This document shows positions 1-64,000 of a DNA stretch of 64,000 nt, piece after piece. The stretch comes from Bacilli bacterium (GTDB lineage: Bacteria; Bacillota_I; Bacilli_A; RF39; UBA660). Below the pieces are notes generated by a model. That model made no database searches, had not been told where the DNA came from, and worked only from the letters and a program-made list of their open reading frames with translations. The stretch lies in contig JAFZKH010000002.1 in assembly GCA_017553685.1 (NCBI GenBank), forward strand, positions 44,141 through 108,140. The letters are read 5' to 3'. Positions within the stretch are counted from its first letter, which is position 1; each line of letters starts with the position of its first letter. The translations under genes and the position numbers were made by a program.

Positions 1-1374
1 TTAGTTAAAGAATATGGATTTACTTTTGAACAAGCTGATGCAATAGTTAAATTACAATTATATAGATTAACTAATACTGATGTTGCTATATTAAAAGAAG
101 AACTAGAAAAATTAAAAGCATTTATAGAAGAATTAGAAGCACTTCTTTCTGATGAAAAGAAGTTAATGAAACAAATTAAGAAGGAATTAACTGAAGTTAA
201 GAAAGAATATGCTGTTGAAAGAAAAACCGAAATAGTAGATGAAATAACAGAAATTAAGATAGACCAAGATGCATTAATTGTTAAAGAAGATGTAATGGTT
301 GTAGTAACTAAAGAAGGTTATGTAAAGAGAACTTCTTTAAGAAGTTATTCTGCTTCTGAAGGCGAAGACCTTGCATTAAAAGAAAATGATTATGTAATTG
401 GTATGTATGAAATGAATACTAAAGATACATTACTTGTATTTACTGATCTTGGTAATTTCTTATCAATACCTGTTCATATGCTTCCAGATTTAAAATGGAA
501 AGAAATGGGTAAACATATTAGTAATGTTATTACTATTAAAGATGAAGAAAAAGTTATTACATCTATGCCAATATATGATTTTGAAAAGAAAGAATATATT
601 ACATTATTCTCTAAGAATGGTATGACTAAGAGAACTAACCTAATAGATTACAAAGTACTAAGTAGAAGACCAGTACAATGTATGAAATTAAAGGGTGATG
701 ATAAAGTTGTTAGTGTTATCAAGAAAAATGAAAACAATGTATTTGTATGTACATCTGATAACTATGGACTTATTTATCATTTAAATGAAATACCTGTAGT
801 AGGATTAAAAGCTTCTGGTGTTAAATCTATTAAACTAGGTAAAGATAAAGTAGTATCTGCAGAAATATATGATGATGCAGAATACATAACTCTGTTTACA
901 GACTCGTCCGCTAAGAGGATTAAACTAGAAGAACTTGAAGTAAGTGCTAGGGCAAGGAGAGGATCTCTTCTAATAAGATTAATTAAGACAAATCCTCAAA
1001 ATGTAATTAAAGCATTTATTACAGATACTAAAGATAAGTTTGGTGTTCTAAATATTAAAGAAATATTTGAACTTAAGAATAGTGAAATAAAACTTGCAGA
1101 TAGACATGCTGCTGCAGGAACTATTTCAAAACAAAGAATTCAAGATATATTTAGAATTGCTGAAATAGAAAAAGATACAAAATCTATTCCAAAAGAAATA
1201 GAAGAATTAGAAGAAGATACAATTGAAGAATTAGAATTATTTACTGAAGAAGAAGCACCTAAAGTTGAAGTAGTAAAACCTAAAAAAGAGGCTCCAAAGA
1301 AGGAAGTTTCACTTCAAGAAATAGATGATGAAATTTTAACAATTGACGATTTTCTTAACGACTTTAAGATTTAG
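1..1374 (+). CDS. DNA topoisomerase IV / gyrase subunit A, C-terminal portion (5' partial; C-terminal beta-pinwheel domain plus acidic/Lys-rich tail)
   Basis: Frame 1 is open from base 1 and joins the listed 166..1374 ORF. The repeated motif 'VVxTKEGYVKRTSL...' is typical of GyrA/ParC C-terminal-domain blades, and the tail is acidic and KE-rich. Confidence 0.7.
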   Translation, partial: LVKEYGFTFEQADAIVKLQLYRLTNTDVAILKEELEKLKAFIEELEALLSDEKKLMKQIKKELTEVKKEYAVERKTEIVDEITEIKIDQDALIVKEDVMVVVTKEGYVKRTSLRSYSASEGEDLALKENDYVIGMYEMNTKDTLLVFTDLGNFLSIPVHMLPDLKWKEMGKHISNVITIKDEEKVITSMPIYDFEKKEYITLFSKNGMTKRTNLIDYKVLSRRPVQCMKLKGDDKVVSVIKKNENNVFVCTSDNYGLIYHLNEIPVVGLKASGVKSIKLGKDKVVSAEIYDDAEYITLFTDSSAKRIKLEELEVSARARRGSLLIRLIKTNPQNVIKAFITDTKDKFGVLNIKEIFELKNSEIKLADRHAAAGTISKQRIQDIFRIAEIEKDTKSIPKEIEELEEDTIEELELFTEEEAPKVEVVKPKKEAPKKEVSLQEIDDEILTIDDFLNDFKI

Positions 1375-1435
1375 ACATCTTGAAAAAAAGTCAAAAATAT
1401 GCTATAATATTTTTTAGTAAAGGAGAAAAGAAAAT

Positions 1436-1993
1436 ATGTGGTGGATTATTGCAATCGTTGCAGTTGTAGTACTATTAGTACTATGGTTTATTGGAGTAGC
1501 AAATAAGCTAGTTAGAAAGAAAGCTGAAGTTGATAATGCTTTTGCAGATATCGATGTATATCTAACTAAGAGATTTGATTTAATTCCAAATTTAGTTAAC
1601 ACTATTAAGGGTTATACTAAACATGAAAAGGAAACTTTTGAAGCTGTTGTTGAAGCTAGAAACAAAGGTTTAGGAGCTCAAACTATTAATGAAAAGGTTG
1701 AAGCTGATGAACAAATGAGTTCTGCTTTAGGAAGATTATTAGCTATTTCAGAAAGTTATCCTGAATTAAAAGCTGATACAAGCTTTATTAAATTACAAGA
1801 ATCATTAAATGAAATTGAAACTGAATTAGTAGGAGCTAGAAGATACTTCAATGCTACTGTTAAAGCTTATAACATTCTAATTCATACAATTCCAAGTAAT
1901 ATTGTTGCTGGTATCTTAGGATATAAGGATATTAAATTGTATGAAGCTTCTGAAGAACAAAGAAAGAATGTTACTGTAGATTTTTCAGAATAA
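1436..1993 (+). CDS. LemA family protein
   Basis: N-terminal TM helix, then FADIDVYLTKRFDLIPNLV...EARNK, a typical LemA signature. It sits directly before a DUF2207 gene, the usual pairing. Confidence 0.8.
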   Translation: MWWIIAIVAVVVLLVLWFIGVANKLVRKKAEVDNAFADIDVYLTKRFDLIPNLVNTIKGYTKHEKETFEAVVEARNKGLGAQTINEKVEADEQMSSALGRLLAISESYPELKADTSFIKLQESLNEIETELVGARRYFNATVKAYNILIHTIPSNIVAGILGYKDIKLYEASEEQRKNVTVDFSE

Positions 1994-2009
1994 TAGAAAG
2001 GAAAATGAT

Positions 2010-3785
2010 ATGAAAAAGAAATTAATATTTGTTTTTATATCATTTTTTCTTTTGGTATTTCCATTTAGCGTAAATGCTACAACTGATGGTTTTACCATTA
2101 CAAAATATGATGTAAAAATAATAGTAAATGAAAATAATACCTTAGATGTTACAGAAACTATTACAGCAGTTTTTGATCAATATGGAAAACATGGTATTAA
2201 AAGAGCTTTACCTACACATTCTACTTATAGAAGAAAAGTTGATGGTAGAGAAGTAGATATTAAACAAAAAGTTAAATATAAAAATATATCTATTAATGAA
2301 GACTATACAACAGAAACTGGTGACGGATATAAAACATTAAAGATTGGTAAATCATATAAGACATTAGATATTAATCAACCATATACATATATCATTAAGT
2401 ATACTTATGATACTGGTGATGATATGATTGATGAGTATGATGATTTATACTTCAATCTTATTGGTACTGAATGGACTGCTAAAATAGAAGAAGCAACATT
2501 TACTATAGTTATGCCTAAAGAATTTGCGACTAGTAATGAAAAAGGTTCTTTAATAAACTTTTCTACTGGTTATTATGGAAATGCTTATAATAAAGGTGTT
2601 AATTATAAAGTAGATGGAAAAATGATTACTGGTTTTATAGAAGAAAAATATGATGGGGTAGCACTTAATGAAAGAGAAGGTTTAACTGTTAGAATTGAAC
2701 TTCCTAATGGTTACTTTGTTGGTGCTAGAAAACATTATGATTTAACTCCTGTAATATTAGTAGGAACTATTCTAATACTTATTCTTATGATGCTAGGTGG
2801 ACTTGCATTATTTGTGAAATTTGGTCTTAGAAAGAAGAAAACAATGGTTGTTAGATATACTGCTCCTGATGGAGTAGATCCAGCATTAGCAGGTTTCTTA
2901 TATAAAGGTATTCCTGAATCAAATGATATAGTTGCATTAATAACTTATTTAGCTACTAAAGGTTATCTAAAGATAATTGATGATAAGGGTAGTAAATTTA
3001 AATTACAATTCTTAAAACCATTAGATGAAAGTGAACCAAACTATATTAAAACTACATTTAAAGGATTATTTAAGAAAGCAGATGAAGATGGTATAGTAAC
3101 TAAGAAAGATTTAACAAATAAATTCTATACATCACTTAATACTGCATTATCACAACTAGGTAAAACATATATTATTTATGCTAAGAGTCATGATAGAGTT
3201 ATAGCTTATAATATATTTATGGCTATCATATCATTCTGTTTTATATTAATACCTGTATCTGATGCATTATCATATAAAGTACATACTGTTTATGCTCCTT
3301 TATATGCTATATTCTGGGTATTAATACCAACAAATATAATACTTCAATTAGTATTAAGTATATGTACTAGAAAAAGAACTGATGAAGCAGAAAAGCTATA
3401 TGCTGATGTAGCAGGATATAGAGAATTTATAGATAAAGTAGATGTTAATAAGATTAATACTTTAGTAGAAGAAGATCCTCAATTATTCTATAATGTTTTA
3501 CCATATGCATATGTATTTGGTTTAACTAATAAATGGATTAAGAAGTTTGAATCTATTAAATTAGAACCTCCAACTTGGTATGAAGGTAATATTTATGATA
3601 TTCATACTGGAGCATTTAGACTTCAAAGTTTAACTTCAGGATTAGATTCTATTACTGCATCTGCTAAAACAACAATGTCTAGTAGACCATACGAATCATC
3701 AGGTGGATCTGGTGGCTTCGGTGGAGGCGGAGGCGGTGGCTTCTCCGGTGGAGGAGGAGGCGGCGGCGGTGGCTCAAGCTGGTAA
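2010..3785 (+). CDS. DUF2207 domain membrane protein with Gly-rich C-terminal tail
   Basis: Signal peptide, two TM segments, and a C-terminal GGSGGFGGGGGG tail, as in DUF2207 proteins found next to lemA. Confidence 0.7.
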   Translation: MKKKLIFVFISFFLLVFPFSVNATTDGFTITKYDVKIIVNENNTLDVTETITAVFDQYGKHGIKRALPTHSTYRRKVDGREVDIKQKVKYKNISINEDYTTETGDGYKTLKIGKSYKTLDINQPYTYIIKYTYDTGDDMIDEYDDLYFNLIGTEWTAKIEEATFTIVMPKEFATSNEKGSLINFSTGYYGNAYNKGVNYKVDGKMITGFIEEKYDGVALNEREGLTVRIELPNGYFVGARKHYDLTPVILVGTILILILMMLGGLALFVKFGLRKKKTMVVRYTAPDGVDPALAGFLYKGIPESNDIVALITYLATKGYLKIIDDKGSKFKLQFLKPLDESEPNYIKTTFKGLFKKADEDGIVTKKDLTNKFYTSLNTALSQLGKTYIIYAKSHDRVIAYNIFMAIISFCFILIPVSDALSYKVHTVYAPLYAIFWVLIPTNIILQLVLSICTRKRTDEAEKLYADVAGYREFIDKVDVNKINTLVEEDPQLFYNVLPYAYVFGLTNKWIKKFESIKLEPPTWYEGNIYDIHTGAFRLQSLTSGLDSITASAKTTMSSRPYESSGGSGGFGGGGGGGFSGGGGGGGGGSSW

Positions 3786-4056
3786 TACCTCTAAATTAAT
3801 AAAAGAAATAGATAATACATATGAAGTAATTAGATTTAAAGAACTTAGTAAAGTTATTAAATCTAATAAAGAATATATGACTTTAATAGATAAATTAAAT
3901 AGTACTGATAACATTAACGATGTAATTGCTATCAGAAAAGAGTTATTTAAGTACGGTGATATTAAAGAATATATTGAATTAGAGAAACAAATAAGATTAT
4001 TCTCTATGAGGCTTAGTAAAGAATTATCTAGTATAGTAGAAAAGCATACTTGTTAA
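3769..4056 (+). CDS. YlbF/YmcA-like (UPF0342) small regulatory protein
   Basis: About 95 aa and helical. The xEIDNTYEVIRFKEL...KEYxELEK pattern resembles the Com_YlbF family. The listed ATG at 3703 lies inside the Gly-rich tail of the upstream gene. GTG at 3769 follows the GGAGGAGGAGG stretch, which could act as the SD. The start is uncertain. Confidence 0.4.
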   Translation: MAQAGNTSKLIKEIDNTYEVIRFKELSKVIKSNKEYMTLIDKLNSTDNINDVIAIRKELFKYGDIKEYIELEKQIRLFSMRLSKELSSIVEKHTC

Positions 4057-4095
4057 AGTATGCTTTTTTTACTATAATTATTTTAGGTGAATTAA

Positions 4096-4635
4096 ATGAG
4101 AGTTATTAGTGGATTATTAAAAGGAAGAAATATAGAAGGCTTTGATATAGAAGGAACTAGACCTACAATGGATAGAGTTAAAGAATCTATATTTTCAACT
4201 ATTCAGTTTAGTATTAGAGATTCTATAGTTTTAGATTTATTTTCTGGTTCTGGTAACCTTGGTATAGAAGCAATTAGTAATGGTGCTAGTAAATGTTATT
4301 TTGTAGATAATAATAGAGTAGCTATTAATACTATTAATAAAAATATTAAGACATTTAATATAGAAGAAAATTCTATAATTATTAAAGATGATTATATGAA
4401 TGCTCTTAACAATTTAAAGAATACTAAGTTTGATATAGTATTCTTAGATCCTCCATATAAAGATAATTATATTGATAAAGCAATTACTAAATTATTAGAA
4501 TATAATATGCTTAATCCTAAAGCATTAATTATATGTGAATATGATAGAGATATTAATCATGAATATGATTCTTTAGAAGAACTAAAAACTAAGAAATATG
4601 GAGATAAATTCGTAACAATTTTCAAAAAAATTTAA
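4096..4635 (+). CDS. rsmD: 16S rRNA (guanine966-N2)-methyltransferase RsmD
   Basis: LDLFSGSGNLGIEAISNGA and the DPPY motif of an N6-adenine/N2-guanine MTase; about 180 aa. Confidence 0.85.
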   Translation: MRVISGLLKGRNIEGFDIEGTRPTMDRVKESIFSTIQFSIRDSIVLDLFSGSGNLGIEAISNGASKCYFVDNNRVAINTINKNIKTFNIEENSIIIKDDYMNALNNLKNTKFDIVFLDPPYKDNYIDKAITKLLEYNMLNPKALIICEYDRDINHEYDSLEELKTKKYGDKFVTIFKKI

Positions 4636-4655
4636 TAGTGTTATAATCTAAATGT

Positions 4656-4730
4656 TGCCCCATAGCCAAGTGGTAAGGCTCCGGACTCTGACTCCGGCAC
4701 GCGTAAGTTCGAATCTTACTGGGGCAGCCA
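4656..4730 (+). tRNA. tRNA-Gln (anticodon CUG)
   Basis: Cloverleaf is complete: the acceptor stem TGCCCCA pairs with TGGGGCA, the D-arm is AGCCAAGTGGTAAGGC, the anticodon stem is CCGGA/TCCGG around loop CTCTGAC, the T-arm is GTAAG-TTCGAAT-CTTAC, and CCA is encoded. It closely matches bacterial tRNA-Gln. Confidence 0.85.
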
Positions 4731-4740
4731 TTTTTATGTG

Positions 4741-4769
4741 TTGATTTTAACATGCTAAAGTGTTATAAT
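4741..4769 (+). promoter_or_regulatory. sigma-A type promoter (TTGATT-N17-TGtTATAAT) upstream of the glycan locus
   Basis: -35 TTGATT, a 17-nt spacer, and an extended -10 TGTTATAAT. Confidence 0.5.
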
Positions 4770-4826
4770 GATTTTACGATATAAGAGAATAAAAAGTAAT
4801 AATTATATAGAAATAGGAGCTTTATT

Positions 4827-5495
4827 ATGGCAACAAATAAAAAAGAAAAAATAGATTATGTTGAAAAAAATAGAAAGAAATATTTTTATAGATTTGTTAA
4901 AAGATCATTTGATATTTTCTGTTCTATACTAGGAATGTTATTAGTACTACCAGTAGCATTAGTTACTAAGATTTGTTATTTATGTACTAAAGATACTAAA
5001 TCAATCTTTTATAAACAAAAAAGAATTGGTAAGTATGGAAAAATTATATATATTTATAAGTTTAGAAGTATGGTTTATAATGCTGATGAAGTATTAAAAG
5101 AATTATTAAAAGATCCAAAATATAAAAAAGAATGGGATAAGAATCAAAAGATTAATGATGATCCGAGAATTACTAAGATAGGTGGATTCCTTAGAAAGAC
5201 TTCTTTAGATGAATTACCACAATTCATTAATGTATTTATAGGAGATATGTCTTTAATAGGACCAAGACCTTTAGTAGAAGGAGAATTAGATGCTCATCAT
5301 GGAGATCATAAATTATATGAATCTGTTAGACCAGGTATATCTGGTTGGTGGGCTGCTAATGGAAGAAGTGCAACAGATTATGTTGAAAGACTAGAACTAG
5401 AAAACTATTATTGCAAAAATTGTAGTATCTGGTTAGATATTAAATGTATATTTAGAACAATAAAAGCAGTAATATTTAGAAGTGGAGCAAAATAG
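4827..5495 (+). CDS. Priming sugar-phosphate transferase (bacterial sugar transferase family, WbaP/CpsE C-terminal type)
   Basis: One TM helix, then KFRSM...DELPQF...GDMSLIGPRP, the PF02397 signature. Confidence 0.85.
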   Translation: MATNKKEKIDYVEKNRKKYFYRFVKRSFDIFCSILGMLLVLPVALVTKICYLCTKDTKSIFYKQKRIGKYGKIIYIYKFRSMVYNADEVLKELLKDPKYKKEWDKNQKINDDPRITKIGGFLRKTSLDELPQFINVFIGDMSLIGPRPLVEGELDAHHGDHKLYESVRPGISGWWAANGRSATDYVERLELENYYCKNCSIWLDIKCIFRTIKAVIFRSGAK

Positions 5496-5518
5496 ACTTA
5501 AATAGTCTATTTTTTTTT
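5493..5518 (+). terminator. Rho-independent terminator overlapping the stop codon
   Basis: TAGACTTAAATAGTCTA hairpin followed by T9. Confidence 0.5.
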
Positions 5519-5652
5519 ATATAAAAATATTGTGATATAAACAAATGTATGCTACGATTAAATTGTATTAATTATTCTAGCATGCGTTAATATGACAATT
5601 TGCGCGCGTACCGTTTATTTACTAAAGCTAGATAGTAAATTTGCATGACCGC

Positions 5653-5700
5653 GGGGAACACTTTCTATTAATAGATACGGGAGGTGTTTCCCGTTTTTTT
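5653..5700 (+). terminator. Intrinsic terminator/attenuator hairpin within a GC-rich leader
   Basis: GGGAACAC...GTGTTTCCC stem followed by TTTTTTTTGTTTTTT. Confidence 0.55.
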
Positions 5701-5778
5701 TGTTTTTTAGGAGGTGATTTTATACATAGGTTAGCAAATATAATTAATACAAATATTATTCATTTATAGGAGGTTTAT

Positions 5779-6717
5779 ATGGAAAATGAAATAATTATTT
5801 TTGAAAATCAAAATATTAAATTAGAAGTTAATATGAAGGATGAGACTGTGTGGTTATCTTTAGATCAAATGTCACAATTATTTGGAAGAGATAAGTCTGT
5901 TATTTCTAGGCATATTAAGAATGCATTAGACGAGGAACTTAATAAATCAGTTATTGCAAAATTTGCAACAACTGCAGGAGATGGTAAAACATATCAAGTT
6001 GAATATTATAACTTAGATATGATTATATCTGTTGGTTATAGGGTAAAATCTAAAGAAGGTATAGTATTTAGAAGATGGGCTACTAGTGTATTAAAAGACT
6101 ATATGCTTAAGGGATATGCTGCTAATGAACAAAGACTAAAGTATTTAGAGAAGACAGTTCAGTTAATTGATATAGCAGGAAGAATAGAAGAAGAGCTTCA
6201 TGGAACTGAGGCACAAGATATTATTAAAGTGATTAATAATTATTCTAATGCTTTAAATCTATTAGATGATTATGATCATAGATCATTATCTAAACCTAAA
6301 GGAACAGTATCAGATGATATGATTACATACGATAATTGTTTAAATGTAATAGGATTACTTAGATTTAATAATGATAGTGATATATTTGCATTAGAAAGAA
6401 ATAAGGGATTAAAGTCTATTATTGCTAATATTTATCAAACATTTGGTGGTAAAGATGTTTATCCGACAATTGAAGAAAAGGCTGCTAATTTCTTATATCT
6501 AATTATTAAGAATCATACATTTATAGATGGTAATAAAAGAATAGCTGCTACATTATTTATTTACTTTTTAGAGTATTATAATATTCTTTACAAGAATGAA
6601 AAAAGAGTATTAGATAATAATACTTTAGTAGCTTTAACTCTTTTAATAGCAGAGTCTAATCCTAAAGAAAAAAGTATATTAATTGATTTGGTAATGAACT
6701 TTTTAATAGACAAGTAA
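5779..6717 (+). CDS. RhuM-family N-terminal domain fused to a Fic/DOC (death-on-curing) domain
   Basis: The N-terminal half matches the RhuM virulence-protein family (VGYRVKSKEGIVFRRWATSVLKDY). The C-terminal half carries the Fic/Doc core (HTFIDGNKRIAATLFIYFL). Confidence 0.75.
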   Translation: MENEIIIFENQNIKLEVNMKDETVWLSLDQMSQLFGRDKSVISRHIKNALDEELNKSVIAKFATTAGDGKTYQVEYYNLDMIISVGYRVKSKEGIVFRRWATSVLKDYMLKGYAANEQRLKYLEKTVQLIDIAGRIEEELHGTEAQDIIKVINNYSNALNLLDDYDHRSLSKPKGTVSDDMITYDNCLNVIGLLRFNNDSDIFALERNKGLKSIIANIYQTFGGKDVYPTIEEKAANFLYLIIKNHTFIDGNKRIAATLFIYFLEYYNILYKNEKRVLDNNTLVALTLLIAESNPKEKSILIDLVMNFLIDK

Positions 6718-6746
6718 TTGTCTATTTTTCTTTTCTTTAGTATAAT
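6718..6746 (+). promoter_or_regulatory. Promoter TTGTCT-N17-TATAAT
   Basis: Consensus-like hexamers with 17-nt spacing upstream of galE. Confidence 0.45.
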
Positions 6747-6767
6747 TAAATTAGTATAGGAGGATAA

Positions 6768-7775
6768 ATGAAGAATATACTTGTAACTGGTGGAACTGGA
6801 TATATTGGTTCTCATACAGTAGTTGAATTATTAGAAAATGGAGATAATGTAATAATAGTAGATAATTTATCTAATAGTAAAATAGAGGTAATAGATGCTA
6901 TTAAGAAGATAACTGGTAAAGAAGTTAAATTTTATAATATTAATTATTTAGATAGAAAAGAATTAGAAAAAGTATTTGAGGAAAATGAAATAGATTCTGT
7001 TATTAATTTTGCAGGATATAAAGCAGTAGGAGAATCTACTAAGAAACCATTAGAATATTATGAAAATAATGTTTCTGGTGCAATAGTACTTTTAGAAACT
7101 ATGCAAAAGTATAATGTTAAAAAGTTTGTATTTAGTAGTAGTGCTACTATATATGGAGAACAATCTGTTCCAAAATATGTAGAAACTATGAATAGAGGTA
7201 TACCATCTAGTCCATATGGTATGACTAAAGTTATGATAGAACAAATCTTAGAAGATTTATATAAAGCAGATAATGAATGGAGTATATCTGTTCTTAGATA
7301 CTTTAATCCAGTAGGAGCTCATCCTAGTATGTTAATAGGAGAAGATCCAGAAGGAATACCAAATAATTTAATGCCATATATTCAAAGAGTAGCAGCAGGT
7401 AAATTACCAGAATTAACTATATTTGGTAATGATTATCCAACACCTGATGGTACTTGTTTAAGAGATTATTTACATGTAGTAGATTTAGCTAAAGGACATT
7501 TAAAAGCATTAGAAAATTTAAATAAAAAAGGATCTGGTATATATATTCATAATCTTGGAACAGGTAATCCAAAGAGTGTACTTGAAATGGTTAATACATT
7601 TAAAAGTGTTAATGGTATAGATGTACCATATAAGTTTGGCCCAAGAAGAGATGGAGATCTACCAGAATTCTATGCAGATCCATCTAAAGCAGAAAAAGAA
7701 CTAGGTTGGAAAGCAGAAAAGACTTTAGAAGATATGTGTAGAGATTCATGGAATTATCAAAAGAATAAAATGTAA
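6768..7775 (+). CDS. galE: UDP-glucose 4-epimerase
   Basis: GGTGYIGSH Rossmann motif, YxxxK, and YFNPVGAHPS...GEDP, typical of GalE. Confidence 0.9.
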   Translation: MKNILVTGGTGYIGSHTVVELLENGDNVIIVDNLSNSKIEVIDAIKKITGKEVKFYNINYLDRKELEKVFEENEIDSVINFAGYKAVGESTKKPLEYYENNVSGAIVLLETMQKYNVKKFVFSSSATIYGEQSVPKYVETMNRGIPSSPYGMTKVMIEQILEDLYKADNEWSISVLRYFNPVGAHPSMLIGEDPEGIPNNLMPYIQRVAAGKLPELTIFGNDYPTPDGTCLRDYLHVVDLAKGHLKALENLNKKGSGIYIHNLGTGNPKSVLEMVNTFKSVNGIDVPYKFGPRRDGDLPEFYADPSKAEKELGWKAEKTLEDMCRDSWNYQKNKM

Positions 7776-7803
7776 AAGATATGTCTTATGACATATCTTT
7801 TGT
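7776..7803 (+). terminator. Rho-independent terminator
   Basis: Perfect 10-bp stem AAGATATGTC/GACATATCTT with loop TTAT, followed by a T-rich run. Confidence 0.6.
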
Positions 7804-7855
7804 ATTTTACTTTTTATTATAAAAATACTATAATATTATAAAGAGGAATGAGTTA

Positions 7856-9919
7856 ATGAAAAAGAAATTTTCTGAAAATAAAAATAAAATTATTGATAGT
7901 ATTAAGAATTTTAGTTTTAAGAAATTATTACATCAGATATTACACTTTATTAAATATAATAGAGTTTTTTTATCGTATGTAATACTTTCTTTAATTAGTT
8001 GTAAATTACTAAGATTATTTACTATAGAAGATGGTATTAATATTAAAGCATTTTTATTTGATTTATCAATTATATTATTACTTGGTAGTTTAGGTTATTT
8101 CTTTAAACCTAAGAATCAATTTAAATATTGGTTACTATTATTAATACTATATACATTTATAAATACAGTAAATGGTATGTATTATTTATTCTTTACATCA
8201 TTTGCATCATTCTCATTATTAGAAACATTTGCACAAACATTTACTGTTAGTGATTCTGTAGTAGCTAAATTATCTTATAAGACATTTGTATATTTATTTA
8301 TTTTAATTATTTATATAGTTCATAGAGAAATACTTAGAAAGAAAAGATATTATTTCACTGTGGAAAAAGTAGAGAAAAGAAAGAAAATATTACCTGCTGT
8401 ATTAATAACAGGTGCTGCTATATTAGTTATTAGTGTTTGTATGCTTAATAAAACAGATTTATCTAGACTTAGAAAGCAATGGAACAGAGAATACATAGTT
8501 GAACGATATGGAGTACTTGTATATCAAGGAAATGATTTAGCACAAACTATTAAAACTAAATTAGATGCTACTTTTGGTAAAGATAAAGCAGCAGAAGAAT
8601 TTATTAATTATTATAATAACAATACTAATCCAAAGAGTAATAATGAATATACTAATAAACTTGAAGGTTATAATGTAATTATTATTCACTTAGAAAGTAT
8701 GATGCAGTTTTTAGTAGGTTTAGAAATAAATGGACAAGAAGTAACACCAAACTTAAATAAGTTAACAAGAGAATCAATGTATTTTGATAATTTCTATTCA
8801 CAAGTAAGTGTAGGTACTTCATCAGATGCAGAGTTTACTTTAAATACAAGTTTATTACCAGCTCAATCAGGTACAGTAGCAGTTTCTTACTATAATAGAA
8901 ACTATGTTTCTTTAGAAAAACTATTAAATGAAAAAGGATATTATACATTCTCTATGCATGGTAATAAAGCTAGTATGTGGAATAGAGCTAACTTACATGA
9001 TTCACTTGGTTATGAAAGATTCTATAGTCAAGATGATTATGAAATAGATGAAGTAATAGGACTTGGTTTATCTGATAAATCATTTTTTAGACAATCTGAA
9101 GTTAAACTAGGAGAAATCAAAGAAATGGTTGATTCATCAGATAAATATAATAACTATATGGGTACTATACTTATGCTTTCTAATCATACACCATTTGAAG
9201 ATCCATATTATCTTGAAGGAGAAGATACCTTTGATGTTAGATATCATACAGGACAATATGATGAAGAAGGTAATGAAATCATTTATGATTATTTATTAGA
9301 TGAAAATGTAAAAACTATTGGTAGATATATAAGAAGTGTTCACTATGCTGATGAAGCACTAGGAGAATTCATGGAATATGTTAATACCCATGATGAATTT
9401 AATAAGACAGTATTTGTTATGTATGGAGATCATGCAGCACAAATAGGTAAATCAGAGTTTGCAGCATATAATAACTTTGATCCAGAAACAGGAGAGTTCT
9501 TAGATAAAACTAGTGAAAACTATAATAACTATGATTATTATTCAAATGAAGTATTTAAGAAAGTTCCATTCTTAATATATACTAAAGATGGATCTATTAA
9601 ACCAAATACATATTCTTATCCTATGGGTATGATAGATGTATTCCCAACTATTGGAAATATGCTTGGTATTTATAATCAATATGCTTTAGGAAAAGATATC
9701 TTTGAAATAAAAGATGATAATACAGTAGTGTTCCCTAATGGAAACTTCTTAACAAAAGATGTATATTATTATGCAACATCAGATAATTATAAGATATTAG
9801 ATCCTGATGCACAATTAAGTTCTGATTATGTAGAAGAACATAAATTATACTCAGAAGGTATTATTAAAGAATCAAATGATTTAATACTTTATAACTTAAT
9901 AGAATATACAAAGGAATAA
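7856..9919 (+). CDS. LTA-synthase-family (LtaS-like) sulfatase / phosphoglycerol transferase, polytopic N-terminus plus extracellular catalytic domain
   Basis: Five N-terminal TM helices, then a sulfatase domain (NVIIIHLESM...TPNLNKL...FYSQVSVGTSSDAEF). Confidence 0.75.
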   Translation: MKKKFSENKNKIIDSIKNFSFKKLLHQILHFIKYNRVFLSYVILSLISCKLLRLFTIEDGINIKAFLFDLSIILLLGSLGYFFKPKNQFKYWLLLLILYTFINTVNGMYYLFFTSFASFSLLETFAQTFTVSDSVVAKLSYKTFVYLFILIIYIVHREILRKKRYYFTVEKVEKRKKILPAVLITGAAILVISVCMLNKTDLSRLRKQWNREYIVERYGVLVYQGNDLAQTIKTKLDATFGKDKAAEEFINYYNNNTNPKSNNEYTNKLEGYNVIIIHLESMMQFLVGLEINGQEVTPNLNKLTRESMYFDNFYSQVSVGTSSDAEFTLNTSLLPAQSGTVAVSYYNRNYVSLEKLLNEKGYYTFSMHGNKASMWNRANLHDSLGYERFYSQDDYEIDEVIGLGLSDKSFFRQSEVKLGEIKEMVDSSDKYNNYMGTILMLSNHTPFEDPYYLEGEDTFDVRYHTGQYDEEGNEIIYDYLLDENVKTIGRYIRSVHYADEALGEFMEYVNTHDEFNKTVFVMYGDHAAQIGKSEFAAYNNFDPETGEFLDKTSENYNNYDYYSNEVFKKVPFLIYTKDGSIKPNTYSYPMGMIDVFPTIGNMLGIYNQYALGKDIFEIKDDNTVVFPNGNFLTKDVYYYATSDNYKILDPDAQLSSDYVEEHKLYSEGIIKESNDLILYNLIEYTKE

Positions 9920-9941
9920 ATATAATTTATTCCTTTTTTTA
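9908..9941 (+). terminator. Rho-independent terminator
   Basis: AAGGAATAAAT-ATA-ATTTATTCCTT followed by T7. Confidence 0.6.
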
Positions 9942-9953
9942 TTCCCATATGTT

Positions 9954-9981
9954 TGACTTAAAAAGCCATATAATATATAAT
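9954..9981 (+). promoter_or_regulatory. Promoter TTGACT-N16-TATAAT
   Basis: Consensus-like hexamers, suggesting a new transcription unit begins here. Confidence 0.45.
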
Positions 9982-10018
9982 TATATATATACATAATATG
10001 TCAGGAGGATGGATTAAA

Positions 10019-10807
10019 ATGAAAAAAATTACAGTAATAATTGCTACTCATAAAGAGTATCAAATGCCAAAGGATAATTTGTATTTACCTGTTCAAGTAG
10101 GTGCTGAAGGAAAGAAAGATTTAGGTTACACAAGAGACAATACAGGAGATAATATATCTACAAAGAATCCTTTTTTTTGTGAACTAACTGGTTTATATTG
10201 GGCTTGGAAAAATTTAGATTATGATTATTTAGGACTTGCTCATTATAGAAGACATTTTGGTTTAAAGAAAAAGAAATATAAGAAAATAGAAGATACATTA
10301 GATCATGTATTAACTAGAAAAGAAGCAAAAGAATTATTAAAAGATTGTGATGTAATACTTCCAAAGAAAAGAAAGTATTATATTGAAAACTTATATCATC
10401 ATTATAAAAGTACTATGCATGTAGAAACTTTAGATGAAACAAGAAAGATTTTAGAAGAAAAATATCCAGAGTATTTACCTGAATTTGATAAACTTCATAA
10501 GAGAACTTCAATGCATGCATTTAATATGTTTATTATGAAGAAAGAAATATTAGATGGATATTGTACTTGGTTATTTGATAATTTATTTGAATTAGAGAAA
10601 AGAATAGATACTTCTAAGTATGATGCATTCCATGCTAGATTCTATGGAAGAATCTCAGAAAGACTTCTTGATGTATATTTAAATACAAATGGTATAAAAT
10701 ATAAAGAAATACCATTTATAGAAATAGAACATATAAATTGGATAAAGAAAGGATTTAGTTTCTTATTAGCTAAATTTTTTGGTAAGAAATATGGGAAAAG
10801 CTTCTAA
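10019..10807 (+). CDS. DUF4422-family glycosyltransferase
   Basis: IATHKEY...ELTGLYWAWKN...GLAHYRR motifs. The ATG at 10019 is preferred because the AGGAGG SD lies inside the listed 9998 start. Confidence 0.7.
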   Translation: MKKITVIIATHKEYQMPKDNLYLPVQVGAEGKKDLGYTRDNTGDNISTKNPFFCELTGLYWAWKNLDYDYLGLAHYRRHFGLKKKKYKKIEDTLDHVLTRKEAKELLKDCDVILPKKRKYYIENLYHHYKSTMHVETLDETRKILEEKYPEYLPEFDKLHKRTSMHAFNMFIMKKEILDGYCTWLFDNLFELEKRIDTSKYDAFHARFYGRISERLLDVYLNTNGIKYKEIPFIEIEHINWIKKGFSFLLAKFFGKKYGKSF

Positions 10808-11792
10808 AAAAAGCCCACTAATCTCCATAATAATACCTGTTTACAAAGTAGAAGAATTTTTAGATAGATGTGTTAAGAGTGTTACTAAACAAACATACAA
10901 ACATCTAGAAATAATACTCGTGGACGATGGATCTCCTGATAATTGTCCAAAGATGTGTGATGATTGGGCTAAGAAAGATAAAAGAATAAGAGTAATTCAC
11001 AAAAAGAATGGTGGATTATCTGATGCTAGAAATGCTGGTATTAGAGTAGCTAAAGGTGACTATATTGGTTTTATTGACTCAGATGACTGGATTGATAAAA
11101 AAATGTATGAAGTATTATATAAGAATATAGTTAAATATGATGCTGATATATCTTGTTGTGAATTATATAAGGGTTCTAGTAATCCTACTGAAAAAGAATT
11201 AAAAGAATACGATAATAAAGTTAAAACATATAATCAAGAAGAATATATGAAAATATTTTTTAAGATTGGAACTCAACAATGTGTGTATTATGCAGTTACT
11301 AAACTATATAGAAGAGAATTGTTAGAGGATAACTTATATCCTGTAGGATTAACTTCTGAGGATGTTGTTGGAACATGCAAAGTACTTTTTAAATGTAATA
11401 AAATAGTATCTGTTAATTATCCATATTACATTTACTATAAGAATGACAAGAGTATTACAGGTAGTAAGTTTTCAAATAATGACTTTCATTTATTAGAAAT
11501 ATGGGATAAAGTAGTAGATCTATGTAAAGATACTGAGTATGAGGATATGGCTACATTAAATAGAGAAAGAATAGATTATACTTTATTAATGAGAATGGCT
11601 GTTCAGTTATCTAATAAAGAAATAAATGAAAAATATGGTGATTATAAAAAAGAATTACTTGAAAGACTTAAAAAGAACAAGAAAAGATTATTAAAGTCAC
11701 CAATACCAACATCTAGAAAGATAACTCTTAGATTATTACTTTTAAATTATAGATTATTTGTTAGTACATGCAAATTATATTTAAAGAGGTAA
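10791..11792 (+). CDS. Family 2 glycosyltransferase
   Basis: ISIIIPVYKVEEFL...VDDGSPD...DSDDW, the GT2 DxD signature. Confidence 0.8.
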   Translation: MGKASKKSPLISIIIPVYKVEEFLDRCVKSVTKQTYKHLEIILVDDGSPDNCPKMCDDWAKKDKRIRVIHKKNGGLSDARNAGIRVAKGDYIGFIDSDDWIDKKMYEVLYKNIVKYDADISCCELYKGSSNPTEKELKEYDNKVKTYNQEEYMKIFFKIGTQQCVYYAVTKLYRRELLEDNLYPVGLTSEDVVGTCKVLFKCNKIVSVNYPYYIYYKNDKSITGSKFSNNDFHLLEIWDKVVDLCKDTEYEDMATLNRERIDYTLLMRMAVQLSNKEINEKYGDYKKELLERLKKNKKRLLKSPIPTSRKITLRLLLLNYRLFVSTCKLYLKR

Positions 11793-11796
11793 GCAT

Positions 11797-12984
11797 ATGA
11801 AGAATAAAAAGAATTTGATATGGATTATTTTATTTACTTTTATGCTAATGGTTTACTTTGAACCACAAATGTTTAAAGAAAATGCTTTTGATGGAGTAGA
11901 AACAGTAGATTTTGTATATAAAGTTCTAAAACTATTATCGTTTGGATTTGTATCTGTTCTATATCTAAAAGAAAATAAATTTAGAATATCTAATTTGTTA
12001 TTAGCAATTGGTGTTTTACAAGCAATTATGCTTTTATCAACAATTCTATATAAGGGTGATATATCTAGATTTGCTGGTCCTGCAATTACTACTGTAACAA
12101 TGTGTATGATTGCAGAACTATTAATAAAAAAGAAATTGTTATTTCAAGTTTTAGAAATAGTTAATTACTATTTCTTAATTTGCTTTATTTTGAATGTTAT
12201 ATCAATTTATCTAATTGATTATACTTTCTTTTGTTCATACACAAAAGTATATTTTTTAGGTATAGATAATAGATTTATATTTACATTTATTCCATGGATT
12301 TTATTTGAAGGGTTAGTTAGTTTATACAAAAAAGATACTATCGGAATAAGATGGAGAATAGTATTTTGTTTATGTGAATTAACATTAATATATACTTTCT
12401 CAGCAAGTGCAATGTTAGTATTATTTATATATGCACTTATGATGTTTAATTATAATTTTAAGATAAGACTTGATAAATTAATATTTGCAGGTTATCTAGG
12501 AGCTAATATAGCAATAGTAATATTTAAGATTCAAAAGATCTTTAAACCACTTATTGTTTTAATTGGAAAAGATATAACTTTTGCTGGTAGAACTTATTTA
12601 TGGGATGGAATAATAAAACAATTTCCAAAATATCCTTTAATCGGAAGAGGAATGCAATCTGTTAAATATGATAAAACATTTTTCTTTAATACATCTGGTG
12701 CATATCATTTAGAGTGTTGTAGAGTTATACATGCTCATAATTCACTTATGACTTTATTATATAGAGGTGGATTATTATCAGTATTTATTTATCTTGGAAT
12801 TATATATGCTTCACTAAAAAGTATATATGATAATTATTTAAACAAGTACGCAAAAATATTATTAGTATCATTATTAGCAATTCTAGCAACATCTATATTT
12901 GACACAATGGATTTTGCAGGATTATATTTTATAATTGCTTTAATAATTAATATAAGCCTTATAGAAGTAAAAAAAAACACATAA
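11797..12984 (+). CDS. Wzy-type polymerase / O-antigen-ligase-domain membrane protein
   Basis: About 10 TM helices and the HAHNSLMTLLYRGGLLS motif of the Wzy_C / O-antigen ligase domain. Confidence 0.7.
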   Translation: MKNKKNLIWIILFTFMLMVYFEPQMFKENAFDGVETVDFVYKVLKLLSFGFVSVLYLKENKFRISNLLLAIGVLQAIMLLSTILYKGDISRFAGPAITTVTMCMIAELLIKKKLLFQVLEIVNYYFLICFILNVISIYLIDYTFFCSYTKVYFLGIDNRFIFTFIPWILFEGLVSLYKKDTIGIRWRIVFCLCELTLIYTFSASAMLVLFIYALMMFNYNFKIRLDKLIFAGYLGANIAIVIFKIQKIFKPLIVLIGKDITFAGRTYLWDGIIKQFPKYPLIGRGMQSVKYDKTFFFNTSGAYHLECCRVIHAHNSLMTLLYRGGLLSVFIYLGIIYASLKSIYDNYLNKYAKILLVSLLAILATSIFDTMDFAGLYFIIALIINISLIEVKKNT

Positions 12985-13004
12985 TTAAATGGAGGTGAGA
13001 GAAA

Positions 13005-14189
13005 ATGATAAAAACATTAAAATATATCGTTAGAAGTATTGAAATTTACTTTAGATATTTTTTAAGTATTATTTTTAGAATTTTCCCTATTAATCCAAAA
13101 AAAATAGTTGTTTGTTCATACTTTGGAAATGATTATGGTGATGGAGCAAAATATATTATTGATGAATTATTAGATGATGATAAATATACAATAGTATGGG
13201 CATTAAAAAAGAATTTAATGAAAAATAATCATTTACCTAAGAATGTAAAACCTGTGAAGTATAATTCTTTAGCAATGCTTTTTGAATTATCTACTGCTAA
13301 AATCTGGATAGATAATGCAAGAAAAGTTATATTTCCATTAAAAAGGAAAAATCAGTTTTATTTTCAAATATGGCATGGGCCAATATCATTTAAAACAATT
13401 GAGTTAGATACACAGGAAACTTTAACAAAAATATATATTAAAAAATTATTAATTGACAATAAAAATATAGATTATATGGTATCAGGTTCTAAATGGACAA
13501 ATGAAAAATGTAGAAGTGCATTTGGATATACAGGTAAAATAATGGAATGTGGAAATCCAAGAAATGATATTTTATTTCAATCTGATTCATATAAAGAAAT
13601 TAATAAAAAAGTGCATTCTTTTTTTAACATTCCTGACAACAAGAAGATTATTCTATATGCCCCAACATTTAGAAATAGTAGAGAGATTGATATTTATCAA
13701 TGGGATTACAACTTGATTATGAACAATTTTTGTAAAAAGTTTAAAGAAGACTATGTTTTCTTAGTTAGACTTCATCCAAATATTGTTGATCAAGCTGAAA
13801 AAATGAATAATTATGGTGGAAACATTTTAAATGCAACCATTTATCCTGATATGCAAGAGTTATTAATTGCTTCTGATATATTAATCACTGATTATTCTTC
13901 TTCAATGTTTGATTTTGGAATGATTAATAAGAAATGCTTTTTATATGCTCCTGATGTTGATGATTATTTAAAAGAAAGACATTTTTATTTTGATATAAGA
14001 AAACTACCTTTTTCTTTATCTCAAAATATTGATGACTTTGTTAAGAATATTTCTTCATTTGATAGCAAAGATTATCAAAAAAAATTGGATACATTTTATA
14101 AGAAGATTGGAATCTTTGAAACAGGACATTCATCTGAAAGTATAGCAAATAGAATTAAGGAGATTTGTGATAAAAATGAAAAAAAATAA
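13005..14189 (+). CDS. CDP-glycerol glycerophosphotransferase (TagF/TagB family)
   Basis: ILYAPTFR...VRLHPN...ITDYSS, the Glyphos_transf (PF04464) signature. Confidence 0.85.
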   Translation: MIKTLKYIVRSIEIYFRYFLSIIFRIFPINPKKIVVCSYFGNDYGDGAKYIIDELLDDDKYTIVWALKKNLMKNNHLPKNVKPVKYNSLAMLFELSTAKIWIDNARKVIFPLKRKNQFYFQIWHGPISFKTIELDTQETLTKIYIKKLLIDNKNIDYMVSGSKWTNEKCRSAFGYTGKIMECGNPRNDILFQSDSYKEINKKVHSFFNIPDNKKIILYAPTFRNSREIDIYQWDYNLIMNNFCKKFKEDYVFLVRLHPNIVDQAEKMNNYGGNILNATIYPDMQELLIASDILITDYSSSMFDFGMINKKCFLYAPDVDDYLKERHFYFDIRKLPFSLSQNIDDFVKNISSFDSKDYQKKLDTFYKKIGIFETGHSSESIANRIKEICDKNEKK

Positions 14190-15405
14190 ATTATTACAAA
14201 ACACAATTTTTTTATACATTTTGACATTTAGTTCTTATTTTTTTAATTTTATATCTGTTCCATATTTAACTAGAGTATTAGGGCCATCTCTATTTGGTAA
14301 AGTTGGTTTAGCAATAGCTATTTCAACATATTTTAAATTATTATTTGATTTTGGCTTTATATTATCCGCTACAGAAGAGGTATCAAATAATCGTGAAGAT
14401 AAAAAAAGAATTTCAAAAATACTTACATCTGTTAATATTTTAAAAATATTATTAATAGTAGTAGGTTTAATAGTTTTTGTTTTAATGATAGTTTTCTTTC
14501 CATCATTAAGAAAGTATAAGTTATTATATTTCCTATATTTTGTATATGTAGCTATAGATTGCTTCCAACCAGATTTTGTATATCGTGGTATAGAAGAAAT
14601 GAAAATAATTACAATAAGAAATGTTTGTATAAAAGCATTTTTTACTGCATTAATATTCATTCTATTAAAAGATAAAAGTCAATATATGTTAATTCCTGTA
14701 TTTAATATATGTGGTTCATTCTTTTCTTTAATTGCAGTTTATATACATGTTATAAAAAAATTGAAAATCAATTTTATAAAAGTTACAAAAGAAGAGGTAA
14801 AAGAAAGATTTAATAGTAGTAAAATATTCTTTTTATCAAGAATAGCTACAACAATATATGGAGCTACTAATACATTTATTCTAGGTATTATATATCCTAC
14901 AGGTAATACACTTGGTTATTATACATCATCTGATAAAATACTTCAGGCAGGAAGATCAATGATGTCTCCAATATCAGATAGTGTATATCCATATATGGTT
15001 AAGAATAAAGATTTTAAATTAATTAAAAAAATATTGATTACATTAATGCCAATTATAACTGTATTTGGTGTTGTAGGATTTATATTTGCTAAGAAAATAT
15101 GTATTATAGCATTTGGTTCTGAATATGCTGGATCTGCTATTGTATTAAGATATATGATTCCACTTATTTGGATGACATTACCAAGTTATATTTTAGGTTT
15201 TCCAACAATGACTCCGTTAGGATTAAAGAAAGAAGCAAATAATTCAGTTATTATTGGATCAATATATCAAATTGTTGGTATAGGAATTCTATATTTATTA
15301 AGAGTATTAAATCTACATAGTATTTGTATTTTAACAATTACTACAGAACTACTAATACTATTATTAAGAATATTCTATATTGTAAAGAATAGAAATAAGA
15401 AATAG
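14176..15405 (+). CDS. Wzx-type oligosaccharide flippase (polysaccharide biosynthesis protein family)
   Basis: Twelve predicted TM helices, and an N-terminus (NTIFLYILTFSSYFFNFISVPYLTRVLG) typical of Wzx. An alternative GTG start lies at 14167. Confidence 0.75.
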   Translation: MKKNKLLQNTIFLYILTFSSYFFNFISVPYLTRVLGPSLFGKVGLAIAISTYFKLLFDFGFILSATEEVSNNREDKKRISKILTSVNILKILLIVVGLIVFVLMIVFFPSLRKYKLLYFLYFVYVAIDCFQPDFVYRGIEEMKIITIRNVCIKAFFTALIFILLKDKSQYMLIPVFNICGSFFSLIAVYIHVIKKLKINFIKVTKEEVKERFNSSKIFFLSRIATTIYGATNTFILGIIYPTGNTLGYYTSSDKILQAGRSMMSPISDSVYPYMVKNKDFKLIKKILITLMPIITVFGVVGFIFAKKICIIAFGSEYAGSAIVLRYMIPLIWMTLPSYILGFPTMTPLGLKKEANNSVIIGSIYQIVGIGILYLLRVLNLHSICILTITTELLILLLRIFYIVKNRNKK

Positions 15406-15419
15406 TGCAGGGAGGTTTT

Positions 15420-15824
15420 ATGAAGAAAATATTAACATATGGTACATTTGATTTATTGCATATAGGTCATATTGAAATATTGAGAAGAGCAAAAGAACTA
15501 GGAGATTATTTAGTTGTAGCTGTTTCTACAGATGAGTTTAATGCAATAAAAGGTAAAAAAGCATATTATAGTTATGAAGATAGAAAGAAAATTCTTGAAG
15601 CTATTAAATATGTTGATTTAGTTATTCCTGAGGAAAAATGGGAACAAAAAAGAGATGACGTTATTAAATATGGAATCGATACAGTAGTTATGGGTTCAGA
15701 TTGGGAAGGCAATGAAAACTTTGAATGTTTAAGAGATATTTGTAATGTTGTTTATTTACCACGTACTGAGGGTATTTCTACAACAATGATTAAGAATGAT
15801 TTAGGTGATAAAAAACTAAAATAA
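15420..15824 (+). CDS. tagD: Glycerol-3-phosphate cytidylyltransferase
   Basis: YGTFDLLHIGHIEILRRAKELGDYLVVAVSTDEFN is near-identical to the TagD/Gct family. Confidence 0.9.
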   Translation: MKKILTYGTFDLLHIGHIEILRRAKELGDYLVVAVSTDEFNAIKGKKAYYSYEDRKKILEAIKYVDLVIPEEKWEQKRDDVIKYGIDTVVMGSDWEGNENFECLRDICNVVYLPRTEGISTTMIKNDLGDKKLK

Positions 15825-15836
15825 AGGTATTAATAA

Positions 15837-16850
15837 ATGAAAAGTAAAGAAAGAATAGAATATTTGGATATTGCAAAAGGTATAGCAATTTTACTAATAA
15901 TTATGGGACATATGAGTCTTAAACATGTGAATTCAGTTGTATTTACATTTCATGTACCAATATTCTTTATTATTAGTGGATACTTTTTTACTAAAAAATA
16001 CAATTATAAAGAGTTATTGAGTAAATTATTTAAGACATTAATTGTTCCTTATTTGGTAACTTGCTTACTAATAATAATATTTATGTTTTGTAGAAAAATG
16101 ATATCGGGGGGGGTCAATAGTTTATTATTCTCCCAAATATATAATCAAATATTAGCTTCATTATATGGTAGTGGTCTTACAAGTTATTATTTCCACATAT
16201 GGCCTATAGGAGCCATTTGGTTTTTATTATCATTATTTTGGTCAAAAATAATATTCAATTTTTTAATAGATAAAAAATATAAATACATATATATAATTTT
16301 AATATTTATTCTTGGTATTATTAGTAAAAAAATAATTTGGTTACCATTTAGTATCCAACCAGGAATGACATGCTTATTATTTTTATATATTGGTTATTTA
16401 GCTAGAAGATTAGATTTATTTAGAATATTTAAGATATGGCATTTATTAGTATTCTTTCTTACAACAGTATTGGTTATATTAGTTAATTTCAAGCTGTATA
16501 GATGGGGATGTATGAGTTTAGTATCAAATAGTTTTACTAATATTCCACTTAATATATTAGGTGCTATATCAGGAAGTTTCTTTACAATAACTATTTCAAA
16601 ATATTTATCTAAATCAAAAATAATATTAAAAGTATTATCTTTCTTTGGAAAACATTCATTAATTGTATTATGTTTTCATTTATTAGAAATGAAAACTATT
16701 CCTTTTTTAGATTTAGCAGGATTAATTACAAGTAATTATTATTTAAAATATTCTATTTTATTTTTAATAAAAATTATATGGGCTTCGCTATGTATTCTTG
16801 TAGTAAAGAAAATACCTATATTTAGAAGATTATTTTCTTTAAAATCATAG
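15837..16850 (+). CDS. Membrane O-acyltransferase (acyltransferase 3 family)
   Basis: N-terminus IEYLDIAKGIAILLIIMGHM and 10 TM helices. Contains the G8 tract listed below. Confidence 0.8.
   Translation: MKSKERIEYLDIAKGIAILLIIMGHMSLKHVNSVVFTFHVPIFFIISGYFFTKKYNYKELLSKLFKTLIVPYLVTCLLIIIFMFCRKMISGGVNSLLFSQIYNQILASLYGSGLTSYYFHIWPIGAIWFLLSLFWSKIIFNFLIDKKYKYIYIILIFILGIISKKIIWLPFSIQPGMTCLLFLYIGYLARRLDLFRIFKIWHLLVFFLTTVLVILVNFKLYRWGCMSLVSNSFTNIPLNILGAISGSFFTITISKYLSKSKIILKVLSFFGKHSLIVLCFHLLEMKTIPFLDLAGLITSNYYLKYSILFLIKIIWASLCILVVKKIPIFRRLFSLKS
16106..16113 (+). repeat. Poly-G (G8) homopolymeric tract inside the acyltransferase CDS
   Basis: The sequence reads atatcGGGGGGGGtcaat directly. No other G or C run longer than 5 occurs elsewhere in the window. 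Confidence 0.9.
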
Positions 16851-16870
16851 TAAAAGGAATATATCATTGT

Positions 16871-16899
16871 TTGACTTGTAATATTGAAAAGTATATAAT
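16871..16899 (+). promoter_or_regulatory. Strong sigma-A promoter TTGACT-N17-TATAAT
   Basis: Perfect -10 and near-perfect -35 hexamers with 17-nt spacing. Confidence 0.6.
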
Positions 16900-16958
16900 T
16901 ATTATTGCGACTATTAATAATTATAAAAGTATAAATATAAATTTTAGAGGTGAATTTA

Positions 16959-18062
16959 ATGGAAAAAGATTCAAAAAAAATTAAAATTTTAACAATTACA
17001 CCAGGATTAAATGTGTGTGGTGGAATAGAAAGTTATGTAATGAATTATTATCAAAAAATACATAATGATATTCAAATGGATTTCATTACTCATGATATTT
17101 CTGATTACACATATAAAAATATGATTGAAAAGAATGGTGATAACGTGTATGTTTTCCCTAAGATAGGATTAAATATACTTAAATCTGAAAAGATAGTTGA
17201 TCAATTCTTTAGTGAACATCATGATTATGATATTGTTCATTGTCATATGGCTAATGCTGCATTTTTATATCTTAAGTATGCTAAGAAATATGGTATTAAA
17301 GTTAGAATAATACATAGTCATCAAAATAAGTATGCTGATAAATTATCACATGCTATTAGAAATGTTCCTCTTGTTAAAGTTGGAGTAGGATATGCAAATA
17401 CTTATTTTGCTTGTTCTAAACTAGCTGGTGATTTCTTATTCAAAAGAAAAAAATATTATTTAATCAATAATGCCATAGATGCAAAAAGATTTAAATATGA
17501 TCCTAATATGAGAAATAAAATGAGAAAAGAACTAGGTATTGAAGATGATTGTTTCTTAATAGGAAATGTGGGTAGATTAGTTCCACAAAAGAATCAAATA
17601 TTCTTAGTAGATGTTTTCTCATTAGTATGTGAAAAAATAAATTCTAAATTAATCTTAATTGGTGAAGGTGATTTAGAAAAAGAAATAAAAGAACATATTA
17701 AAGAATTAGGTATTAAAGATAAAGTTATTATGCATCCACCTGTTGATAATATTGAAGATTATTATCAAGCAATGGATATGTTTGTTCTTCCATCATTATA
17801 TGAAGGGCTAGGTATTGTTAATATTGAAGCACAAGCTTGTGGACTTAAGACAATAGTATCTGATAAAGTTCCGGATATTGCTAAAATATCTGATCTATTA
17901 TCATTTGTTAAGTTAAAAGCAAGTGAACAAGAATGGGCTAATGAAATACTTAAGAATGTTAAATATGATAGAAAAGAACAAAAAACTATATTAGCTGATA
18001 GTGGTTATGATATAGATAAAGAAAGTGAAAAATTATTAGATTTATATAAAAGTTTAGTATAA
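16959..18062 (+). CDS. Family 4 (GT-B, glycos_transf_1) glycosyltransferase
   Basis: EGLGIVNIEAQACG, the GT4 E-x7-E motif region. Confidence 0.8.
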   Translation: MEKDSKKIKILTITPGLNVCGGIESYVMNYYQKIHNDIQMDFITHDISDYTYKNMIEKNGDNVYVFPKIGLNILKSEKIVDQFFSEHHDYDIVHCHMANAAFLYLKYAKKYGIKVRIIHSHQNKYADKLSHAIRNVPLVKVGVGYANTYFACSKLAGDFLFKRKKYYLINNAIDAKRFKYDPNMRNKMRKELGIEDDCFLIGNVGRLVPQKNQIFLVDVFSLVCEKINSKLILIGEGDLEKEIKEHIKELGIKDKVIMHPPVDNIEDYYQAMDMFVLPSLYEGLGIVNIEAQACGLKTIVSDKVPDIAKISDLLSFVKLKASEQEWANEILKNVKYDRKEQKTILADSGYDIDKESEKLLDLYKSLV

Positions 18063-18077
18063 AAAAGAAGGTTTGTT

Positions 18078-19166
18078 ATGAAAAAAGTTTTAGTTGTTGG
18101 ATTTACTGAGAATCCTGGTGGAATAGAAAATGTTGTTATGAATTATTATAGAAACTTTGATAGAAAAGAAGTTCAATTAGACTTCTTATATTCAACAGAT
18201 TCTATAGCATTTGAAAAAGAAATTAATGATATGGGCGGTAAAACATATCATATATGTTCTAAACATTCAAATATGTTTAAGCATAAAAAAGAATTAAAAG
18301 AATTCTTTAAAGAACATGCAAATGAATATAGTTCTATTTGGGTAAACTTTTGTAATATAACAAACTTAGATTATTTTAAATTAGCTAAAAAATATGGAAT
18401 AAATAAGAGAATTATACATGCGCATAATTCTCAAAATATGGGTTCTAAATTAAAAGGAATACTTCATAAGATCAATAAACTATTTATTGCATCTTATGCT
18501 ACTGATTATTGGTCATGTTCTGATGATGCAAGTGATTGGTTCTATACTAAAAAAATAAGAGATAAAGTTTTAGTAGTTAAAAACTCTATTGATTTAGATA
18601 GATTTAAATATGATTCTAATACTGATAAAAAATACAGAAAAGAATTAAATACTGAAAATAAATTTGTTATAGGTAATGTTGGTAGATTACATTTTCAAAA
18701 AAATCAAATGTTTTTACTAGATGTATTTAATGAAATTAAAAAAGTTGAACCTAATGCAGAACTATTATTAGTTGGTGAAGGCGAAGATAGAGAAAAGATT
18801 ACTAATAAGATAAATGAACTAGGTCTTAATGATTCAGTTCAAATGCTTGGTGCTAGAGATGATGTGCCTGCATTAATGAGTTCAATGGATGTATTCTTAT
18901 TTCCGTCAGTATTTGAAGGATTAGGATTAGTTTTAGTTGAAGCAGAAGCAATAGGATTACCTATAGTAGCAGCTTCAGATGATATTCCACATGAAGTTAA
19001 AATGTCATCTAATTTTACATTTGTATCATTAAATGACTCATTAGATAAATGGAGAGATGAAGTATTAAAGTTTAAAAATACTAAGAAAGAAGATAATACT
19101 AAATCACTTCAAGAAAATGGATATGATATTAAATTAGAGGTTAAAAAAATACAAGAATTATTATAG
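18078..19166 (+). CDS. Family 4 (GT-B) glycosyltransferase
   Basis: FEGLGLVLVEAEAIGLP is a GT4 motif. It is a paralog of the upstream gene. Confidence 0.8.
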   Translation: MKKVLVVGFTENPGGIENVVMNYYRNFDRKEVQLDFLYSTDSIAFEKEINDMGGKTYHICSKHSNMFKHKKELKEFFKEHANEYSSIWVNFCNITNLDYFKLAKKYGINKRIIHAHNSQNMGSKLKGILHKINKLFIASYATDYWSCSDDASDWFYTKKIRDKVLVVKNSIDLDRFKYDSNTDKKYRKELNTENKFVIGNVGRLHFQKNQMFLLDVFNEIKKVEPNAELLLVGEGEDREKITNKINELGLNDSVQMLGARDDVPALMSSMDVFLFPSVFEGLGLVLVEAEAIGLPIVAASDDIPHEVKMSSNFTFVSLNDSLDKWRDEVLKFKNTKKEDNTKSLQENGYDIKLEVKKIQELL

Positions 19167-19174
19167 GAGGATAT

Positions 19175-20242
19175 ATGAGATATTTTGTTATAGAAGGAAC
19201 ACCTAATGGTGAATATAATGCTACTAATAAAGCAAGAGAAGACGTTGAAACAATTCTTACAAAAAATGGTGTAAAACCATTATATATATCATCTATAAAT
19301 GGTATTCAAACTAATAAGTTAATGAAATGGAAACAATTTTTTGCTTATAGAAAGAATACTAAGATATGGGATAAAGATTTGAGTAGTATGAATAAAGGGG
19401 ATATTGTGTTTATTCAATATCCATTAACAAATACTACTACTAATCTTGATAAAGTAATTAATAAATATAAAGAAAAAGGTGTTATATTTGTTGCTATAAT
19501 TCATGATATGGATTCTTTAAGATATAAACCTGAAGTACAAGGTAATATGCTTTGTAAAAGAGTTACTAAAGAAGATAAAGTTTATCTTAATGCAATGAAT
19601 TATGTAATTTGTCATAATTCATCAATGAAGAATGAATTAGTTAAATTAGGTAATAGTGAAGATAAACTTATTACGCTTGAATTATTTGATTATATTTTAG
19701 ATTTTGAACCAAAGAAGTTTAAAAGAACAAAGAATGATCCTGTAATTATAGCAGGAAATTTGTCACCTTTTAAAGCTAAATATTTAGCATCTTTAAAAGA
19801 TCTTGGCGTTAACTTTAATTTATTTGGAGTAGGTTATACTGATGAAATGGGTGGACCTACAATTAACTATAAAGGTAAGTTTAAACCAGATGAGTTATTA
19901 AACCATTTAGAGGGTGGTTTTGGCCTTGTTTGGGATGGTGAAACAATTGATACATGCAGGGGAGGATTTGGCGATTATTTAAGATATAATAACCCCCATA
20001 AAGTGTCATTATATCTAACTGCAGGAATACCTGTTATTGTATGGAAAGAATCAGCCTTAGCTAGTTTCATAACAAAGAATAAACTAGGTATTGTAGTATC
20101 AAGTTTAAATGAAATAAAAGAAAAAATAGAGAAGTTATCTGATAAAGAATATGATGAAATGTTAAAGAATATTTCTAAAGTATCTTCAAAAACTAAAAAT
20201 GGAGGATTCTTAACAGATGCTATTAATAAAGTAAAGGAGTAA
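19175..20242 (+). CDS. Putative beta-1,6-galactofuranosyltransferase (WbbI-like)
   Basis: The N-terminal pattern (...AREDVETIL...IIHDMDSLRY) resembles WbbI-family Galf transferases, and glf lies in the same operon. Confidence 0.5.
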   Translation: MRYFVIEGTPNGEYNATNKAREDVETILTKNGVKPLYISSINGIQTNKLMKWKQFFAYRKNTKIWDKDLSSMNKGDIVFIQYPLTNTTTNLDKVINKYKEKGVIFVAIIHDMDSLRYKPEVQGNMLCKRVTKEDKVYLNAMNYVICHNSSMKNELVKLGNSEDKLITLELFDYILDFEPKKFKRTKNDPVIIAGNLSPFKAKYLASLKDLGVNFNLFGVGYTDEMGGPTINYKGKFKPDELLNHLEGGFGLVWDGETIDTCRGGFGDYLRYNNPHKVSLYLTAGIPVIVWKESALASFITKNKLGIVVSSLNEIKEKIEKLSDKEYDEMLKNISKVSSKTKNGGFLTDAINKVKE

Positions 20243-20243
20243 G

Positions 20244-21584
20244 ATGATGATTTATTTACTTGCGATATTATTATTACTAATATTTGTTGGAAGTATATTT
20301 GCTAATAGAAAAGATATATCTGCACCAGCAGTTGTATTCTCATTTGGATTTGCATTTCAAGCTTTTTGGGCAGTTTTATATCATAAAGCATGGAGATTGG
20401 ATTTACATTTAAATACTTTCTTAGTTTTATTCTTAGGTGTATTAGAATTCTTCTTAGTAACTATGCTTGTTAAGTTTATTGCTAACAAGATTAAACCAAG
20501 AGAATATAAAACTAAACCATTTGTAATGCAAGAAGTTAAAACTAATAAAGTATTTGAATGGATATATTTAGGTGTATCAATATTAATTTCATTAGTATAT
20601 TTATACTACTTAGTTAGAGCAGTAAATGGTACATTTACTAGCATAAAATCTATTATGCAAGCTATATCAGATTATGATATATATTTAAAATTCTCAGATG
20701 AATTTGATAATGATATTCCATTTATTATTAAGAACTTAAATTTAGCAGTTATATATTCTGGATATTGGTTCTTATATGTAATAATTAATAATTACTTTTA
20801 CAATAAAAAGATTAGATTAGTACAAATATTAGTATTTGTTTCTGCTTTATGTGCAGCATTAATATCTGGATCTAGAACTCCAGTTATTATGATGGCAATA
20901 GCAGGTGTTTGTTATTATTTAATACTATTATTTAAAAAGAAAAGTTATAAGAACTTATTTACTAAAAAAATGTTTATATATATGCTTATTCTTGGAGTGG
21001 CTGCTATTGGACTTTTCTTTCCAACAGCTAAGCTTTTAGGAAGAAAAACTGATTCAAAACCACTTGATTATTTATCAATATATTGTGGTGCTGAAGTTAA
21101 AAATTTAGATACTTATCTTCAAGAAAGAAGATATTTATATAAATATGAAACTTATGGAAGTCAAACAATGTATAATGTTATACAATTTGCTTCTGAAAAA
21201 CTACATATAAAAGGTTTAAAAGCATATAGATTAGACCTTCCATTTAGAAAAGTAGATAATATTGATTTAGGTAATGTTTATACAACATTTTATGCATATA
21301 TTTATGACTTTGGTTATGTTGGATTATTTATATTTGTATTTATAATGGCAGCAATATGTGCATCATTATATGAATATATTATAAGAATAAGAAAACTAGA
21401 TAAACCAAAATTAAGTGTACTAGTTTATGGAGTATTCTTCGGTTGTTTAATACTATCATTCTTTAGTAATAAATTTTATGAAGAATTATTCTCACCAGTA
21501 TTTATTAAAAAGATAATTACTTGGATTGCATGTTCACTAGTTTTTTGTCATTTAGATCTAAAAAAGATCTTTAAAAGAAATTAA
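20244..21584 (+). CDS. Putative Wzy-like polysaccharide polymerase (EpsG-like polytopic membrane protein)
   Basis: About 11 TM helices with no soluble domains, located between glycosyltransferases and a flippase. Confidence 0.5.
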   Translation: MMIYLLAILLLLIFVGSIFANRKDISAPAVVFSFGFAFQAFWAVLYHKAWRLDLHLNTFLVLFLGVLEFFLVTMLVKFIANKIKPREYKTKPFVMQEVKTNKVFEWIYLGVSILISLVYLYYLVRAVNGTFTSIKSIMQAISDYDIYLKFSDEFDNDIPFIIKNLNLAVIYSGYWFLYVIINNYFYNKKIRLVQILVFVSALCAALISGSRTPVIMMAIAGVCYYLILLFKKKSYKNLFTKKMFIYMLILGVAAIGLFFPTAKLLGRKTDSKPLDYLSIYCGAEVKNLDTYLQERRYLYKYETYGSQTMYNVIQFASEKLHIKGLKAYRLDLPFRKVDNIDLGNVYTTFYAYIYDFGYVGLFIFVFIMAAICASLYEYIIRIRKLDKPKLSVLVYGVFFGCLILSFFSNKFYEELFSPVFIKKIITWIACSLVFCHLDLKKIFKRN

Positions 21585-21602
21585 ATCTATAAAGGAGTAG
21601 AA

Positions 21603-23057
21603 ATGAAGAAACCTAATGTAAAAAAGAATTACATTTACAATTTGATATATCAAGTAGTAGCAATTATTCTTCCAATAATTTCTACTCCTTATATATCTAA
21701 AGTACTAGGTGCTAAAAATATTGGTATATATGGTTATACTTTATCTATATCTGCTTATTTCGTATTGGCAGGTACACTTGGTATGACTTTATATGGTCAA
21801 AGAGAAATAGCTTATTTACAAAAAGATAAAGAAAAATATAGTAAGGTATTCTTTGAAGTATTTTTCTTAAAACTAATTGTAATGAGTTTATCAGCATTAG
21901 TATTTTTTATATTCTTTGTAAAGGGTAATAATCATTATAATTTATTTTATAAAATTCTTTTATTAGAATTACTTGCTAATGCACTGGATGTTAGTTGGTT
22001 CTTCCAAGGATTAGAAGAATTTAAGAAAACCGTTATTAGAAATTTAATAGTAAAAATAGTAAGTGTTGCTTGTATATTTATATTTGTTAAAGAAAAGACA
22101 GATTTACCAATATATTTCTTAATATATGTACTTTCTATATTAGTAGGAAACTTAACATTATGGATATCTGTCCCTAAATATGTTTGCAAAACTAAAGTTG
22201 AGTTTAAAAATATATTTAGACATTTACCACCAACATTTATTATGTTTATACCTCAAGTAGCTATTCAGGTATATACTGTACTAGATAGAACTATGATAGG
22301 TAGAATAATAGAAGATAAGACACAAGTTGGTTATTATACTCAAGGTGAGAATCTTATTAAATTATTATTAACTATTATTACATCTCTTGGAACAGTAATG
22401 CTTCCAAGAATAGCAAGTTCATTTGCAGAAAAGAATTATGATAAGATTAGAGATTATATTTATAAAGCATTTAATTTAGTATTTTTACTATCATTTCCAA
22501 TGATAGCAGGAATAGTATTAGTAGCAGATATATTTGTTCCAAAATTCTTTGGACCAGGTTATGATGGAGTTGCTATTATAATGAAAGTTATATCTCCAAT
22601 ATTATTATTTATTGGTATGAGTAATGTAATAGGTATGCAATATTTATTACCAACTAAAAGGCAAAAAGAATTTACTACATCAGTTATAGTAGGAGCTTGT
22701 GTTAACTTTGTTATTAATTTAATTCTTATTAGAAAATATGCAGCAGTAGGAGCAGCAATAGGAACTGTTATTGCTGAAGCAATGGTTACACTTGTTCAAA
22801 TGATATTTGTAAGAAAAGATTTAAAGATTATTCATATATTTAAAATTGGAATTCACTATGTACTTCCAACAGTTATAATGACTGTATGTTGTTTCTTACT
22901 TAAAAGACAAGTTGGAACATCTGCTAAAGCAATTGTATTAATTGCAGGCTTTGGTGTATTTGTTTATGGAATATGTTTATTATTCTTTAAGAATCAATTC
23001 GTAATGGATACATTAAATAGTTTAATTAATAGATTTAAAAAGATCATCAAAAAATAG
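21603..23057 (+). CDS. Wzx-type flippase (second copy)
   Basis: Fourteen TM helices and an N-terminus (IYQVVAIILPIISTPYISKVLG) typical of polysaccharide biosynthesis flippases. Confidence 0.75.
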   Translation: MKKPNVKKNYIYNLIYQVVAIILPIISTPYISKVLGAKNIGIYGYTLSISAYFVLAGTLGMTLYGQREIAYLQKDKEKYSKVFFEVFFLKLIVMSLSALVFFIFFVKGNNHYNLFYKILLLELLANALDVSWFFQGLEEFKKTVIRNLIVKIVSVACIFIFVKEKTDLPIYFLIYVLSILVGNLTLWISVPKYVCKTKVEFKNIFRHLPPTFIMFIPQVAIQVYTVLDRTMIGRIIEDKTQVGYYTQGENLIKLLLTIITSLGTVMLPRIASSFAEKNYDKIRDYIYKAFNLVFLLSFPMIAGIVLVADIFVPKFFGPGYDGVAIIMKVISPILLFIGMSNVIGMQYLLPTKRQKEFTTSVIVGACVNFVINLILIRKYAAVGAAIGTVIAEAMVTLVQMIFVRKDLKIIHIFKIGIHYVLPTVIMTVCCFLLKRQVGTSAKAIVLIAGFGVFVYGICLLFFKNQFVMDTLNSLINRFKKIIKK

Positions 23058-23068
23058 GAGGTAGTTTT

Positions 23069-24163
23069 ATGTATGATTATTTAATAGTAGGAGCTGGTTT
23101 ATTTGGTGCTACTTGTGCTAATTTACTTGCTAAAAAAGGTAAAAAGGTATTAGTAATTGATAGAAGAAATCATATTGCTGGTAATGTTTATACCGAAAAA
23201 GTTGAAGGTATTAATGTTCATAAATATGGAGCACATATTTTCCATACTGATTATAAAGATGTATGGGATTATGTTAATTCATTTGTAGAATTTAATAGAT
23301 ATACTAATTCACCAATTGCTAGAATTGGTAATGAAGTATATAACATGCCATTTAATATGAATACATTTTCTAAAATATGGGATGATGTATTTACTCCAGA
23401 AGATGCAATGAGACATATAAATGAAGAAAAGAAAGAAATAACTGGTGAACCAAAGAATCTTGAAGAACAAGCTATTTCTTTAGTAGGTAGATCTATTTAT
23501 GAAAAACTAATTAAAGGTTATACTGAAAAACAATGGAATAGAGATTGTAAAGATCTTCCTGCGTTTATTATTAAGAGATTACCTGTAAGACTTATCTATG
23601 ATAATAATTACTTTAATGATAGATATCAAGGTATTCCTATGGGAGGATATACTCTTTTAGTAGAAAAGATGTTAGAAGGCATAGAAGTAAGATTAAACAC
23701 AAACTTCTTTGATAATAAAGAAGAACTTATGTCTTTAGCAGATAAAGTTATTTATACAGGACCAATTGATGAATACTTTGATTATTCTCTTGGTAAACTT
23801 GAATATAGATCACTTAAATTTGATACTAAGATTTTAGATCAAGTTAATTATCAAGGAAATGCAGTAGTTAACTATACTGGTCATGAAGTTGAATATACAA
23901 GAGTAATTGAACATAAACACTTTGAATTTGATTCAACTAGTCCAAAGACAGTTGTAACATTCGAATATCCATCTGACTATGAAGAAGGAATGGAAAAATA
24001 TTATACAATTAATGATGATAAGAATAATGCATTAGCAGAACAATATAGAGAACTTGCATCAAAAGAAGAAAAGACAATCTTCGGTGGAAGACTTGCTGAA
24101 TACAAGTATTATGATATGGACGATGTAATAAAATCAGCATTTGATTGTGTAGAAAAACTTTAA
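23069..24163 (+). CDS. glf: UDP-galactopyranose mutase
   Basis: YDYLIVGAGLFGA FAD-binding motif; about 364 aa; the whole sequence is typical of Glf. Confidence 0.9.
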   Translation: MYDYLIVGAGLFGATCANLLAKKGKKVLVIDRRNHIAGNVYTEKVEGINVHKYGAHIFHTDYKDVWDYVNSFVEFNRYTNSPIARIGNEVYNMPFNMNTFSKIWDDVFTPEDAMRHINEEKKEITGEPKNLEEQAISLVGRSIYEKLIKGYTEKQWNRDCKDLPAFIIKRLPVRLIYDNNYFNDRYQGIPMGGYTLLVEKMLEGIEVRLNTNFFDNKEELMSLADKVIYTGPIDEYFDYSLGKLEYRSLKFDTKILDQVNYQGNAVVNYTGHEVEYTRVIEHKHFEFDSTSPKTVVTFEYPSDYEEGMEKYYTINDDKNNALAEQYRELASKEEKTIFGGRLAEYKYYDMDDVIKSAFDCVEKL

Positions 24164-24169
24164 TAATAA

Positions 24170-24197
24170 AAAGCCCTTAAGCCGGGCTTTTTTTTGT
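24170..24197 (+). terminator. Rho-independent terminator
   Basis: AGCCC-TTAAGCC-GGGCT followed by T8. Confidence 0.6.
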
Positions 24198-24251
24198 TTG
24201 CTATCTTTACATAGATTTGAATATATTATAAAATTTATATAGGTGAATCGT

Positions 24252-25331
24252 ATGGGTAAAGATATTAGTAGTAATAAAGAAAAAACAATTATTTATAGTT
24301 TTTATGCAATTAGATTTTTGTTTTTTGCTTTTATATTTATTCATCATACTGCAAAACTAGTTAGAATACCTATAATAGACCAATCTGGTTTGGCTGTATC
24401 AGGTTTTCTAATAATGAGTGGATTCTTATGTGGATATCTTTATATAAATAAATACAATAAAATAAAAATTAAAGAAATGTTTGAATTTACTTTTAAAAGA
24501 TTTAAAAAATTCTATCCACTACATGTATTAACTTTAATTTTATCAATAGGTTTATTTGGTTATTTTAATATATCAACAATGCCAGCATTGTTTGATTTTA
24601 TAAAAAAGTTTTTGACAAATCTATTTCTAGTACAAAGTTGGATACATAATATGGATTATTACTACTCATTTAATGGAGTTGTATGGTTTTTAAGCTCATA
24701 TTTATTTTTAACTTTTCTAACAATTCCAATATTAAGGTTAGTGACATATATTAATAAAAAGAAGCATTCAAATATATATTGTATTTTACTAATCATAGTA
24801 ATGTTTATTATGCATATGTTATGGTCGTATTTCATTGTAAAAAACAATCATGATCAAAGATATTGGCTTTATGTATTTCCACCTTCTAGAATATTTGAAT
24901 ATGTAATTGGAATTCTTCTTGGAAATCTAGTTGTAAAGTTGAATCATAATTATAAAAATGAAAAGTCTATATTTACTATACTTGAAGTTTTATCAATCAT
25001 TATAGTATGTGCTTTTTGCTTTTTAGTTTCTGATTCATCATTTTTAACAATTTGGTCTTCTAAATGGGTTATTCCATTAATATTCTTTATAGGAATTTTT
25101 GGATTTCAAAAAGGATATATTAGTAAGTTTATTAGTTTAAAACCATTTGTTACATTGGGATCAGCATCTATGGTTATGTTTATAATTCATCAAGTTGTTG
25201 TAACATATGTATTATTTATTAATAGAAATCCTGCACATAAAAGACTTATGGCACTATATATGTTTATAGTAACTATAATTATTAGTTTATTAATTGAACG
25301 TTTAAGAAATAATAAAAACCATCAAAATTGA
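24252..25331 (+). CDS. Membrane O-acyltransferase (acyltransferase 3 family), second copy
   Basis: FYAIRFLFFAFIFIHH plus polytopic topology. AGGTGA SD lies 6 nt before the ATG at 24252; the listed start at 24243 is GTG. Confidence 0.75.
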   Translation: MGKDISSNKEKTIIYSFYAIRFLFFAFIFIHHTAKLVRIPIIDQSGLAVSGFLIMSGFLCGYLYINKYNKIKIKEMFEFTFKRFKKFYPLHVLTLILSIGLFGYFNISTMPALFDFIKKFLTNLFLVQSWIHNMDYYYSFNGVVWFLSSYLFLTFLTIPILRLVTYINKKKHSNIYCILLIIVMFIMHMLWSYFIVKNNHDQRYWLYVFPPSRIFEYVIGILLGNLVVKLNHNYKNEKSIFTILEVLSIIIVCAFCFLVSDSSFLTIWSSKWVIPLIFFIGIFGFQKGYISKFISLKPFVTLGSASMVMFIIHQVVVTYVLFINRNPAHKRLMALYMFIVTIIISLLIERLRNNKNHQN

Positions 25332-25420
25332 TGGCTTTTTATTTTACACTTCTATACTTTGATAGGTTGAATGATATATCATTTTTTGATATAATCAAAT
25401 ATACAAAGGATAGGTGTTAT

Positions 25421-26482
25421 ATGAATAGATCAAGGAAGAGAAGAATCTCTAAGAAAAAAGTATTTTTATTAATCTTGATAATCATATTACTTGTTGGTGC
25501 TGGTGTTTGTTTATGGAAATTTGTTATAAATAAAGGTAGTGCTCCAAAAGGTAAGAAGATAACAGCTAAGTTAGAAGAAAAAGTAGATATAGTAGATATA
25601 GAATCTAAATCTAGACCATTTGCTATATCAATTAATAATACTCCTGTAGCAGTTAAAGTACAGGAAGGATTAAATAAAGCATTTTTAATTTATGAAATAC
25701 CTACTGAAGGAAGTACTGCTAGATTAATTGCAGTATTTAAAGATGTAGAAGATACTAAAGTAGGTACTATTCGTAGTGCTAGACATAATATGTTAGATTT
25801 CTCATATGAATCTGATGCAATATTTGTTGCTTTTGGATGGAGTCATTATGCTAAAGATGATATGAGTGGAAGTCATTTAATAGATTATGTACAAGGTATT
25901 GTAGGAGAAGGTGGTATGTGGAGAGATAATCCAGAAAACCTAGACTCTGAACATACTGTATATTTACAAACAGAAACAGTTAAAAATTATGCTAAAGATA
26001 GTAAAGGATACGCATTAGAAAGTGCTAGTGCTTCTGATACAATATTACTTAACTATAATGTAATAGATGTAGATTTAAGTGATAAAGAAGGTGCAATGGT
26101 TGCTAATCATGTATCAATTGATTATGGATCAGTAACTAATGATTTTAATTATGATGCTGATACTGGTATGTATACTAGAATAGTTAATGATAGAGTAGCA
26201 GTAGATCATAATACTAAAGAACCATTTACTACTAAAAATATAATAGTTCAAAAAATTAAATATAATAGAGCAGATGATGGTTATTATTGGAATTTACATA
26301 CAGTAGATTCTGGTGAAGGTTATTATATAACTAATGGATATGCTATTCCAATTAAATGGAGCAAATCTGATAGAAAAGCAAAAACTAAATTTACTAAATT
26401 AGATGGTGAAGAACTAGAAGTATCTGATGGAAGAACATATATTGAAGTACAAGTTGCTTCTAGAGATACAACAATAGAATAG
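25421..26482 (+). CDS. DUF3048 (YerB-like) membrane-anchored extracytoplasmic protein
   Basis: Signal anchor, then SRPFAISINN...EGSTARLIAVF, the pattern of DUF3048. Confidence 0.6.
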   Translation: MNRSRKRRISKKKVFLLILIIILLVGAGVCLWKFVINKGSAPKGKKITAKLEEKVDIVDIESKSRPFAISINNTPVAVKVQEGLNKAFLIYEIPTEGSTARLIAVFKDVEDTKVGTIRSARHNMLDFSYESDAIFVAFGWSHYAKDDMSGSHLIDYVQGIVGEGGMWRDNPENLDSEHTVYLQTETVKNYAKDSKGYALESASASDTILLNYNVIDVDLSDKEGAMVANHVSIDYGSVTNDFNYDADTGMYTRIVNDRVAVDHNTKEPFTTKNIIVQKIKYNRADDGYYWNLHTVDSGEGYYITNGYAIPIKWSKSDRKAKTKFTKLDGEELEVSDGRTYIEVQVASRDTTIE

Positions 26483-26491
26483 GAGTTTAAC

Positions 26492-28003
26492 ATGAAAAAG
26501 AAAGAGAATAAAAAACCAACCAAGGATAAGAATAAGAGAAGTAAAAAGGTTGTTAGTAGAATTATAAATATATTATCTATTATAGTATTAGGAGTATTCC
26601 TATACTATATGTATAAATCTGATTTATTTCCTATTAAATATTTTAGAATAGCTGCTATTACATTAATAGCATTAGAAATAATATATACATTACTTTGTAT
26701 TAATAAGAAAAGATCAGGTGTAATACTTAAAATATTTAATGTATTTGCAATACTGTTTATATTAGTAGAAGCCGCAGCTTTCTATTATGTATATAGAACA
26801 ATTACATTCCTAGATACAAATTTAGGTAAGAATTATGAATTTGATGAATATTATGTAATTGCTAATGTATCATCTGAAATAAAAGATATAAAAGAAGCTG
26901 ATGGTGGAGAAATATTCTATTATGTAGATACAGAACACTATAATGAATTAAAAGCTACACTTAAGAAGAAAACAACTGCTAAAATAGCTAAAACTGATAC
27001 ATTAGATGAATCATTAATGAAACTTAGTTATCCTGAAAATTTAGTTATATTAAATGCAGGTACATATCAATCTATAACTACTAATGATGAAACATATGCA
27101 TCATATTTAAAAATAGTAGATACTATTAAATTTAGAATTAAAAAAGAAAAAGCAAAGACTCCTGATATTGATATTACTAATACACCATTTACTATATTCC
27201 TTAGTGGTATAGATACTAGAGGTGGTTCTTTAGTTAAAAGAAGTTTATCAGATGTTAACATGGTAATAGTAGTTAATCCAAATACTAGAACTATATTACT
27301 TGTTAGTATTCCAAGAGATTCATATGTACAATTACATGGAACTACTGGTAGAAAAGATAAGTTAACACATGCTGGAAGTTTAGGTGGTGTAGAACTATCT
27401 AAAGCTACAGTAGAAGATATGTTAGATATTAAGACAGATTACTATGTTAGAGCAAACTTCCAAGCAGTTATGAACTTAGTTGATGCTGTTGGTGGAGTAA
27501 CAGTTTATGAAGATGCAACAGATAGAAGATTCTCATGTTGGACAGATAGAAGATGTTGGATTGAACCAGGAGAAAATAATCTTAATGGACAATGTGCTTT
27601 AGCATTTGCTAGAGAAAGATATGAATACTGGGATGGAGATATGCAAAGAAATAGAAACCAACAAAAAGTTTTAAAAGCTATTGTTGATAAAATGACTTCA
27701 TCTACAACATTAATTGTTAATTATAGTAGTATTTTAAAATCATTAGATGGAACATTTGAAACATCTATGTCAACAGAAGAAATAACTTCACTTGTTAAAT
27801 TCCAAATAAATGATATGAGAGGTTGGACATTTAAATCTCAAAACATAACTGGTGGAACTGGTAGAGAACAAACTTACTCTGGAGGATCTACACCATTATC
27901 AGTTGTATATCCTAGTCAAAAGACTATTAACGAAGCAAAAGATGCTATAGCAAAAGTTCTTGCTGGTGAGTCTCTTGATGAAGAAGAAACTACTGAAGAA
28001 TAA
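26492..28003 (+). CDS. LCP (LytR-CpsA-Psr) family glycopolymer-peptidoglycan ligase
   Basis: TM anchor plus the LCP core (RSLSDVNMVIVVNPNTRTILLVSIPRDSYV...GGV). Confidence 0.85.
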   Translation: MKKKENKKPTKDKNKRSKKVVSRIINILSIIVLGVFLYYMYKSDLFPIKYFRIAAITLIALEIIYTLLCINKKRSGVILKIFNVFAILFILVEAAAFYYVYRTITFLDTNLGKNYEFDEYYVIANVSSEIKDIKEADGGEIFYYVDTEHYNELKATLKKKTTAKIAKTDTLDESLMKLSYPENLVILNAGTYQSITTNDETYASYLKIVDTIKFRIKKEKAKTPDIDITNTPFTIFLSGIDTRGGSLVKRSLSDVNMVIVVNPNTRTILLVSIPRDSYVQLHGTTGRKDKLTHAGSLGGVELSKATVEDMLDIKTDYYVRANFQAVMNLVDAVGGVTVYEDATDRRFSCWTDRRCWIEPGENNLNGQCALAFARERYEYWDGDMQRNRNQQKVLKAIVDKMTSSTTLIVNYSSILKSLDGTFETSMSTEEITSLVKFQINDMRGWTFKSQNITGGTGREQTYSGGSTPLSVVYPSQKTINEAKDAIAKVLAGESLDEEETTEE

Positions 28004-28077
28004 TAAATAAAAAGTTTTACAATTTGTAAAACTTTTTTTATTTGTTTCATGATATAATGAAAGTAGGAGGTACTCTT

Positions 28078-29235
28078 ATGAAAAAGAAGAAAATATTAGA
28101 TATTATTGTAATGGTATTTTTAATATTAAATCCATTAATAGATTTATTTGGATGTTTTCAAGATAAGTATCTAAATATTCCTGTTTCAATTAATTATATT
28201 ATCAGAGGATTATTTTTCCTAGGAATATTTATCTACTTATTTACTAAGAAAGATAATAGAAAGATGTTAATAGTATTTTTAGTATATTTCTTACTAGCTA
28301 TATCATCGTATTTTATGAGAGGTTTAAATCTATATGAAGAGTTAGTAAATATATTAAAGATATTCTATTTACCTATAATGATGATATTCTTTGCTAAATA
28401 TAGAAATGAATATATAAATGATAGATTTATATTAGATACTTATTTCTTATATATAGTTACATTTATTATCATGTATATATTTAAAGTTAATAAAGATTAT
28501 TTAAATACTATTGGTGTTATATTAGTAGGTCTTCTTCCTATAACACTTAACTATGTTATAGAAAGTAAGAACTATATATTAAAAGTAGTATTTGGTTTAG
28601 CATTAGCTCTTAGTATTTATTTAATTAGTACTAAATTAATAGTACTTGGAGTATTCTTAGTAACACTATGTACTTTATTTGGTAAATATAAATATGAATT
28701 TATTTATAATGGTTTTAAAAAGAAATTAAAAGTATTATTAATATTCTTAGCATTTATTGGAGTATTTGCATTACTAGTTAGATTTTCACCATTCTATACT
28801 AATGTTAAAACTCAAATAATAGGACTAAATATTCATAGTTTTAAAGATGTATATAAACTAAGAACAATTGATAGATTTGTATTCTCTGGTGGTATTTCTA
28901 GAGTAGATAATGTTATGGGACCACTTTTAAAACATGGTTATAATAATATTATGTATGGTATTGGTAAAACAGGTATAGTTAAATATACAGGTATAGATAT
29001 ATTTGATATATTTGCTACTACTGGATTATTTGGTGGAGTAATATTTATTATTATGTTTAGTTTCATTCATAGAAGAACTGAACTTAAGAAAGTATATTAT
29101 TTCTCATATTTAGTATTTGTTATTACATCTATATTTATTGGATCAGTATTAATATATCCATCAATATCGTTAATAATGTCTACATTATATTTAGTTTCTT
29201 ATAATTCAAATGATTTTATTAAAAATAAGAAATAA
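28078..29235 (+). CDS. Polytopic membrane protein, possibly O-antigen-ligase-like
   Basis: About 10 TM helices. The AGGAGG SD precedes the ATG at 28078. Only weak Wzy_C-like features. Confidence 0.4.
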   Translation: MKKKKILDIIVMVFLILNPLIDLFGCFQDKYLNIPVSINYIIRGLFFLGIFIYLFTKKDNRKMLIVFLVYFLLAISSYFMRGLNLYEELVNILKIFYLPIMMIFFAKYRNEYINDRFILDTYFLYIVTFIIMYIFKVNKDYLNTIGVILVGLLPITLNYVIESKNYILKVVFGLALALSIYLISTKLIVLGVFLVTLCTLFGKYKYEFIYNGFKKKLKVLLIFLAFIGVFALLVRFSPFYTNVKTQIIGLNIHSFKDVYKLRTIDRFVFSGGISRVDNVMGPLLKHGYNNIMYGIGKTGIVKYTGIDIFDIFATTGLFGGVIFIIMFSFIHRRTELKKVYYFSYLVFVITSIFIGSVLIYPSISLIMSTLYLVSYNSNDFIKNKK

Positions 29236-29290
29236 AACACTTTATTTTATTAAATATATTTGTTAAAATGTTATATACAAGAAAAGAATC

Positions 29291-29325
29291 TAAACATGAC
29301 TTTTTGTCATGTTTAGTTTTGTCTT
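29291..29325 (+). terminator. Perfect 11-bp inverted repeat (CTAAACATGAC-TTTTT-GTCATGTTTAG) plus T-rich tail
   Basis: Seen directly in the sequence. It could act as a terminator or as an operator. Confidence 0.45.
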
Positions 29326-29347
29326 ACATAAAAATCAGGAGGGTATT

Positions 29348-30025
29348 ATGAGCGAGAGAATTTATGTATATGTAACAACTGAAAAAGATTATAAGAAAGT
29401 ATTTAATGAAGGTATATGTTTTTTAAATCAAGATTTTAGTATGGATAAGGACTTTGAATTAGTAAGTGAAGATGATTTACCATTATTCTTGCAAAGTATA
29501 AAATCAAGTGAAACAGCATATGTTATTAAAGTGCCTGAAGAATATATGCAAGTAATAGTAAAAGATAATTTAAGAATCTTTCCATATCCAATACTTTTTG
29601 AAAGACAAATGTTTGATCAAAAAAGAAGAATAGTAGATTTCTATCCAGTTTTAGTTCCTGCATTAATTTCATTTATGTATAGTGAAAAGATAGGTATTAT
29701 TTGTAATCCAAATTATAGTATTAATTTTAATCCTAATGGATTAAAATATACTAAAGGACAATTAGATAGTGTTAAATCTAAAGCACCAAGATATCTTAAA
29801 GATTATGAAAAGAGAAATAATGAAGATTCAGTTACTTTATATTGTATTGATAAAACAAATCAAACTTGGGGTATGTTAAAAAAAGTATATAATGTTGATG
29901 ATTCTATTAATCCTTTTCCTTTAACAGAATTACCTTCTGTAACATTTGAACCTTCAAAGGAAAAGAAAAAGGGATTAAATAATAATAAAAAAGGTAAAAA
30001 AAAGGAACAATTTTATGAAGAATAA
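29348..30025 (+). CDS. Hypothetical cytoplasmic protein with Lys-rich C-terminus
   Basis: ORF with a CAGGAGGG SD. No recognisable motifs. Confidence 0.5.
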   Translation: MSERIYVYVTTEKDYKKVFNEGICFLNQDFSMDKDFELVSEDDLPLFLQSIKSSETAYVIKVPEEYMQVIVKDNLRIFPYPILFERQMFDQKRRIVDFYPVLVPALISFMYSEKIGIICNPNYSINFNPNGLKYTKGQLDSVKSKAPRYLKDYEKRNNEDSVTLYCIDKTNQTWGMLKKVYNVDDSINPFPLTELPSVTFEPSKEKKKGLNNNKKGKKKEQFYEE

Positions 30026-30225
30026 AATTGTTTTTTTAGTGGAATTATTCTTTTTATAGTTAATAAAATACTAAAGGGGGTAATAATATAAAAAGAATAA
30101 TTAAATATATAATAATTGCTTTAATAATAGGTATTATAGTAGGATTTACTATTATTAATAATAATAAAAAAGAAGATGTAGTAGAAATAAAAGAAGAACC
30201 TATAATAATAGAGAATATTGAAAAA

Positions 30226-31170
30226 ATGGTTTATTTAATAGATAAGAAGAACTCTAATGTAGATGAATTATTAAAAGATAATATAACTATTAAATATGAA
30301 ACTGTTTATGTATGTGAAGAAGAGTCTACTATTGAAGAAGAAATTGTTGAAGAAGATATAGTAGAGGAAGAAATAAAAGAGGAACCAGTTATAGAAGAAC
30401 CTAAATGTAAAGGTATAGTAGATAATAAATATTATGATGATAATTATAAATTAAGAGAAGAATTTACTGTTAAAGATGGTAAAGTATATTATGGTAATAA
30501 TAAAGGACTTCATTTAGTAGATGGCATAAGATATTATTTTGATTTTAATGATGGGCATTTAGTTAGATCATCTATTAAGAGTGTAATAGACATATCTTCT
30601 TGGCAAGGTGATATTGATTTTGATAAGTTAAAAGAAAGTAATTTAGTAGATGCAGTAATAGTTAGAGTAGGCTATGGAACAACAAATTCTAAATGTGGTT
30701 TAGATAATAAGTTTGAAAGAAATATAAAAGAATTAAATAGAGTAGGTATTCCATATGGAATATATATCTATGGATATGCTAATAATGAATATAGTGCTAA
30801 CATAGAAGCTAACTTTGTATATGATATGATAAATAAGTATAATGTTAATCTTAGTTATCCAGTATTCTATGATGCAGAATTAAGAACATATAATGGCATT
30901 TCTTACACTAAAAGTATATATACTAAGGTAATTAGTGCATTTACTTCAAATCTTGAATCTAAGGGCATTAAAACGGGTGTATATGGCAATTTATATATGC
31001 TTACTAAAGGATCACTTAATGATCCCTTTATTAGAAGTAAAACTATATGGGTAGCTCAGTATTATAATAAGTGTCAATATGATGGAGATTATATTGGATG
31101 GCAATATTCCTCAAATGGTAATATACCTGGGATATCTGGAAGAGTAGATATAAATATTTTTAATTATTAA
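30226..31170 (+). CDS. GH25 family muramidase (lysozyme) with N-terminal acidic repeat region; the real start is probably upstream at about 30088
   Basis: DISSWQGDIDF...VIVRVGYG...WVAQY...WQYSSNG...GRVDINIF is the GH25 signature. The same frame stays open back to 30067 and encodes a TM anchor. Confidence 0.7.
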   Translation: MVYLIDKKNSNVDELLKDNITIKYETVYVCEEESTIEEEIVEEDIVEEEIKEEPVIEEPKCKGIVDNKYYDDNYKLREEFTVKDGKVYYGNNKGLHLVDGIRYYFDFNDGHLVRSSIKSVIDISSWQGDIDFDKLKESNLVDAVIVRVGYGTTNSKCGLDNKFERNIKELNRVGIPYGIYIYGYANNEYSANIEANFVYDMINKYNVNLSYPVFYDAELRTYNGISYTKSIYTKVISAFTSNLESKGIKTGVYGNLYMLTKGSLNDPFIRSKTIWVAQYYNKCQYDGDYIGWQYSSNGNIPGISGRVDINIFNY

Positions 31171-31248
31171 TGTAAAATTTTAAAAAACTTAACCCATTTA
31201 CTTAGATATATGATATTATAGTATATGTATGATAAAGGTGGTTGTAAG

Positions 31249-31956
31249 ATGAAAAAATTAGATAAAATTATTTTATTTTCTGTATTCTTTTTATTAGTAG
31301 CTATTATAGTATTAATGGTTGTTATGTTAGTTCAAAAAGGTAGAATTTATTTAGGTAGAAATATCGTATATGAAAATGTAGTAGAAGAGAAAAAACTTAT
31401 TAGTGAAAATATAGTATTTTTAGGAGACTCTATTACTGAATTCTATGACTTAGATAAATATTATGATGATTATTATCATGTACAAAGTGGTCATAGTGGA
31501 GATAAAACATATCAAATACTAGATAATATGTATGAAAGAGTATATAGATATAATCCATCAAAAGTATTTATTATGCTTGGTATTAATAACTTAGTATATG
31601 ATGGAGCATCAGCAGAAGAAGTAACTAATGATATTAAAGAAATATGTGAAAAAATAAAAGATAGAAATAAATATACAGAAATTTATATAGAATCTATTTC
31701 TCCATATTCTAATGTATGGAAAAATGAACATGATAATAATGCTAGATCTGCTGAAGAAGTTAATCCTAAAGTAGTAGAAGCTAATAAAATACTTAAAAAG
31801 TATGCTAAAGATAATAATTATACTTATATAGATATATATGATGAACTTGCTAATGAAGAAGGTATATTTGATTCTAAATATACTGATGATGGTCTACATC
31901 CTAATGATGAAGGATATAAACATATAACAGAAAAATTAACTAAATATATGAAATAA
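31249..31956 (+). CDS. SGNH/GDSL hydrolase (probable carbohydrate esterase)
   Basis: Signal anchor, a GDSITE block and the DDGLHPN catalytic DxxH motif. Confidence 0.8.
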   Translation: MKKLDKIILFSVFFLLVAIIVLMVVMLVQKGRIYLGRNIVYENVVEEKKLISENIVFLGDSITEFYDLDKYYDDYYHVQSGHSGDKTYQILDNMYERVYRYNPSKVFIMLGINNLVYDGASAEEVTNDIKEICEKIKDRNKYTEIYIESISPYSNVWKNEHDNNARSAEEVNPKVVEANKILKKYAKDNNYTYIDIYDELANEEGIFDSKYTDDGLHPNDEGYKHITEKLTKYMK

Positions 31957-31983
31957 GAGTTTTAATAAAACTCTTTTTTTGTT
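31957..31983 (+). terminator. Rho-independent terminator
   Basis: AGAGTTTTA-ATA-AAACTCT followed by T7. Confidence 0.6.
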
Positions 31984-32015
31984 ATAATTAATACATAAAG
32001 TAGTGGAGGATTAGT

Positions 32016-32507
32016 ATGCAAATATATGATTTTATAGATATAAAGCATCAAGTAATCGCTGGTATTAAAAATCCATATTTAAATATAGAGGGAATATGTA
32101 CTAAAAAAGATGTAGATTTTGTTGTAATAGAAGATGGGGAAGAAATAGAATTTGAAAGACCAAAATCTAAATATGAAAATGGATTTTATGTAAAAGCTAA
32201 ACTTAGAATGGATTCTAAATATATTAAAGTATATGTATTAGATGGTTCTAAAAGGTTATTAATATTCTCAGGTAAAATGAGTGTATTTAATAGAATGGAA
32301 CATAAAGTAGAATTACTTGTTACAAGTATTTATATCTTCTTAAAAGTATTTTTTCCTACTTTTGGTGAAGGTATTAAATATTTATGGAAAAAACATAGAT
32401 TATTAACTCCATTTAATCTATGGGGTAAATATATTAAAAAGTTTAATAAAATATTAAAAGAAAAATATAATATAGCTTTAAAAGAACATGAAGAAATATA
32501 TGATTAA
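32016..32507 (+). CDS. Hypothetical protein
   Basis: ORF with its own promoter-like TGtTATAAT. No recognisable motifs. Confidence 0.45.
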   Translation: MQIYDFIDIKHQVIAGIKNPYLNIEGICTKKDVDFVVIEDGEEIEFERPKSKYENGFYVKAKLRMDSKYIKVYVLDGSKRLLIFSGKMSVFNRMEHKVELLVTSIYIFLKVFFPTFGEGIKYLWKKHRLLTPFNLWGKYIKKFNKILKEKYNIALKEHEEIYD

Positions 32508-32517
32508 TGAGGTTAAT

Positions 32518-33615
32518 ATGAAAAAAAGATTATCTAATTTTGAACTTATGAGAATTATATCAATGTTCTTTATAGTATTATGGCATTTTCTATTATTTGG
32601 AAAAATGGAAGAAGGGACACTTGGTTTAACTCATAATGTAATTATTTTATTAAAAGCAATTACATTAGTACATGTTAATTCATTTGTTTTATTAACAGGT
32701 TATTTTAATTATGATAAGAAATTTAAGTTATCTAAAGTAATTAAAACAAATAACTCTATGTGGTTTTATAGTGTAGTTTGTTTACTTATTTTAATGTTTG
32801 GATTCTCAATTACATTTTCTAAGTTTTATACATTTAGAATGATGTTACCAATACCTAAATTTGATGAGTATTGGTTCTTAGTAGTATATATGCTTTTATA
32901 TTTAATAAGTCCATTATTAAATATGATTATTAGAGAATCAGATAAAACTAAACATAAAATGATTATTATAGGTTTATTAATAATTACTTTATTAACTTAT
33001 ATAACAGGTAATGAATTTTATAATATTAATGGTGGATATTCATTATTTATGTTTATTGTTTTATATTTTATAGGATCTTATTTACATAAGTATCCAATTG
33101 AAACTAAAAGAAGTAAATTAATTATATTTTCAGTTATAGGATTTATTTTATTAGCAGTTTTAAATGCTTTATTATATAGAGCAGGATTAATCTTACAAGA
33201 ATCATCAAAAGAATCAGTTAGATTCTATGCAGATGCAATAGTAAATGGTTTTACTGCTTATTCTAATCCATTTATATTACTTGGATCTATTATATATTTT
33301 ATATTCTTTAGTGCTTTAAAATTTAGTAGTAAAGTAGTTAATTTCTTTGGTAAATATGTACTTGGTACTTATTTAATAACACAAAATACTTTATTATATA
33401 CTAGAATTTATAAACCACTTGGATTTGCTATTGATTCATATAACTATAAACATATTTTAATAGCTATTGGATTATCTATTAGCTTTGTTATTATATGTTC
33501 TTTAATAGAAGCCCTAAGAGTATTTATATTTAAAGTAATATATGATTTAAAAGTATCAGGTAAAATTAGAAATAAGATTACTAAATTATTTAAAAAAGTT
33601 AATATTAACTGGTAA
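32518..33615 (+). CDS. Membrane O-acyltransferase (acyltransferase 3 family), third copy
   Basis: FELMRIISMFFIVLWHF plus polytopic topology. Confidence 0.75.
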   Translation: MKKRLSNFELMRIISMFFIVLWHFLLFGKMEEGTLGLTHNVIILLKAITLVHVNSFVLLTGYFNYDKKFKLSKVIKTNNSMWFYSVVCLLILMFGFSITFSKFYTFRMMLPIPKFDEYWFLVVYMLLYLISPLLNMIIRESDKTKHKMIIIGLLIITLLTYITGNEFYNINGGYSLFMFIVLYFIGSYLHKYPIETKRSKLIIFSVIGFILLAVLNALLYRAGLILQESSKESVRFYADAIVNGFTAYSNPFILLGSIIYFIFFSALKFSSKVVNFFGKYVLGTYLITQNTLLYTRIYKPLGFAIDSYNYKHILIAIGLSISFVIICSLIEALRVFIFKVIYDLKVSGKIRNKITKLFKKVNINW

Positions 33616-33618
33616 TAA

Positions 33619-33658
33619 AAAGAGTTATCTAATTAAACTAGATAACTCTTTTTTATTT
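33619..33658. terminator. Bidirectional terminator between convergent genes
   Basis: Perfect 12-bp stem AAGAGTTATCTA/TAGATAACTCTT flanked by A and T runs. The stop codon of the minus-strand gene lies inside the stem. Confidence 0.6.
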
Positions 33659-34716
33659 AATTCTTTATCATTAACTATCATAGAATATATATTAGTTGTT
33701 TTAAGTTCAAACTCTAAGTCTTTATTAAATTTAGTATATATAGGAATTTTAATATTCTTTTTAATACTATTTAAATGTTTTTGACCAATAGTATTAAATC
33801 CAAGTACTCTTATATATTTAATAGTTTTATCATTATCTTTTTTCTTAAATGAAAGAAGTATTGATATAAACATTCTTTTAAGTTTATTAACGGTATATCT
33901 TTTAGATTTAACTTTATCTATTAATTCCTCGATAGAATTTGATTCATTAATATATCTTTTAAGTCTATTTTCTATACCTTCATCAACTAAGTTATATTCT
34001 TCTAGATGATCATCTGATATTATTTTATATTTTAATAATTCAAAATATGATGGAGTATAGTAATTAACTATAGCGTTCTTAGGAACATATTTCTTTATAT
34101 CTATTTTATTAATATTATCTCTAATAGCATTAGCACTTATTATAGAACCCTCTATATCATCTGAATTATAATCATTAGTTCTTTTTATAGTTATTGGAAT
34201 AATTTTACTTTTAATCTTATTAATTTCTTTTATATAAGAAATACCTAATGTATCATTTGGTAATACATCATCTATACCATATGGTTTTAATGCTTTAAAT
34301 AATGCGTTTTTATAACTAGTACCATTTTTCATATGTTTTTTTACATCTTTAATGTAACTATCATTAGATTGTATTTTACATATTTCATTTAGTTTATCTA
34401 TATCATTTAACTCAGAGCCAAATACTAAATAATCACAATCTAAGTAATTTAATATATCTACTGCTTTAGCAAATGTATCTGCAGATTGTATTACAAATTT
34501 AGTAGGTATTTCTACTACTAAATCTACATTATTATCTAATGCTATTTTAGTTTTATCCCATTTATTAATAATGGAAATATCTCCTCTTTGAGTAAAACAA
34601 GAACTCATAGCTAAGATAATCATAGAATCCGGAAACATTTCTTTAATTTTATCTATATGATATTTATGTCCATTATGAAATGGATTATATTCACATATTA
34701 TTCCAACTTTAACCAT
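33625..34716 (-). CDS. tmcAL: tRNA(Met) cytidine acetate ligase TmcAL / YlbM-like nucleotidyltransferase
   Basis: EYNPFHNGHKYHI (HxGH nucleotidyltransferase motif). AAGGAG SD lies 7 nt before the ATG at 34716; the listed start at 34746 is GTG. Confidence 0.65.
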   Translation of the reverse strand: MVKVGIICEYNPFHNGHKYHIDKIKEMFPDSMIILAMSSCFTQRGDISIINKWDKTKIALDNNVDLVVEIPTKFVIQSADTFAKAVDILNYLDCDYLVFGSELNDIDKLNEICKIQSNDSYIKDVKKHMKNGTSYKNALFKALKPYGIDDVLPNDTLGISYIKEINKIKSKIIPITIKRTNDYNSDDIEGSIISANAIRDNINKIDIKKYVPKNAIVNYYTPSYFELLKYKIISDDHLEEYNLVDEGIENRLKRYINESNSIEELIDKVKSKRYTVNKLKRMFISILLSFKKKDNDKTIKYIRVLGFNTIGQKHLNSIKKNIKIPIYTKFNKDLEFELKTTNIYSMIVNDKELNKKELSSLIR

Positions 34717-34853
34717 AATATTTCTCCTTGGTAAGTATTTTATCACATGTAAAAATCAATGTAAATAGATGGGAAATTGTTCGTAAATAAAGTGAAAACC
34801 TTTAATTATTGACATATAAATGTTATAATTTATAGTGGAAAAGAAGTGAAAAA

Positions 34854-35882
34854 ATGCAAAGTATATATGGTATAACTAGAAAAAAATTAGAGTCATATTT
34901 TGAAGAAATGGGTGATAAAAAATATAGAGCAACCCAAGTTTTTGAATGGCTTTATAGAAATAAAGTTAAATCATTTGATGAAATGACTAATCTTAAAAAA
35001 GATTTAATTGAAAAATTAAAAGAAGACTTTTATTTTGATGATATAAAACTAGTTATAAAAGAGGAAGATGAATTAACTTCTAAATATTTATTTGAATTAA
35101 ATGATAAACATAGAATAGAAGCAGTTTTAATGAGACATGACTATGGTAATAGTATATGTATTTCGTCTCAAATTGGTTGTAATATGGGATGTGCTTTTTG
35201 TCAAAGTGGTAGACTTAAAAAAATAAGAGATTTAACTGTTTCTGAAATGTTTTTACAAATAGTAAAAGTAGAAGAAGATATTAAAGAAAGAATAAGCCAT
35301 GTTGTAGTTATGGGTATTGGTGAACCATTTGATAACTATGACAATGTTATAGATTTTGTAAGAATAATTAATGATCCATATTCACTTGCAATAGGGGTTA
35401 GACATATTACTGTTTCTACTTGTGGAATAGTTCCTAAAATATATAAATTAGCAGATGAAGAATTAGATATAAACCTTGCTATTTCTTTACATGCTCCTAA
35501 TAATGAATTAAGATCAAAGATAATGAAAATTAATAATGCTTATCCACTAGAAGAAGTAATGAAAGCAGTAAAAGATTATATAGATAAAACAAATAGAAGA
35601 GTTACATTTGAGTATATTATGCTTGATGGAGTTAATGATACTAAAGAATGTGCATTAGAGTTAGTTAAATTAGTTAAAGGATTAAATGCATATGTTAATT
35701 TAATTCCATATAATGAAACTGAAAATATTGAGTTTAAACGCTCAAAAACTTCACAAATTACTGAATTTTATGATATACTAAAGAAGAATAATGTAACATC
35801 AACAATAAGAAAAGAATTTGGATCTAATGTATCTGCAGCTTGTGGACAACTTAGAGCTAATAATATAGAAGGAGAGATTTAA
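34854..35882 (+). CDS. rlmN: 23S rRNA/tRNA (adenine-C2)-methyltransferase RlmN, radical SAM
   Basis: CNMGCAFCQSG radical-SAM cluster motif and overall RlmN architecture. Confidence 0.9.
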   Translation: MQSIYGITRKKLESYFEEMGDKKYRATQVFEWLYRNKVKSFDEMTNLKKDLIEKLKEDFYFDDIKLVIKEEDELTSKYLFELNDKHRIEAVLMRHDYGNSICISSQIGCNMGCAFCQSGRLKKIRDLTVSEMFLQIVKVEEDIKERISHVVVMGIGEPFDNYDNVIDFVRIINDPYSLAIGVRHITVSTCGIVPKIYKLADEELDINLAISLHAPNNELRSKIMKINNAYPLEEVMKAVKDYIDKTNRRVTFEYIMLDGVNDTKECALELVKLVKGLNAYVNLIPYNETENIEFKRSKTSQITEFYDILKKNNVTSTIRKEFGSNVSAACGQLRANNIEGEI

Positions 35883-36623
35883 ATGGAAAGTTATTTTTTA
35901 ACTGATACAGGAAAAGTTAGAGAACATAATGAAGATAGTGTTACTATATTAAAAAACAAAAAGAAAGAATATTTACTTGCTGTTGCAGATGGAATGGGTG
36001 GTCATAAGGCTGGAGAAGTTGCTTCGTCTATGGCTATTAACCATTTAACAGAAAGTTTTAATAAATTAGATTCTATGGGAGATAAAAAGACTTGCGTAGA
36101 ATGGATTAGAACTAACGTTAATGATATAAATGATGAAATATTTGAATATACTAAGAATCATCCTGAAAGTAAAGGAATGGGTTCTACTTTAGTTATGGCT
36201 ATTTATACTAAAGATTATTTATTATTTGCTAATATTGGTGATTCATCAGGATTTGTTATTAAAAAGGATGAACTATTTAAAATAACTAAAGATCATACTT
36301 TAGTTAATATGCTTGTTAATAATGGTGAACTTACTGAAAGCCAAGCACAAAATCATCCAAAGAAGAATATTTTAATGAGAGCACTTGGTGCTAATAATCC
36401 AATAGAAGTAGATATATTCTCAGTAGAAGAAGAAGTATCTGGAATAGTATTATCATCAGATGGATTAACTTCTATGCTTACAAAAACTCAAATAGAAAGA
36501 GTTCTTGCAAATAAAGAACTTAGTCTATCTGAAAAAGTAATTAGATTAATTAGAAAGAGTAATATAAGGGGCGGACTAGATAATATTTCAATCGCTTGTT
36601 TAATGATGGGAAGTGATAAATAG
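35883..36623 (+). CDS. prpC: PP2C-type Ser/Thr phosphatase (Stp/PrpC)
   Basis: TDTGKVREHNED...VADGMGGH, and it is coupled to the kinase gene through a TAGTG overlap. Confidence 0.85.
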   Translation: MESYFLTDTGKVREHNEDSVTILKNKKKEYLLAVADGMGGHKAGEVASSMAINHLTESFNKLDSMGDKKTCVEWIRTNVNDINDEIFEYTKNHPESKGMGSTLVMAIYTKDYLLFANIGDSSGFVIKKDELFKITKDHTLVNMLVNNGELTESQAQNHPKKNILMRALGANNPIEVDIFSVEEEVSGIVLSSDGLTSMLTKTQIERVLANKELSLSEKVIRLIRKSNIRGGLDNISIACLMMGSDK

Positions 36624-38410
36624 TGATAGCTAAGGGGCAAAAGATTAACGATAGATATGAAGTAAAAACTTTAATTGGTGAAGGTGGTATGGCCAATGTG
36701 TATCTTGGTTATGACACTATTTTAGAAAGAGATGTTGCAATTAAAGTACTTAGAGGAGACCTAGCAGATGATGAAAAATTTGTTAGAAGATTTAGAAGAG
36801 AAGCTCAAAGTGCATCTTTATTAAATCATCCTAATATAGTTCAAATATATGATGTAGGAGAAGATGAAGGTAACTTCTATATAGTAATGGAATATATTCC
36901 AGGACAAACTTTAAAACAAATTATTAAAAAAAGAAAAAGATTATCTATCTCCGAAACAATAGATATTATGTGTCAATTAACAGATGGACTTTCATCTGCA
37001 CATGATTCATATATCATTCATAGAGATATAAAACCTCAAAACATAATGATACTTGATGATGGTATGGTTAAAATAACAGACTTTGGTATAGCAATGGCTG
37101 TTAATGCATCTGATTTAACTCAAACTAATTCAGTTATGGGATCAGTTCATTATTTACCACCAGAACAAGCATCTGGTAAAGGTAGTACTATTAAAAGTGA
37201 TATTTATTCACTTGGTATTATGCTTTATGAAATGCTTGCAGGTACTATGCCATTTAGAGGAGAAACTGCTGTAGAAATAGCTATGAAACATTTAAAATCC
37301 CCAATGCCTAGTATTAGAAAAGTAAGAGATGATGTTCCACAAAGCTTAGAGAATATTATTCTAAAAGCAGCAGCTAAGAATCCAAAGAATAGATATAATA
37401 ATGTTCGTGAATTATATGAAGATCTTAAGACTTGTTTAGATGAAAGTAGAAAAGATGAAAAGAGAATTGTATTTAAATATCCTGAAAATGAATATGATAA
37501 CGAAAATACAGTTGTAACTAATAGTCTTAAAGATGAAATAAAGAATAAAGAAGAAGAAAAAGAAGAAAAGAAAAAGATTGAAGTAAAAGAAATTGAAGAA
37601 TCAATTGAGGATAAAAGAATGAGTAGATTTACTAAAATATTAATTATTGCTATTTCAGTATTAGTTTTAGCATTACTTTCAGTATTTATAATATTCCCTG
37701 CTATATTTAAGAGTCCTGAAATAGAAGTTCCAGATGTATCTGGATTATCTGTTAATGAAGCCAGAACTGTTTTAAAGAATGAAAAACTTAAGGTTGCTGG
37801 AACAATTAAAGATGATTATACTGATGATGTAGAAAAAGGAAAAGTAACTAGAACTAAACCTCAAAAGGGAGCAAAGGTTAAAAAAGGAGCTACTATTACT
37901 TTATATAGATCTTTAGGTAGTAATATGACTGAAATAGAAGATTATACTGGTAAAGAAGCTGATAAAATAGAAACTTTATTAGAAGACACTAAAGGTGCAG
38001 GATTAAATGTTATTATCGAAAAGAAAGAAGTAGATAAGAAAGCTGATTATTTAGATAAAGCAAATATTATAATTGGACAAGAACCAGCTGCAGGAGAAAA
38101 ACTTGTTACTGGAGATATTCTAAAATTATTTATTCCTGATATAGAAACTGAATATCCTGATTTTATGAAAGGATATACTATTGATCAAATTCAAAGTTTC
38201 TGTGATGATTATGATATTCATTTAACTGTTAAAGAAGTTGAAACTGAAGAAAGTACTCAAGGAACAATTCTTTCTCAAAGTAAATCTGCAACTTCTAATA
38301 TAGCTAAAGGCGATGAATTAACTGTTGAAGTTGCTAAAAAACCAGTTCAAATGGAACCTTTAGAGAATGAAGAAAGTAATAACAATGAACAGGATAATCA
38401 AGACAATTAG
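36623..38410 (+). CDS. prkC: Ser/Thr protein kinase PrkC with three PASTA domains
   Basis: Hanks kinase motifs (GEGGMANVY, HRDIKPQN, DFG), a TM helix and three PASTA repeats. Confidence 0.9.
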   Translation: MIAKGQKINDRYEVKTLIGEGGMANVYLGYDTILERDVAIKVLRGDLADDEKFVRRFRREAQSASLLNHPNIVQIYDVGEDEGNFYIVMEYIPGQTLKQIIKKRKRLSISETIDIMCQLTDGLSSAHDSYIIHRDIKPQNIMILDDGMVKITDFGIAMAVNASDLTQTNSVMGSVHYLPPEQASGKGSTIKSDIYSLGIMLYEMLAGTMPFRGETAVEIAMKHLKSPMPSIRKVRDDVPQSLENIILKAAAKNPKNRYNNVRELYEDLKTCLDESRKDEKRIVFKYPENEYDNENTVVTNSLKDEIKNKEEEKEEKKKIEVKEIEESIEDKRMSRFTKILIIAISVLVLALLSVFIIFPAIFKSPEIEVPDVSGLSVNEARTVLKNEKLKVAGTIKDDYTDDVEKGKVTRTKPQKGAKVKKGATITLYRSLGSNMTEIEDYTGKEADKIETLLEDTKGAGLNVIIEKKEVDKKADYLDKANIIIGQEPAAGEKLVTGDILKLFIPDIETEYPDFMKGYTIDQIQSFCDDYDIHLTVKEVETEESTQGTILSQSKSATSNIAKGDELTVEVAKKPVQMEPLENEESNNNEQDNQDN

Positions 38411-39209
38411 TAACGACTATACAGTCGAATTTGATAATAAAGAAAAAAGAGTCTGCAAAGCAAGGGGAGTATTTCGTAATAAAAATATTACCCCTTTAGC
38501 AGGTGATTATGTAAATGTTAATAGTGATAATATAATAGATGAAGTTCTAGATAGGAAAAATAGTTTAGATAGACCTCCTGTTGCTAATATTGATATAGCT
38601 ATAGTAGTTACATCTATTGTTAATCCAGACTTTTCATCTAAATTATTAGATAAATTATTAACAGTTATAGTATTTAATAAAATAGAACCAGTTATATGTT
38701 TTACTAAGTTAGATTTATCTGATTTAGATATTAAATCATGTAAAGATTACTATGAAAAATTAGGTTATAAAGTAGTTACTAATGAAGAATTAGATAAAAT
38801 TAAAGAAATAATAAAGGGTAAAACTGTTATATTAACAGGTCAATCAGGTGCTGGTAAATCAACACTACTTAATAGATTAGATCCTAGTTTAGATTTAAAA
38901 ACTGATGAAATATCTAAAGCATTAAATAGAGGAAAGCATACTACTAGATGTGTAGAATTCTTTAATGTATGTGATTCTTATATTGCAGATACTCCAGGTT
39001 TTTCTAAATTAGACTTTAATAATATGACTAAAGAAGATATTAAAAATAGTTTTATAGAATTTAATAACTATGAATGTAAGTATTCTGATTGTATGCATAT
39101 TAAAGAAGATGGATGCGTGGTAAAAGAAGCTGTTAATAATAATGAAATTATTAAATCTAGATATGAAAACTATGTTAGTTTTATAAATGAAAAGGAAAAT
39201 GAAAGATGA
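38385..39209 (+). CDS. rsgA: Ribosome small-subunit-dependent GTPase A
   Basis: OB-fold N-terminus, GQSGAGKSTLLN P-loop and a C-terminal Zn-finger region (CKYSDCMHIKEDGC). Confidence 0.85.
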   Translation: MNRIIKTISNDYTVEFDNKEKRVCKARGVFRNKNITPLAGDYVNVNSDNIIDEVLDRKNSLDRPPVANIDIAIVVTSIVNPDFSSKLLDKLLTVIVFNKIEPVICFTKLDLSDLDIKSCKDYYEKLGYKVVTNEELDKIKEIIKGKTVILTGQSGAGKSTLLNRLDPSLDLKTDEISKALNRGKHTTRCVEFFNVCDSYIADTPGFSKLDFNNMTKEDIKNSFIEFNNYECKYSDCMHIKEDGCVVKEAVNNNEIIKSRYENYVSFINEKENER

Positions 39210-39838
39210 AAATATCAGTATCAATTTTAAAAGAAAAAGATAATATAAAAGATGTAATAGAAAAAATAAATTTAACTGATGCAGATTATATTCATATAGA
39301 TGTACAAGATAATACTTATACATCCAATATTAGTTTTCCTGTGGAAACGTTAAATAATATTAGTGATTATAATAATAAAAAACTAGATATTCACTTAATG
39401 AGTAATAATCCTGAAGAGTTAATAGATGAATATTCTATATTAAACCCAGAATATATTACATTTCATTTAGAGGCTACTAATAATCCATATGGATGTATTC
39501 AAAAAATAAAATCTAAAGGTATTAAAGTAGGAATTGCTTTAAATCCTGAAACTGATATTAATAATTTAGTAGAATACTTACCATATATTGATTTAGTATT
39601 AGTTATGAGTGTTACTCCAGGTTTAGGTGGACAATCATTTTTAGATAATACTTCATATAAAATGGAAGAAATATCTAAATTAAAAGAAAGGTTTAGTAAT
39701 TATATAATATCTGCTGATGGCGGTATTAATGATAAAACAATAAATTTAATAAGGGATTATGTTGATATGGTTGTATCAGGTAGTTTTATTACTGATAGTA
39801 ATGATTATCAATATAGTATAGATTTATTAAAAGAATAG
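39206..39838 (+). CDS. rpe: Ribulose-phosphate 3-epimerase
   Basis: ISVSIL...IHIDVQD...MSVTPGLGGQSF motifs. Confidence 0.9.
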   Translation: MKISVSILKEKDNIKDVIEKINLTDADYIHIDVQDNTYTSNISFPVETLNNISDYNNKKLDIHLMSNNPEELIDEYSILNPEYITFHLEATNNPYGCIQKIKSKGIKVGIALNPETDINNLVEYLPYIDLVLVMSVTPGLGGQSFLDNTSYKMEEISKLKERFSNYIISADGGINDKTINLIRDYVDMVVSGSFITDSNDYQYSIDLLKE

Positions 39839-39848
39839 GAGATAGGGT

Positions 39849-41867
39849 ATGAAGAAAAGTGAAAACAAGTCTACAACTAAGACTAAAGCTAAAGCAGTTA
39901 AAGTAGAAAAAACTGAAGAAGTAAAAGAAGAAGTTGTAGAAAAAGTAAAAGTTGAAAAAGTTAAGACTAAAAAAGAATTCAAAATAACTAATAAACATAA
40001 AATAATTGCAGGATGCGTACTTGGTGCAGTTATTATTTTATGTTTATGTTTATTCTTATTTAGATCTAAAGTAGATACTATTACTAGAGTTAAAAAGATT
40101 GCTTCTGCTAAATATTATAGTGTTGAATGTTTAAACACTGAATGTGATTATATAGTAGCAGCTAAAGGCGATAAATTAGGTAAAATTAAAGTAGATATCT
40201 TTAATGCTAGTGGTAATAAAGTAGCTAAGTTTAAAGATAAATATTATAGTAAAAATACTTATCTATTAGATGTTAGTGATGTATCTAAAAACTATATTAT
40301 ATTTAAGAAAGTAGGTAAAACTACTAATAATGTAGAAGGATATACAATTGCTAATACTAAAGGTAAAGCTAAGTATTCTACTGGTAATAAGTTAACTAAG
40401 ATTAATAATAATTTAATCTCTGAAGTTGATACTAAAGATAACATGTATTATATACTTACTAGTAAAGGTAAAGTAATTTATGATGGAGTATCTAGTATAA
40501 ATGTATTTGCAAGTGGTAAAATTGTTGCTTTATCTATTAGAGGTAATAATATACTTATAAATGAAAATGGTGAAAATATTTTAAATGGTTATACTGTATC
40601 AAAAGATGTAGTAAATGCTAATGGAGAAACTCTTTATTTAGTTGTTTCTGATTCAAAAGGTAATGGATACTATTATTTTGATATTAATTCTAATAAGATT
40701 ATTGGGCAATCATTTAATGGATATACAGCATCTGAAAATGAAGGAGAATTAATTATAACTAGAAAAGATAATAATTCTACTTCAAAATATATTTTAAGTG
40801 CTAATGGTAAACAAGTTAAAATGGAAGATGAAACTGTAAGTGAAAGAGTATCAGACATTAAAGAAAAACTTGGTAGTGATTATGCATTATATGTTTCATC
40901 TGTTATTAAAGCAGATCAAAGATATGTATTTGTTAATAAAATAAAAGATTCATCATTTGGTATATATGATGTTAATAGTGGTAAATATACTAAACTATAT
41001 AATTATTCATCTGATTCAAAATCTACAACTATTTATGATTTAGAATCTAAAGGTGATACTGTTTATATGCAAGCAGAATGTTATCAAGGATATTGTGATA
41101 AAGATACACTATATGTATATGATTTAACTAATAATAAAGAATTATTTAAATCAGTAGGAGAAACTGGTGTACAAAAATATGCTGAGTATACTAATGGTTA
41201 TAAAGTAATTAGATATTCAAATAATGCTGAGAATGAAAAGTATCAAGGTAAATATGTTTTATTTGATAAGAAAAATAAAGAATTATTAGTGTCTCCTAAT
41301 ATTATTATTCCGGTTGGAGAAGATAATATTTTTGGAGAAGTAGTATCTTCTAAAGCATTAATTTTATATTCTACAAAAGATAAAAAAGCATTAAATAATG
41401 ATAATTATTTAGGAAGTAAGATTAATGTTAAGAGTAGTTATGTATATAAATTTTCTGATAAAGATAATACATATTTATATAGTAGTACTGGTAAAAAATT
41501 AGTATCTATTAAGACATCAGATGCTAAAATGATATATTCTGATGAGACTATAATTTATATTTTAAATGGAAAAGTAAATATAGTAGATCCTACTACTGGT
41601 AAAACTAAAAAATATAGATTAAAAGGTGAAGAAAGAATAAATGACTTATCAGGAGATACTATACCTCCATATAGAAATTCTTTATATGTTAATAATACTG
41701 CTAAAGACTATGTAAAAGTAGTTAATGTAAGAGGTAAAACTGTTAAGAAAATTAAAGGTGTAGAAATCAAAGAAGTTACTAAAAATGATAAGACAAATAA
41801 TGTAATTATTATTGTTAGAAAACTTGAAAAGAATAATAATACTTTTGGTTTATATATTGCTAAATAA
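39849..41867 (+). CDS. Type-II membrane-anchored surface protein with KE-rich N-terminus and beta-rich repeat ectodomain
   Basis: Charged N-terminus, one TM helix (IIAGCVLGAVIILCLCLFLF) and a repetitive beta-strand-rich extracellular region. No known catalytic motifs. Confidence 0.55.
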   Translation: MKKSENKSTTKTKAKAVKVEKTEEVKEEVVEKVKVEKVKTKKEFKITNKHKIIAGCVLGAVIILCLCLFLFRSKVDTITRVKKIASAKYYSVECLNTECDYIVAAKGDKLGKIKVDIFNASGNKVAKFKDKYYSKNTYLLDVSDVSKNYIIFKKVGKTTNNVEGYTIANTKGKAKYSTGNKLTKINNNLISEVDTKDNMYYILTSKGKVIYDGVSSINVFASGKIVALSIRGNNILINENGENILNGYTVSKDVVNANGETLYLVVSDSKGNGYYYFDINSNKIIGQSFNGYTASENEGELIITRKDNNSTSKYILSANGKQVKMEDETVSERVSDIKEKLGSDYALYVSSVIKADQRYVFVNKIKDSSFGIYDVNSGKYTKLYNYSSDSKSTTIYDLESKGDTVYMQAECYQGYCDKDTLYVYDLTNNKELFKSVGETGVQKYAEYTNGYKVIRYSNNAENEKYQGKYVLFDKKNKELLVSPNIIIPVGEDNIFGEVVSSKALILYSTKDKKALNNDNYLGSKINVKSSYVYKFSDKDNTYLYSSTGKKLVSIKTSDAKMIYSDETIIYILNGKVNIVDPTTGKTKKYRLKGEERINDLSGDTIPPYRNSLYVNNTAKDYVKVVNVRGKTVKKIKGVEIKEVTKNDKTNNVIIIVRKLEKNNNTFGLYIAK

Positions 41868-41884
41868 TTTTATTAAAAAATATA

Positions 41885-41912
41885 AAAAACTAGTATAAAA
41901 CTAGTTTTTTTT
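41885..41912 (+). terminator. Rho-independent terminator
   Basis: AACTAGT-ATAAA-ACTAGTT followed by T8. Confidence 0.5.
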
Positions 41913-41972
41913 ATGTTATAATTTTATTAGTATTGATAATAAAAATAGGGTATCAATTTGGAGGTATTTGTT

Positions 41973-44900
41973 ATGAAGAAGAAAAGAATAGGAAAAGTTA
42001 TAGCAGCATCGTTAATAGTAGTATTAGTAGCTGCTATTTTTGGCATTTTAAAGTTATCTAGTGTAGATAAATATAAAGGCTTAGTTACAATTAATAAAGC
42101 TAGTTTATCTAGTATATCTACTAAACTTAGTGCTAATATTAGTGATTTATCTGAAGATAACAATATTGAGGTAAAAGGATATGATGAGATAGATTATAAT
42201 ATTTCATACAAATTATCTGAAGTACCAGGAGAAAGAGATGTTATTATTAACGCTAAGATAAACGAAAATGATCAGTATGCTACTTTTAAAGAAGTAACTG
42301 GTACTGATATAACATCAGTTTTATCAGCAGATAGAAAAGAAATAACTATTACTCTTAAGAATCTTCCTTCTAATGAAGAAATTACTAGTAAAGTAACAAT
42401 GCTTATTGTAAATGCTCCAAAAGGATATACAGTAAGACCTTCAATTAGAATTAAAGAATCTACATCAGATGAATATACTACTGTAGCTGTTAGAGATGTA
42501 ACTGTTAATACATCAAGTGTACAAGGTACAGTAATTGATGAAGAAGGTAATAGAGTACCAAATATAATAATTGCCCTAAAGAAAAATAATCAAATTATCA
42601 AAGAGACTTATACAAATAGTGATGGTATATATACATTAAGTGATATTACTCCAGATACTTATTCAGTAGTAGTTAATGAAGAAAACTATGAAGATTTAGA
42701 ATTAAATAACTTATATATCAAAGATGGTAATCAACTTAATTTAATTGTTAAGAAAGTATTCCCATATAGAATTGAAACTAATAAATATATTACAAAAGTT
42801 GAATTAAATAACTTAGGATCTAAAAAAGATTATTTATATAACGATGTAAAACTTGCTAATATACCAGTTAGAAAAGTTAATAACTTACATGGTAAGATTT
42901 ATTATAAAATAACTGTTCAAAATACTGGAGAAAAAGCTGGTATTATTTCATCAGTTAAAGATGAATTACCAGAAGGATTAAGTTTTGATGAAAAATTAAA
43001 CTCTGGTTATGAACTTAAAAATGGAATTATTTATAATAGAAACCTAGAAGGTATAGAACTTAGTGCAGGAGAACAAATCTCTGATACATTAATTCTTACT
43101 ATTGAAAATACTGATGTTGCTAAAACATATATTAACAAAGTAAATGCAAGAGGAGAATTATATGAACATGTTATTTACTTACTAGATGGAAGAACATATA
43201 AAACATTAGATGTACTAGAAGGTGAAACAATTGATGAACCTACAGTAAGTGCACAAAACTTCTCTGGTTGGTATACAGATGAAACATTAACAAATAAATA
43301 TAAATTTGAATTACCTGTAGAAAAAGATTTAATTCTATATGGTGTAACTGCTAAGAAACATATTGTTAAATTTAATGATAAACATCCAGAAACATTAGTA
43401 GAAACTCCATATGATGAAAAAGAAGTTGACAATGGTGAACCAGTAACAAAACCTGCTACTGATCCTGAAAAAGAAGGATATGACTTCTGTGGATGGACTA
43501 AAGATGGTGTAGTATGGGATTTCCATACACCAGTAACAGAAGATTTAACATTAGTATCTAAATACTGTATTAAATCATATAAAGTTGAATTCTATGATAA
43601 GAGTGCTTCTAATGGAGCAGAATATGAAAAGATTGGAGACATCTCAAAAGAATATAAGAGTACTCTAAGTAATAGTGAAGCTCCTGATTTATCAAATGCT
43701 TGGATAGGACATAATTTCCTTAGATGGACAACTGATCAAGCAGGTGATACAGAATATAGCTTTAATACTCAAATTAAAGAAAATATTAAATTATATGCTC
43801 AATACTCATTACAAGATAGATCATTTATCTTTAATGATGAAAACAGAATAACAGAAAAATTTGTTAAATATGGTGAAACAGTTGAAGCTATCACTGATCA
43901 AGGTAAAGATGGACATTCATTTGTTCATTGGTCTTTAGAAGTAAATGGTCAAACACCATTTGACTTTAGTACTCCAATTTATCAAACAACAACAGTTTAT
44001 GCAGTATATCAAATTAATCAATATCATGTAATATTTAATGATACTGACCCATGGACAAATGTAACTGAACAATATGATGATCAAATAGTTAATCATGGTG
44101 GAAATGCTATTGAACCGGTAGAACCTCAAAAAGAAGGTCACACATTCTGTGGATGGAAATTAAATGGTAATGATTATAACTTTAGTACACAAGTAACTGA
44201 TAATATTACTTTAGATTCTTGTTATACAAAGAATAAAGTAAATGTTTACTTTATGAATGATACTGATATATGGGAAACAAAAGAAGTACCATATGCAGAT
44301 AAAGTAACAGCTCCATTAACTAGTCCAACTAAAGAACATAAGATATTCTCATATTGGTCAGAAGATGGAATAACACCATTTGATTATGATACTCAAATAA
44401 AAGAAGAAAAATATTTATATAGTGTATTTGAGGATATAACTCCTCCAATTATTGCTCATCAACCATTATATTGGACAAATGATAAAGTTCTAGTAACAAT
44501 TAGTCATGCAAGTCCTGTATTAACATTTAAATATAAAGTTGATGATGGTGCTTATGAAGATTATGCAGGAGCATTTGAATTATCAACTAATTCAACAATA
44601 GTTGCTAAATCATTATATGAAGATACTGAATCAGAAATTGTTTCACATGATGTAACAAATATCGATAAATTAAATCCAGAGATTGGTGATATAACATTTA
44701 CACCATCTCAAACAACAATTCTTATATCTGGAACAATGACTGATAATCAATCAGGTATTGCTCAAATAAGAGTTTATAGAGATAATACAACATCTGGAAC
44801 TATTAATGGTACAGTAATTGATGCTGATTTAAGAGATTATACAAAAACAAAAGATATGAATGTTGTTGTATCAGAATTAGAACCTGATACTGAATATACA

Positions 44901-47900
44901 TTTAGAATAGTAGTAACTGATGGAGCTGGTAATGAATCAGAACAAACAGTTACTGCATCAACATCTCCAGTTGAACCAATATGTCAAATTATTTCAGTTG
45001 ATGGTGTTGATTTAAATCCTGATGATTATATGCCATTCACATTATTAGAATATGCAATTGAAGATTCTCATTGTGATAATAAATGTACAATTCAAATGTT
45101 AAAAAGTACAAATGAATCTGTTGAAATTCTTAATACTCAAGATATTACATTAGATTTAAATGGTAAGACTGTAGCAGGTGTTCTTCCTGGATATACAGTT
45201 AATAACATGGGTGAATTTACATTAATAGATAATGGAACTTCAACTGGTGGATTAATTAATGGTAATGGTATAGCTGTTTACAATAACGAAAATGCTAAAT
45301 TTACTATGGGTGAGGGAAGTTCTGATCCTACTACTGATGGCCTTGGTAGAACAGTTTCTATCACTGCTCCATATGTATTTGGTGATTCATATGGTGTTTA
45401 TTCAGAACATGATGCTTTATTCTCATTCTTTGATGGTAAAGTTAGAGGTACAAATGCTATTCAAGGTGAAGTTAATGAAACAGAGTATTTATACAATGCA
45501 ACTTCATCTCAAGTGAATGATTATGAAGAAGTTATCTTAGCTATTCAAACTGAACCAGAAGCAAGAATTAATAAGAGTAAATATTATTCAAATATTAATG
45601 TTGCTACTGTAGATGCTAAAGGTGGTACTTCTGAAATTCAACAATCACAAGATTCGTTCTTAAGTGGATTTACACATGTAGATACTGATCCTATTATTAA
45701 TGTTGAACAAGTTAATCCAAATGGATTCCCATTTGTATATGATGCAGAAAACGATATATTAAAGTCTGGTAATCAATATTATGGTTCTATGGCATTCACT
45801 GAAACAATCATAGATTTAACTAATTATGCTGAAGATCAAGTGTTTGAAATAGAATATTATGTTAATCCTAATGTTGATGGTTCAAAAGGCAATTATAATA
45901 TTCAAGTATATCCAATAACTGATGATAATGTTATTTTATCATCTGCTGTATATACAATTTATAATAATGATAATTTAAGAGCATATAGATTAACAGCTGG
46001 TCGAAAATATAAAGTTTCAATTTCATATTTACAACCTGTTAGTCTTGTAAAGGCTGAATATACTGATAATGGATATGGTTTAGAAATTCTTCCATATTAT
46101 AATTCAATACCTGAATCAAGATTAGTTATTACAAGAGCTTCTCTTCACGTTGAAGAAAGAACTAAAACAGATGAAGAATTAATTGATGGAAATAATAAAG
46201 CAGTTGGATTCTATTATGATCCTACAACAGATACAATTAGATCAGATAGTCAATATGATAAGACCTCTGATTCTGCATATGCTTATGGTTATTATGAATT
46301 AGACTTAACTAATTATGAAGGCGAATATGAAATTAATTTAACAGCAAGTCTAGAAACATATGGTAATAGTTATGGATGTGCATATATTACAGAAGATAAC
46401 TATAATAACACAAAAGATTGTTATGCAAATTCTACTAATAAAATGCTTGTTAACTTCTATTCTTATTCTTCTTCATCATATGATACAGAACCTTATACAG
46501 GATATCCTTTAGGATACGATATAGTAGGTCCTTATACTGGTTATAGAACTCTTCAAGGTGGTAAGAAATATTATCTTAATTTAGTTTATTTAAAATATAA
46601 CTTAGAACGTAGACCTGAAAAAGAAGGCTTCATAGAAAATGATATAGCTGACCAATTTATAGTAAATAATATTAAGATTTATAAAACTGGTAATACGCAA
46701 GATATTGATATGGCTGCAGAAGTAAAAGGTACTGCTTTTGATTATGATAATCCATTTACATTTAATAATGTAGAATATTATGGACTACAACATTTTAATA
46801 ACAGTGATGTTAATGATTCATATATTAAAATAGACTTAACTGATGCTACAAGTGATAAGTTATTTGAGTTTGATAGATATGGTTCTACATATTATAACTA
46901 TTATTCAACTTATATAACTACAAATAATAGAGCTTTAACAGTTGATGAAGTTAAAACTAATAGAAGAGATTTAGCTCTAGTTAAAGACGATATATATGCA
47001 ACTGGTAATATATATCGTTATGATGATAATTCTTCATACTCTTATGGTGGAGGAACTAATAAGATTTATCTTGAAAAAGGAAATGTATATTATATTCACT
47101 TTAATGTAAGACTTGGTGCTTATGGTTATAGTTATCATAATGATGAGTATGATTGTAATTCAACAAGTGGATATTGTGGTGACATGATTAGTGGAATGAG
47201 ACTAAGAGACACAAGTAATACTATTCTAAATATGGGTAAATTACCAATAACTGTTGGTTCTGTTAATGTAGATAATTCTGAAGAAGAAAGTACTACAATT
47301 ACTCAATCTACAGGTGATGTAGTTAATCCAAACGGAATGATGACTGGTTCTTATGTCTGGGATTCCGATAGAAATATGTATGTATTAGCTCATCCTATTG
47401 AGTATTATCAAGCGGCAGGATGGACTGGTGAAATAGATTTAACAAATGAAACAGAGTCAAGTTTGTATCAATTCTTATATGAATATGATCCAACTGGTAA
47501 CTTATCTATATATGCATACTATACAGTTGATGAATTATATCCTATTAAATATACGAACTATGGTAGTGGTCCAGCATATCCAGAAGGATATAATTATATA
47601 AGTACAAATGGATATATAAATTTAGAGCCTGGACATAAATATTATTTATATGTAATGTCATATAGAAACTCGAGAAGTAATATTACGACAAATGCATTTA
47701 GGTTTGATAAAGTTGAGGGAGATAGAACAAAGGAATATACTAAGGGTGAAAAAGTAATCTCATTTAATGAAGATGTTGATGAAATTCAACTTCTTAAAAA
47801 TATTCAATTAAGTTCTACACTTGTATTTGATTATGATAAAGAAGTAGTATTAGACTTAAATGGATATAAGTTAACATCAAATTTAAATGGAGCTTTAATT

Positions 47901-50900
47901 AATAACTATGGTAAGTTAACAATTAAGGATAGTCATTATGAAAATCAAACTTCTGAAACTAAAACACATAGAGGTATTTTAGAAAGTACAGCAGGAAATA
48001 TTATTAAAAATAATATAGATGCTGAGTTGATAATAAAGAATGTTAGAATTAACATTGATACTAAAAGTAGATATGGTATCGAAAACTATGGTAATGTTAA
48101 ATTTGCAGATGGTTATGATTCTAAGATTTATGTTAATGCTCTTAGAGCATATGGTATTTATAATTATAGTAGTGGTAGAATTGATGATACTTCTGATTCA
48201 ATTGAAATTGTAATGAATTATCGTAATCAAGCTGAATTACCTTATAGTAGTTTATATAAGAGTTTATATGATAGTAATCAAATTAGTTATTATTCAAGTT
48301 ATATAAATACTGGTATTTATAATAGCGGTTATTATAATGCTTCTGGAATGAAAATCTCTGGTAAGCATGGTACTGGTTTTGATAATCAATCATCAGGTAC
48401 TGCTGTTATTAAGACTTCTAATATATCTGTAGATATTAATACATATGATAAGAGACTTCATGATGAGTATAGTGATTATAACTATAGATATGTTTATACA
48501 TCAAGATATGGTACTGATTATTATGCGACAATAACAGATTATTCTATAAAAAATGCTGGTACTATGACATTAATGAATGGTACAAATGTGGGAACTAGAA
48601 CATATAATACTGGTCAATTATTTGTTACTAATAGTTCTACACTTGACTATTTAGATAATGAGAATAAACTTGTTGCAAATAATTGGGCAGAAATGAGTAA
48701 TCTTTTAAATAAGAATTCAACTATTTTCTTTGATGTTTCATATGGTGTAACTAATCAAATAGATAACTATGGTGATTTACAACTTAGAAACTATTCTGCT
48801 ACTAGTTCAACTATTAATAATTATAGTGAACTTACAGGTGATTCCCTAAATCTAGGTACTATTAATAACGAAGGTAATATGAGATTTGTTAATGGTTCTT
48901 CAAAGTATGTTAATAATGCGGGAACAGCAAGAGCAGAAAACTTTAGTGTAATAGCTGATCCTGATGTTCATTCAGAAAATATAAAAAATAGTGGTATTTT
49001 AAATCTTACACAAAACTGTACTATTGGTGATTCAAGTAATCCTACTACATATGGAATACTAATGGTTCCAGCAGGAGGAGGAGCTCAATCTAACCCATAT
49101 AAACAAGTTGAATTAAATATGGGTATAGAAGGTACTACTAATAGTCCAAATATATATGTATATGGTAAGAATACAGGTATAGCAGGTAATTGTTATAGAA
49201 CTAAGAAAAATCCGGTTTATTCAATAACAGGTACTGGATCAAATGAACGTGTAAATGCTTCTGTTGGAGATTATTTCCAATATTTAAATGGCGATATCGA
49301 AGTATTAGATCAATCAAATTATGATCAAGATTTATGTGTATTTAATATGTATAATGGATATGTAACTTCAATAGATAATCCAAATACTCCTGTTAAAGCA
49401 GTAAGTATTCCAATTAATAATACATTAGATAATGAATATACATATTTTGGTGGAGGTTTAAGATTATTTGATAAAGATCAAGCTATTTCTACAAATTATA
49501 CTTCAAACGTTGTTAAGATAGGAAATACTGATTATATTTCTCTTCAAGATGCTGTTGATAGTATAACAACAGATACACCTACAACAATTGATATACTATG
49601 GTATACAGATGTGTCTAGTGTTGTAATTCCAGAAGGAAGAAATATAACACTTAACTTTACTCAAGATCATAATTCATTTGTATATGCTAGAGATGGTGGT
49701 ATTATCAATTATGGAAATTTAACAGTACAAGGTGCTGGTAAGTTAATAAATATTGGTAAATATGCATTTATCAACTATGGAACTATTACATTTGCTGGTG
49801 GTGATTATTTAGATAACTGGCAATATACTAGAATGGAACGTTCATTATTAAAGAACTATGGAACTGCAATTGTTAATGATGGTAGTATTTCTGGTCTAGA
49901 CTTAAATAACTTTGGTGAATTAACTATTAATAATGGTTCATTAAAAGGCACTATGGTTTATGGAACTGGAACTGATTCATTAACAACTATTAAGGGTGGA
50001 TACTTCTATGGTACATCTTCAGAAACTATTGATACATATCATGGATTTAAGACTGAAGTTAAGGAATATAAAACTAACCTTAGTTGGAGACATATGATTG
50101 AATTAAATCAAGGTGCAACAGCTGTCATTGATGGTTTAAATACTGAAACAGATACAAGATATACATATGTAAGACCTATTGCGCATCTTGATAATTCAAC
50201 ACTTATTTTTAAGAATAGTGTAATTAAAGAATTATCTAGTGAATATAATCCTATTAGATATATTTCTGCTGAATATAATTCTAATGTTATATTTGAAAGT
50301 GGTACTTATGAAAATATTTATATAGATGATAATGCATCTAAAGTTACTGTAACTGGTGGTAGCTTATCTGCTTATTCAAATGAGGATGTCAACTATAACC
50401 TAATGTTTTTACATGGTTCAACACCTAAAGCAGAAGTAACTGGCGGTGAATTGTATTCTAAGAAACGTGCTATTGGTTTATCTGATTTCACAAATGGTTA
50501 TGAAATTGTAATTGGTACAAAAGGTGACAAAGATGAAAATGATGAACTAATTGTATCTAAAACAAGTCCAAGTATAACTGGAGATATATATTCAGTTGCT
50601 AAATATGGTTCTGGTTCAGGTGTTGGTTATACAGGATTCTTTGATGGAATTTTAAAAGGTAGTACAGCAGCATCTGATATTAACTTTGATGAAATTGAAG
50701 ATGACTTTGAAATCATTGATGATACTGAAACATCTAAATTTACTAAGTATCTTGATCAAAAAGATCTAGTATATAACTCAACAACTGGAGTAACTTATAA
50801 ATCATTCCAAAAAGCATTTAGTGAAGCTACAAATGGTGATCAATTAGAGACTCTTAGAACTTATACAAATACTAAGACTACAGCAACAATTGTTATCCCA

Positions 50901-53900
50901 GAAACATCTAACTTTACATTACATATTAAACACGAAATAACTGTTAATAATGATACATTTATTGTAAATAATGGTACCGCAGAGTTTATTAGTTATCCTA
51001 CAACTGTAACTAATAATGTTTCTCATGAAGGTAGAATTAGTGTTAATGTAGCTAGTAAAGTGTTTGTTAATAATGGTACTTTAACATTAAAAGTTAACAT
51101 GGACGATTTAAAATCTGATGGAACAAATAGAGAAGTTATTTTAAATGAAGAAGGTGCAACATTAAATGTTGACCGTTCTAACATTACATCAGTTCAACGT
51201 GTAATTCTTAATAATGCTGGTACATTAAATATGAATGTAGGTGGTACTGAAAGTAATCATACTTCAACAATATTTACAATGGTATATGTTCCTGGTGATT
51301 CTTCATCAGTAGACTATGCTTTAGTAAATACTGGTACTGCAAATATTAATTACTTTACTTTAGATTCTCAATATATTAGACCAATTTTATTCAATTCAGG
51401 AAGAATGGTTGTTGATCATTCATTATTTAATCAAACTGGTTCAATAATTAATGTTGCTGCTACTCAAAGTGGATTAGAGTCTCCTGTATATAACTATAAT
51501 TACTTAGAAATTAAGAATAGTAATTTATATTATGTTCCTTCTAAAATTAATTATGATAGTATATATATGTATTTATATACCATTACAGGTTATTACTTTA
51601 GTAGTAGTCCAGAAAATACTTTAGGTAATAATGAAAATGCTACATTAATTCTAGATAATAACAGCATGGATACATCTGTTTTAGGTTTAGTTTACCAAGA
51701 TGGTTACATTAGATCTTATGGTTATCAAAATGATATTCATTATGCATTATTAAAAACTGTTCCTAACCAAGTTATAGTTAAGAATTCTGAATTACATAAT
51801 ATGGCTGGTGTTGTTCAAGCTAGAGGTTATGTAGATATCCAATTTATAGATAATACATTTAATATAAGAGATTTCTTTATTCAATCATTTAGTAAACGTG
51901 AATCATATAGAAATTATTATGATAATCGTGTATTAACAATTTATGCTCCACAACTAAAAGAAAGTGATGGTGCTAGTGAAAGTGTTGATATTAGATCTAA
52001 CGTTCTAATTGATGGTGGTACATATAATACTAATGCTTATATATATGTTGATAGAGATTATACAGCATTAACTAATGAAACATTAACGATAACTACACAA
52101 TCATACATGTTCCATATTTCACCATTAGAAATTAACTGTCCAACAGTTATAAGGGATGCTACAATTAATGTTTCTCCTTTAGCAAGTAAATCAAATCATC
52201 AATCTTATTACTCAGAATATGATGCAATATTTGAAGAATATATTAAAAAGATTGAAGGAAGACCTTCTTCATATCAAAATATGATTTACACAACAAGTAC
52301 ATGGAATTGGCTTGGTGCTGTTACAACATTCCAACCAGTAACAGTTATTAATTCTGAAATTAGTGTAACTGATGCTGATAGTGAAATGCCTGCTATTAAA
52401 GGTTATAGTGAAAATGCAATTATAACAATCGGAGAAAAAGATGGTAATTATAATGAAAGTTCTCCTAGATTATTCTCACAAAAGACTGGATATCCAGTAA
52501 GCTTCTATAGAAATCTTGGAGGTGTAAACTTCTATGATGGTGTTATTGAAACAGGAGCTAGTTATGGTATTCTTGTATATAATGAAATGGAAGATTTAGA
52601 TAAACATTTCTTAGATAAAGAAACTGATTATATTATTACTGGTACAAGTAAAAAGAGATATCTATCAAGAGAAAGCATTATTAAGAATGTTACTCAAGAT
52701 ATAGAATATAGTGATATTAATCAAGCATTTAATAGTGCTAATTCTGGTGATGAATTAGAAGTATTAGTTAATTATGTACCTACAGGTATTGAAACTTATA
52801 CAATTAATAGTAAAGAATTTACACTTGATCTAAAAGGTTTACTATTCACAGTTAATTTAGAGGTATCTAATGCAAGTGATATTTCAATTGTAGATACTAT
52901 TGGTGGTGGTAAAGTTTCAAGTGCTAAAGTTTATGACACATCAGAATTATCTATAAATAATAATTCTATTAATATTGATGGATACAATTCTTCGATAATT
53001 AATATTGCTCGTGAGAGTAAATGCACTATAAATATGCATGATAATTCAGTTTTAAATTTTGAAAATACTATTGTACCTAATGCACAAAATATAAACGCAA
53101 ATGTAAATACAGCTGCATTTATGTATGATGATTCTTCAATAAATATAACAGATAGTAAAATAGCTAGAGTAGAATTAAATGATAATTCAACATATGCATC
53201 AACTTGTACAACAGATGCTGATTTATATGTAGCTACATTTGATAATAATTCGACTGAAACAATAGAAATTTCTTGTGGTAGATATGGTGCTGGTACTAAT
53301 AACGGAAGTGTACATATTATAGGTGGTAAATACGGTGATTATAGTTCAATAGATAACTATGGTACAACAGTTTTTGATGGTGGTGGAACACACAGTATTT
53401 ATAACAGAGATGTTGGTATTGTAACAATAAATGATGGTACATTCTATAGAGTAAATAATGTTGGTCAAATGACTGTTAATGGTAGTAACATTACTGAATT
53501 ACGTGGTGGGGGAATATTAAATATTACAGGCGGTTATATTAAAGATATGATTAATGGTAGTACAACTACAATGACAGGTGGTACTATTGGAAAATATATT
53601 CATTCTGGAACATTTAATTTACTTGGTGGTAAACTTGGTATGCTTACTACTCAAACTGGTACTATTAATATTGGTGTTAAAGATGGCATTATAAATAGTG
53701 AAGAACCTGAAATTAATACTGAATATTACTATAGTGAAACACCATATACTGGATTAAGTATTCATGATGGAACTATACTTAACTTCTATGATGGATTTGT
53801 TATTGGAGCATCATCACCAGGAGCTATCACTGGTAAGATTAGTGATACTGAACCTGGTTATAAGATTGGTGTTGTAGATATAGGTGATGGTAAAGAAAAA

Positions 53901-54701
53901 GCTTACTTAACACCAATTACATATGATGATTCACTAGTAGCTATGGTTAATGGTATTAACTATAACTCATTACAACAAGCTGTTAATAAATCAGTTCAAA
54001 ACTGTACTTCTGGATCTACTTGTCCAAAAGTAACAATATTCTTAAATATTGAGTTAGATGCTGATTTAACAATTGCTAGTGGATATTCAGTAGATATTAA
54101 CTCTAATGGATTTAGTATTAGTACTAACGGATTTAATGTTGATCCTCATATTACTTTAGATGGAGCTGCTATAGAAGATGATACTCTTGGTGGTAATATC
54201 TTAAATAGTTTAAGAGGAATGCTTGGTTTTGATGAAACTGGTACTTCAGTATTAGTTTATGAAATGGCTGATGGTTCAGCATTAAGTTCAGAAAATCATT
54301 ATAGATTATATGAATATAATGGTAGTGACTATGACTTAGTTACTATGGAAAAAGGCGATGAAGTTGCTAGATATAATCCTGGTAAGGGAGTAACTAATAT
54401 GAAACCTATAAAAGGAAGATTATATTTAACAAACTTAGACCCTGGAAACTATAAAGTTTCTGATGATAATGGTAGTGAAGTAACATTTACTATTAATGAT
54501 GATGGAACTTTAAGTGGACATGTTAAAGAATATATTCCAAGTAATAATAAAATAGAATCAACTGGTGAAGCAAAATTACTAATTTCTATTCAAACTGGAA
54601 TAAGAAAAATTAACTATATGTTAATAGCAATTTCATTAATTGCAGTTTTATCTGTAATGTTTGTCTTAAAAAGAAAAAGTCAAAATAAAAATCTAGTTTA
54701 A
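41973..54701 (+). CDS. Giant (about 4,240 aa) cell-surface protein with signal peptide, CarboxypepD_reg/Cna-B-like domain, six or more Listeria-Bacteroides repeats, an Fn3-like domain, four tandem roughly 180-aa modules, a long parallel beta-helix region, and a C-terminal sorting-signal-like anchor
   Basis: Single uninterrupted ORF; the TGGAGG SD precedes the ATG at 41973. Domain motifs were read directly from the translation: GWYTDETL.../FCGWTKDG... repeats; repeated NYG/LDLNG beta-helix rungs; and a tail of IQTG, then a hydrophobic stretch, then KRKSQNK. Confidence 0.8.
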   Translation: MKKKRIGKVIAASLIVVLVAAIFGILKLSSVDKYKGLVTINKASLSSISTKLSANISDLSEDNNIEVKGYDEIDYNISYKLSEVPGERDVIINAKINENDQYATFKEVTGTDITSVLSADRKEITITLKNLPSNEEITSKVTMLIVNAPKGYTVRPSIRIKESTSDEYTTVAVRDVTVNTSSVQGTVIDEEGNRVPNIIIALKKNNQIIKETYTNSDGIYTLSDITPDTYSVVVNEENYEDLELNNLYIKDGNQLNLIVKKVFPYRIETNKYITKVELNNLGSKKDYLYNDVKLANIPVRKVNNLHGKIYYKITVQNTGEKAGIISSVKDELPEGLSFDEKLNSGYELKNGIIYNRNLEGIELSAGEQISDTLILTIENTDVAKTYINKVNARGELYEHVIYLLDGRTYKTLDVLEGETIDEPTVSAQNFSGWYTDETLTNKYKFELPVEKDLILYGVTAKKHIVKFNDKHPETLVETPYDEKEVDNGEPVTKPATDPEKEGYDFCGWTKDGVVWDFHTPVTEDLTLVSKYCIKSYKVEFYDKSASNGAEYEKIGDISKEYKSTLSNSEAPDLSNAWIGHNFLRWTTDQAGDTEYSFNTQIKENIKLYAQYSLQDRSFIFNDENRITEKFVKYGETVEAITDQGKDGHSFVHWSLEVNGQTPFDFSTPIYQTTTVYAVYQINQYHVIFNDTDPWTNVTEQYDDQIVNHGGNAIEPVEPQKEGHTFCGWKLNGNDYNFSTQVTDNITLDSCYTKNKVNVYFMNDTDIWETKEVPYADKVTAPLTSPTKEHKIFSYWSEDGITPFDYDTQIKEEKYLYSVFEDITPPIIAHQPLYWTNDKVLVTISHASPVLTFKYKVDDGAYEDYAGAFELSTNSTIVAKSLYEDTESEIVSHDVTNIDKLNPEIGDITFTPSQTTILISGTMTDNQSGIAQIRVYRDNTTSGTINGTVIDADLRDYTKTKDMNVVVSELEPDTEYTFRIVVTDGAGNESEQTVTASTSPVEPICQIISVDGVDLNPDDYMPFTLLEYAIEDSHCDNKCTIQMLKSTNESVEILNTQDITLDLNGKTVAGVLPGYTVNNMGEFTLIDNGTSTGGLINGNGIAVYNNENAKFTMGEGSSDPTTDGLGRTVSITAPYVFGDSYGVYSEHDALFSFFDGKVRGTNAIQGEVNETEYLYNATSSQVNDYEEVILAIQTEPEARINKSKYYSNINVATVDAKGGTSEIQQSQDSFLSGFTHVDTDPIINVEQVNPNGFPFVYDAENDILKSGNQYYGSMAFTETIIDLTNYAEDQVFEIEYYVNPNVDGSKGNYNIQVYPITDDNVILSSAVYTIYNNDNLRAYRLTAGRKYKVSISYLQPVSLVKAEYTDNGYGLEILPYYNSIPESRLVITRASLHVEERTKTDEELIDGNNKAVGFYYDPTTDTIRSDSQYDKTSDSAYAYGYYELDLTNYEGEYEINLTASLETYGNSYGCAYITEDNYNNTKDCYANSTNKMLVNFYSYSSSSYDTEPYTGYPLGYDIVGPYTGYRTLQGGKKYYLNLVYLKYNLERRPEKEGFIENDIADQFIVNNIKIYKTGNTQDIDMAAEVKGTAFDYDNPFTFNNVEYYGLQHFNNSDVNDSYIKIDLTDATSDKLFEFDRYGSTYYNYYSTYITTNNRALTVDEVKTNRRDLALVKDDIYATGNIYRYDDNSSYSYGGGTNKIYLEKGNVYYIHFNVRLGAYGYSYHNDEYDCNSTSGYCGDMISGMRLRDTSNTILNMGKLPITVGSVNVDNSEEESTTITQSTGDVVNPNGMMTGSYVWDSDRNMYVLAHPIEYYQAAGWTGEIDLTNETESSLYQFLYEYDPTGNLSIYAYYTVDELYPIKYTNYGSGPAYPEGYNYISTNGYINLEPGHKYYLYVMSYRNSRSNITTNAFRFDKVEGDRTKEYTKGEKVISFNEDVDEIQLLKNIQLSSTLVFDYDKEVVLDLNGYKLTSNLNGALINNYGKLTIKDSHYENQTSETKTHRGILESTAGNIIKNNIDAELIIKNVRINIDTKSRYGIENYGNVKFADGYDSKIYVNALRAYGIYNYSSGRIDDTSDSIEIVMNYRNQAELPYSSLYKSLYDSNQISYYSSYINTGIYNSGYYNASGMKISGKHGTGFDNQSSGTAVIKTSNISVDINTYDKRLHDEYSDYNYRYVYTSRYGTDYYATITDYSIKNAGTMTLMNGTNVGTRTYNTGQLFVTNSSTLDYLDNENKLVANNWAEMSNLLNKNSTIFFDVSYGVTNQIDNYGDLQLRNYSATSSTINNYSELTGDSLNLGTINNEGNMRFVNGSSKYVNNAGTARAENFSVIADPDVHSENIKNSGILNLTQNCTIGDSSNPTTYGILMVPAGGGAQSNPYKQVELNMGIEGTTNSPNIYVYGKNTGIAGNCYRTKKNPVYSITGTGSNERVNASVGDYFQYLNGDIEVLDQSNYDQDLCVFNMYNGYVTSIDNPNTPVKAVSIPINNTLDNEYTYFGGGLRLFDKDQAISTNYTSNVVKIGNTDYISLQDAVDSITTDTPTTIDILWYTDVSSVVIPEGRNITLNFTQDHNSFVYARDGGIINYGNLTVQGAGKLINIGKYAFINYGTITFAGGDYLDNWQYTRMERSLLKNYGTAIVNDGSISGLDLNNFGELTINNGSLKGTMVYGTGTDSLTTIKGGYFYGTSSETIDTYHGFKTEVKEYKTNLSWRHMIELNQGATAVIDGLNTETDTRYTYVRPIAHLDNSTLIFKNSVIKELSSEYNPIRYISAEYNSNVIFESGTYENIYIDDNASKVTVTGGSLSAYSNEDVNYNLMFLHGSTPKAEVTGGELYSKKRAIGLSDFTNGYEIVIGTKGDKDENDELIVSKTSPSITGDIYSVAKYGSGSGVGYTGFFDGILKGSTAASDINFDEIEDDFEIIDDTETSKFTKYLDQKDLVYNSTTGVTYKSFQKAFSEATNGDQLETLRTYTNTKTTATIVIPETSNFTLHIKHEITVNNDTFIVNNGTAEFISYPTTVTNNVSHEGRISVNVASKVFVNNGTLTLKVNMDDLKSDGTNREVILNEEGATLNVDRSNITSVQRVILNNAGTLNMNVGGTESNHTSTIFTMVYVPGDSSSVDYALVNTGTANINYFTLDSQYIRPILFNSGRMVVDHSLFNQTGSIINVAATQSGLESPVYNYNYLEIKNSNLYYVPSKINYDSIYMYLYTITGYYFSSSPENTLGNNENATLILDNNSMDTSVLGLVYQDGYIRSYGYQNDIHYALLKTVPNQVIVKNSELHNMAGVVQARGYVDIQFIDNTFNIRDFFIQSFSKRESYRNYYDNRVLTIYAPQLKESDGASESVDIRSNVLIDGGTYNTNAYIYVDRDYTALTNETLTITTQSYMFHISPLEINCPTVIRDATINVSPLASKSNHQSYYSEYDAIFEEYIKKIEGRPSSYQNMIYTTSTWNWLGAVTTFQPVTVINSEISVTDADSEMPAIKGYSENAIITIGEKDGNYNESSPRLFSQKTGYPVSFYRNLGGVNFYDGVIETGASYGILVYNEMEDLDKHFLDKETDYIITGTSKKRYLSRESIIKNVTQDIEYSDINQAFNSANSGDELEVLVNYVPTGIETYTINSKEFTLDLKGLLFTVNLEVSNASDISIVDTIGGGKVSSAKVYDTSELSINNNSINIDGYNSSIINIARESKCTINMHDNSVLNFENTIVPNAQNINANVNTAAFMYDDSSINITDSKIARVELNDNSTYASTCTTDADLYVATFDNNSTETIEISCGRYGAGTNNGSVHIIGGKYGDYSSIDNYGTTVFDGGGTHSIYNRDVGIVTINDGTFYRVNNVGQMTVNGSNITELRGGGILNITGGYIKDMINGSTTTMTGGTIGKYIHSGTFNLLGGKLGMLTTQTGTINIGVKDGIINSEEPEINTEYYYSETPYTGLSIHDGTILNFYDGFVIGASSPGAITGKISDTEPGYKIGVVDIGDGKEKAYLTPITYDDSLVAMVNGINYNSLQQAVNKSVQNCTSGSTCPKVTIFLNIELDADLTIASGYSVDINSNGFSISTNGFNVDPHITLDGAAIEDDTLGGNILNSLRGMLGFDETGTSVLVYEMADGSALSSENHYRLYEYNGSDYDLVTMEKGDEVARYNPGKGVTNMKPIKGRLYLTNLDPGNYKVSDDNGSEVTFTINDDGTLSGHVKEYIPSNNKIESTGEAKLLISIQTGIRKINYMLIAISLIAVLSVMFVLKRKSQNKNLV

Positions 54702-54758
54702 TAACTAGATTTTTATTTGCAAATAAAGTATAATAAAGTTTATAGGATGGTGATAATC

Positions 54759-56042
54759 ATGAGAAATCTTTTACCTGCAGATACTTATATAGTTGTTAAT
54801 AAAACTATTCTTAGTGATAATGATAGAAAGATTTTAACTATGCTTTATCAACCAATAATAGGTAGTATTAGTACAAACCTATATAATACTTTATGTTTAA
54901 ATTTAGATAAGAATGAATTTATGAGTGATGAATTTACTCATCATTCTTTAATGGTTAATAATAAAATTAATCTAGAAGATATATTAGAAGCTAGAGAAAA
55001 ATTAGAGGGTATAGGTCTTTTAAAGACGTTTGTAAAAGAAAAAGAAGATTCTAATTCATATGTATATGAGTTATTTTCTCCACTTAGTGCAAGTGAATTT
55101 TTCTCACATCCAATACTTAATATAGTTTTATATAATAATGTTGGTAAAAAGGAATATGAAAGATTAGTTTTATATTTTAAAGTACCTAGAATTAATCTTA
55201 GTGAATATGAAGATGTAACTAAGAGTTTTGATGATATATTCTCATCAGTACCATCATCTTCATTTATTAATAATTTAATAGATGTTAAAGAAGTATCTAA
55301 AAATAATTTAAAATTAAATTATAATTTTGATTTTGATTTACTTATTAGTTCATTTCCTAAGGAAACTATTAATGAAAAGACATTTAATAAAGAAAATAGA
55401 GAGTTAATAGAGTATTTATCATATATTTATAACTTAGATACATTAGAGCTAAAAGACCTTATTATTAGCTCTTTAAATGATAAATTAATGATAGATAAAG
55501 TACTTCTTAGAAAGAATGCTAGAAACTATTATCAATATCAAAATAATGGTAAATTGCCAACATTAATTTATCAAAATCAACCAGAATATTTAAGAAGTCC
55601 TGAAGGAAAAGATAGTAAGAGAGCTAAAATGGTTTATACATTTGAAACAACATCTCCTTATAACTTCTTAAAGAATAAATATAATGGTAGTAAACCAACA
55701 TCTAGAGATCTTAAATTAATCGAAGATCTAATGGTAGATGTAGGATTAAAACCAGGTGTAGTAAATGTATTAATTGACTATGCTTTAAGAGTTAATAATA
55801 ATAAACTTAATAAAGCTTTTATAGAAACTATTGCAGGTCAATGGAAGAGACTTAATATTGAAACTGCTGAAGGTGCAATGGAACAAGCATCTAAAGAAAG
55901 TAAAAGTAAAAAAGTAAAAGAAACTATCTATAAAAAGAAAGAAGTTAATTTACCTGAATGGTTTAATAGAGAAAATACTAAAGAAGAAATTAGTAAAGAT
56001 GAAGAGGATGAAGTAAAAAAATTATTAGAAGACTTTTCATAG
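54759..56042 (+). CDS. DnaB-like replication initiation / helicase-loading protein (Firmicutes DnaB/DnaD family)
   Basis: The N-terminal pattern LLPADTYIVVNKTILSDNDRKILTMLYQPIIGSISTNLYNTL is typical of Firmicutes DnaB. It lies immediately upstream of dnaI. A TTG at 54717 and an ATG at 54747 are alternative starts. Confidence 0.6.
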   Translation: MRNLLPADTYIVVNKTILSDNDRKILTMLYQPIIGSISTNLYNTLCLNLDKNEFMSDEFTHHSLMVNNKINLEDILEAREKLEGIGLLKTFVKEKEDSNSYVYELFSPLSASEFFSHPILNIVLYNNVGKKEYERLVLYFKVPRINLSEYEDVTKSFDDIFSSVPSSSFINNLIDVKEVSKNNLKLNYNFDFDLLISSFPKETINEKTFNKENRELIEYLSYIYNLDTLELKDLIISSLNDKLMIDKVLLRKNARNYYQYQNNGKLPTLIYQNQPEYLRSPEGKDSKRAKMVYTFETTSPYNFLKNKYNGSKPTSRDLKLIEDLMVDVGLKPGVVNVLIDYALRVNNNKLNKAFIETIAGQWKRLNIETAEGAMEQASKESKSKKVKETIYKKKEVNLPEWFNRENTKEEISKDEEDEVKKLLEDFS

Positions 56043-56051
56043 AGGTGTTAT

Positions 56052-56957
56052 ATGAAAGATATTAAAGATGCAAATATTAAAACTAAAAAGATTAATCTAG
56101 AAGCAGAATATCTAAAAGCTAAGAAAGATCCTAATTTTGTTAAGATTATTACTAGTTTAGATATAGATGATAAAGAACTTATGAAATATACTTCTAAATT
56201 AATGCAATGCGCTAATGAATTAGATAATAATGGTCATAAAGAAGATAAATCATATTCATATAATGAAGTTCCTGGTTTTATTCTTACACCATATGTAGTA
56301 GATGGTATACTTAATTTTAAATATGTTGCATGTAAAGAAAAAGAAGAAGAATTAGAGAATGCAGAATATTTAAAAAATGGATATAGATTTGAAGTTTCTA
56401 AAGATATTAGAAATGCTAAAATGAAAGATATATATACTGATGATAAGAATAGAGTACCACTTATTAAATATGTTACTAGTTTTATCAAAGATTATAAAGC
56501 AGGTAAAAAAGTTAAAGGTTTATATTTAAGTGGTAATTTTGGTACAGGTAAATCATATATTATATCTGCCATGCTTAATGAACTTGTTAAAGATGGTTAT
56601 AAAGTAGCTATGATTTATTATCCAGAATTTCTTAGAATTCTTAAATCATCATTTAAAACTGATTTTGATGAAGAATATGATTATGCTAGAAAAGTAGATT
56701 TATTACTACTTGATGATATAGGTGCAGAAAATATTACATCTTGGTCTAGAGATGAAATATTAGGACCTATTCTTCAATATAGAATGGATAATAATTTACC
56801 AACATTCTTTACATCTAATTTAAATCTAAATGAGTTAGAAACTCATTTATCAGAAAGTAAAAATGATGTAGATAAATTAAAAGCAAAAAGAATTATTGAA
56901 CGTATTAAATATTTAACAAATGAATTAACATTAATTAGTGAAAATAAAAGAAAATAA
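56052..56957 (+). CDS. dnaI: Primosomal helicase loader DnaI (AAA+ ATPase)
   Basis: Walker A GNFGTGKSYI, Walker B LLLLDDIG and a DnaC/DnaI-type C-terminus. Confidence 0.8.
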   Translation: MKDIKDANIKTKKINLEAEYLKAKKDPNFVKIITSLDIDDKELMKYTSKLMQCANELDNNGHKEDKSYSYNEVPGFILTPYVVDGILNFKYVACKEKEEELENAEYLKNGYRFEVSKDIRNAKMKDIYTDDKNRVPLIKYVTSFIKDYKAGKKVKGLYLSGNFGTGKSYIISAMLNELVKDGYKVAMIYYPEFLRILKSSFKTDFDEEYDYARKVDLLLLDDIGAENITSWSRDEILGPILQYRMDNNLPTFFTSNLNLNELETHLSESKNDVDKLKAKRIIERIKYLTNELTLISENKRK

Positions 56958-56975
56958 TTATTTTCAGGGTGGTTT

Positions 56976-58061
56976 ATGGAAAGAATACATGAGTTTATAA
57001 ATATTTTATTTAGTGATAATGTAGCTGGTAGTGTATATGATTTTTATAATGAAAACAGTGAATCTTTACGCCCTAAATGGAGAGATGAATACTTATTTTT
57101 AAAATATTATAGAGCAAATATTATTGATACTTATATTAGAGCACCTAAATCCACTAGAGATTTATTATTTAATAGTTTTAAAGATAATAATATAAATACT
57201 AGTTTGTTTAGTGGCGTAGTAGAAAATTTAAATTCATATATAGCTAAAGAGGGAGAAAGAATCTATCCTTGTGGTATAAGAGGATTATTTGATTATGCTA
57301 CTGATTCTTTATATGAAAAACTATGTAGAGATGATGAATCAATAATAGAAGCTATTATATCAGAATGTCATTTATTAACTATGGATGATGTTAAAGAGAG
57401 TAATCCTATAGTAACAGGTTATTATAAGTTTACTCCTGATGAAATAAAAACTTTAGAAAAGGCATCTTGTTTTCCAGCTATAGTTGATCAAGCTCATTTA
57501 TTATATGATGAAATGGGCCCTTCTAGAGAGTTATATTGTAATTATGAATTAATAGAAAATGATTTATTTAGAGAATATGCTTTCCATACTGATAATGATA
57601 ATGATGTATTTAATATAATTGATGCTAATGGAAGAATTATAAGATATTTCCAAGGAGATATTAGTTTTTATGATGGTTTTTTTTCAGATTTATTAATTCT
57701 TACTAAATTATATTTTATTTGGATATATCGCGAAAATGTTTTAGAAGAAGAACCTGATGATGAAGATGATACTTTTGATGAGTATGATGATGCTGAGAAA
57801 GAATCAATGATAGAAGATTTATTGAAAATTATTCAAGATATTCCAGAAAAAGAAAAAGCTGAAATTGTGTCTTATATGGATGGAGATCCTGAGTATGAAA
57901 GTATAAGCCCTAAAGCATATGAAAGAACAATGAAAAAAGCTATAGAATTTGCTTGGGATAAAGTACAAAAAGCATCTTGTCGATATTCAAGAAGAATGAT
58001 AGAAATGGCACAAGAAGATTATCAAAGAGTTGAAAAACTAATATATACATATAAGTTATAG
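56976..58061 (+). CDS. Hypothetical acidic protein, paralog 1, in the ytxB/ytxC position
   Basis: Soluble protein with an acidic patch (EEEPDDEDDTFDEYDD). It is a clear paralog of the next ORF. Confidence 0.55.
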   Translation: MERIHEFINILFSDNVAGSVYDFYNENSESLRPKWRDEYLFLKYYRANIIDTYIRAPKSTRDLLFNSFKDNNINTSLFSGVVENLNSYIAKEGERIYPCGIRGLFDYATDSLYEKLCRDDESIIEAIISECHLLTMDDVKESNPIVTGYYKFTPDEIKTLEKASCFPAIVDQAHLLYDEMGPSRELYCNYELIENDLFREYAFHTDNDNDVFNIIDANGRIIRYFQGDISFYDGFFSDLLILTKLYFIWIYRENVLEEEPDDEDDTFDEYDDAEKESMIEDLLKIIQDIPEKEKAEIVSYMDGDPEYESISPKAYERTMKKAIEFAWDKVQKASCRYSRRMIEMAQEDYQRVEKLIYTYKL

Positions 58062-58070
58062 AGGCCATAT

Positions 58071-59084
58071 ATGATAGATATTAATAAACTCATTAATTTA
58101 TTAAATAGAAGAGAATCAAATAAAAAAATTAGTAAACTATATAAAAAATATAGCAAAGATTTATTTAAAGAAGTTAGAAGTTTACCAAAATTTAGGGCAT
58201 ATATTAAGTCTGCAGTAATAGCAGATTTTAATGAATCACATGAAAGAGAAACAATAGATACTATGTTACGTAATTTAGAAAACACATCTATTTTCAGTGA
58301 TTATGTAGCAAATGTTATTTTTATGATGAATGCATCATGTTCAAAAGTTGGAGATAAAACAGGAAGAGTAACAAAAGATGAAATAAATGAATTATTTGAA
58401 TTTGAGGGTAGTTTAGATTTATTAGATTTAAATGATAGAGAAGATGAAATCCTTAATATAATTAAAGACATGAGTGGTTTTGTTACTTTTGATGAAATAA
58501 TAAGTGGTGACTATAAAAAAAGTAAGAATTTTAATGGTAATACTTTAACAGTTGGAGAAATTAGAAATCTTTTCTATGTTAAAATGATACCAGGTATAAC
58601 ACAATATATTCATAGAAAATATGATGATCAAGTAGATGGTGAAGTTCATTGCTTATTTCCTGATATAGAAGAATCATTAAAAAGATTTGCTTTTCATTCA
58701 AAAAGTTGTAGATCTTGTTTTTTAATAGTATTTGATGATGAAACTATAATCTCATATAATAATGGTGAATATAGATTCTTACCATATAAGTTTTCACATG
58801 TAATATATTTAACTAAGTTAGAAATATTAACATATTTAGCATATGGTGCTGATGATGATAATGAAGATATGGTTTTAAGAATGCTTGCAGATGATGGAGA
58901 ATATGCAAATACTAGTATTAGTGATATGGATGATGAATTGTTTGAGCAATTAACAAGATTCGCATATAACTATATTAGATCATTTTTAGATGAATTTACT
59001 TTTGAGTTTTCTGAAATTATGATTAAAGATGCTAAAGAAAAAATAGGTAAGTATAAAATATTATCATCTAAATATAAATTATAA
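58071..59084 (+). CDS. Hypothetical acidic protein, paralog 2 (possibly YtxC-like)
   Basis: It shares the blocks AFHxxxxxxxFxIxDxxxxIIxY and LTKLxxxxYxxxxxxDD(N)ED with the upstream ORF. Confidence 0.55.
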   Translation: MIDINKLINLLNRRESNKKISKLYKKYSKDLFKEVRSLPKFRAYIKSAVIADFNESHERETIDTMLRNLENTSIFSDYVANVIFMMNASCSKVGDKTGRVTKDEINELFEFEGSLDLLDLNDREDEILNIIKDMSGFVTFDEIISGDYKKSKNFNGNTLTVGEIRNLFYVKMIPGITQYIHRKYDDQVDGEVHCLFPDIEESLKRFAFHSKSCRSCFLIVFDDETIISYNNGEYRFLPYKFSHVIYLTKLEILTYLAYGADDDNEDMVLRMLADDGEYANTSISDMDDELFEQLTRFAYNYIRSFLDEFTFEFSEIMIKDAKEKIGKYKILSSKYKL

Positions 59085-59099
59085 ACTTATTTACAAATA

Positions 59100-59325
59100 T
59101 TAATAAAAGAGTTATAATTAACTTGTAAATCAATGAGGAAAGACATGATTTATATATTTGATTTATAGAGAGTTACCGGTTGGTGTAAGGTAATATGATA
59201 TATATAAGTTACTACTTTCTAAGAGGATTAATAAATCCCGGCATAGCCGTTATATTAATTAAGTAAACAAAGGATGGTACCGCCTAAATAGGCTCCTTAT
59301 ACCATCCTTTTTTTGTTTAAAAAGG
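59100..59325 (+). promoter_or_regulatory. T-box leader (Thr specifier) with terminator/antiterminator upstream of thrS
   Basis: An AGAGAG element, an ACC codon in the specifier region, the T-box core AAAGGATGGTACCGCC, and a terminator stem AAGGATGGTA/TACCATCCTT followed by T7. Confidence 0.7.
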
Positions 59326-59333
59326 AGGAAATT

Positions 59334-61094
59334 ATGATTAATATTAAAGAAGATGAAAGATTAAGTAGATTAAATCATTCATGTGCACATTTAATGGCAC
59401 AAGCAGTAAAACATTTATATCCAAATGCTAAATTCTGGGTAGGACCTGTTATTGAAGAAGGTTTCTATTATGATATTGATTTAGGAGATAAAGTTATTAC
59501 TGATGAAGATATTGAAGCTATTTCTAAGGAAATGAAAAAACTTGCTAAAGATGGAAAGAGAATTTATAGAGAAGAAATTTCTAAAGCAGAAGCTTTAGAA
59601 AAGTTTAAAGATGATCCATATAAAATAGATTTAATTGAAAGAATGGATGAAGATAATACAGTAATATCTTGTTATACTCAAGGAGACTTTACTGATTTAT
59701 GTAGAGGACCTCATGTTGACTCAGTTAAAGAGTTAAAAAACTTTAAATTACTTAAGTTTTCAGGTGCTTATTGGAAAGGTGATTCTAATAATAAAATGCT
59801 TCAAAGAATATATGGAGTATGTTTTGATAATGAAGAAGATTTAAATAATTATTTACAAGAATTAGAAGAAGCTAAAGAAAGAGACCATAGAAAAATAGGT
59901 AAAGAACTAGGCATTTATATGATGAGTGATCTAGTAGGAAGAGGACTTCCTATGTATTTACCAAATGGTTTCATTATGTGGAATGAACTTGAAAATTATA
60001 TTAGAAATAAAGAAATTAAAAGAGGATATAAACATGTTCAAACTCCACCTTTAGGTAATGTAAATCTTTATAAAACAAGTGGTCACCTAGAACACTATAA
60101 AGATGCTATGTTCCCAATAATGGAAGTAGAAGATGAAGAATATGTTTTAAGACCTATGAACTGTCCTCATCACATGGTTATATATGGAAATGATATACAT
60201 TCTTATAGAGATTTACCTTTAAGAATAGCAGAAATAGCTAGAGATTGTAGATATGAAGCTTCTGGTGCTTTAAAAGGTATAGAAAGAGTTAGATCTTTCT
60301 GCCAAAATGATTCACATATCTTCTGTACTTTAGAACAAGTAGAATCTGAATTTAAAGGTGTAGTAGATTTAATTCTTGAATGTTATAACGAATTAAATAT
60401 TAAGAATTATAGATTTGAATTATCTTTAAGAGATCCTGAAGATAAAGTTAAATATCATCCAGATGATGAAATGTGGAATAAAGCAGAAGATATGCTTAGA
60501 ACAGTATTAAATGATTTAGGTATAGAATATGTTGAAAAAATAGGTGAAGCTGCATTCTATGGACCTAAATTAGATGTTCAAGTTAAACCTGCAGTAGGTA
60601 ATGAAATAACATTATCAACTTGTCAATTAGACTTCTGTTTACCAGCTAAATTTGATTTATCTTATATAGATTCAGATGGTTCTAAGAAAACTCCAGTAGT
60701 TCTTCATAGAGCAGTATTTGGATCAATTGATAGATTTATTGCATACTATTTAGAAGAAACAAAAGGAATACTTCCTTTATGGCTTTCTCCAGTACAAGTA
60801 AATATAGTACCTGTTAATATGGAATATCATACTAACTATGCTAAACAAGTATATGAAGAATTAAAAACTAATGATATTAGATGTGAAATAGATCTTAGAG
60901 ATGAAAAGATGAATTATAAACTTAGAGAGTCTATTATTCATAAATATCCATTAACTTTAATACTAGGAGATAAAGAAAAAGATAATGAAAATATCTCTTA
61001 TAGAAGATATGGTTCTGATGAAACAATTACTGTTTCAAAAGAGGACTTTATTAAACTAGTTTTAAATGAAATTAAAAGCAAAAAAAGTATTTAA
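59334..61094 (+). CDS. thrS: Threonine--tRNA ligase lacking the N-terminal TGS domain
   Basis: HSCAHLMAQAV editing-domain zinc motif and class II aaRS motifs. The AAAGGAGG SD precedes the ATG at 59334. Confidence 0.9.
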   Translation: MINIKEDERLSRLNHSCAHLMAQAVKHLYPNAKFWVGPVIEEGFYYDIDLGDKVITDEDIEAISKEMKKLAKDGKRIYREEISKAEALEKFKDDPYKIDLIERMDEDNTVISCYTQGDFTDLCRGPHVDSVKELKNFKLLKFSGAYWKGDSNNKMLQRIYGVCFDNEEDLNNYLQELEEAKERDHRKIGKELGIYMMSDLVGRGLPMYLPNGFIMWNELENYIRNKEIKRGYKHVQTPPLGNVNLYKTSGHLEHYKDAMFPIMEVEDEEYVLRPMNCPHHMVIYGNDIHSYRDLPLRIAEIARDCRYEASGALKGIERVRSFCQNDSHIFCTLEQVESEFKGVVDLILECYNELNIKNYRFELSLRDPEDKVKYHPDDEMWNKAEDMLRTVLNDLGIEYVEKIGEAAFYGPKLDVQVKPAVGNEITLSTCQLDFCLPAKFDLSYIDSDGSKKTPVVLHRAVFGSIDRFIAYYLEETKGILPLWLSPVQVNIVPVNMEYHTNYAKQVYEELKTNDIRCEIDLRDEKMNYKLRESIIHKYPLTLILGDKEKDNENISYRRYGSDETITVSKEDFIKLVLNEIKSKKSI

Positions 61095-61112
61095 AATACT
61101 TTTTTTTTATGC
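61086..61112 (+). terminator. Rho-independent terminator
   Basis: AAAGTATTT-AAA-ATACTTT followed by T9. Confidence 0.55.
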
Positions 61113-61158
61113 TATAATTTTATTATAGTGTAATAGTATAGGAAGGTAGGGTATTTTA

Positions 61159-64000
61159 TGAAAAAAACAAAGAAAAATAAGTATATACCATTTAAGAAAA
61201 CTATAATACCAGTATTATCAATTTTAATGATAATTGTAGCTATATTAATAATTGTTTATACATTAGATTATATGAAATTTAAAAAGGATCATGTGGAATA
61301 TAAAAACGAATATATGATTCACGTTATGTACTTAATTATGGATAAAGATGAAGTACCAGAAAATATAACAATGGATCAAACATTTAGTTATGATCCTGAA
61401 ATAGGTATTCAAGGAATTTTAGGTACATCAAACTCTATGGTTCCACTTACTAAAAAGGGTGATTATTTATATGTAGATTTAGATACATTTACTAATCCAA
61501 ATTTATTAGTTAATGAAACTGATTACGTATTTACTAAATATAGTTTAGATGGTGAATTAATTGATGGTTGTGAATACGATAAAGAAACTAATACTATTAA
61601 AGTACCAATTTCATACTTTAAAGAAAATAAAATACATCCTATACAATTAGAAATTCAAACATTAATGACAGAAGAAGATTTCCAAAATATGGAAACTGTA
61701 GTTAATGTTAAAAAATTTATTACTACTAAAACTATTATTAAAAATAATGCTGTAGTACAAGAAACTAGTATTAAATTAACAGGTTTTGGTTCAAAGAAAC
61801 TTAATAAAGATAATGTACATATTTATATGAATAATATGGAAGAAGAACTAGATGATAATATGTATAAAATTGTTGGTAATGAAATAAGAATCTTATTTCC
61901 ACCAGCACAAATTAGTAAACTAGATATTAAAGTAGATTATTCATTAAAAGGTGTATTTGCTAGGGAATATGAAAGCAATCCTAATGAGTTTGTTGCTATT
62001 CAAGTAGATGGACCTATTAATTTACATTTAAATGATACAGGTAGTTTTTCATTATCTGGTCCAGAATCTGGATCTAAAGAGATTAAATACTGCGGTGTAT
62101 ATTCAAATGATAACTGTTTATCAGATAATTCATGGAGCCCATCAGCAGCTAGTTGGACTTATACATATTCTGCATATCCTTCAAGCTATTATAGATTTGA
62201 TTCATCTTCATGGGATGTATTATATAACTTTAGTGTATATCTTGATTCATTAGTTAGTAAAACAGCATCTGGTATAGCATCTACATCAGATATGCCATCT
62301 CGTATAGCATTCTATTGCTTAAACCATAGTTATGGTTCAGGTAATAATGGTGCTCAAACAATGTATATGTCTTATAAAGTAATTGGAGAAACAAGTCACT
62401 CTGTTACAATTCATTATTGGACTACAAATGCATATAGATCTCAAGATGCACAAGCATATTTAAGATTTGAATGGGAAAATGCAGAAGTTGGTTTAAAAGT
62501 TAGAAAAGTAGATGACTCTGGTAATAATATTCAAGGACTTAGTATAACTGCTGTTAATATGGCAAATGCATCAGATACACAAACTGCTATTACTGATGCA
62601 AGTGGTATAGCAACATTCTCAAATTTAACTGATGGTGCTAAATATAAGTTCTATGAAGATTGTAATTCATCTATTACTGTTGCAGGTCATTCTAATACAA
62701 CATTAGCTGCTCAAGGAATATCTTGTGTATATCCATCAACTAATCCATTAAATAATGGTGGTTCTGGTTATACTCCAACAGAAGATTATGCTACAATGAC
62801 TCCTATATCAATGGAAAATATTAAATATAGACACTGTGTAACTGTTCATAAAACAAAAGGAACAGATAATAGAAATGAATCTGGTGTACAATTTCAATTA
62901 AGTGTACCTGCTGGAGTATGTAGTTTATATAATTCAGCATATACATCAGGTGCAGTATCTACTAATTCAAATGGTATAGTAACATTTACTCATTTAGGAT
63001 ATTGTAGCGGTAATGCTACAGTTAGAGTAACAGATACAACTCATGCAGCATCTGTTATTGGAGATAATCCTAGAACAGTAAGTTTTGTTAGATCTCAAAT
63101 TAAGTCTAAAGTAAATGGATTTAATTATAGAGGTGTAACTTATAATGCTGGTGATGAAATACCTGCAATGACAAATAGTGATTTTATTACTAATGAATCT
63201 GCAGGAAGAGTAGAGGAAATATGTCCTACTACTAATCAAGTAGAAGTTAGAGATAAAGATTATGTAGTTATGTGGACTAAGAAAGATATGTCTATTAATA
63301 ATGGACAATCATTAAGTAATGTTACATTTAATGTAAATCTTGGTAATACTCCTGTTAGAGTATTAACTACTAAAGAAAATTATACTGATACAAATAACGT
63401 AACAAAATTATGTTATAAATATACAACTGAAACTGGTAATAATACTACAATAGATTTAAAATCTGATGGTAATGGTGAAGTATGTATCTTCAATTTACCA
63501 AAAGCAGGTGATAATTATACAGTTACTGAAAAATCAACTAATGTATATTCACATAATCCAATAACAGTAACATCATCTGAAAACTATACAAATACTAATT
63601 ATTCAAACTATGAATATATAGTTGATTGGAATAAGAAAGAATTAACTGGTATTTCTACTTCTAATTCTGGTGGTAACTTAGCAGGTGCTAAATTTACTGT
63701 TAAAGATTCAAGAGGTAATACAGTTAGAACTAAAGCTACTAAAGAAACTAGATATGATAATAGAACTCCTGGAGTATCTAGATCATGTTATGTAGTAGAT
63801 TTAATTAATGCGTCTAATAACACTAATTCGGAATTTATATCTGATAGTGATGGTTATGTATGTATTGTAGGTGTTAATAAATCTGAAAACTATACTATTA
63901 CAGAAACTGATCCTGCTACTTATTATGGATATGCTAATAGTAGATCTATAACAGAAGAATCTAAATTAACATTTAATACTACTAATCCTAATCCAAAAAT
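61159..64000 (+). CDS. Large surface protein with N-terminal signal anchor and repeated Cna-B/SpaA-like (prealbumin-fold) domains; 3' partial, runs off the window
   Basis: By direct translation the frame is open from the ATG at 61159 to the window end. The ORF track omits it because there is no in-window stop. It contains repeated GLKVRKVDDSGNNIQGL...TDASGIATFSNLTDGAKYKFYE-type domains. The AGGAAGGTAGGG SD precedes the start. Confidence 0.7.

Follow-up and report, generated by a model that had tools for sequence, protein, structure and literature searches.

Why a glycopolymer locus with a single priming transferase should hold two complete sets of flippase and polymerase genes is the question raised by a gene cluster of approximately 29 kb, which starts after tRNA-Gln in the 64,000-nucleotide stretch of Bacilli DNA analysed here (the window; loci and contigs compared with it carry L numbers). 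Profile searches with Pfam and NCBIfam showed that the gene content is real and intact: every ORF is full length relative to its homologues, and the polytopic proteins have about 8–10 predicted helices. The locus is a composite of two complete assembly cassettes joined together, each of which occurs alone in other genomes. The reading favored here, at a probability of approximately 0.6, is that the cell makes two different repeat-unit polymers that would share the primer, the precursors (the UDP-Galf supply) and the LCP attachment machinery. The cluster is probably the cell-wall glycopolymer locus resident in an uncultured, low-GC lineage of gut or rumen Bacilli, rather than in a Clostridium, and it is a well-documented case of cassette shuffling, though in a locus of an ordinary kind.

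The features named in a preliminary description of the window (a single priming transferase; two Wzy and two Wzx proteins; TagD, TagF-like, LtaS-like, Glf and WbbI-like proteins; three Acyl_transf_3 proteins; and DUF3048, LCP, ligase-like, GH25 and SGNH proteins) were all found, at coordinates that were exact or off by a few bases. GalE, the DUF4422/GT111 protein, GT2, two GT4s, two ORFs of no family and the RhuM/Fic (PDC-S23) gene had not been mentioned.

Conserved head and tail

All genes of the locus lie on the forward strand, as does tRNA-Gln(CTG) at its upstream boundary (4656–4730; ARAGORN, and Rfam tRNA at 64 bits). In eight related loci from related species, the head (GalE, LtaS-like and DUF4422) and the tail are kept and the centre differs in each, which bears out the earlier proposal of a mosaic locus. 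The first gene encodes a small (222 aa) WbaP-type polyprenyl-phosphate hexose-1-phosphate transferase with one predicted membrane helix (4827–5495; Bac_transf, 205 bits), the only Bac_transf gene and the sole priming enzyme of the locus. It matches the C-terminal domain of the TIGR03022 WbaP model at 276 bits, under the cut-off of 403, and its alleles in relatives form two classes (91% and 75% versus 48–49%). It is followed by a RhuM/Fic gene (5779–6717; Pfam RhuM and Fic), a full-length PADLOC match (398 bits) to the phage-defence candidate PDC-S23, which is an inserted passenger and no glycan enzyme. This gene is present in L072 at 82%; L006, L007 and L073 lack it and have just one copy of the hairpin sequence that brackets it here as a duplicate (5501–5518 and 6716–6733). 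A terminator-like hairpin (5677–5694, forward strand) lies on its 5′ side, and the fold of 5496–5778 has a z-score of −2.4.

GalE, a UDP-glucose 4-epimerase supplying UDP-Gal (6768–7775; TIGR01179, 436 bits, cut-off 262), belongs to the conserved head and is 87–93% identical in relatives. The next gene encodes a membrane protein of the LtaS family (7856–9919; Sulfatase, 102 bits; precomputed Pfam LtaS_N). Its extracellular domain has a sulfatase fold; the protein scores 262 bits against the LtaS equivalog model, under the cut-off of 970, and its PDB matches are the LtaS and LtaP ectodomains (E 1e-38 to 1e-34). LtaS-type enzymes use phosphatidylglycerol as substrate, outside the cell (PMC9574508). 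The gene is 84–92% identical in close relatives, and some 75 loci of greater distance have it on its own; in distant relatives it adjoins rlmN-stp-prkC-rsgA-rpe, coming after rpe in L131 and L144. It had been grouped with TagD and the TagF-like enzyme as a teichoic-acid-type module; those two lie in the extra cassette described below, whereas the LtaS-like gene is a conserved core gene, and its membership of the CDP-glycerol branch is not supported. The last head gene encodes a candidate galactofuranosyltransferase of the DUF4422 (GT111-fold) family (9998–10807; DUF4422, 303 bits), 81–87% identical in close relatives; in WbbM, the DUF4422 domain is the GT111 Galf-transferase (PMC12269835).

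Ahead of the conserved tail lies a variable allele, the acyltransferase AT3b (24243–25331; Acyl_transf_3, 56 bits), which is 45% identical in L164 and has no homology at the DNA level with the AT3 gene that takes its place in L179. The genes that follow are largely conserved and encode an N-terminally anchored DUF3048 protein (25328–26482; N- and C-terminal domains; 75–83% identical in L164 and L167), a predicted CpsA-type LCP glycopolymer-to-peptidoglycan transferase (26492–28003; LytR_cpsA_psr, 140 bits) and a WaaL-fold, O-antigen-ligase-like membrane protein (O-antigen_lig-like; 28042–29235). The LCP protein has >2,400 homologues and matches the Cps2A model from end to end, with 280 bits against a cut-off of 650. 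A terminator-like palindromic hairpin (29290–29316, forward strand) precedes a variable 238-aa ORF (unk238; 29309–30025) that is missing from L179, in which window positions 29212–30031 have no counterpart. A conserved GH25 muramidase (30226–31170; Glyco_hydro_25, 81 bits; 77–86% identical in relatives) is followed by an N-terminally anchored SGNH/GDSL esterase (31225–31956; Lipase_GDSL_2, 86.5 bits), to which sialate O-acetylesterase and lysophospholipase L1 are the nearest proteins of solved structure. A conserved 163-aa ORF (32016–32507; 61–79% identical in relatives) overlaps the start of the final gene, the acyltransferase AT3c (32488–33615; Acyl_transf_3, 82 bits; 47–68% identical in relatives); like unk238, this ORF has no Pfam, NCBIfam or PADLOC match. 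A terminator-like hairpin with a 15-pair stem (33617–33653, forward strand) forms the downstream boundary and is shared with a convergent HIGH_NTase1 (tmcAL-like) gene (33625–34746, reverse strand).

Two distinct cassettes in the variable centre

Set 1 begins with a cytoplasmic glycosyltransferase, GT2 (10779–11792; Glycos_transf_2, 152 bits), which is 63–69% identical to its homologues in L170 and L161. A GtrB-like identity was rejected for this protein, since no membrane helices were predicted in it. The polymerase predicted for the set, Wzy1, is a polytopic protein of 10 helices (11797–12984; Wzy_C, 39.2 bits, gathering score 31.7) from a rare family with 41 matches, whose profile reaches the oligosaccharyltransferase PDB 9RMK (E 1e-5) and, weakly, WaaL; among Wzy_C-family proteins, sequence cannot separate polymerase from ligase. 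The set continues with a short-form CDP-glycerol glycerophosphotransferase (TagF/TarF-like; 13005–14189; Glyphos_transf, 261 bits), which scores 190 bits against the TarF model, under its cut-off of 550, and is 58% identical to the L170 homologue at the equivalent position; the flippase Wzx1 (14167–15405; Polysacc_synt, 136 bits; 79% identical to the L170 homologue); TagD, a glycerol-3-phosphate cytidylyltransferase for CDP-glycerol supply (15405–15824; TIGR01518, 184 bits, cut-off 165); and the acyltransferase AT3a (15837–16850; Acyl_transf_3, 81 bits, 8 helices).

Set 2 comprises two glycosyltransferases, GT4a (16950–18062; Glycos_transf_1, 105 bits; 74–75% identical in L072 and L073) and GT4b (18078–19166; Glycos_transf_1, 99.5 bits; only 56–66% identical in the same loci), and a WbbI/Gtf3-like candidate galactofuranosyltransferase (19175–20242; precomputed Pfam Gtf3_N and Gtf3_C) that matches the PRK09814 family (NCBIfam PRK09814.2-3) at 290 bits, below the equivalog cut-off of 420. 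Wzy2 is predicted to be an oligosaccharide repeat-unit polymerase (20244–21584; NCBIfam TIGR04370, 165.6 bits, cut-off 40; below cut-offs in Pfam), and one of its homologues, P0186, is a natural fusion with a WbbI/Gtf3-type domain. The flippase Wzx2 (21603–23057; Polysacc_synt, 109 bits, with MurJ and MatE matches; 86% identical in L072) and the UDP-galactopyranose mutase Glf (23069–24163; TIGR00031, 423 bits, cut-off 304; 96–98% identical in L072, L074 and L164) complete the set.

Family profiles support both Wzy genes (starting at 11797 and 20244) and both Wzx genes (14167 and 21603), and the members of each pair are distinct genes, not duplicates: Wzx1 shares 27% identity with Wzx2, and no similarity was detectable between Wzy1 and Wzy2. 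Rather than being conserved throughout with one pair pseudogenized, the locus has a variable centre and two intact pairs.

Comparison with the closest relative of the window locus, L072/L179, gives clean breakpoints. In blastn, window positions 7–10809 and 16973–24156 align with L072, and L179 gives identical breakpoints; a 36-bp spacer in L072/L179 takes the place of a 6.16 kb extra segment in the window (10810–16972) that contains set 1 and the promoter-like site at 16871. Set 2 stands alone, head to tail, in L072/L179, and set 1 stands alone in L170 in identical gene order (PGT-DUF4422-GT2-Wzy-TagF-Wzx-TagD); stand-alone sets elsewhere carry one Wzx/Wzy pair each. L161 and L172 also have the DUF4422-GT2-Wzy1 trio; there, as in L170, DUF4422 is co-linear with GT2-Wzy1-type genes, and a Lachnospira Galf locus (L162/L163) holds all three with a PGT gene between DUF4422 and GT2. 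The 6.16 kb difference may be a gain in the window or a loss in L072, since DUF4422-GT2 adjacency is common among relatives.

Each cassette is framed by promoter-like and terminator-like sites. The gap ahead of DUF4422 contains the site TTGACT-17-TATAAT (9953–9981), and the same motif at the 3′ end of the extra segment (16871–16899) precedes set 2, which ends at a terminator-like hairpin with a T-run after its stem of 9 pairs, including 4 G-C pairs (24168–24192; all forward strand). Both sites, described earlier as internal promoters, are intergenic and are the top matches of the region (11/12), but promoter-like sites as a class were not enriched over shuffled sequences (107 found versus 139 expected) and are therefore consensus matches only.

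The tandem sets could instead record a recent recombination of two alternative serotype cassettes, with one set used and the other silent or dispensable and as yet undecayed, a transitional state that we consider possible yet clearly less probable than two polymers. Relatives each show just one visible Wzx/Wzy set, and cassette exchange is clearly active at the locus, as seen in breakpoints inside GT2 (only the first ~300 bp of which is common to L006, L007 and L074), the divergent AT3b and the unk238 indel. In addition, wherever same-species contigs were compared, their proteins matched at 100%, as would be expected of a recent clone; the contigs therefore show no trace of selection after the merger, and one of the sets may be silent. 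Against this, none of the 13 genes in the two sets is disrupted or truncated, each cassette comes with a strong promoter-like site, the codon usage of both is fully host-adapted, and the arrangement is seen in several samples.

Residence at the tRNA-Gln site and soundness of the assembly

The first locus gene lies 97 bp beyond tRNA-Gln, and a promoter-like site with an extended −10 element (TTGATT-17-TATAAT with a TG extension; 4741–4769, forward strand; consensus match only, 10/12) occupies this gap. Taken with the passenger defence-candidate gene, this position invites the view, put forward in the preliminary description as a classic accessory-island junction, that a tRNA-targeted mobile island delivered accessory polysaccharide genes. 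Such an origin is very improbable: no integrase or recombinase occurs among the ORFs, the tRNA-Gln 3′ end is repeated nowhere in the window, and GC content and codon usage show no shift from block to block or relative to the flanks. The proposed comparison of 4.8–16.9 kb with 16.9–24.2 kb was likewise negative (GC3 0.137 versus 0.117; codon-usage correlation 0.98). Every close relative has the locus at the same site with an orthologous, conserved head and tail, the rsmD-tRNA-Gln junction recurs in L005, L006 and L007, and core genes (LtaS-like and LCP) lie inside.

Least probable of all is an assembly chimera joining the alternative cassettes of two strains. The source is a metagenome-assembled genome, in which variable loci are prone to misassembly, and one scaffold (L153) ends inside AT3b; however, each of the two junctions, AT3a-GT4a and DUF4422-GT2, is crossed at 100% identity by contigs assembled independently from different samples (L152, L153, L157, L158, L159 and L175), and this independent assembly argues that the composite arrangement is genuine. 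All 13 contigs bearing the exact LemA of the window have the same arrangement, and the flanks of the variant loci are only 85–90% identical to the window in DNA, indicating that these belong to other species; the strain variability suggested earlier is thus not supported.

Predicted polymers

As both sets are intact and each stands alone elsewhere, two polymers sharing one primer, offered previously as an alternative, is a better reading than a single heteropolysaccharide. In the proposed organization, a head (priming transferase, GalE, LtaS-family core enzyme and GT111 Galf-transferase) and a tail (DUF3048, CpsA-type LCP, WaaL-fold protein, GH25, SGNH esterase and AT3) would enclose a centre shuffled by recombination, here with two Wzx/Wzy cassettes, each self-contained, one after the other. 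The analysis establishes which genes are present, that they are intact, where the breakpoints lie and that each cassette occurs alone; which sugars are used, the order of the branches, the expression of both sets and the attachment are predictions from sequence. According to family assignments, GalE and Glf would provide UDP-Gal and UDP-Galf, and TagD CDP-glycerol; the single WbaP-type transferase would load hexose-1-phosphate onto undecaprenyl phosphate, and Galf would probably be added to both branches by the GT111 enzyme, this shared use being conjectural. In branch 1, GT2 would add a sugar and the TagF-like enzyme glycerol phosphate, with flipping by Wzx1, polymerization by Wzy1 and acylation by AT3a; in branch 2, two GT4 sugars and a WbbI-type Galf would be added, with flipping by Wzx2 and polymerization by Wzy2. 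The LCP enzyme would then move finished chains onto peptidoglycan. A search of the locus for a regulator of chain length (Wzz, CpsC or CpsD) gave none, which counts against this scheme. In A. tumefaciens, UppY and UppW each serve their own polymer within overlapping pathways, and the authors of work on EPA reasoned that one Wzx/Wzy pair corresponds to one exported chain.

A single composite polymer, with its backbone made by one cassette and a polymeric side chain or cap by the other, the two being joined outside the membrane by the WaaL-fold protein or LCP, resembles proposals for PSP-on-rhamnan in lactococci and EPA decorations in enterococci; here it appears unlikely. Both cassettes would start from one Und-PP primer, with no obvious asymmetry of acceptor and donor, and the WaaL-fold gene is equally present in one-set relatives (L164, L167 and L179) and is therefore not specific to the two-cassette state.

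Gene content and boundaries of the locus

The 27 co-directional ORFs between tRNA-Gln(CTG) (4656–4730), which was also found by an Rfam scan, and a convergent tmcAL-like gene on the minus strand (33625–34746) constitute a Gram-positive Wzx/Wzy-dependent, LCP-attached wall glycopolymer locus, which is of a well-known kind but in an uncommon state, with two cassettes in tandem. The window has a GC content of ~25%, a strongly positive GC skew and nearly all of its genes on the plus strand. Annotation with Pfam and NCBIfam identified, at the head of the locus, the sole copy of a WbaP-type priming transferase (222 aa; Bac_transf, 205 bits, with a match to the WbaP-type C-terminal domain), followed by a RhuM/Fic protein, GalE (above the equivalog cut-off), an LtaS-like protein of 687 aa and a DUF4422 protein (303 bits, positions 2–219 of 220). 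Set 1 encodes a GT2 enzyme without membrane helices, Wzy1 (Wzy_C above the gathering score), a TarF-like CDP-glycerol glycerophosphotransferase of 394 aa (Glyphos_transf, 261 bits; TagF-like hereafter), Wzx1 (Polysacc_synt, 136 bits), TagD (TIGR01518, 184 bits against an equivalog cut-off of 165) and the acyltransferase AT3a. Set 2 encodes two GT4 enzymes (the second being GT4b), a WbbI/Gtf3-like transferase, Wzy2, which scores below the Pfam thresholds and was assigned by TIGR04370 (165.6 bits against 40), Wzx2 (Polysacc_synt, 109 bits) and Glf (above the equivalog cut-off). The remaining genes encode, in order, AT3b, a DUF3048 protein, a CpsA-type LCP protein (identical to NCBI MBR4830307.1), an O-antigen-ligase-like protein, a 238-aa ORF without family assignment (unk238), a GH25 protein, an SGNH esterase, a 163-aa ORF likewise without family (unk163) and AT3c. 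The gene inventory of the preliminary description was thus correct for every gene that it listed; GalE, DUF4422, the GT2 and GT4 enzymes and the RhuM/Fic gene had been left out.

The three best promoter-like sites in intergenic gaps lie at 4741, 9953 and 16871, and terminator-like hairpins occur at 5677, 7766, 24168, 29290 and 33617; together these signals plausibly split the locus into transcription units. The promoter-like sites are consensus matches only, since the class is not enriched over shuffled sequences (107 observed versus 139 expected). The tRNA was the sole match in the Rfam scan, so the GC-rich hairpins at 5600–5700 match no known RNA family. Relatives of RsmD, which is encoded adjacent to the locus, were found in metagenome-assembled genomes of uncultured Bacilli from sheep gut or rumen, human gut and other hosts, variously labeled Bacilli, Erysipelotrichaceae, Tenericutes or Candidatus Onthousia, and two of these genomes are closed or near-closed (1.2–1.5 Mb). 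The locus is not clostridial.

Two Wzx/Wzy sets with one priming transferase

The locus encodes one priming phosphoglycosyltransferase, two MOP-family Wzx proteins and Wzy, the components of a Wzx/Wzy pathway, while no Pfam match to a chain-length regulator of the Wzz or CpsC/D type was obtained among the ORFs of at least 80 aa between 4827 and 33615, two of which carry no assignment. Both sets proved to be real, with no pseudogene in either pair, and the Wzx, Wzy/ligase-like and AT3 proteins are all full-length and polytopic. Wzx1 and Wzx2 are 27% identical, and pairwise similarity was undetectable among the three Wzy/ligase-like proteins and among the three AT3 proteins. A profile-profile comparison of the Wzy1, Wzy2 and ligase-like families gave no relationship (probability <1%) from shallow alignments, with which the method is uninformative, and structure prediction was therefore used for these proteins. 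Wzy2 has a SEDS-like fold, and some of its 158 homologues are named O-antigen or repeat-unit polymerases in lactobacilli and enterococci. For the Wzy1 family, the profile found an oligosaccharyltransferase of known structure (9RMK; E 1e-5), with a weak match to WaaL as well. Wzy1 and Wzy2 are both predicted to be polytopic Wzy repeat-unit polymerases. The possibility that GT2 acts as a GtrB-type Und-P-sugar synthase, and hence as a second primer, was ruled out by its lack of membrane helices.

Each polymerase has habitual transferase partners of its own. The Wzy2 homologue P0186 is a natural fusion with a WbbI/Gtf3-type transferase. DUF4422, GT2 and Wzy1 occur as a trio again in two related loci (L161 and L172), and a compact Lachnospira locus carries these three genes along with its own Wzx, Glf and priming transferase, the last of which lies between DUF4422 and GT2. 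DUF4422 and GT2 are commonly adjacent in the relatives. These partnerships argue, on sequence grounds, that the two sets would build two different repeat units. One of the sets may instead be silent after recent recombination, or each may contribute one part of a common polymer, the two parts being linked extracellularly.

Conserved ends and a variable center in related loci

The glycan locus follows rsmD and tRNA-Gln in all close relatives whose contigs reach the site. Its head is well conserved in these relatives (GalE 87–93%, LtaS-like 84–92% and DUF4422 81–87% identity), and its tail is retained in order and sequence in the related loci L164, L167 and L179, where it is followed by tmcAL on the minus strand and rlmN; identities are 75–83% for DUF3048, 63–76% for LCP, 53–81% for the ligase-like protein, 77–86% for GH25, 65–84% for SGNH and 61–79% for unk163. 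The center is different in each of eight related loci: L007, for example, carries a fusion of GT4 with Wzy, L006 has an additional sulfatase, one ORF in L073 appears to fuse Wzy with Wzx, and L167–L169 encode IspD and a reductase where the window has Glf-AT3. Fixed flanks around a variable center are a familiar architecture of serotype loci.

The nearest relative is L072, and L179, which is 99.97% identical to it, extends the comparison further. Window positions 7–10809 and 16973–24156 align to L072/L179 at 81–86%, whereas the 6.16 kb between them (10810–16972), carrying GT2-Wzy1-TagF-Wzx1-TagD-AT3a and the promoter-like site at 16871, correspond to a 36-bp spacer, reflecting either a gain in the window or a loss in the relative. 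L179 covers the whole locus from head to tail and has only one Wzx/Wzy pair. Conversely, set 1 stands alone in L170, as PGT-DUF4422-GT2-Wzy-TagF-like-Wzx-TagD-like in the same order and at 39–79% identity. Mosaicism extends to a finer scale: the GT2 gene has just its first ~300 bp in common with L006, L007 and L074; GT4b and the WbbI-like transferase are only 56–69% identical to their counterparts in L072/L073, against 91–95% for the flanks there; AT3b is a replaced allele, and unk238 an indel. A composite produced by chimeric assembly is largely excluded, because independent contigs from several samples span the junctions.

The start of the locus directly after a tRNA gene had been taken to mark an accessory-island junction and to suggest a strain-variable polymer. 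A mobile element targeting the tRNA is largely excluded: no integrase or recombinase domain was found among the ORFs, and the 24-nt tRNA 3′ end occurs once in the 64-kb window with up to three mismatches allowed. A comparison of composition and codon usage had been proposed as a check, and no contrast between blocks was seen; GC is 0.23–0.26 and GC3 0.10–0.14 in all of them, the codon usage of sets 1 and 2 correlates at 0.98, and the glycan blocks correlate with the flanks at 0.97–0.99, the short gene for RhuM/Fic at 0.93. Nor did comparison of the tRNA-Gln flank reveal an empty site, L006, L007, L072 and L073 all being occupied and the L005 contig stopping just past tRNA-Gln. Variability between strains was not borne out, in that all 11–13 contigs with exact RsmD, Glf, TagF-like or LemA have the same arrangement. 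The variant loci belong to other species, since their flanking DNA is 85–90% identical to the window; variation is shown between closely related species but not within this one.

Several features of individual relatives were also recorded. Glf (23069–24163) is 96–98% identical in L072, L074 and L164, compared with 88% for the housekeeping protein RlmN, 63% for LCP and 60–86% for the neighboring Wzx2, which suggests that the glf segment was recently exchanged between species or is under unusually strong constraint. In L073, a single 948-aa ORF (14908–17754), which may represent either a genuine fusion of polymerase and flippase or an error of sequencing, spans the Wzy2-like and Wzx2-like regions; two more ORFs, of 655 and 252 aa, come after it. 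The fusion in L007 (11507–13999; 830 aa), which sits where the variable center lies, joins an N-terminal GT4 to a C-terminal Wzy_C (75 bits). In L179, the Wzy2 orthologue (5849–7189) is split into 48 + 374 aa and the LCP orthologue (11988–13525) into 157 + 248 aa, which may be due to assembly indels or to real frameshifts. In a related species (L167, 586–1644; L168, 338–2152; L169, 322–2136), an epimerase/reductase-type gene lies directly upstream of DUF3048, at the place of Glf-AT3b in the window. It is preceded by an IspD-type cytidylyltransferase in L168 and L169, and by no more than a truncated ORF on the L167 contig, which points to a version of the locus of the ribitol-phosphate type. 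L153 (11513–12993), a scaffold from a different sample, matches the window at 100% identity as far as 24580, inside AT3b, and then passes into a RecR/NAPRTase region that is unrelated and lies on the opposite strand; it either was wrongly scaffolded or represents a rearranged variant in which AT3b is truncated. In two species, L006 (10712–11620) and L007 (4852–5652), an ORF of 302 and 266 aa, respectively, to which no annotation could be given, lies between tRNA-Gln and the priming transferase, where the window has a 97-bp gap and lacks the ORF.

Proposed pathway and comparison with known systems

The LtaS-like protein consists of an N-terminal membrane domain of 4–5 helices, recognized as LtaS_N in precomputed Pfam data, and an extracellular sulfatase-fold domain whose closest structures in the PDB are the ectodomains of LtaS and LtaP (2W8D, 4UOO and 2W5Q). 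The GacH/LtaS family, which moves GroP from phosphatidylglycerol outside the cell (PMC9574508), has the same fold and domain layout; the window protein differs in scoring below the LtaS equivalog cut-off (262 against 970 bits) and in its motif, which at the nucleophile position (residues 320–327; gene 7856–9919) reads GTSSDAEF instead of the GKTSDAEF of LtaS. In this motif, Ser is aligned with the catalytic Thr, a Thr lies one residue before it, and the sequence is invariant in three aligned orthologues. The LtaS-like protein occurs by itself in ~75 more distant loci, and in L131 and L144 its gene directly follows rlmN-stp-prkC-rsgA-rpe. It had been assigned to the CDP-glycerol branch; it is best read instead as a core gene of the LTA-synthase or GroP-transferase type around which the locus lies, TagD and the TagF-like enzyme belonging to the extra cassette. 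In the window (34854–41867), rpe is followed by a 672-aa ORF and a giant protein gene, ~30 kb downstream of the LtaS-like gene in the glycan locus, so the rpe neighborhood has been rearranged relative to L131/L144. The 672-aa ORF was rejected as a second LtaS.

DUF4422 has the fold of the GT111 galactofuranosyltransferases, as in the N-terminal domain of WbbM (PMC12269835), and here it is full-length and shares the locus with Glf, which would supply UDP-Galf. This brings the Galf-transferase candidates in the locus to two, and both polymers probably contain Galf, in keeping with the presence of DUF4422 even in those relatives that carry set 2 alone. The pathway that we infer, including the sharing of primer and attachment, would proceed as follows. 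GalE and Glf would make UDP-Gal and UDP-Galf, and TagD CDP-glycerol; the WbaP-type transferase would prime Und-P, and the GT111 enzyme would add Galf. One branch (GT2, GroP transfer by the TagF-like enzyme, Wzx1, Wzy1 and AT3a) would lead to a first polymer and the other (GT4a, GT4b, WbbI-like Galf transfer, Wzx2 and Wzy2) to a second, and the CpsA-type LCP protein would transfer both to peptidoglycan. Conserved roles in wall assembly would fall to GH25, SGNH, AT3b, AT3c, DUF3048, for which a literature search found no functional account, and the WaaL-fold protein. SGNH resembles carbohydrate O-acetylesterases most closely, and the idea that it forms a split OatA-type peptidoglycan O-acetyltransferase with AT3c was unsupported.

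The conserved ligase-like protein has the WaaL fold of a WaaL-type O-antigen ligase, while its family profile retrieved no solved relative by sequence, and the GT4 fusions are compatible with ligase and polymerase activity alike. We regard it as improbable that this protein, encoded beside LCP, is a true Gram-positive “O-antigen ligase” joining Wzy-made glycans to a second acceptor in the present genome-reduced lineage of uncultured Bacilli, with the two-cassette strain displaying two different ligated glycans from one primer. The acceptor would then be, for instance, LtaS-made lipoteichoic acid or glycolipid, or the other of the two polymers, and a monoderm would follow a lipopolysaccharide-like surface logic.

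Capsule loci of the Streptococcus pneumoniae type have conserved flanks around central serotype-specific glycosyltransferases, Wzy, Wzx and precursor genes such as glf or CDP-glycerol genes. The window shares with them a CpsA-type LCP protein that matches over its full length; it differs in having two Wzx/Wzy sets and the LCP gene at the tail rather than the head, and CpsB, CpsC and CpsD (phosphatase, Wzz-like protein and tyrosine kinase) were not found among its ORFs. Because a Wzz/CpsC/D regulator is absent, the locus resembles the decoration region of Enterococcus faecalis epa and the lactococcal PSP part of cwps more than streptococcal cps. The epa region likewise has a Bac_transf initiator, GT2 and GT4 enzymes, Wzx, a Wzy/O-antigen-ligase-like polymerase, GH25 and teichoic-acid-type alditol-phosphate chemistry fed by a cytidylyltransferase, varies between isolates, adjoins conserved genes and yields a product attached by LCP enzymes (PMC7188991). 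However, EPA decorations are carried on an ABC-transporter-made rhamnan, genes for which were not seen in the window locus, use ribitol phosphate and LicD rather than glycerol phosphate and a TagF-like enzyme, and depend on one Wzx/Wzy pair with LCP outside the locus, as opposed to two pairs with LCP inside. The PSP locus, a phage receptor determinant, shares a strain-variable glycosyltransferase cassette with a Wzx-type flippase and polymerization proteins, Galf from Glf in the repeat unit, and extracellular transfer by a dedicated membrane GT-C (PMC10821137, PMC9574508). PSP is primed as GlcNAc-P-C55 by the GacI/J-like WpsA/WpsB, unlike the window, which has a WbaP-type phosphoglycosyltransferase and a GT2 lacking membrane helices, no rhamnan partner, and two cassettes instead of one. 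The classical wall teichoic acid pathway has TagD (CDP-glycerol) and a CDP-glycerol glycerophosphotransferase in common with the window, but its TagO-type primer, TagA and TagGH are not among the ORFs of the locus, whose export genes are Wzx-type. A precedent for two Wzy enzymes, each serving one of two distinct polysaccharides in overlapping, partly shared pathways, is the Agrobacterium tumefaciens UPP (10.1101/2021.04.22.440995), although UPP is an adhesin at the pole of a Gram-negative cell, its genes are dispersed, LCP attachment is absent and the proteins are unrelated.

The preliminary observation is confirmed and its interpretation partly supported, with island junction, LtaS role and strain-level variability corrected. 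The locus contains no new kind of machinery and is of value as a well-annotated example of surface-glycan diversity in uncultured gut and rumen Bacilli, in which the head and tail stay fixed while complete Wzx/Wzy cassettes between them are exchanged or stacked; tandem cassettes with one primer also offer a natural test of how Wzx/Wzy specificity separates two pathways on a shared lipid carrier.

Two neighboring features complete the description. The RhuM/Fic gene lies in a ~1.2-kb insertion (5496–6767) in the spacer between the priming transferase gene and galE, flanked by a duplicated terminator-like hairpin (5501–5518 and 6716–6733), and is present in L072 at 82% and absent from L006, L007 and L073. 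Its product is a candidate defense protein by its full-length match to PADLOC PDC-S23 (398 bits, residues 1–309), so that a defense candidate resides in a locus probably encoding a phage receptor. Approximately 8 kb downstream of the locus, and preceded by the 672-aa ORF (39849–41867), which is without annotation, a giant ORF of 4,247 aa (41958–54701) contains Listeria-Bacteroides repeats (Flg_new) together with a CarboxypepD_reg domain; its product is presumably a surface protein.

Follow-up and report, generated by a model that had tools for sequence, protein, structure and literature searches.

A kissing-hairpin leader RNA family with its own promoter and terminator upstream of phage-defence candidate genes in uncultured gut Bacilli

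The RhuM-Fic gene of this Bacilli contig is preceded by a conspicuously GC-rich stretch, which raises the question of whether that stretch is a regulatory leader and, if so, of which genes. Within the 64-kb window (the whole stretch of DNA that was analysed, 64,000 nucleotides), positions 5580-5700 are 39.7% GC as against 25.8% for the window as a whole, a value attained by 0.38% of 121-nt windows, and the GC-rich patch described in the first-pass annotation was thereby borne out. That annotation had proposed a riboswitch- or attenuator-like leader controlling read-through from the priming-transferase gene upstream into the RhuM-Fic gene, or alternatively an EAR-like processive antitermination RNA. 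Its three restriction-site-like palindromes are all present (GCATGC starting at 5580, GCGCGC at 5602, and CCGCGG at 5649), but they are confined to the window’s lineage, are not conserved in other copies of the element, and were rejected as a feature of the family. The strong terminator hairpin with its T run was also recovered (GGGAACAC at 5654 and GTGTTTCCC at 5684 in its arms), and it is larger than had been described, with 16 pairs. Likewise present are a perfect Shine-Dalgarno (SD) sequence (TAGGAGGTGAT at 5708) and, further 3′, the RhuM-Fic gene’s own SD (TAGGAGGTTTAT at 5767) before the ATG at 5779; no ATG, GTG or TTG occurs 5-12 nt past the AGGAGG at 5709-5714, where the sequence reads TGATTTTATACATAGG.

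A covariance model (R1) identified 5565-5701 as the sole copy in the window and returned 63 matches in genomes and metagenomes of uncultured gut Bacilli, 57 of them distinct (79-162 bits, E ≤ 4e-16), and seven copies were recovered independently of the DNA search pattern. An element that recurs in 57 distinct copies is no chance GC patch; the random patch lacking conservation and covariation that had been set against the regulatory reading is clearly not what these matches and their covarying helices describe. The family is known from one clade of uncultured gut Bacilli only, a narrower distribution than that of most riboswitch classes, and five of 80 species-level genomes with a RhuM-Fic homologue have the leader adjoining that gene. 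Two scans of viral contigs gave chance pattern matches only, with no true copy among the 120+ contigs that matched the pattern. Searched against Rfam 15 at the gathering threshold, the whole window matched tRNA only; in E-value mode, the best matches within 5400-5850 were to unrelated families at E ~1-10, far under gathering scores, and eight other copies gave no match at E ≤ 1, so that neither a riboswitch class nor EAR could be assigned by this route. The T-box that precedes thrS in this window served as a positive control and was detected at E = 2.5e-13; a T-box leader was rejected for the element itself, which has no RF00230 match and precedes genes unrelated to aminoacylation. Full-text literature searches that combined ORF6N, RhuM, KilA-N, Bro-N or DUF1016 with RNA motifs or riboswitches likewise turned up no description of the leader RNA. 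The leader belongs to a previously uncatalogued structured RNA family of ∼135 nt with its own promoter and terminator (Table 1).

Table 1. Coordinates of the leader RNA, its parts, and flanking features in the window.
Feature	Position	Strand	Description
Terminator-like hairpin and T-run of the upstream Bac_transf (priming sugar transferase) gene	5489..5518	+	Overlaps the stop codon of that gene; outside the leader
Leader promoter	5530..5558	+	-35 TTGTGA (5530-5535), 17-nt spacer, extended -10 TGcTACGAT (5550-5558)
Leader RNA, one full-length family copy	5565..5701	+	∼137 nt; covariance model R1, 124.9 bits, E = 3e-27, full model matched
Hairpin Pa	5566..5592	+	Strands TATTAAT (5566-5572) and GTTAATA (5586-5592); 13-nt loop with kissing strand TCTAGC (5576-5581)
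Loop-loop kissing helix	5576..5632	+	TCTAGC (5576-5581) with GCTAGA (5627-5632); family consensus CUUGCC/GGCAAG
Unpaired linker J	5593..5612	+	TGACAATTTG (near-invariant), then CGCGCGTACC (variable around conserved CG..TA..G)
Hairpin P2	5613..5644	+	Strands 5613-5624 and 5633-5644; loop AAGCTAGA with kissing strand GCTAGA (5627-5632)
3′ tail, P2 to terminator	5645..5650	+	With C5644 and GCGG (5651-5654), the conserved CATG-N(1-3)-GCGG block
Intrinsic terminator	5651..5701	+	16-bp stem (5651-5666 with 5679-5694), 12-nt loop, T8 at 5694-5701
Orphan SD AGGAGGTGA	5709..5717	+	Ribosome-binding site of the element, here without a start codon
ATAATTAATACAA	5740..5752	+	Perfect 13-nt complement of the leader 5′ end (5563-5575); 15 nt upstream of the real SD
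Real SD and RhuM-Fic/Doc gene	5768..6717	+	AGGAGG (5768-5773), gene 5779-6717; Pfam Virulence_RhuM and Fic

Covariation supports four helices, specifically hairpin Pa, hairpin P2, a 6-bp loop-loop kissing helix, and the terminator. Overall, 97.4% of alignment cells were paired compared with 40-56% in slid controls, compensatory changes were found in 27 of the 35 pairs, and the observed values were reached by none of 500 shuffles; the seven pattern-independent copies alone gave 96.7% of cells paired and 17 compensatory pairs. Hairpin Pa, with 98% of cells paired and four of seven pairs compensatory, was independently recovered by RNAalifold and is marginally stable alone (-1.3 kcal/mol). P2 comprises eight continuous pairs plus G5613-C5644 and U5614-G5643 (97% of cells paired, eight of ten pairs compensatory; -6.7 kcal/mol, z = -2.5). 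The kissing helix, which lies outside the covariance model, was paired in 94.6% of cells, with four to five of its six pairs compensatory, and was found as CUUGCC/GGCAAG, CUAGCC/GGCUAG, CUUACC/GGUAAG, and GUUGCU/AGCAAC; the window’s own 5′ kissing strand is offset by one column in the alignments. The terminator hairpin (-23 kcal/mol, z = -4.8 versus shuffles) was also flagged by a consensus terminator scan, and across copies 98.6% of its cells were paired and 11 of 12 pairs were compensatory. The many G-U pairs in these helices indicate that the + strand is the one transcribed.

Sequence conservation is concentrated in two unpaired segments, the linker (UGACAAUUUG... / GACAAUUUG) and the tail (CAUG..GCGG). 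Within the linker, all 53 aligned copies have GACAATTT unchanged, as do the seven pattern-independent copies, the invariance of core bases being partly forced by the search pattern of the metagenome scan. No Watson-Crick partner for linker J was detected by mutual information, and a trans-target search of the window found no second site matching or complementary to TATGACAATTTG. In the tail, CATG and GC.G are invariant; the terminator begins 7 nt past P2, and the invariant GCGG doubles as the foot of its stem, in which two G residues are invariant and are paired with either C or U (G-C 40, G-U 16). Approximately 25 near-invariant unpaired nucleotides are kept across lineages whose stems have been completely turned over, and the element has the conserved structured domain, the covarying helices, and the conserved unpaired core expected of a riboswitch. 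A closing P1 helix, formed by nucleotides 5′ of Pa with the CAUG tail, was considered and rejected for inconsistent pairing; the positions concerned probably lie upstream of the transcription start.

The riboswitch- or attenuator-like leader of the first-pass annotation therefore survives in part, as a conserved structured 5′ leader that ends in a terminator before the RhuM-Fic gene, but no antiterminator was found with it. Inspection by hand, RNAalifold on alignments cut before the 3′ strand of the terminator, and a mutual-information scan all failed to reveal a conserved antiterminator or mutually exclusive helix; thus, the structure that had been expected to compete with the terminator was not found and the switching mechanism is unproven. 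The additional mutual-information signals (columns 51-53 with column 100) divide two subfamilies and are not Watson-Crick.

The leader promoter is of the sigma-A type, near-consensus, and strong, and a TGnTAnAAT box at fixed spacing, ∼5 nt 5′ of the TG preceding TATTAAT, is present in nearly all copies; the 5′ end of the leader was placed from the promoter spacing and its 3′ end from the T-run. The upstream priming-transferase gene, for its part, has a terminator of its own, a perfect 10-nt inverted repeat (5489-5498/5504-5513; -9.2 kcal/mol, z = -4.9) followed by a T-run. With that terminator in place and a separate promoter at 5530-5558, the idea that the leader gates read-through from the priming-transferase gene was not sustained. 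The promoter spacer also holds a Cheo/LexA-like box, TAAACAAATGTATG (5537-5550), which is degenerate in the window; similar boxes occur in a weakly enriched subset of leader promoters and are weak or absent in most. Additionally, 20 of 73 RhuM-Fic homologues without the element have a LexA/Cheo-like box with at most one mismatch upstream, versus 4.6 expected. These boxes and this enrichment, along with the failure to find an antiterminator, are in keeping with a constitutive leaky terminator behind a structured 5′ end, in which the fold would stabilise or insulate the transcript or yield a stand-alone small RNA, the harmful genes downstream would be held at low basal expression, and any regulation would be exerted at the promoter, for example by LexA. 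We consider this explanation unlikely: neither the covarying 6-bp loop-loop helix nor the retention of near-invariant unpaired nucleotides amid complete turnover of the stems is accounted for by a simple stabiliser or insulator, and most leader promoters have no good box through which LexA could act.

In most copies, the SD lies 8-10 nt past the T-run and the ATG of an ORF6N gene follows 6-9 nt on, leaving no space for another promoter, and thus the downstream gene in these copies can be expressed only by read-through of the terminator. The closest relative of the window copy (L089) has a 6-codon mini-ORF starting at an ATG that corresponds to the ATA in the window. From these comparisons, the orphan SD of the window is the element’s own SD, which serves the downstream gene in most copies and stands here as a relic before a 45-nt spacer and a second SD. 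A leader peptide after the orphan SD was rejected, because the mini-ORFs of different copies agree in neither length nor frame, are not always there, and in the relative use an ATG that is ATA in the window, and a 42-aa ORF with a TTG start (5641-5769) was rejected as a leader peptide because it is not conserved. Between the two SDs, the complement of the leader 5′ end forms an inverted repeat with it (I2, 5740-5752 with 5563-5575) that is 100% complementary and closes the minimum-free-energy fold of the read-through RNA. Counterparts with compensating changes are present in L144, L154, L165, L089, and L050; the complement occurs in ∼6 copies in total and is absent from most.

Downstream of the leader, the genes are strikingly restricted in kind. 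The RhuM-Fic/Doc product of the window matches PADLOC PDC-S23 (E = 6e-120), with weak matches to Doc toxins, and across copies the co-oriented downstream gene (the cargo) is always ORF6N, RhuM-Fic, KilA-N, Bro-N/DinD or YhcG, whatever lies 5′, except that intact leaders also occur at a few orphan sites and next to ORF6N genes that are fragmented. All cargo families match PADLOC ‘phage defence candidate’ models (PDC-S02, S05, S13, S22 or S23), and one is a DinD equivalog. No common domain or N-terminal domain was found among the cargo proteins (hhalign probability ≤12% with shallow alignments; PDB sequence searches were uninformative), and none is a ToxN/AbiQ/Abi_2-type RNase. The leaders group by host lineage, not by cargo: the leader of an ORF6N gene and that of a RhuM-Fic operon are 97% identical, and two DinD leaders are just 66% identical. 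Upstream neighbours in the 50+ other copies are unrelated to those of the window (rlmD-like methyltransferase, HAD, deaminase, ASCH, and others), and a sugar transferase is found upstream only in the window’s lineage (the window, L001-L004, and L089). In many copies, a single gene follows the leader and unrelated genes come next, and tandem element-plus-gene arrays occur in L050/L131, L097, and L110. A look-up of the exact GalE protein for variants of the glycan locus without the cassette gave the same arrangement only.

The GC-rich patch belongs to an inserted leader-plus-RhuM-Fic cassette and not to the regulation of polysaccharide genes. The window element does stand at the head of a long co-directional glycan/teichoic-acid-type gene cluster, and its two hairpins recall those of put RNAs, as would suit an EAR-like or HK022 put-like RNA for processive antitermination, which would modify the polymerase to pass glycan-operon terminators. 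This reading is already disfavoured, and we hold it to be very improbable: the element matches neither EAR nor any other Rfam family, its conserved terminator is part of the element itself, the other copies lie outside glycan loci, many before a single gene, and one of the 57 distinct contexts resembles that of the window. The multi-copy occurrence, the tandem arrays, and the perfect 13-nt inverted repeat flanking the window element would also suit a repeat acting at the DNA level, for instance a MITE bounded by terminal inverted repeats or a recombination site resembling integron attC. Of all the explanations weighed here this one is the least credible. Every copy has the same orientation relative to its promoter and cargo gene, the right repeat arm is missing from all but the few copies noted above, the pervasive G-U pairs would be G-T mismatches in DNA and A-C mismatches on the other strand, and the pattern-matching viral contigs held no copy.

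We favour, at a probability of roughly 0.5, a terminator-gated sensor leader common to a regulon of defence-candidate genes and answering a ligand or factor. A single signal common to the regulon, be it a small ligand or a factor from host or phage, would be sensed by the kissing-hairpin domain; in the default state, most transcripts would end at the leader terminator. Binding of the signal might then capture the invariant tail, which forms the foot of the terminator stem, lowering termination and turning on the potentially toxic defence genes as a regulon, and the LexA-like promoter box of some copies, the window’s included, may add DNA-damage control of initiation. The coupling of sensor to termination is purely what we infer, since no conserved antiterminator or mutually exclusive helix was found. 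The invariant unpaired nucleotides, the invariant terminator-foot G residues with varying partners, and the marginal stability of Pa count toward a sensor; against it count the non-metabolic nature of the regulated genes, the lack of an obvious ligand, the narrow distribution of the family, and the few RhuM-Fic homologues that have it alongside. Leaders that stay intact beside fragmented or missing cargo would be explained at least equally well by an RNA that has its own function.

Such an RNA would be expected under the main rival explanation, which makes the leader an antitoxin or partner RNA comparable to RCd22 (AbiF) or to those of type III systems: the abundant terminated RNA would bind and neutralise the toxic protein encoded downstream or repress its mRNA. 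Here the terminator would just set a high ratio of RNA to mRNA, and a phage that shuts off host transcription would deplete the RNA and free the effector. As in RCd22/abiF, a promoter, RNA, terminator, and toxin gene are arranged in one transcription unit; the cargo is toxin- or defence-like (Doc/Fic domain, PDC families), the promoter is strong and close to consensus, the searches revealed no switching helix, and some copies have an mRNA segment just 5′ of the SD to which the RNA 5′ end is complementary. However, that complement is missing from most copies, a single RNA type stands before five or more protein families that share no detectable domain (hhalign ≤12%), and the leaders vary with host lineage and not with protein family, contrary to type III systems, in which RNA and protein co-evolve tightly. 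Nor did Tandem Repeats Finder detect tandem repeats in 5300-6000, neither hairpin is a repeat of the other, and the cargo lacks the toxin families (ToxN/AbiQ/CptN/TenpN or Abi_2) typical of such systems. On balance, an antitoxin is a serious possibility that we nevertheless doubt.

More specifically, the preferred sensor leader could be a true riboswitch or direct RNA sensor of a phage-infection or DNA-damage signal, licensing a regulon of otherwise silent, toxic, single-gene anti-phage effectors, although so definite a version is rather unlikely. Candidate signals would be a nucleotide-derived messenger, an altered dNTP/NTP pool or a phage protein, and in this clade the leader would do for these genes what LexA does for them in related bacteria.

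Whichever function applies, the element brings to light a well-supported family of structured RNAs that fold through kissing loops, covary strongly, and match no Rfam 15 model. It also ties five ‘guilt-by-embedding’ phage-defence candidate families, never tested, into one putatively co-regulated set, the shared leader being independent evidence that the cargo genes act in a common process. The leader offers an experimental handle as well, in that whatever opens the terminator would be the condition under which the cargo genes act. Were the sensor to bind a small molecule or phage factor, anti-phage effectors would here be triggered at the level of RNA, something for which no precedent was found in the literature searched; if the leader is instead an RNA antitoxin, one antitoxin would serve several unrelated toxins.

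Several known systems resemble the leader in part. Among the purine and lysine riboswitches are terminator-type switches in which a loop-loop contact holds together the two parallel hairpins of the aptamer. The leader shares with them covarying kissing hairpins, a highly conserved unpaired junction, a terminator directly 3′, and several copies per genome before different genes; however, it starts at the first hairpin with no closing P1 helix, has no detected antiterminator and no sequence or model similarity to them, and precedes candidate defence or toxin genes and not metabolic genes or transporters. EAR (eps-associated RNA) and the HK022 put RNAs promote processive antitermination, and they resemble the leader as structured RNAs near the start of a long polysaccharide cluster, in this window only, whereas the leader has no model match to them, no association with glycan loci elsewhere, and a terminator of its own. 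The c4 antisense RNA of phages P1 and P7 is encoded upstream of icd/ant. Like the leader, it is a small structured RNA in the same transcription unit as, and upstream of, an antirepressor-type (KilA-N/Bro-N-like) gene, and a subset of leader copies shows comparable complementarity to a site just 5′ of the gene’s ribosome-binding site; unlike c4, the leader has no Rfam C4 match, is chromosomal and outside any prophage immunity region, ends in an intrinsic terminator, and provides the complement, where there is one, from a 5′ stem strand and not from loops.

A close parallel in layout is RCd22/abiF, in which a SigA promoter, a 100-130-nt ncRNA with two hairpin motifs, and a Rho-independent terminator are followed, with no second promoter, by a ribosome-binding site and the toxin gene (10.1101/2025.04.15.648962). 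With RCd22/abiF of Clostridioides difficile and the type III toxin-antitoxin systems (ToxIN, AbiQ), the leader has in common this layout, two hairpins, an RNA of ∼100-140 nt, a low-GC Firmicute host, defence-related cargo, and a toxic or abortive-infection gene without its own promoter. It differs in having no Rfam abiF-motif match and no repeated units, in its kissing loops, in serving at least five unrelated protein families with one leader type that evolves with the host lineage, and in cargo that is not of the Abi_2 or ToxN RNase type. Lastly, LexA (SOS) control of dinD-type genes is paralleled by the GAAC-N4-GTTY Cheo-box-like operator between -35 and -10 in RhuM-Fic homologues of other Bacilli, by the DinD equivalog among the cargo, and by the degenerate box in the window’s leader promoter. 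Most leaders have no good box, and whereas LexA acts on DNA at initiation, the leader is predicted to act as an RNA-level gate 3′ of the promoter.

The element upstream of the RhuM-Fic gene occupies an AT-rich intergenic space in which positions 5580-5700 reach 39.7% GC, compared with 25.8% for the window, a value reached by 0.38% of equal-length windows. It ends in a strong terminator followed by AGGAGGTGA (5709-5717), which has no suitably spaced start codon. The motifs listed in the first-pass annotation were all found where it had placed them, and its observation of a GC-rich patch, a terminator and a Shine-Dalgarno (SD) sequence without a start codon was confirmed; the outcome it had named as refuting, a chance GC patch, gave way to a conserved element with covarying helices. 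Within 100 nt there are three SD-like GGAGGT(G/T) motifs, at 5679-5686 (terminator 3′ strand), 5709-5716 (the orphan SD) and 5768-5775 (the real SD); the pyrimidine-rich terminator 5′ strand (CACUUUCU) can form a helix with the motif in the terminator 3′ strand or with the orphan SD, and across copies this strand is generally anti-SD-like.

Relatives of the RhuM-Fic protein were collected from species-representative genomes (80 loci, all from uncultured gut ‘Bacilli’, ‘Tenericutes’ or ‘Clostridia’ MAGs), and the intergenic sequence was matched by BLASTN and nhmmer in five of these (L010, L024, L050 twice, L072 and L075); one copy each in L024 and L050 precedes a different gene. Their alignment contained an invariant core, GTTAATATGACAATTTGG ... 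GCATG..GCGG, and one hairpin with both sides changing together, and a DNA pattern made from this core yielded at least 120 metagenome stretches. In the loci gathered to that point, nhmmer recognised at least 67 copies (at least 57 distinct), and R1, a covariance model of the leader family, found at least 63 copies at 79-162 bits and exactly one in the 64-kb window (124.9 bits). No true copy occurred among viral contigs matching looser patterns.

Compensatory changes in the alignment defined four helices: hairpins Pa and P2, a loop-loop kissing helix and the terminator. In a MAFFT alignment 94.9% of cells were paired, versus 41-56% with slid partners; in the model-based alignment 97.4% were paired, versus 40-56%, with both-side changes in 27 of 35 pairs, and none of 500 shuffles reached the observed values. 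The kissing helix was 94.6% paired and its pairs varied, for example among CG, GC and UA at one position and between GC and AU at another; because it lies outside the model the alignment procedure cannot favour it. Seven pattern-independent copies gave the same picture (96.7% paired, 17 compensatory pairs), RNAalifold independently recovered Pa, P2 and the terminator, and the many G-U pairs identify the + strand as the RNA. Unpaired stretches are near-invariant 3′ of Pa (UGACAAUUUG) and 3′ of P2 (CAUG-N(1-3)-GCGG); this is partly by construction in the metagenome copies, since their selection pattern contained TATGACAATTTG, CATG and GCRG, but the pattern-independent copies also share these bases, except that L075 lacks one T. 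The element is very probably a real, conserved, cis-acting structured leader.

Features of the window and of compared loci (L-numbers, from other genomes or metagenomes)
Feature	Sequence	Position	Strand	Details
Intergenic space	window			283 nt, between Bac_transf priming sugar transferase (4827-5495) and RhuM-Fic gene (5779-6717)
Upstream gene's own hairpin and T-run	window	5489-5518
-35 box	window	5530-5535		TTGTGA, 17 nt upstream of -10 box
Extended -10 box	window	5550-5558		TGnTAnAAT; TGCTACGAT
Pa	window	5566-5572 / 5586-5592		UAUUAAU / GUUAAUA; compensatory changes
P2	window	5613-5624 / 5633-5644		compensatory changes
Kissing helix	window	5576-5581 / 5627-5632		6 bp; Pa loop UCUAGC, P2 loop GCUAGA; consensus CUUGCC / GGCAAG
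Terminator hairpin	window	5651-5666 / 5679-5694		16-bp stem, -23 kcal/mol, z = -4.8, then T8
DUF2207 membrane protein	window	2010-3785		long Gly/Ser-rich C-terminal tail (GGSGGFGGGGGGGFSGGGGGGGGGSSW)
117-aa GTG ORF	window	3703-4056		overlaps DUF2207 tail region in another frame
tRNA-Gln (CTG)	window	4656-4730	+	between rsmD-like methyltransferase and priming sugar transferase
4247-aa ORF, TTG start	window	41958-54701	+	Listeria-Bacteroides repeat domains, CarboxypepD_reg domain; presumably a giant surface protein
T-box leader	window	59124-59300	+	upstream of thrS (59313-61094); 62.3 bits, E = 2.5e-13
Broken ORF6N	L097	2287-3167
Broken ORF6N	L111	1522-3126
Broken ORF6N	L141	4205-4707
Broken ORF6N	L155	100-1036
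Broken ORF6N	L159	602-2135
Broken ORF6N	L189	about 1735-1800
Cheo/LexA-like boxes	L005, L013, L015, L031, L038, others	~30-60 nt upstream of RhuM-Fic start

The Rfam search proposed earlier gave no family match in Rfam 15 for any of nine copies, the window's and eight others. The tRNA-Gln is the sole match at gathering threshold in the window, and a default scan misses the thrS T-box because its score falls below the gathering score of 93; its detection by the same procedure in this AT-rich window indicates adequate sensitivity. No tandem repeats were found at the leader, and full-text literature searching turned up no account of an RNA of this kind. The leader is a new RNA family, and the type of regulation it represents is familiar. 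The first-pass annotation was right about the architecture, a structured leader ending in a terminator, but misassigned its biology.

In nearly all copies the promoter boxes stand at a fixed distance from Pa, so that the RNA is predicted to start at the base of Pa (~5564-5566), without a closing P1 helix. Most copies carry AAGGAGG 8-10 nt past the T-run and the downstream ATG 6-9 nt further, which leaves no space for a second promoter, so the downstream gene relies on terminator read-through. The same spacing explains the window's ‘orphan’ SD as the element's own: it does lack a usable start codon but is not ownerless, and is followed after ~45 nt by a second SD serving RhuM-Fic. In L089, the closest relative, it precedes a six-codon mini-ORF; the window has ATA in place of that start ATG, and in other copies such mini-ORFs differ or are absent. 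Read-through from the priming-transferase gene, as originally suggested, conflicts with that gene's own hairpin and T-run. Promoter, structured RNA and terminator together gate the downstream gene.

Additional control is possible in some copies. The leader 5′ end (5563-5575) is perfectly complementary over 13 nt to 5740-5752, 15 nt upstream of the real RhuM-Fic SD, and pairing of these two segments closes the minimum-free-energy structure predicted for the read-through transcript. Equivalent 10-15-nt complements occur in L165, L144, L154, L089 and L050, with compensating changes in L144 (GUAAUAAU / AUUAUUAC) and L154 (G/C), and most copies are without the feature; by competing with Pa, it may bring further control, of translation or of stability, to read-through transcripts. 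Upstream of RhuM-Fic homologues without the element, many genomes carry a Cheo/LexA-like GAAC-N4-GTTY box (GAACAAATGTTTG) in the -35/-10 spacer; allowing one mismatch, it was found in 20 of 73, versus 4.6 in shuffles, so SOS control of the gene family is probable in related bacteria, like that of dinD in E. coli. A degenerate box (TAAACAAATGTATG, 5537-5550) is present in the leader promoter of the window; enrichment among leader promoters is weak (4 versus 1.2).

Upstream neighbours vary across all loci (among them rlmD-like methyltransferase, HAD, deaminase, ASCH, aspartyl protease, sugar transferase). Directly downstream on the same strand are ORF6N (~32 loci among the matches listed), RhuM-Fic (nine among the matches listed), Bro-N of two types, one the DinD equivalog, KilA-N in some loci, or a YhcG/DUF1016 nuclease, with RhuM-Fic always following YhcG; the exceptions are L189 and one L164 copy, where the gene has been lost, and L179, where a P-loop gene intervenes before RhuM-Fic. 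All these cargo proteins match PADLOC phage defence candidate models (PDC-S23, S05, S22, S13 or S02; E = 1e-84 to 1e-122), proposed as defence candidates because of their embedding in BREX, DISARM and type I R-M loci (Payne et al., bioRxiv 10.1101/2024.01.29.577857). The element thus belongs to a cassette of leader plus defence-candidate gene, which in the window happens to sit within a glycan or teichoic-acid-type locus; an EAR-like antitermination RNA of glycan operons, an alternative raised in the first-pass annotation, finds no support in view of this gene association.

Two copies precede different genes on the contigs of L050/L131, L097 and L110, in tandem modules (L050 636-3933 / L131 4565-7864; L110 2166-5383; L097 2134-5881), for example YhcG - leader - YhcG - leader - RhuM-Fic. 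Such arrays often adjoin rlmD-like and gerA genes, a setting that points to a chromosomal hotspot. Beside an intact leader, many ORF6N genes are broken up, with two or three ORFs or a stub in place of the full gene, and may be pseudogenes or assembly errors.

For the operation of the gate, we favour a signal-responsive attenuator, riboswitch-like or factor-dependent, at a probability of about 0.5. Its unpaired nucleotides are invariant within a kissing-loop architecture, the terminator-foot G residues are invariant with C or U as partners, Pa alone is marginally stable (-1.3 kcal/mol), and a single type of leader precedes genes of at least five protein families with no detectable shared domain. 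Leader variants also group by host lineage, not cargo: identity is 97% between L117 (ORF6N) and L179 (RhuM-Fic operon), 94% between L162 (DinD) and L117, and 93% between L146 (ORF6N) and L144 (KilA-N), versus only 66% between the two DinD leaders. The leader would answer a host-wide signal, and this clustering is the pattern such a regulon element would leave. Against an attenuator, no conserved antiterminator, the competing structure sought since the first-pass annotation, was found in the leader alignments, no obvious ligand suggests itself, and the taxonomic range is narrow. A constitutively leaky terminator is improbable, and all other readings share what remains.

The leader has a well-defined kissing-loop fold and joins five candidate phage-defence families under one RNA gate. 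In place of an attenuator, it could be an RNA antitoxin, as in RCd22/AbiF or type III toxin-antitoxin systems, a reading we hold to be rather unlikely: the layout is that published for RCd22/AbiF (10.1101/2025.04.15.648962), the cargo is toxin-like and leaders are kept beside decayed genes, but RNA and protein do not co-evolve, the leader has no repeats, and the cargo toxin families differ from those of the known systems.

Follow-up and report, generated by a model that had tools for sequence, protein, structure and literature searches.

The window, a stretch of 64,000 nucleotides, contains an inserted cassette of about 1.2 kb on the plus strand (5523..6730) within a glycan gene cluster. The cassette contains a putative promoter, a structured leader RNA, an open reading frame (ORF) for a RhuM-Doc fusion protein, and a terminator. 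We read it as a mobile, leader-gated, single-gene candidate for a Doc-kinase toxin with a role in defense, and we give this reading, with the insertion and the mechanism as proposed below, a probability of roughly one-half. The protein itself is not new. What is new is its insertion site in a glycan locus and the structured RNA that leads it.

The left neighbor of the cassette (4827..5495, plus strand) encodes a priming sugar transferase (Bac_transf; Pfam PF02397, E 9e-61). The right neighbor (6768..7775, plus strand) encodes a GalE-type epimerase (Pfam Epimerase/GDP_Man_Dehyd, E 1e-56 to 2.5e-58). The Pfam matches on both sides bear out the position between priming transferase and galE given in the preliminary description. 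The genes beyond galE encode LtaS-like, DUF4422, GT2, Wzy_C, Glyphos_transf, and Wzx-type proteins. A tRNA-Gln(CTG) was found by ARAGORN at 4656..4730 (plus strand; Rfam tRNA, 64 bits) and lies outside the cassette. The context in the window is a glycan locus and not a defense island, and no R-M genes are adjacent.

The left junction is the terminator of the transferase gene (5494..5522, plus strand), a hairpin read from the sequence as AGACTTAAATAGTCT followed by a T-run. The right junction is the terminator of the cassette (6708..6738, plus strand), likewise a hairpin seen in the sequence, which reads AGACAA-GTAA-TTGTCT followed by a T-rich run. An 18-nt direct repeat (D8) flanks the insert, with the left copy at 5501-5518 and the right copy at 6716-6733. 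The site is empty in syntenic L221-L223, where Bac_transf and galE are 64 nt apart. The blastn alignment with L221 breaks at window position 5522 and resumes at 6704, and L221 5661-5693 matches both ends of the insert. The gene is an insertion relative to this syntenic relative, a point on which the preliminary description had left a choice. A promoter-like site (TTGTCT-17-TATAAT; promoter scan) is present at 6718..6746 (plus strand), where a promoter had been placed earlier. It had been credited to the RhuM-Doc gene. L221 has it at the empty site too, however, and the site therefore belongs to galE.

The RhuM-Doc gene is kept at the same site in at least three sister lineages. Its dS relative to the L089 lineage is 0.53, close to the 0.49 to 0.55 of the flanking genes, which speaks for vertical inheritance. 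No GC anomaly was found at the insert. The insert is old and fixed within the clade, and it is not strain-specific. In our reading, the cassette entered between the transferase terminator and the galE promoter in the clade ancestor and has since been inherited vertically. This carries a warning for annotation against taking function from position, in that a gene embedded in a glycan operon and conserved across sister species may still be an unrelated insert.

The ORF (5779..6717, plus strand) starts with ATG and encodes a protein of 312 amino acids. Virulence_RhuM (Pfam PF13310) matches residues 57-123 (E 6e-24; 85.1 bits against a gathering score of 33.7), and Fic/DOC (Pfam PF02661) matches residues 207-264 (E 1.8e-11; 45.1 bits against a cut-off of 24). 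Both HMM matches exceed their gathering scores, in agreement with the RhuM N terminus and Fic C terminus described beforehand. The PF13310 match covers only positions 1-70 of the 252 in the profile; positions 71-252 are unmatched, and Doc stands there instead.

The RhuM N-terminal module comprises residues 1-125 (5779..6153, plus strand) and was delimited from Pfam, PADLOC PDC-S05, PHROG, and invariant columns. It contains a beta-hairpin/HTH-like portion and a YNLDxIISVGYRVKS...FRxWA core. PADLOC PDC-S05 models match the N terminus over residues 1-126 up to 1-194, and PHROG anti-repressor matches to it are weak. The module is related to ORF6N/Bro-N-type nucleic-acid-binding modules. A helical linker (residues 126-195; 6154..6363, plus strand) was placed from a low-confidence AlphaFold2 model. 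The Doc-type Fic domain, together with the stop codon, spans residues 196-312 (6364..6717, plus strand) and was assigned from Pfam, PHROG, PDB, and Foldseek. A PHROG Doc-like toxin matches this domain with an E value of 6.5e-16, and the Doc-family protein PDB 9vzc was matched by profile (E 1.7e-6). TIGR01550 DOC_P1 (NCBIfam) scored 34.3 bits over profile positions 32-89 of 122, which is below its curated cut-off of 38.65.

The protein matches PADLOC PDC-S23 over its full length (PDLC04965, E 6.3e-120; residues 1-309 aligned with positions 1-323 of a 327-position profile). PDC-S23 is listed in PADLOC only as a "candidate" phage-defense system. An identical protein in NCBI is named "virulence protein RhuM/Fic/DOC family protein," and a RhuM-DOC fusion was already on record in the 2013 literature. 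The family contains more than 8000 close homologues, with 895 representative clusters at 50% identity and E <= 1e-30. The first view of the gene thus had its architecture right and missed that it was already named and belongs to a large family. We assign the protein to the known RhuM/Fic/DOC fusion family (PDC-S23), of which it is an intact member maintained by selection. No account of PDC-S23, or of RhuM together with ORF6N, was found in the literature searched.

The Fic-region peptide quoted in the preliminary description, HTFIDGNKRIAATLFIYF, lies at residues 246-263. The catalytic motif is HTFIDGNKR (H246-R254; 6514..6540, plus strand) and matches the pattern HxFx[DN][AG]NKR. The corresponding Doc motif, HxFxDGNKR, is invariant in 54/54 homologues with 37 to 100% identity. 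This alignment upholds the suggestion that GNKR in place of GNGR marks a Doc subclass. The motif stretch reads HTFIDGNKRIAA, with K in place of the second G and the final R missing, and a regex search of the protein did not find the canonical HxFx[DE]GNGRxxR motif. The inhibitory motif [ST]xxxE[GN] was likewise absent from the protein by regex, and there is no partner gene either. Because the AMPylase motif and the inhibitory motif are both absent, the protein is not to be filed as an AMPylase. By analogy with Doc, it may have kinase activity.

The gene is under purifying selection, with a dN/dS of 0.12 to 0.20, and the ORF is unbroken in all lineages examined. Neither a degenerate Fic motif nor universal conservation at the site, which had been named beforehand as evidence for a noncatalytic housekeeping component, was found. 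The AlphaFold2 models of the full-length protein and of residues 120-312 are of low confidence (pLDDT 64.7 and 65.9). The pLDDT is below 50 for residues 105-168, and the models do not resolve the linker. The best domain-level Foldseek match is P1 Doc (3dd7_A, prob 1.00, TMt 0.65), and no match reached E <= 0.001. Weak Foldseek matches include FICD and bacterial Fic chains. The model of residues 120-312 performed more poorly against PDB than the full-length model, with no match at E <= 0.001.

No partner gene accompanies the ORF. The gaps around it are 283 nt upstream and 50 nt downstream, and neither contains a conserved ORF. The only ORF in the upstream gap, with 42 codons and a TTG start, reads across the terminator hairpin, and the sister lineages have not retained it. 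At other loci, clustering of 393 neighbors from 77 loci with a callable gene gave 283 clusters and no recurrent partner family. Pfam and PADLOC scans of 144 immediate neighbors found no conserved partner gene. An XRE HTH ORF (79 to 88 amino acids) lies directly upstream in 3 of the 77 loci; other small upstream ORFs encode cupin, GNAT, CMD-like proteins, and similar. On one Vibrio plasmid, an HTH ORF overlaps the RhuM-Doc gene downstream. The early observation that no small upstream ORF could serve as an antitoxin therefore stands for the gap in the window, and the 77 other loci have no conserved partner gene.

The genes that flank the cassette in the window adjoin a RhuM-Doc gene in 0 of 80 loci from other species. 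Elsewhere the RhuM-Doc gene is also plasmid-borne, and it is found as cargo of a Tn3 transposon. The full-length fusion is present in 1 of 78 phage records, and phage satellites and Wolbachia WO phage often carry RhuM N-modules. In plasmids of Vibrio and Shewanella, many small ORFs on the same strand surround the gene. These surroundings would also fit an establishment or anti-defense role. In the literature, RhuM, DOC, DUF1016, and DinD genes are described inside R-M loci. At R-M/PrrC loci, RhuM and DOC genes are reported to take one and the same slot, and fusions of the two are frequent. The PDC-S23 match and this literature are consistent with the earlier proposal of a module for phage defense or abortive infection lodged in a glycan locus.

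The cassette begins with a putative promoter inferred from alignment (5530..5558, plus strand), which contains TTGTGA, a 17-nt spacer, and a TG-extended TACGAT. Alignment A2 shows conservation in both the -35 and the -10 columns, and the sister lineages have TATAAT at -10. The copy in the window scored below the threshold of the promoter scan. The structured leader RNA follows at 5565..5701 on the plus strand and is about 140 nt long. It was delimited by covariance model, covariation, fold, and terminator scan. It contains a putative helix P0 (5565-5571 with 5587-5593), the pseudoknot P1 (5576-5581 with 5627-5632), helix P2 (5613-5622 with 5635-5644), and an intrinsic terminator (5652-5666 with 5679-5693, U-run at 5694-5701), all on the plus strand. 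An SD-like element, AGGAGGTGAT, lies right after the terminator (5709..5718, plus strand). It has no start codon behind it here and is probably a relic of a generic cassette design.

The covariance model matches 5555-5718 with 111 bits (E 3e-19), the sole match in the 64-kb window. The single-sequence fold has a free energy of -45.2 kcal/mol (z = -3.3). In the alignment, 94.4% of paired cells can pair, against 76.5% in shuffled and 44 to 51% in slid controls. Changes on both sides occur in 24/34 leader pairs. Although P1 was no part of the model, compensatory changes occur in 5 of its 6 pairs. The terminator helix covaries in 10/11 pairs and is followed by a conserved U-run. P0 hardly varies; one of its pairs is compensatory, 7 sequences have mismatches, and the helix is compatible with the data. 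An all-against-all screen of column pairs gave noisy output. Manual pairing of the J region (CGC) with the invariant UGCGG as a third helix gave only 2 to 5 bp, was inconsistent across subtypes, and was rejected. Inspection of the leader found no conserved antiterminator. The covariation and the intrinsic terminator confirm that a structured leader precedes the gene, as had been stated.

The 181-nt leader had a best E value of 0.95 against Rfam 15 (4227 families) with permissive filters. A search of 4500-8000 against Rfam at permissive thresholds returned only the tRNA. The leader is conserved in unrelated genomic contexts. Among 60 distinct ORFs found downstream of it in metagenomes, 29 encode ORF6N, 9 encode RhuM (7 with Fic), 5 encode DUF1016/YhcG, 5 encode Bro-N, and 1 encodes KilA-N. 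In PADLOC, 31 of the downstream ORFs have matches to ORF6N-type PDC-S05 models and 10 to PDC-S23. Genes for ORF6N, RhuM-Doc, YhcG, and Bro-N stand behind the same RNA subtypes. As an RNA class, the leader is conserved, is in no RNA catalogue (Rfam 15), and also precedes other gene families.

The leader precedes the gene at only 6 of 80 RhuM-Doc loci from other species (about 7%). It is therefore an addition specific to a lineage, with no inherent place in the mechanism of the protein. In ORF6N cassettes, the SD-like element serves an ORF that starts 20 to 21 nt after the motif. Because the ORF starts at this short distance in many cassettes, expression needs read-through. The leader pattern had 0 matches in 2.9 million viral contigs. 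The gene set behind it (ORF6N, RhuM-Doc, Bro-N/KilA-N, and DUF1016/YhcG) consists of accessory genes known from R-M loci. The literature searched contained no account that joins ORF6N to an RNA motif or DUF1016 to a riboswitch; one match for ORF6N was an unrelated "ORF6-N" construct and was set aside.

In the mechanism that we propose, most transcription from the cassette promoter would halt at the leader terminator. The pseudoknotted leader would sense some signal and allow read-through. The Doc-type site HxFxDGNKR would then phosphorylate a target, which by analogy with P1 Doc may be a translation factor such as EF-Tu, and growth arrest would follow. The N-terminal module would act as a sensor or autoinhibitor in place of a separate antitoxin. 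The outcome would be a single-gene toxin and a candidate for abortive-infection-type defense. The architecture, the conserved motif, the purifying selection, the insertion, the lack of a partner gene, the leader structure, and the set of genes behind the leader are observed, whereas we infer the kinase activity and its target, the toxicity, the autoinhibition, the trigger of the leader, and the anti-phage role.

Other explanations of the cassette were weighed against this one. It may be a nonlethal accessory of mobile elements, with an anti-repressor-like DNA-binding module and a Doc domain that modifies a regulator of phage, plasmid, or host, for establishment, anti-defense, or addiction. The weak PHROG anti-repressor matches at the N terminus, the RhuM N-modules of phage satellites and Wolbachia WO phage, and the fusions carried by a transposon or by plasmids with arrays of small same-strand ORFs all point this way. 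We nevertheless consider it unlikely, given the single full-length fusion in 78 phage records, the lack of any leader match among the viral contigs, the literature ties to R-M and PrrC defense loci, and the listing as a PADLOC defense candidate. A toxin of a toxin-antitoxin (TA) pair with an overlooked antitoxin appears more doubtful still, whether that antitoxin were a small protein or, in a type III-like layout, the leader RNA. The arrangement, in which a promoter is followed by a pseudoknotted RNA, a terminator, and a toxin-like gene, is reminiscent of ToxIN-type loci, and HTH ORFs stand upstream at the three loci noted above and overlap downstream on the Vibrio plasmid. The upstream gap and the neighbors, however, yielded no conserved ORF and no recurrent family. 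The leader RNA is single-copy and not a tandem array, occurs at few RhuM-Doc loci, and precedes unrelated protein families in the same subtypes. Doc, moreover, is not an RNase able to process an RNA antitoxin.

The preliminary description had also offered a part in envelope biogenesis, as its regulator or modifier. Such a role would make the Fic/Doc protein a functional part of the operon that modifies the polysaccharide or teichoic-acid machinery. The gene does share the strand of the priming transferase and galE between which it lies, and its site is kept in the sister lineages under purifying selection. It is missing at the exact site in L221-L223, though, and 80 loci from other species place it in unrelated contexts, with plasmids and Tn3 among its carriers. 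The cassette has its own putative promoter, leader, and terminator, and that leader also precedes ORF6N, YhcG, and Bro-N genes without any glycan link. We regard the envelope role as highly improbable and abandon it. Just as improbable is a catalytically dead relic, a decaying or pseudo-enzyme hitchhiker without current function. The TIGR01550 score under its cut-off and the poor structure model would suit such a relic; they are countered by the motif kept in 54/54 homologues, the low dN/dS, an ORF that is intact everywhere examined, and a family of 895 clusters at E <= 1e-30. The reading as a leader-gated, single-gene toxin and defense candidate is the one we prefer.

A broader reading is tentative, and we think it rather less probable than not. 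The leader may represent a hitherto undescribed type of sensor RNA, which would act like a riboswitch or respond to a factor from phage or host and would coregulate single-gene sensor-plus-effector defense candidates in gut Bacilli through its terminator. On this view, RhuM-Doc would be a Doc kinase that lacks an antitoxin and has an RNA switch as its safety catch. As part of that same tentative reading, the regulon would comprise ORF6N, RhuM-Doc, Bro-N/KilA-N/DinD-like genes, and DUF1016/YhcG nucleases, which are otherwise found in type I R-M operons.

Few genes of unknown function are as common in defense islands and type I R-M operons as those for RhuM, ORF6N, DUF1016/YhcG, DinD/Bro-N, and solitary Fic/Doc. 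To our knowledge, none of the latter has a demonstrated mechanism or trigger. One lineage puts all of these genes behind the same conserved RNA, which provides a testable handle. Whatever opens the leader terminator would be an input signal common to all of them. A large family of antitoxin-less putative Doc kinases with an invariant site also raises the matter of how the toxin stays silent, whether by RNA gating, intramolecular control, or both.

Several known systems resemble the cassette in part. P1 Doc, of the Phd/Doc type II TA system, shares the HxFx(D/N)(A/G)NKR motif, and the protein has sequence matches to Doc models and to 9vzc. The best domain-level fold matches are P1 Doc chains, none of them at E <= 0.001. 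In contrast to P1 Doc, no Phd/YefM-type antitoxin gene is adjacent, the Doc domain forms the C-terminal third of a fusion of 312 amino acids, and the gene is chromosomal, solitary, and predicted to be under the control of an RNA leader. Castro-Roa et al. reportedly described P1 Doc in 2013 as a kinase with EF-Tu as its target. The AMPylating Fic proteins of classes I to III (VbhT/VbhA, NmFic, and FICD) share the superfamily PF02661 and weak Foldseek matches; the protein here differs in having neither HxFx(D/E)GNGRxxR nor the [ST]xxxE[GN] helix motif. RhuM of Salmonella SPI-3, R-M-embedded RhuM, and PDC-S05 share the N-terminal 125 residues, which match PF13310 positions 1-70. Here, profile positions 71-252 are replaced by Doc, and no R-M genes are adjacent. 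The PDC-S23 or NCBI RhuM/Fic/DOC family matches over the full length, and the protein itself does not differ from it.

The leader has parallels of its own. Type III TA loci (ToxIN-like) have the same order of promoter, pseudoknotted RNA, intrinsic terminator, and toxin-like ORF. Here, by contrast, the RNA is single-copy, many families lie downstream, and the gene product is no endoribonuclease. Leaders of the riboswitch and attenuator type also have a pseudoknotted domain with invariant unpaired nucleotides followed by a terminator and SD, and their domain is likewise kept while the downstream genes vary. The leader differs from them in matching no Rfam 15 family and in preceding accessory or defense-type genes rather than metabolic or transport genes.

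RhuM-Doc is encoded by a real open reading frame (ORF) at 5779-6717 (+), and its product is 312 aa long. It contains a Pfam Virulence_RhuM match at residues 57-123 (E = 6e-24, covering only positions 1-70 of the 252 in the profile) and a Pfam Fic/DOC match at residues 207-264 (E = 1.8e-11). The HMM search thus confirmed the RhuM-N-terminal, Fic-C-terminal architecture of the preliminary description, which was also right about the flanking genes. A Bac_transf priming transferase lies upstream (4827-5495), and a GalE-type epimerase lies downstream (6768-7775). The epimerase is followed by LtaS-like, DUF4422, GT2, Wzy_C, Glyphos_transf, Wzx-type, cytidylyltransferase, and acyltransferase genes. 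This gene set is a Wzx/Wzy-type surface-glycan or teichoic-acid-like locus. The window belongs to the MAG of a gut "Bacilli bacterium" (GC content about 25%). A 75-codon antisense ORF at 6588-6815 (-) runs from the beginning of galE into the RhuM-Doc 3' end and is very probably spurious.

The glycan locus is serotype-like and variable, with conserved flanks. The genes past LtaS and DUF4422 (9998-16850) are unlike those of a sister lineage (L089, a contig of GCA_016648615.1). The window has GT2, Wzy_C, and Glyphos_transf, and the sister lineage has two GT1, Gtf3, and O-ag_pol_Wzy.

The exact RhuM-Doc protein was found in this glycan context only. In sister lineages the gene occupies this site too, with 82-86% identity to the window for RhuM-Doc and 90-96% for the housekeeping genes that flank it. 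The dN/dS of RhuM-Doc is 0.12-0.20, and its dS against the L089 lineage (0.53) is like that of the flanks (0.49-0.55), which indicates vertical inheritance under purifying selection. A more distant relative with the same synteny (L221-L223) lacks the gene. Its loci carry topoisomerase, LemA, DUF2207, RsmD, tRNA-Gln, Bac_transf, GalE, and LtaS in that order, with a Bac_transf 75% identical to that of the window and 64 nt between the transferase and galE. The insert junctions were placed at 5522 and 6704 by blastn against L221, and a 33-nt terminator region of L221 aligned to both insert ends. The 1.2-kb insert is bracketed by an 18-nt imperfect direct repeat with a spacing of 1215, AATAGTCTATTTTTTTTT at 5501-5518 and AATTGTCTATTTTTCTTT at 6716-6733. 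Both copies consist of a terminator 3' arm and U-run. The repeat could have arisen by duplication of the target, by recombination at the terminator, or because two terminators converged. The insert has no GC anomaly. A tRNA-Gln(CTG) gene at 4656-4730 separates the RsmD-like methyltransferase gene from that of the priming transferase. L221 contains a 302-aa membrane-anchored ORF (3820-4900, no Pfam match) inserted between this same tRNA-Gln and the transferase, so the short stretch around the transferase gene is an indel hotspot on both sides.

Contexts elsewhere are varied. The window's flanking genes were beside a homologue in 0 of 80 loci from other species. In the 77 of these where the gene could be called, 393 neighbors fell into 283 clusters, and 144 immediate neighbors matched 142 different Pfam families. 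The full-length fusion occurs on plasmids of Vibrio, Aeromonas, Shewanella, Pseudomonas, and Legionella. On a Legionella pneumophila conjugative plasmid (L214, 3061-6966), the RhuM/Fic/DOC gene lies 1 nt behind a Tn3-family transposase gene and looks like transposon cargo. Gene-neighborhood comparison therefore supports an insertion, with an empty site, defined junctions, and varied contexts. The gene forms a self-contained cassette (promoter, leader and terminator, ORF, terminator) inserted in the glycan locus. It is not part of the glycan operon, and its position is an old insertion with no functional link. We are highly confident that the cassette is mobile, accessory, and without relation to glycan synthesis.

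RhuM-Doc is without a partner gene. The preliminary description had seen no upstream antitoxin ORF, and this holds. The sole ORF in the upstream gap has 42 codons and a TTG start, crosses the terminator hairpin, and is not kept in sister lineages. No neighbor family recurred at a fixed position among the 77 loci, a minority of HTH ORFs excepted. An XRE-type HTH ORF of 79-88 aa is directly upstream in 3 of the 77 (L013 7732-7971, L018 7738-8004, and L045 7732-7971), either 29 nt away or with a 4-nt start overlap. The RhuM-Doc 3' end is overlapped by a 92-aa HTH ORF (L213 6938-7213) on one Vibrio plasmid. In this minority of the family, the HTH ORF may encode a partner regulator or an antitoxin.

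The active site is of the Doc type. The peptide quoted in the preliminary description, HTFIDGNKRIAATLFIYF, spans residues 246-263. The protein contains the Doc-type motif HxFx(D/N)(A/G)NKR. Neither the AMPylase motif HxFx(D/E)GNGRxxR nor the inhibitory motif (S/T)xxxE(G/N) was found in it, and the earlier, tentative placement in a Doc subclass from GNKR in place of GNGR was supported. An alignment of 54 family members (37-100% identity), from gut Bacillota and from Legionella, Pseudomonas, and other proteobacteria, showed no variation at H246, F248, D250, G251, N252, K253, and R254, so a degenerate Fic domain was not seen. P1 Doc phosphorylates EF-Tu via this motif. The protein scored 34.3 bits against TIGR01550 DOC_P1, slightly below the NCBI cut-off of 38.65, and matched a PHROG "Doc-like toxin" (E = 6.5e-16). 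The family profile matched the solved "death-on-curing family protein" 9vzc (E = 1.7e-6). The top domain-level Foldseek matches were P1 Doc chains (3dd7_A, probability 1.00, TMt 0.65). Structure models had a low pLDDT of 64.7 (full length) and 65.9 (residues 120-312), with values below 50 in the linker (approximately residues 105-168), and Foldseek gave no match at E ≤ 0.001 with these models. The fold of the Doc domain is therefore a prediction from sequence.

Unexpectedly, the 283 nt between the transferase gene and the ORF contain a structured leader (5565-5701). Clear homologues of this gap lie directly upstream of RhuM-Doc in unrelated contexts (L014, L054, L076, L079, and L092). It also precedes other genes, in L028 and as a second copy in L054. 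Its invariant-core pattern was found in at least 120 metagenome stretches (nhmmer confirmed 85 of 120) and in no viral contigs. The leader is a well-supported structured RNA that is absent from Rfam (no match in Rfam 15) and from the searchable literature. A putative promoter at 5530-5558 (+), TTGTGA-17-TACGAT in the window (consensus TTGTAA-17-TATAAT), is followed by a 5' hairpin, P0. The loop of hairpin P2 pairs with the P0 loop to give a pseudoknot or kissing helix, P1 (CUUGCC/GGCAAG). The invariant single-stranded stretches are UUAAUAUGACAAUUUGG, CAUG, and UGCGG. An intrinsic terminator with a U-run and then an SD sequence complete the 3' end.

Covariation was tested on 70 distinct sequences with a covariance model containing P2 and the terminator only. 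Paired cells made up 94.4%. In shuffled controls the figure was 76.5%, and none of 500 shuffles reached the observed value; with partners slid by 1-3 columns it was 44-51%. Compensatory changes occurred in 8 of 10 pairs of P2, 10 of 11 of the terminator, and 5 of 6 of P1, which lies outside the model and was found independently by RNAalifold. G-U pairs were seen on the + strand, consistent with a transcript that has the same sense as the gene behind it. The window copy scored 111 bits, is the sole copy in the 64 kb, and folds alone at -45.2 kcal/mol (z = -3.3). It is 87% identical to that of the L089 lineage despite a synonymous-site dS of ~0.5, which suggests that the leader itself is under constraint. 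In one alignment of leader copies (A4), columns 52-62 (5602-5612, the pre-P2 junction) co-vary with columns 99-107 (5645-5653, before the invariant GCGG). CGCU occurs with C/UUGCGG, CGAU with AUGCGG, CGACU with (C/A)AUGCGG, GCGCGU with ACCGCGG, and UUGCG with ACCGCAG. No consistent Watson-Crick helix forms between these columns, and the co-variation could reflect a tertiary contact or shared ancestry. In another alignment (A3, columns 108-146), many terminator stems have GATATC or GTATAC palindromes in both arms, which may be chance in AT-rich sequence.

The structured leader is common to other sensor-plus-effector-type accessory genes. The 60 distinct downstream ORFs comprise 29 ORF6N, 9 RhuM (7 with Fic), 5 DUF1016/YhcG nucleases, 5 Bro-N, 1 KilA-N, 4 methyltransferases, and a few others. 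PADLOC matched 31 of them to ORF6N-type PDC-S05 models and 10 to PDC-S23. The distance from the motif to the ORF start is 20-21 nt in many cassettes, so expression must come from terminator read-through. Right after the leader terminator (5709-5718) lies an SD-like AGGAGGTGAT, which in the window is not followed by a start codon. Mini-ORFs of 6-22 codons occupy the equivalent spot in sister and other lineages (L089, L091, and L076). In ORF6N cassettes this SD serves the main ORF, which suggests that the leader is generic and that RhuM-Doc took the place of another ORF behind it. A conserved ...FHDRYIIxD...GxS... segment ends the roughly 290-aa ORF6N proteins behind the motif (L210 10618-11529 and others; see also L036 6220-6921). 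By eye this segment resembles a PLD-type HxK/RxxxxD nuclease motif, and if this is true, these proteins are sensor-plus-nuclease fusions parallel to RhuM-Doc. Two loci (L054 4719-8016 and L119 4565-7864) carry tandem cassettes in the order YhcG, motif, YhcG, motif, RhuM-Doc, with the second YhcG split into 70 and 252 aa. The array adjoins a 111-aa ORF, RelE-like by eye, and a 346-aa XRE-HTH ORF, and together they are a small island of such cassettes.

We put the probability at about one half that RhuM-Doc is a leader-gated, RhuM-controlled kinase toxin of abortive-infection-type defense. Judging by P1 Doc and the defense-island literature, it would arrest translation. The RhuM module and linker may sense a trigger or keep the enzyme inactive, and the leader may hold transcription off until a signal permits read-through. 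A non-lethal mobile-element factor or an anti-defense factor is a less likely reading, kept plausible by the plasmid contexts of the full-length fusion and by its anti-repressor-like N-terminus. It is improbable that a protein or RNA antitoxin was overlooked. The leader occurs as a single copy, serves more than one protein family, and is lacking at most RhuM-Doc loci. Since a given RNA subtype can precede unlike proteins and the motif is at only 6 of the 80 other-species loci, the RNA is not a dedicated antitoxin of RhuM-Doc. A role as regulator or modifier of envelope biogenesis, raised in the preliminary description, is very improbable given the empty site in L221-L223 and the varied contexts; nor is the gene universally conserved at this position as a housekeeping component. 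A dead relic is just as hard to credit, as the invariant motif and the dN/dS contradict it.

On its own, the protein is unremarkable and belongs to an uncharacterized family that is already known. The identical protein is named "virulence protein RhuM/Fic/DOC family protein" at NCBI. It matches PADLOC PDC-S23, a single-gene phage-defense candidate, over its full length (E = 6e-120), and its N-terminal half matches many PDC-S05 (RhuM) models. It has more than 8000 close homologues. A relative is encoded in at least 578 stretches of species-representative genomes, and an exhaustive search of 1.84 billion representatives gave 895 clusters at E ≤ 1e-30. It is the leader, and not the protein or its glycan position, that lifts the finding above the ordinary. 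As a lineage-specific control element common to several gene families, the leader points to a shared signal or trans-factor. It ties RhuM-Doc to ORF6N, Bro-N/KilA-N, and YhcG genes. Anantharaman et al. noted that RhuM takes the slot of DOC toxins in R-M/PrrC neighborhoods and that fusions of RhuM to DOC are frequent. According to a 2023 survey (PMC9881135), type I R-M operons can carry DUF1016, dinD/RhuM, and Fic/DOC genes between their core genes. The gene families behind the leader are those that this literature describes as embedded in type I R-M operons.

Follow-up and report, generated by a model that had tools for sequence, protein, structure and literature searches.

A run of eight G nucleotides lies inside a predicted membrane O-acyltransferase gene, in a cell-envelope glycan region of a bacterium with AT-rich DNA. 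Its presence raises the question of whether the gene is turned on and off by slippage at the run, or whether the run is without function. The initial annotation of this DNA had proposed a slipped-strand ON/OFF switch. The proposal is supported here by four independent lines of evidence, namely by a contig with nine G nucleotides, by the rarity of the G-ending codons in the tract, and by comparable tracts both in homologs of the gene and in relatives of the host. The whole stretch of DNA that was analyzed, 64,000 nucleotides in length, is called the window in what follows.

The host organism

The window is chromosomal DNA, with a GC content of 25.8%. Its genes include the 3′ part of gyrA, tRNA-Gln, rlmN, a PASTA kinase and a PP2C phosphatase, rsgA, rpe, dnaB/dnaI-like genes and thrS. 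A search of the window against Rfam found the tRNA-Gln only. The threonyl-tRNA synthetase (ThrS) does not exceed 89% identity with that of any GTDB species representative, and its best matches are in metagenome-assembled genomes (MAGs) from sheep rumen and other herbivore guts, labelled 'Bacilli bacterium', 'Erysipelotrichaceae', 'Tenericutes' or 'Mycoplasma sp. CAG:877'. The host is an uncultured member of the Bacilli with a reduced genome, probably living in the ruminant gut.

Position of the tract and its reading frames

The G8 tract is present in the acyltransferase-3 gene as had been claimed (Table 1), in the context AAAATGATATCGGGGGGGGTCAATAG. Counted from the ATG, the tract falls in the codons TCG GGG GGG GTC, for Ser90-Gly91-Gly92-Val93 of the 337-residue product, the same residues as those named in the initial annotation. 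Its statement that the other G or C runs of the window do not exceed 5 nt is upheld by a window-wide homopolymer scan, which finds two G5 runs and one C5 run. Runs of A and T in the same scan reach 9 nt.

Computation of the frames gives a product of 94 residues with G9 and of 105 residues with G7. A change by a single G does truncate the enzyme, as had been expected; the earlier length of about 92 residues is only approximate. The acyltransferase is kept in frame by tract lengths of G5, G8 and G11. This is the anatomy of a contingency locus, with a slippable repeat inside an open reading frame (ORF) and with a changed product for G7 and G9.

Table 1. Features of the acyltransferase gene and of the proposed operon (window coordinates)
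Feature	Position	Strand	Basis
Consensus-like promoter TTGACT-17-TATAAT, before the seven-gene block	9953..9981	+	11/12 matches; consensus match only
DUF4422 glycosyltransferase, first gene of the proposed operon	9998-10807	+	Pfam
GT2 glycosyltransferase, second gene of the proposed operon	10779-11792	+	Pfam
Wzy-type polymerase or O-antigen-ligase-like membrane protein	11797..12984	+	Pfam Wzy_C, E 8e-10
TagF/TarF-like CDP-glycerol glycerophosphotransferase	13005..14189	+	PF04464, E 3e-77; NCBIfam TarF match below cut-off
Wzx-type flippase (Polysacc_synt)	14167..15405	+	PF01943, E 2e-39
Glycerol-3-phosphate cytidylyltransferase (TagD-like), predicted to make CDP-glycerol	15420..15824	+	NCBIfam TIGR01518 equivalog, 184 bits vs 165; Pfam CTP_transf_like
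Predicted membrane O-acyltransferase, Acyl_transf_3 only, 337 aa, without a fused SGNH domain	15837..16850	+	Pfam PF01757
G8 homopolymer, proposed slippage site (G8 ON, G9/G7 OFF)	16106..16113	+	Sequence, frames, G9 allele in contig L006, codon rarity
Consensus-like promoter TTGACT-17-TATAAT, in the 99-nt gap 3′ of the acyltransferase gene	16871..16899	+	Consensus match

The acyltransferase

The match of the protein to PF01757 has an E value of 1.3e-22 and a score of 80.8 bits (gathering score 31), with residues 8-320 aligned to positions 2-320 of the 326 in the profile. In a full-length alignment of 25 sequences (the window gene, its two paralogs in the window and 22 homologs), His25, Phe43, Gly48, Trp128-Phe129-Leu130 and Gly271 are invariant. 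The FFxISG and GAxWFL motifs, as well as the N-terminal His of the first transmembrane segment, are common to the homologs. The profile score and the conserved residues place the predicted enzyme in the Acyl_transf_3 family, where a conserved His of the His25 type presumably has a catalytic role. A simple hydropathy scan finds approximately 8-9 hydrophobic segments, compared to the roughly 10 helices of the family.

The tract is located in a poorly conserved loop directly after the third hydrophobic segment, as judged from the alignment and the hydropathy scan. Many homologs have a single Gly in this loop, and none of those in the aligned set has Gly-Gly. As the loop is variable among the homologs, insertions of Gly are probably tolerated there. 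The residues from Trp128 onward are encoded 3′ of the tract and are missing from the stubs of 94 and 105 residues. The loss of these conserved residues in the G7 and G9 products indicates that G8 is the ON length.

An identical protein is present in the NCBI collection (MBR4830298.1, 'acyltransferase family protein [Bacilli bacterium]'), and it comes from a MAG. No homologs above 42% identity were found in the protein database searched, and no close relatives of the acyltransferase were found in the GTDB species genomes.

The glycan region and the proposed operon

The cell-envelope glycan region extends from approximately 4.8 to 33.6 kb of the window. It contains two Wzx/Wzy sets, many glycosyltransferases, Glf, an LCP ligase, and three acyltransferase-3 (AT3) paralogs. 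The acyltransferase gene is the last of seven genes (9998-16850) that share an orientation and are tightly packed, and the TagD-like gene is immediately 5′ of it in the same proposed operon. The product of this operon would be a wall polysaccharide with glycerol-phosphate, made by the Wzx/Wzy pathway and decorated by the acyltransferase. Only the operon neighbors (TagD-like, TagF-like, Wzx, Wzy and the glycosyltransferases) point to the substrate of the acyltransferase.

The position of the second consensus-like promoter, directly after the acyltransferase gene, suggests that this gene is the last one in its transcription unit, and a frameshift in it would then not be polar on the genes downstream. 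No terminator was detected after the acyltransferase gene. The sole hairpin-like match (16199-16216) is located inside the ORF and is weak, with five pairs. No further plausible microsatellite in coding sequence of the glycan locus was revealed by Tandem Repeats Finder.

Chance expectation and codon usage

The initial annotation had assumed approximately 13% G and had arrived at about 0.005 G8 runs per 64 kb by chance. The + strand actually contains 15.9% G, and composition alone gives an expectation of 0.022 (independent bases) to 0.039 (first-order Markov) runs of at least eight G per window, so that both earlier values were too low. When synonymous codons are shuffled with the proteins and the codon usage of the window kept, the expectation is 0.004 G or C runs of at least 8 nt per window (12 in 3000 shuffles).

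The codons of the tract are rare in this DNA. Among the 19,139 codons of the 42 + strand ORFs of the window, GGG accounts for 17 of the 1103 Gly codons (1.5%), TCG for 15 of the 1255 Ser codons (1.2%), and GTC for 9 of the 1270 Val codons (0.7%). Only one of the 81 Gly-Gly dipeptides is encoded by GGGGGG, and it is that of the tract itself. The tract requires G at three consecutive synonymous third positions, where G-ending codons make up approximately 1-1.5% of the usage. Because such codons are rare and the host is AT-rich, drift should have erased the tract without any change to the protein. The tract would therefore be either very young or being maintained. The rarity of GGG and TCG and the shuffle expectation of 0.004 support maintenance of the repeat by selection, against the codon and mutational bias.

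A window-level probability of 0.004-0.04 is in itself unremarkable across a whole genome. For a genome with an assumed size of 1.5-2 Mb, approximately 0.1 such runs are predicted by the codon-aware null and about one G8 by composition alone. Codon usage provides a much stronger argument than base composition, and the case rests on the context of the tract and on a variant allele. Taken together, the G8 tract is very unlikely to be due to chance.

Tract length in other contigs of the organism

Contigs of the same organism were retrieved by exact-protein look-ups of the acyltransferase and its two neighbors, from ENA (ERZ27256923, ERZ28019155 and ERZ28653833) and Logan (SRR12529227 and SRR12529255). 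Over 0.9-11 kb across the acyltransferase locus, the eight contigs compared (L001-L008) show 100% identity to the window; the exception is L006. This 912-bp scaffold (ERZ28653833, SAMN15830049) differs from the window only in having G9, and the 94-residue product is called on it. In the exact look-up of products, that of G8 is found on 6 contigs and that of G9 on one. Overall, there is one G9 contig, which is short and Illumina-derived, against approximately 11 G8 contigs.

The products predicted for G5, G6, G7, G10 and G11 are absent from the sequence collection by exact look-up, and the 161-residue C-terminal ORF expected on frameshifted contigs has no record in the look-up. None of the samples is known to have both tract alleles. 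A scan of JGI metagenomes, with a pattern of the exact flanks and any tract length, gave 0 hits. Contig breaks at approximately 16324-16348 in two Logan assemblies were considered as a sign of heterogeneity and were rejected as artefacts; L005 ends in an Illumina adapter.

That the lone difference falls in the eight bases predicted to be unstable is suggestive of a contingency locus. The same eight bases are also where Illumina and assembly errors concentrate, and the G9 could be a technical error. The run would in that case be functionless and the acyltransferase constitutively intact. This explanation draws on the fact that a single, short contig of approximately 12 is discordant, and that composition predicts about one G8 in a genome of the assumed size. 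G-tracts are error-prone on Illumina and in databases, and Penno et al. have cautioned that both sequencing and annotation can be at fault in such tracts (PMC9187656). Assembly artefacts do exist among the contigs, as seen from the adapter at the end of L005 and from L101, which ends in G12. However, a functionless run is at odds with the codon-aware null of 0.004 per window, and it leaves the three successive G-ending synonymous sites, each with a usage of about 1%, unexplained. Further evidence on this point comes from the homologs of the gene (see below).

Poly-G tracts in relatives of the host

In 80 related MAGs, a total of 430 kb around thrS was scanned. It contains five G runs of at least 8 nt, all of them just 3′ of thrS and in or adjoining surface-related genes, and they represent three contexts. 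In the first (L018), G9 lies in the spacer of a TTGACT...TATAAT promoter before a gene for a DUF6273 surface protein. In the second, G9 (L062) or G8 (L069) is found upstream of a type-IV-pilin-like protein. In the third (L024/L025), G10 occupies codons 14-17 of a gene for 239 residues, the protein cluster of which also includes G7 and other variants. The clade of the host, as sampled in these sequences, places poly-G tracts at surface-related genes.

Within the host itself, no second long G or C tract is present in approximately 72 kb (the window together with L169); the latter, 8.5 kb further upstream, has no G or C run of 6 nt or longer. For an extension in the other direction, an exact look-up of ThrS found no record. 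In the absence of a second tract there, a genome-wide 'phasome' is not supported.

Poly-G tracts in homologous acyltransferases

A profile-guided scan of metagenome contigs identified 80 loci with homologs of the acyltransferase, at 30-40% identity. Six of them have a G run of at least 8 nt within the acyltransferase gene, at three different positions. The difference in position between homologs indicates that the tracts arose independently.

The Bifidobacterium longum homolog (WP_118214290.1) has a G9 tract and an intact ORF in three loci (L138, L141 and L163). In a fourth (L166), with the same site and flanks, the tract is G8 and the ORF is split into 276 and 96 residues. Among B. longum contigs, the in-frame G9 sequence ('...LLGGGLSKLGQ') is found on 292, G8 on 61, G7 on 18, and G11 on 2. 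In Faecalibacterium prausnitzii (L095), an out-of-frame G8 product of 150 residues (WP_217296226.1) occurs on 430 contigs; the other alleles are G10 (12 contigs), G11 (6 contigs) and the in-frame G9 (a few contigs). The third case (L144, GC 37%) has G8 and G11 alleles, both of which are out of frame. Polymorphic tracts recur, then, in the same gene class of other taxa.

After de-duplication, 3 of 44 lineages have a tract of at least G8 in the acyltransferase (48.7 kb in total), compared to 2 tracts in 340 kb of flanking sequence. This corresponds to an enrichment of approximately 10-fold in the acyltransferase genes, with P ~0.003 from a Poisson calculation made by hand from the counts. G-tract switching appears to have arisen repeatedly in the AT3 family of Gram-positive gut bacteria.

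At the L144 locus, two further G-tracts were observed in a Caps_synth glycosyltransferase gene, which is split, and in a hexapeptide acetyltransferase gene.

These homologs bear on the two main alternatives to a switch. The Gram-positive gut bacteria above carry alleles of the same kind in isolate-derived NCBI proteins and on hundreds of contigs, and their tracts are approximately 10-fold enriched in this gene family over the flanks; both observations speak against a functionless run with a homopolymer error in the G9 contig. We consider that explanation unlikely.

The second alternative takes the G9 allele as real. The tract would be a true mutational hot-spot and not a reversible switch, and G9 would represent a one-way loss, an incipient pseudogene in an organism for which the acylation is dispensable. 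The dominance of the out-of-frame G8 in F. prausnitzii (430 contigs, against few in frame) can be read as such decay, and pneumococcal wcjE has been lost through irreversible mutations (PMC4432689). However, decay leaves the G at three synonymous sites of an AT-rich genome unexplained. The range of alleles from G7 to G11 that share a backbone in B. longum and in F. prausnitzii, some of them in frame, fits slippage back and forth better. Moreover, neither the window gene nor the G9 contig has secondary disabling mutations. A one-way loss is therefore judged to be quite unlikely.

Proposed mechanism

We regard it as fairly probable that the tract is a slipped-strand contingency locus, which switches the O-acylation of a wall polysaccharide containing glycerol-phosphate and is ON with G8 and OFF with G7 or G9. 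The polymerase would slip occasionally on the G run during replication. With G8, the membrane acyltransferase of 337 residues would be in frame. With G9 or G7, the frame would shift just after the third transmembrane segment, and the resulting stub (94 or 105 residues) would lack over 70% of the protein, and with it the conserved Trp128-Phe-Leu and Gly271 regions. Switching would add or remove the O-acyl (probably O-acetyl) decoration and leave the remainder of the polymer unaffected. Acylated and non-acylated cells would be held together in a clonal population, and such a mixture may be a bet-hedge against phages, antibodies and lectins that recognize either the decorated or the bare glycan.

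Of the properties expected of a phase-variable gene, the anatomy and the codon anomaly are apparent in this sequence, and the observed length variation is thin. The high rate and the reversibility of switching are putative, as are the substrate, the selective agent and the structure of the operon. The phenotype would comprise O-acylation, antigenicity and the phage receptor. G8 is at the short end of the fast-switching tracts in species with mismatch repair, which counts against a switch.

Programmed ribosomal frameshifting or transcriptional slippage, by which one allele would give both a short and a long protein, is highly improbable, since the full-length protein supported by all homologs is already read in frame with G8: homopolymers can make RNA polymerase slip, and the +1 and −1 frames do stop shortly after the tract, but transcriptional slippage is documented mainly on A/T runs of at least 9 nt, the short products have no recognizable function, and no downstream stimulatory structure was seen, the weak five-pair match at 16199-16216 being the only hairpin-like site.

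Implications

Should the switch exist, the decoration of the wall polysaccharide would be diversified stochastically in an uncultured member of the Bacilli with a small genome, from the ruminant gut. Phage adsorption, recognition by host antibodies and lectins, and strain persistence would be affected, and metagenome-assembled genomes would show one arbitrary phase only.

The wider pattern in the Gram-positive gut bacteria is a more interesting lead than the window tract itself. No description of polymorphic G-tracts in stand-alone AT3 acyltransferases of F. prausnitzii, B. longum or other gut Gram-positives was found in the literature searched. That poly-G contingency tracts in stand-alone AT3 genes are convergent and widespread among Gram-positive gut commensals is a tentative proposal, plausible but short of probable. 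If it is true, the O-acylation of surface glycans in the gut microbiome would be routinely heterogeneous within clones, and these tracts would constitute a layer of phase variation of their own, different from the invertible promoters found in Bacteroides. This layer would have gone mostly unnoticed, since copies with a frameshift are entered in annotations as fragments or pseudogenes, and many annotations of a 'truncated acyltransferase' would likely be OFF phases and not dead genes. With their polymorphic tracts, which are spread over hundreds of public assemblies, F. prausnitzii and B. longum offer cultured, tractable species for direct tests of phase variation in the glycan O-acylation of beneficial gut bacteria.

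Comparison with known systems

The wciZ gene of Streptococcus pneumoniae (serotype 15B/15C switch) is similar to the window gene in being an O-acetyltransferase gene of a Wzx/Wzy capsule locus in a low-GC Gram-positive bacterium. In place of a G homopolymer, wciZ has a (TA)n dinucleotide repeat. According to PMC4432689 (citing van Selm 2003), wciZ is switched ON and OFF reversibly by slipped-strand mispairing, which changes only the O-acetyl decoration and antibody recognition. In contrast to the host of the window, the pneumococcus is a cultured pathogen for which reversibility and serology have been demonstrated.

Intragenic G-tracts frameshift surface-glycan enzymes in Neisseria, in glycan acetylase and glycosyltransferase genes (PMC9187656). 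The capsule and lipooligosaccharide (LOS) genes of Campylobacter jejuni are frameshifted by intragenic poly-G in the same manner (PMC8355987 and PMC8224891, the latter of which includes the switching of phage receptors). Unlike the host, Neisseria and C. jejuni are Gram-negative pathogens; their genomes each contain many tracts, and the rates have been measured. In the host, one tract was seen in approximately 72 kb.

The sortase-pilus genes of Bifidobacterium breve come from a Gram-positive gut commensal, and an intragenic G-tract sets the frame of a surface gene there as well (PMC9187656). These tracts are turned ON and OFF by replication slippage, and the in-frame length is enriched in vivo (PMC9187656). 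Unlike the window gene, their target is a pilin, the genome is high in GC, and the tracts are G10-G12.

Staphylococcus aureus icaC and Listeria monocytogenes inlA resemble the host system in that repeat slippage inactivates a surface-related gene of a low-GC Gram-positive. IcaC, a membrane protein, is believed to O-succinylate PIA (PMC4432689), and the poly(A) tract of inlA varies approximately 1000 times faster than by point mutation (PMC2831843). The repeats differ from the G8 of the window, being TTTA in icaC and A7 in inlA, and the target in inlA is a protein adhesin. With wciZ and icaC (PMC4432689) and inlA (PMC2831843) as precedents, the remark in the initial annotation that documentation of such switching is much scarcer for low-GC Gram-positives is a fair one. 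The mechanism itself is already known, and the window tract adds an instance to it that is ordinary in kind.

Homopolymers and paralogs in the window

The tract-bearing acyltransferase has two Acyl_transf_3 paralogs in the same envelope region, which share 23-25% identity with it, and no homopolymer tract is present in either one. The paralog at 32488-33615 is located near a GDSL/SGNH esterase-like gene. Two long ORFs of the window probably encode giant surface proteins, and neither of them contains a long G/C tract.

The longest A run of the window (A9) is located in the final few codons of a Wzy-like gene, where slippage would alter the C-terminal tail of the protein and nothing else. Two T9 runs are intergenic, and the one at 61100-61108 looks like the tail of the thrS terminator. 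The RhuM/Fic-domain gene, flanked by a priming phosphoglycosyl transferase gene and an epimerase gene, is an odd passenger of a polysaccharide locus.

Coordinates of homopolymer tracts and associated genes in the window and in the loci compared with it.
Locus	Position	Feature	Remarks
Window	4827-5495	Priming phosphoglycosyl transferase	
Window	5510-5518	T9	
Window	5779-6717	RhuM/Fic-domain gene	Start of glycan region
Window	11797-12984	Wzy-like gene	
Window	12969-12977	A9	
Window	24243-25331	Acyl_transf_3 paralog	Envelope region
Window	31225-31956	GDSL/SGNH esterase-like gene	
Window	32488-33615	Acyl_transf_3 paralog	Envelope region
Window	41958-54701	ORF	4247 aa
Window	61100-61108	T9	
Window	61158->64000	ORF	Starts after thrS; N-terminal membrane anchor; continues past window end
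L018	3807-3815	G run after thrS	
L024	3917-3926	G run after thrS	
L025	3905-3914	G run after thrS	
L062	2178-2186	G run after thrS	
L069	3902-3909	G run after thrS	
L144	426-434	Poly-G tract	
L144	3801-3808	Poly-G tract	
L144	6709-6716	Poly-G tract	
L095	652-660	F. prausnitzii AT3 tract	G9; near codon 128
L138	4904	B. longum AT3 tract	
L141	6793	B. longum AT3 tract	
L163	3968-3976	B. longum AT3 tract	G9
L166	6793-6800	B. longum AT3 tract	G8

Tracts in related Bacilli

A relative of the host with 94.8% identity to window positions 1237-3550 is present in an unrelated sequencing project (L172, DRR858656), so there are sister strains or species. Among related uncultured Bacilli (430 kb), all of the G runs of at least 8 nt are positioned directly downstream of thrS, in three contexts. 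The run lies within the promoter spacer ahead of a DUF6273 surface protein in the first, and upstream of a type-IV-pilin-like protein in the second, with G9 in one species versus G8 in another. In the third, it lies within codons 14-17 of a gene for a 239-aa protein, which has no Pfam match and whose cluster includes G7 and shifted-start variants.

Two public contigs end in assembly artefacts. The terminus of the host-locus contig L005 (1644-1667) is Illumina adapter sequence (AGATCGGAAGAGC...), and that of L101 is a G12 run (8771-8782) typical of no-signal G calls. As these two ends indicate, G runs at contig termini are to be distrusted.

Tracts in homologous acyltransferases

Three poly-G tracts are present in the capsule-type locus L144 (JGI Ga0129310_1001746), which has a GC content of 37%. 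The AT3 homolog and a Caps_synth glycosyltransferase are each split by one of them, and the remaining tract is in frame within a hexapeptide acetyltransferase, close to its 3' end.

For the AT3 gene of Faecalibacterium prausnitzii, 430 contigs have the frameshifted G8 form (150 aa, WP_217296226.1), the in-frame G9 form is rare, and the longer G10 and G11 alleles are found in 12 and 6 contigs, respectively. The GC content of this locus is only 41%, which is below the usual value for F. prausnitzii and hints at a glycan locus gained horizontally.

The AT3 acyltransferase of Bifidobacterium longum (WP_118214290.1) has its G-tract near codon 265, and its gene adjoins that of a 'surface protein A' with cell-wall-binding repeats. 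In public assemblies, the tract is present as in-frame G9 (292 contigs), G8 (61), G7 (18) and G11 (2). The gene appears to be a phase-variable one not described before, in a species that is both cultured and probiotic.
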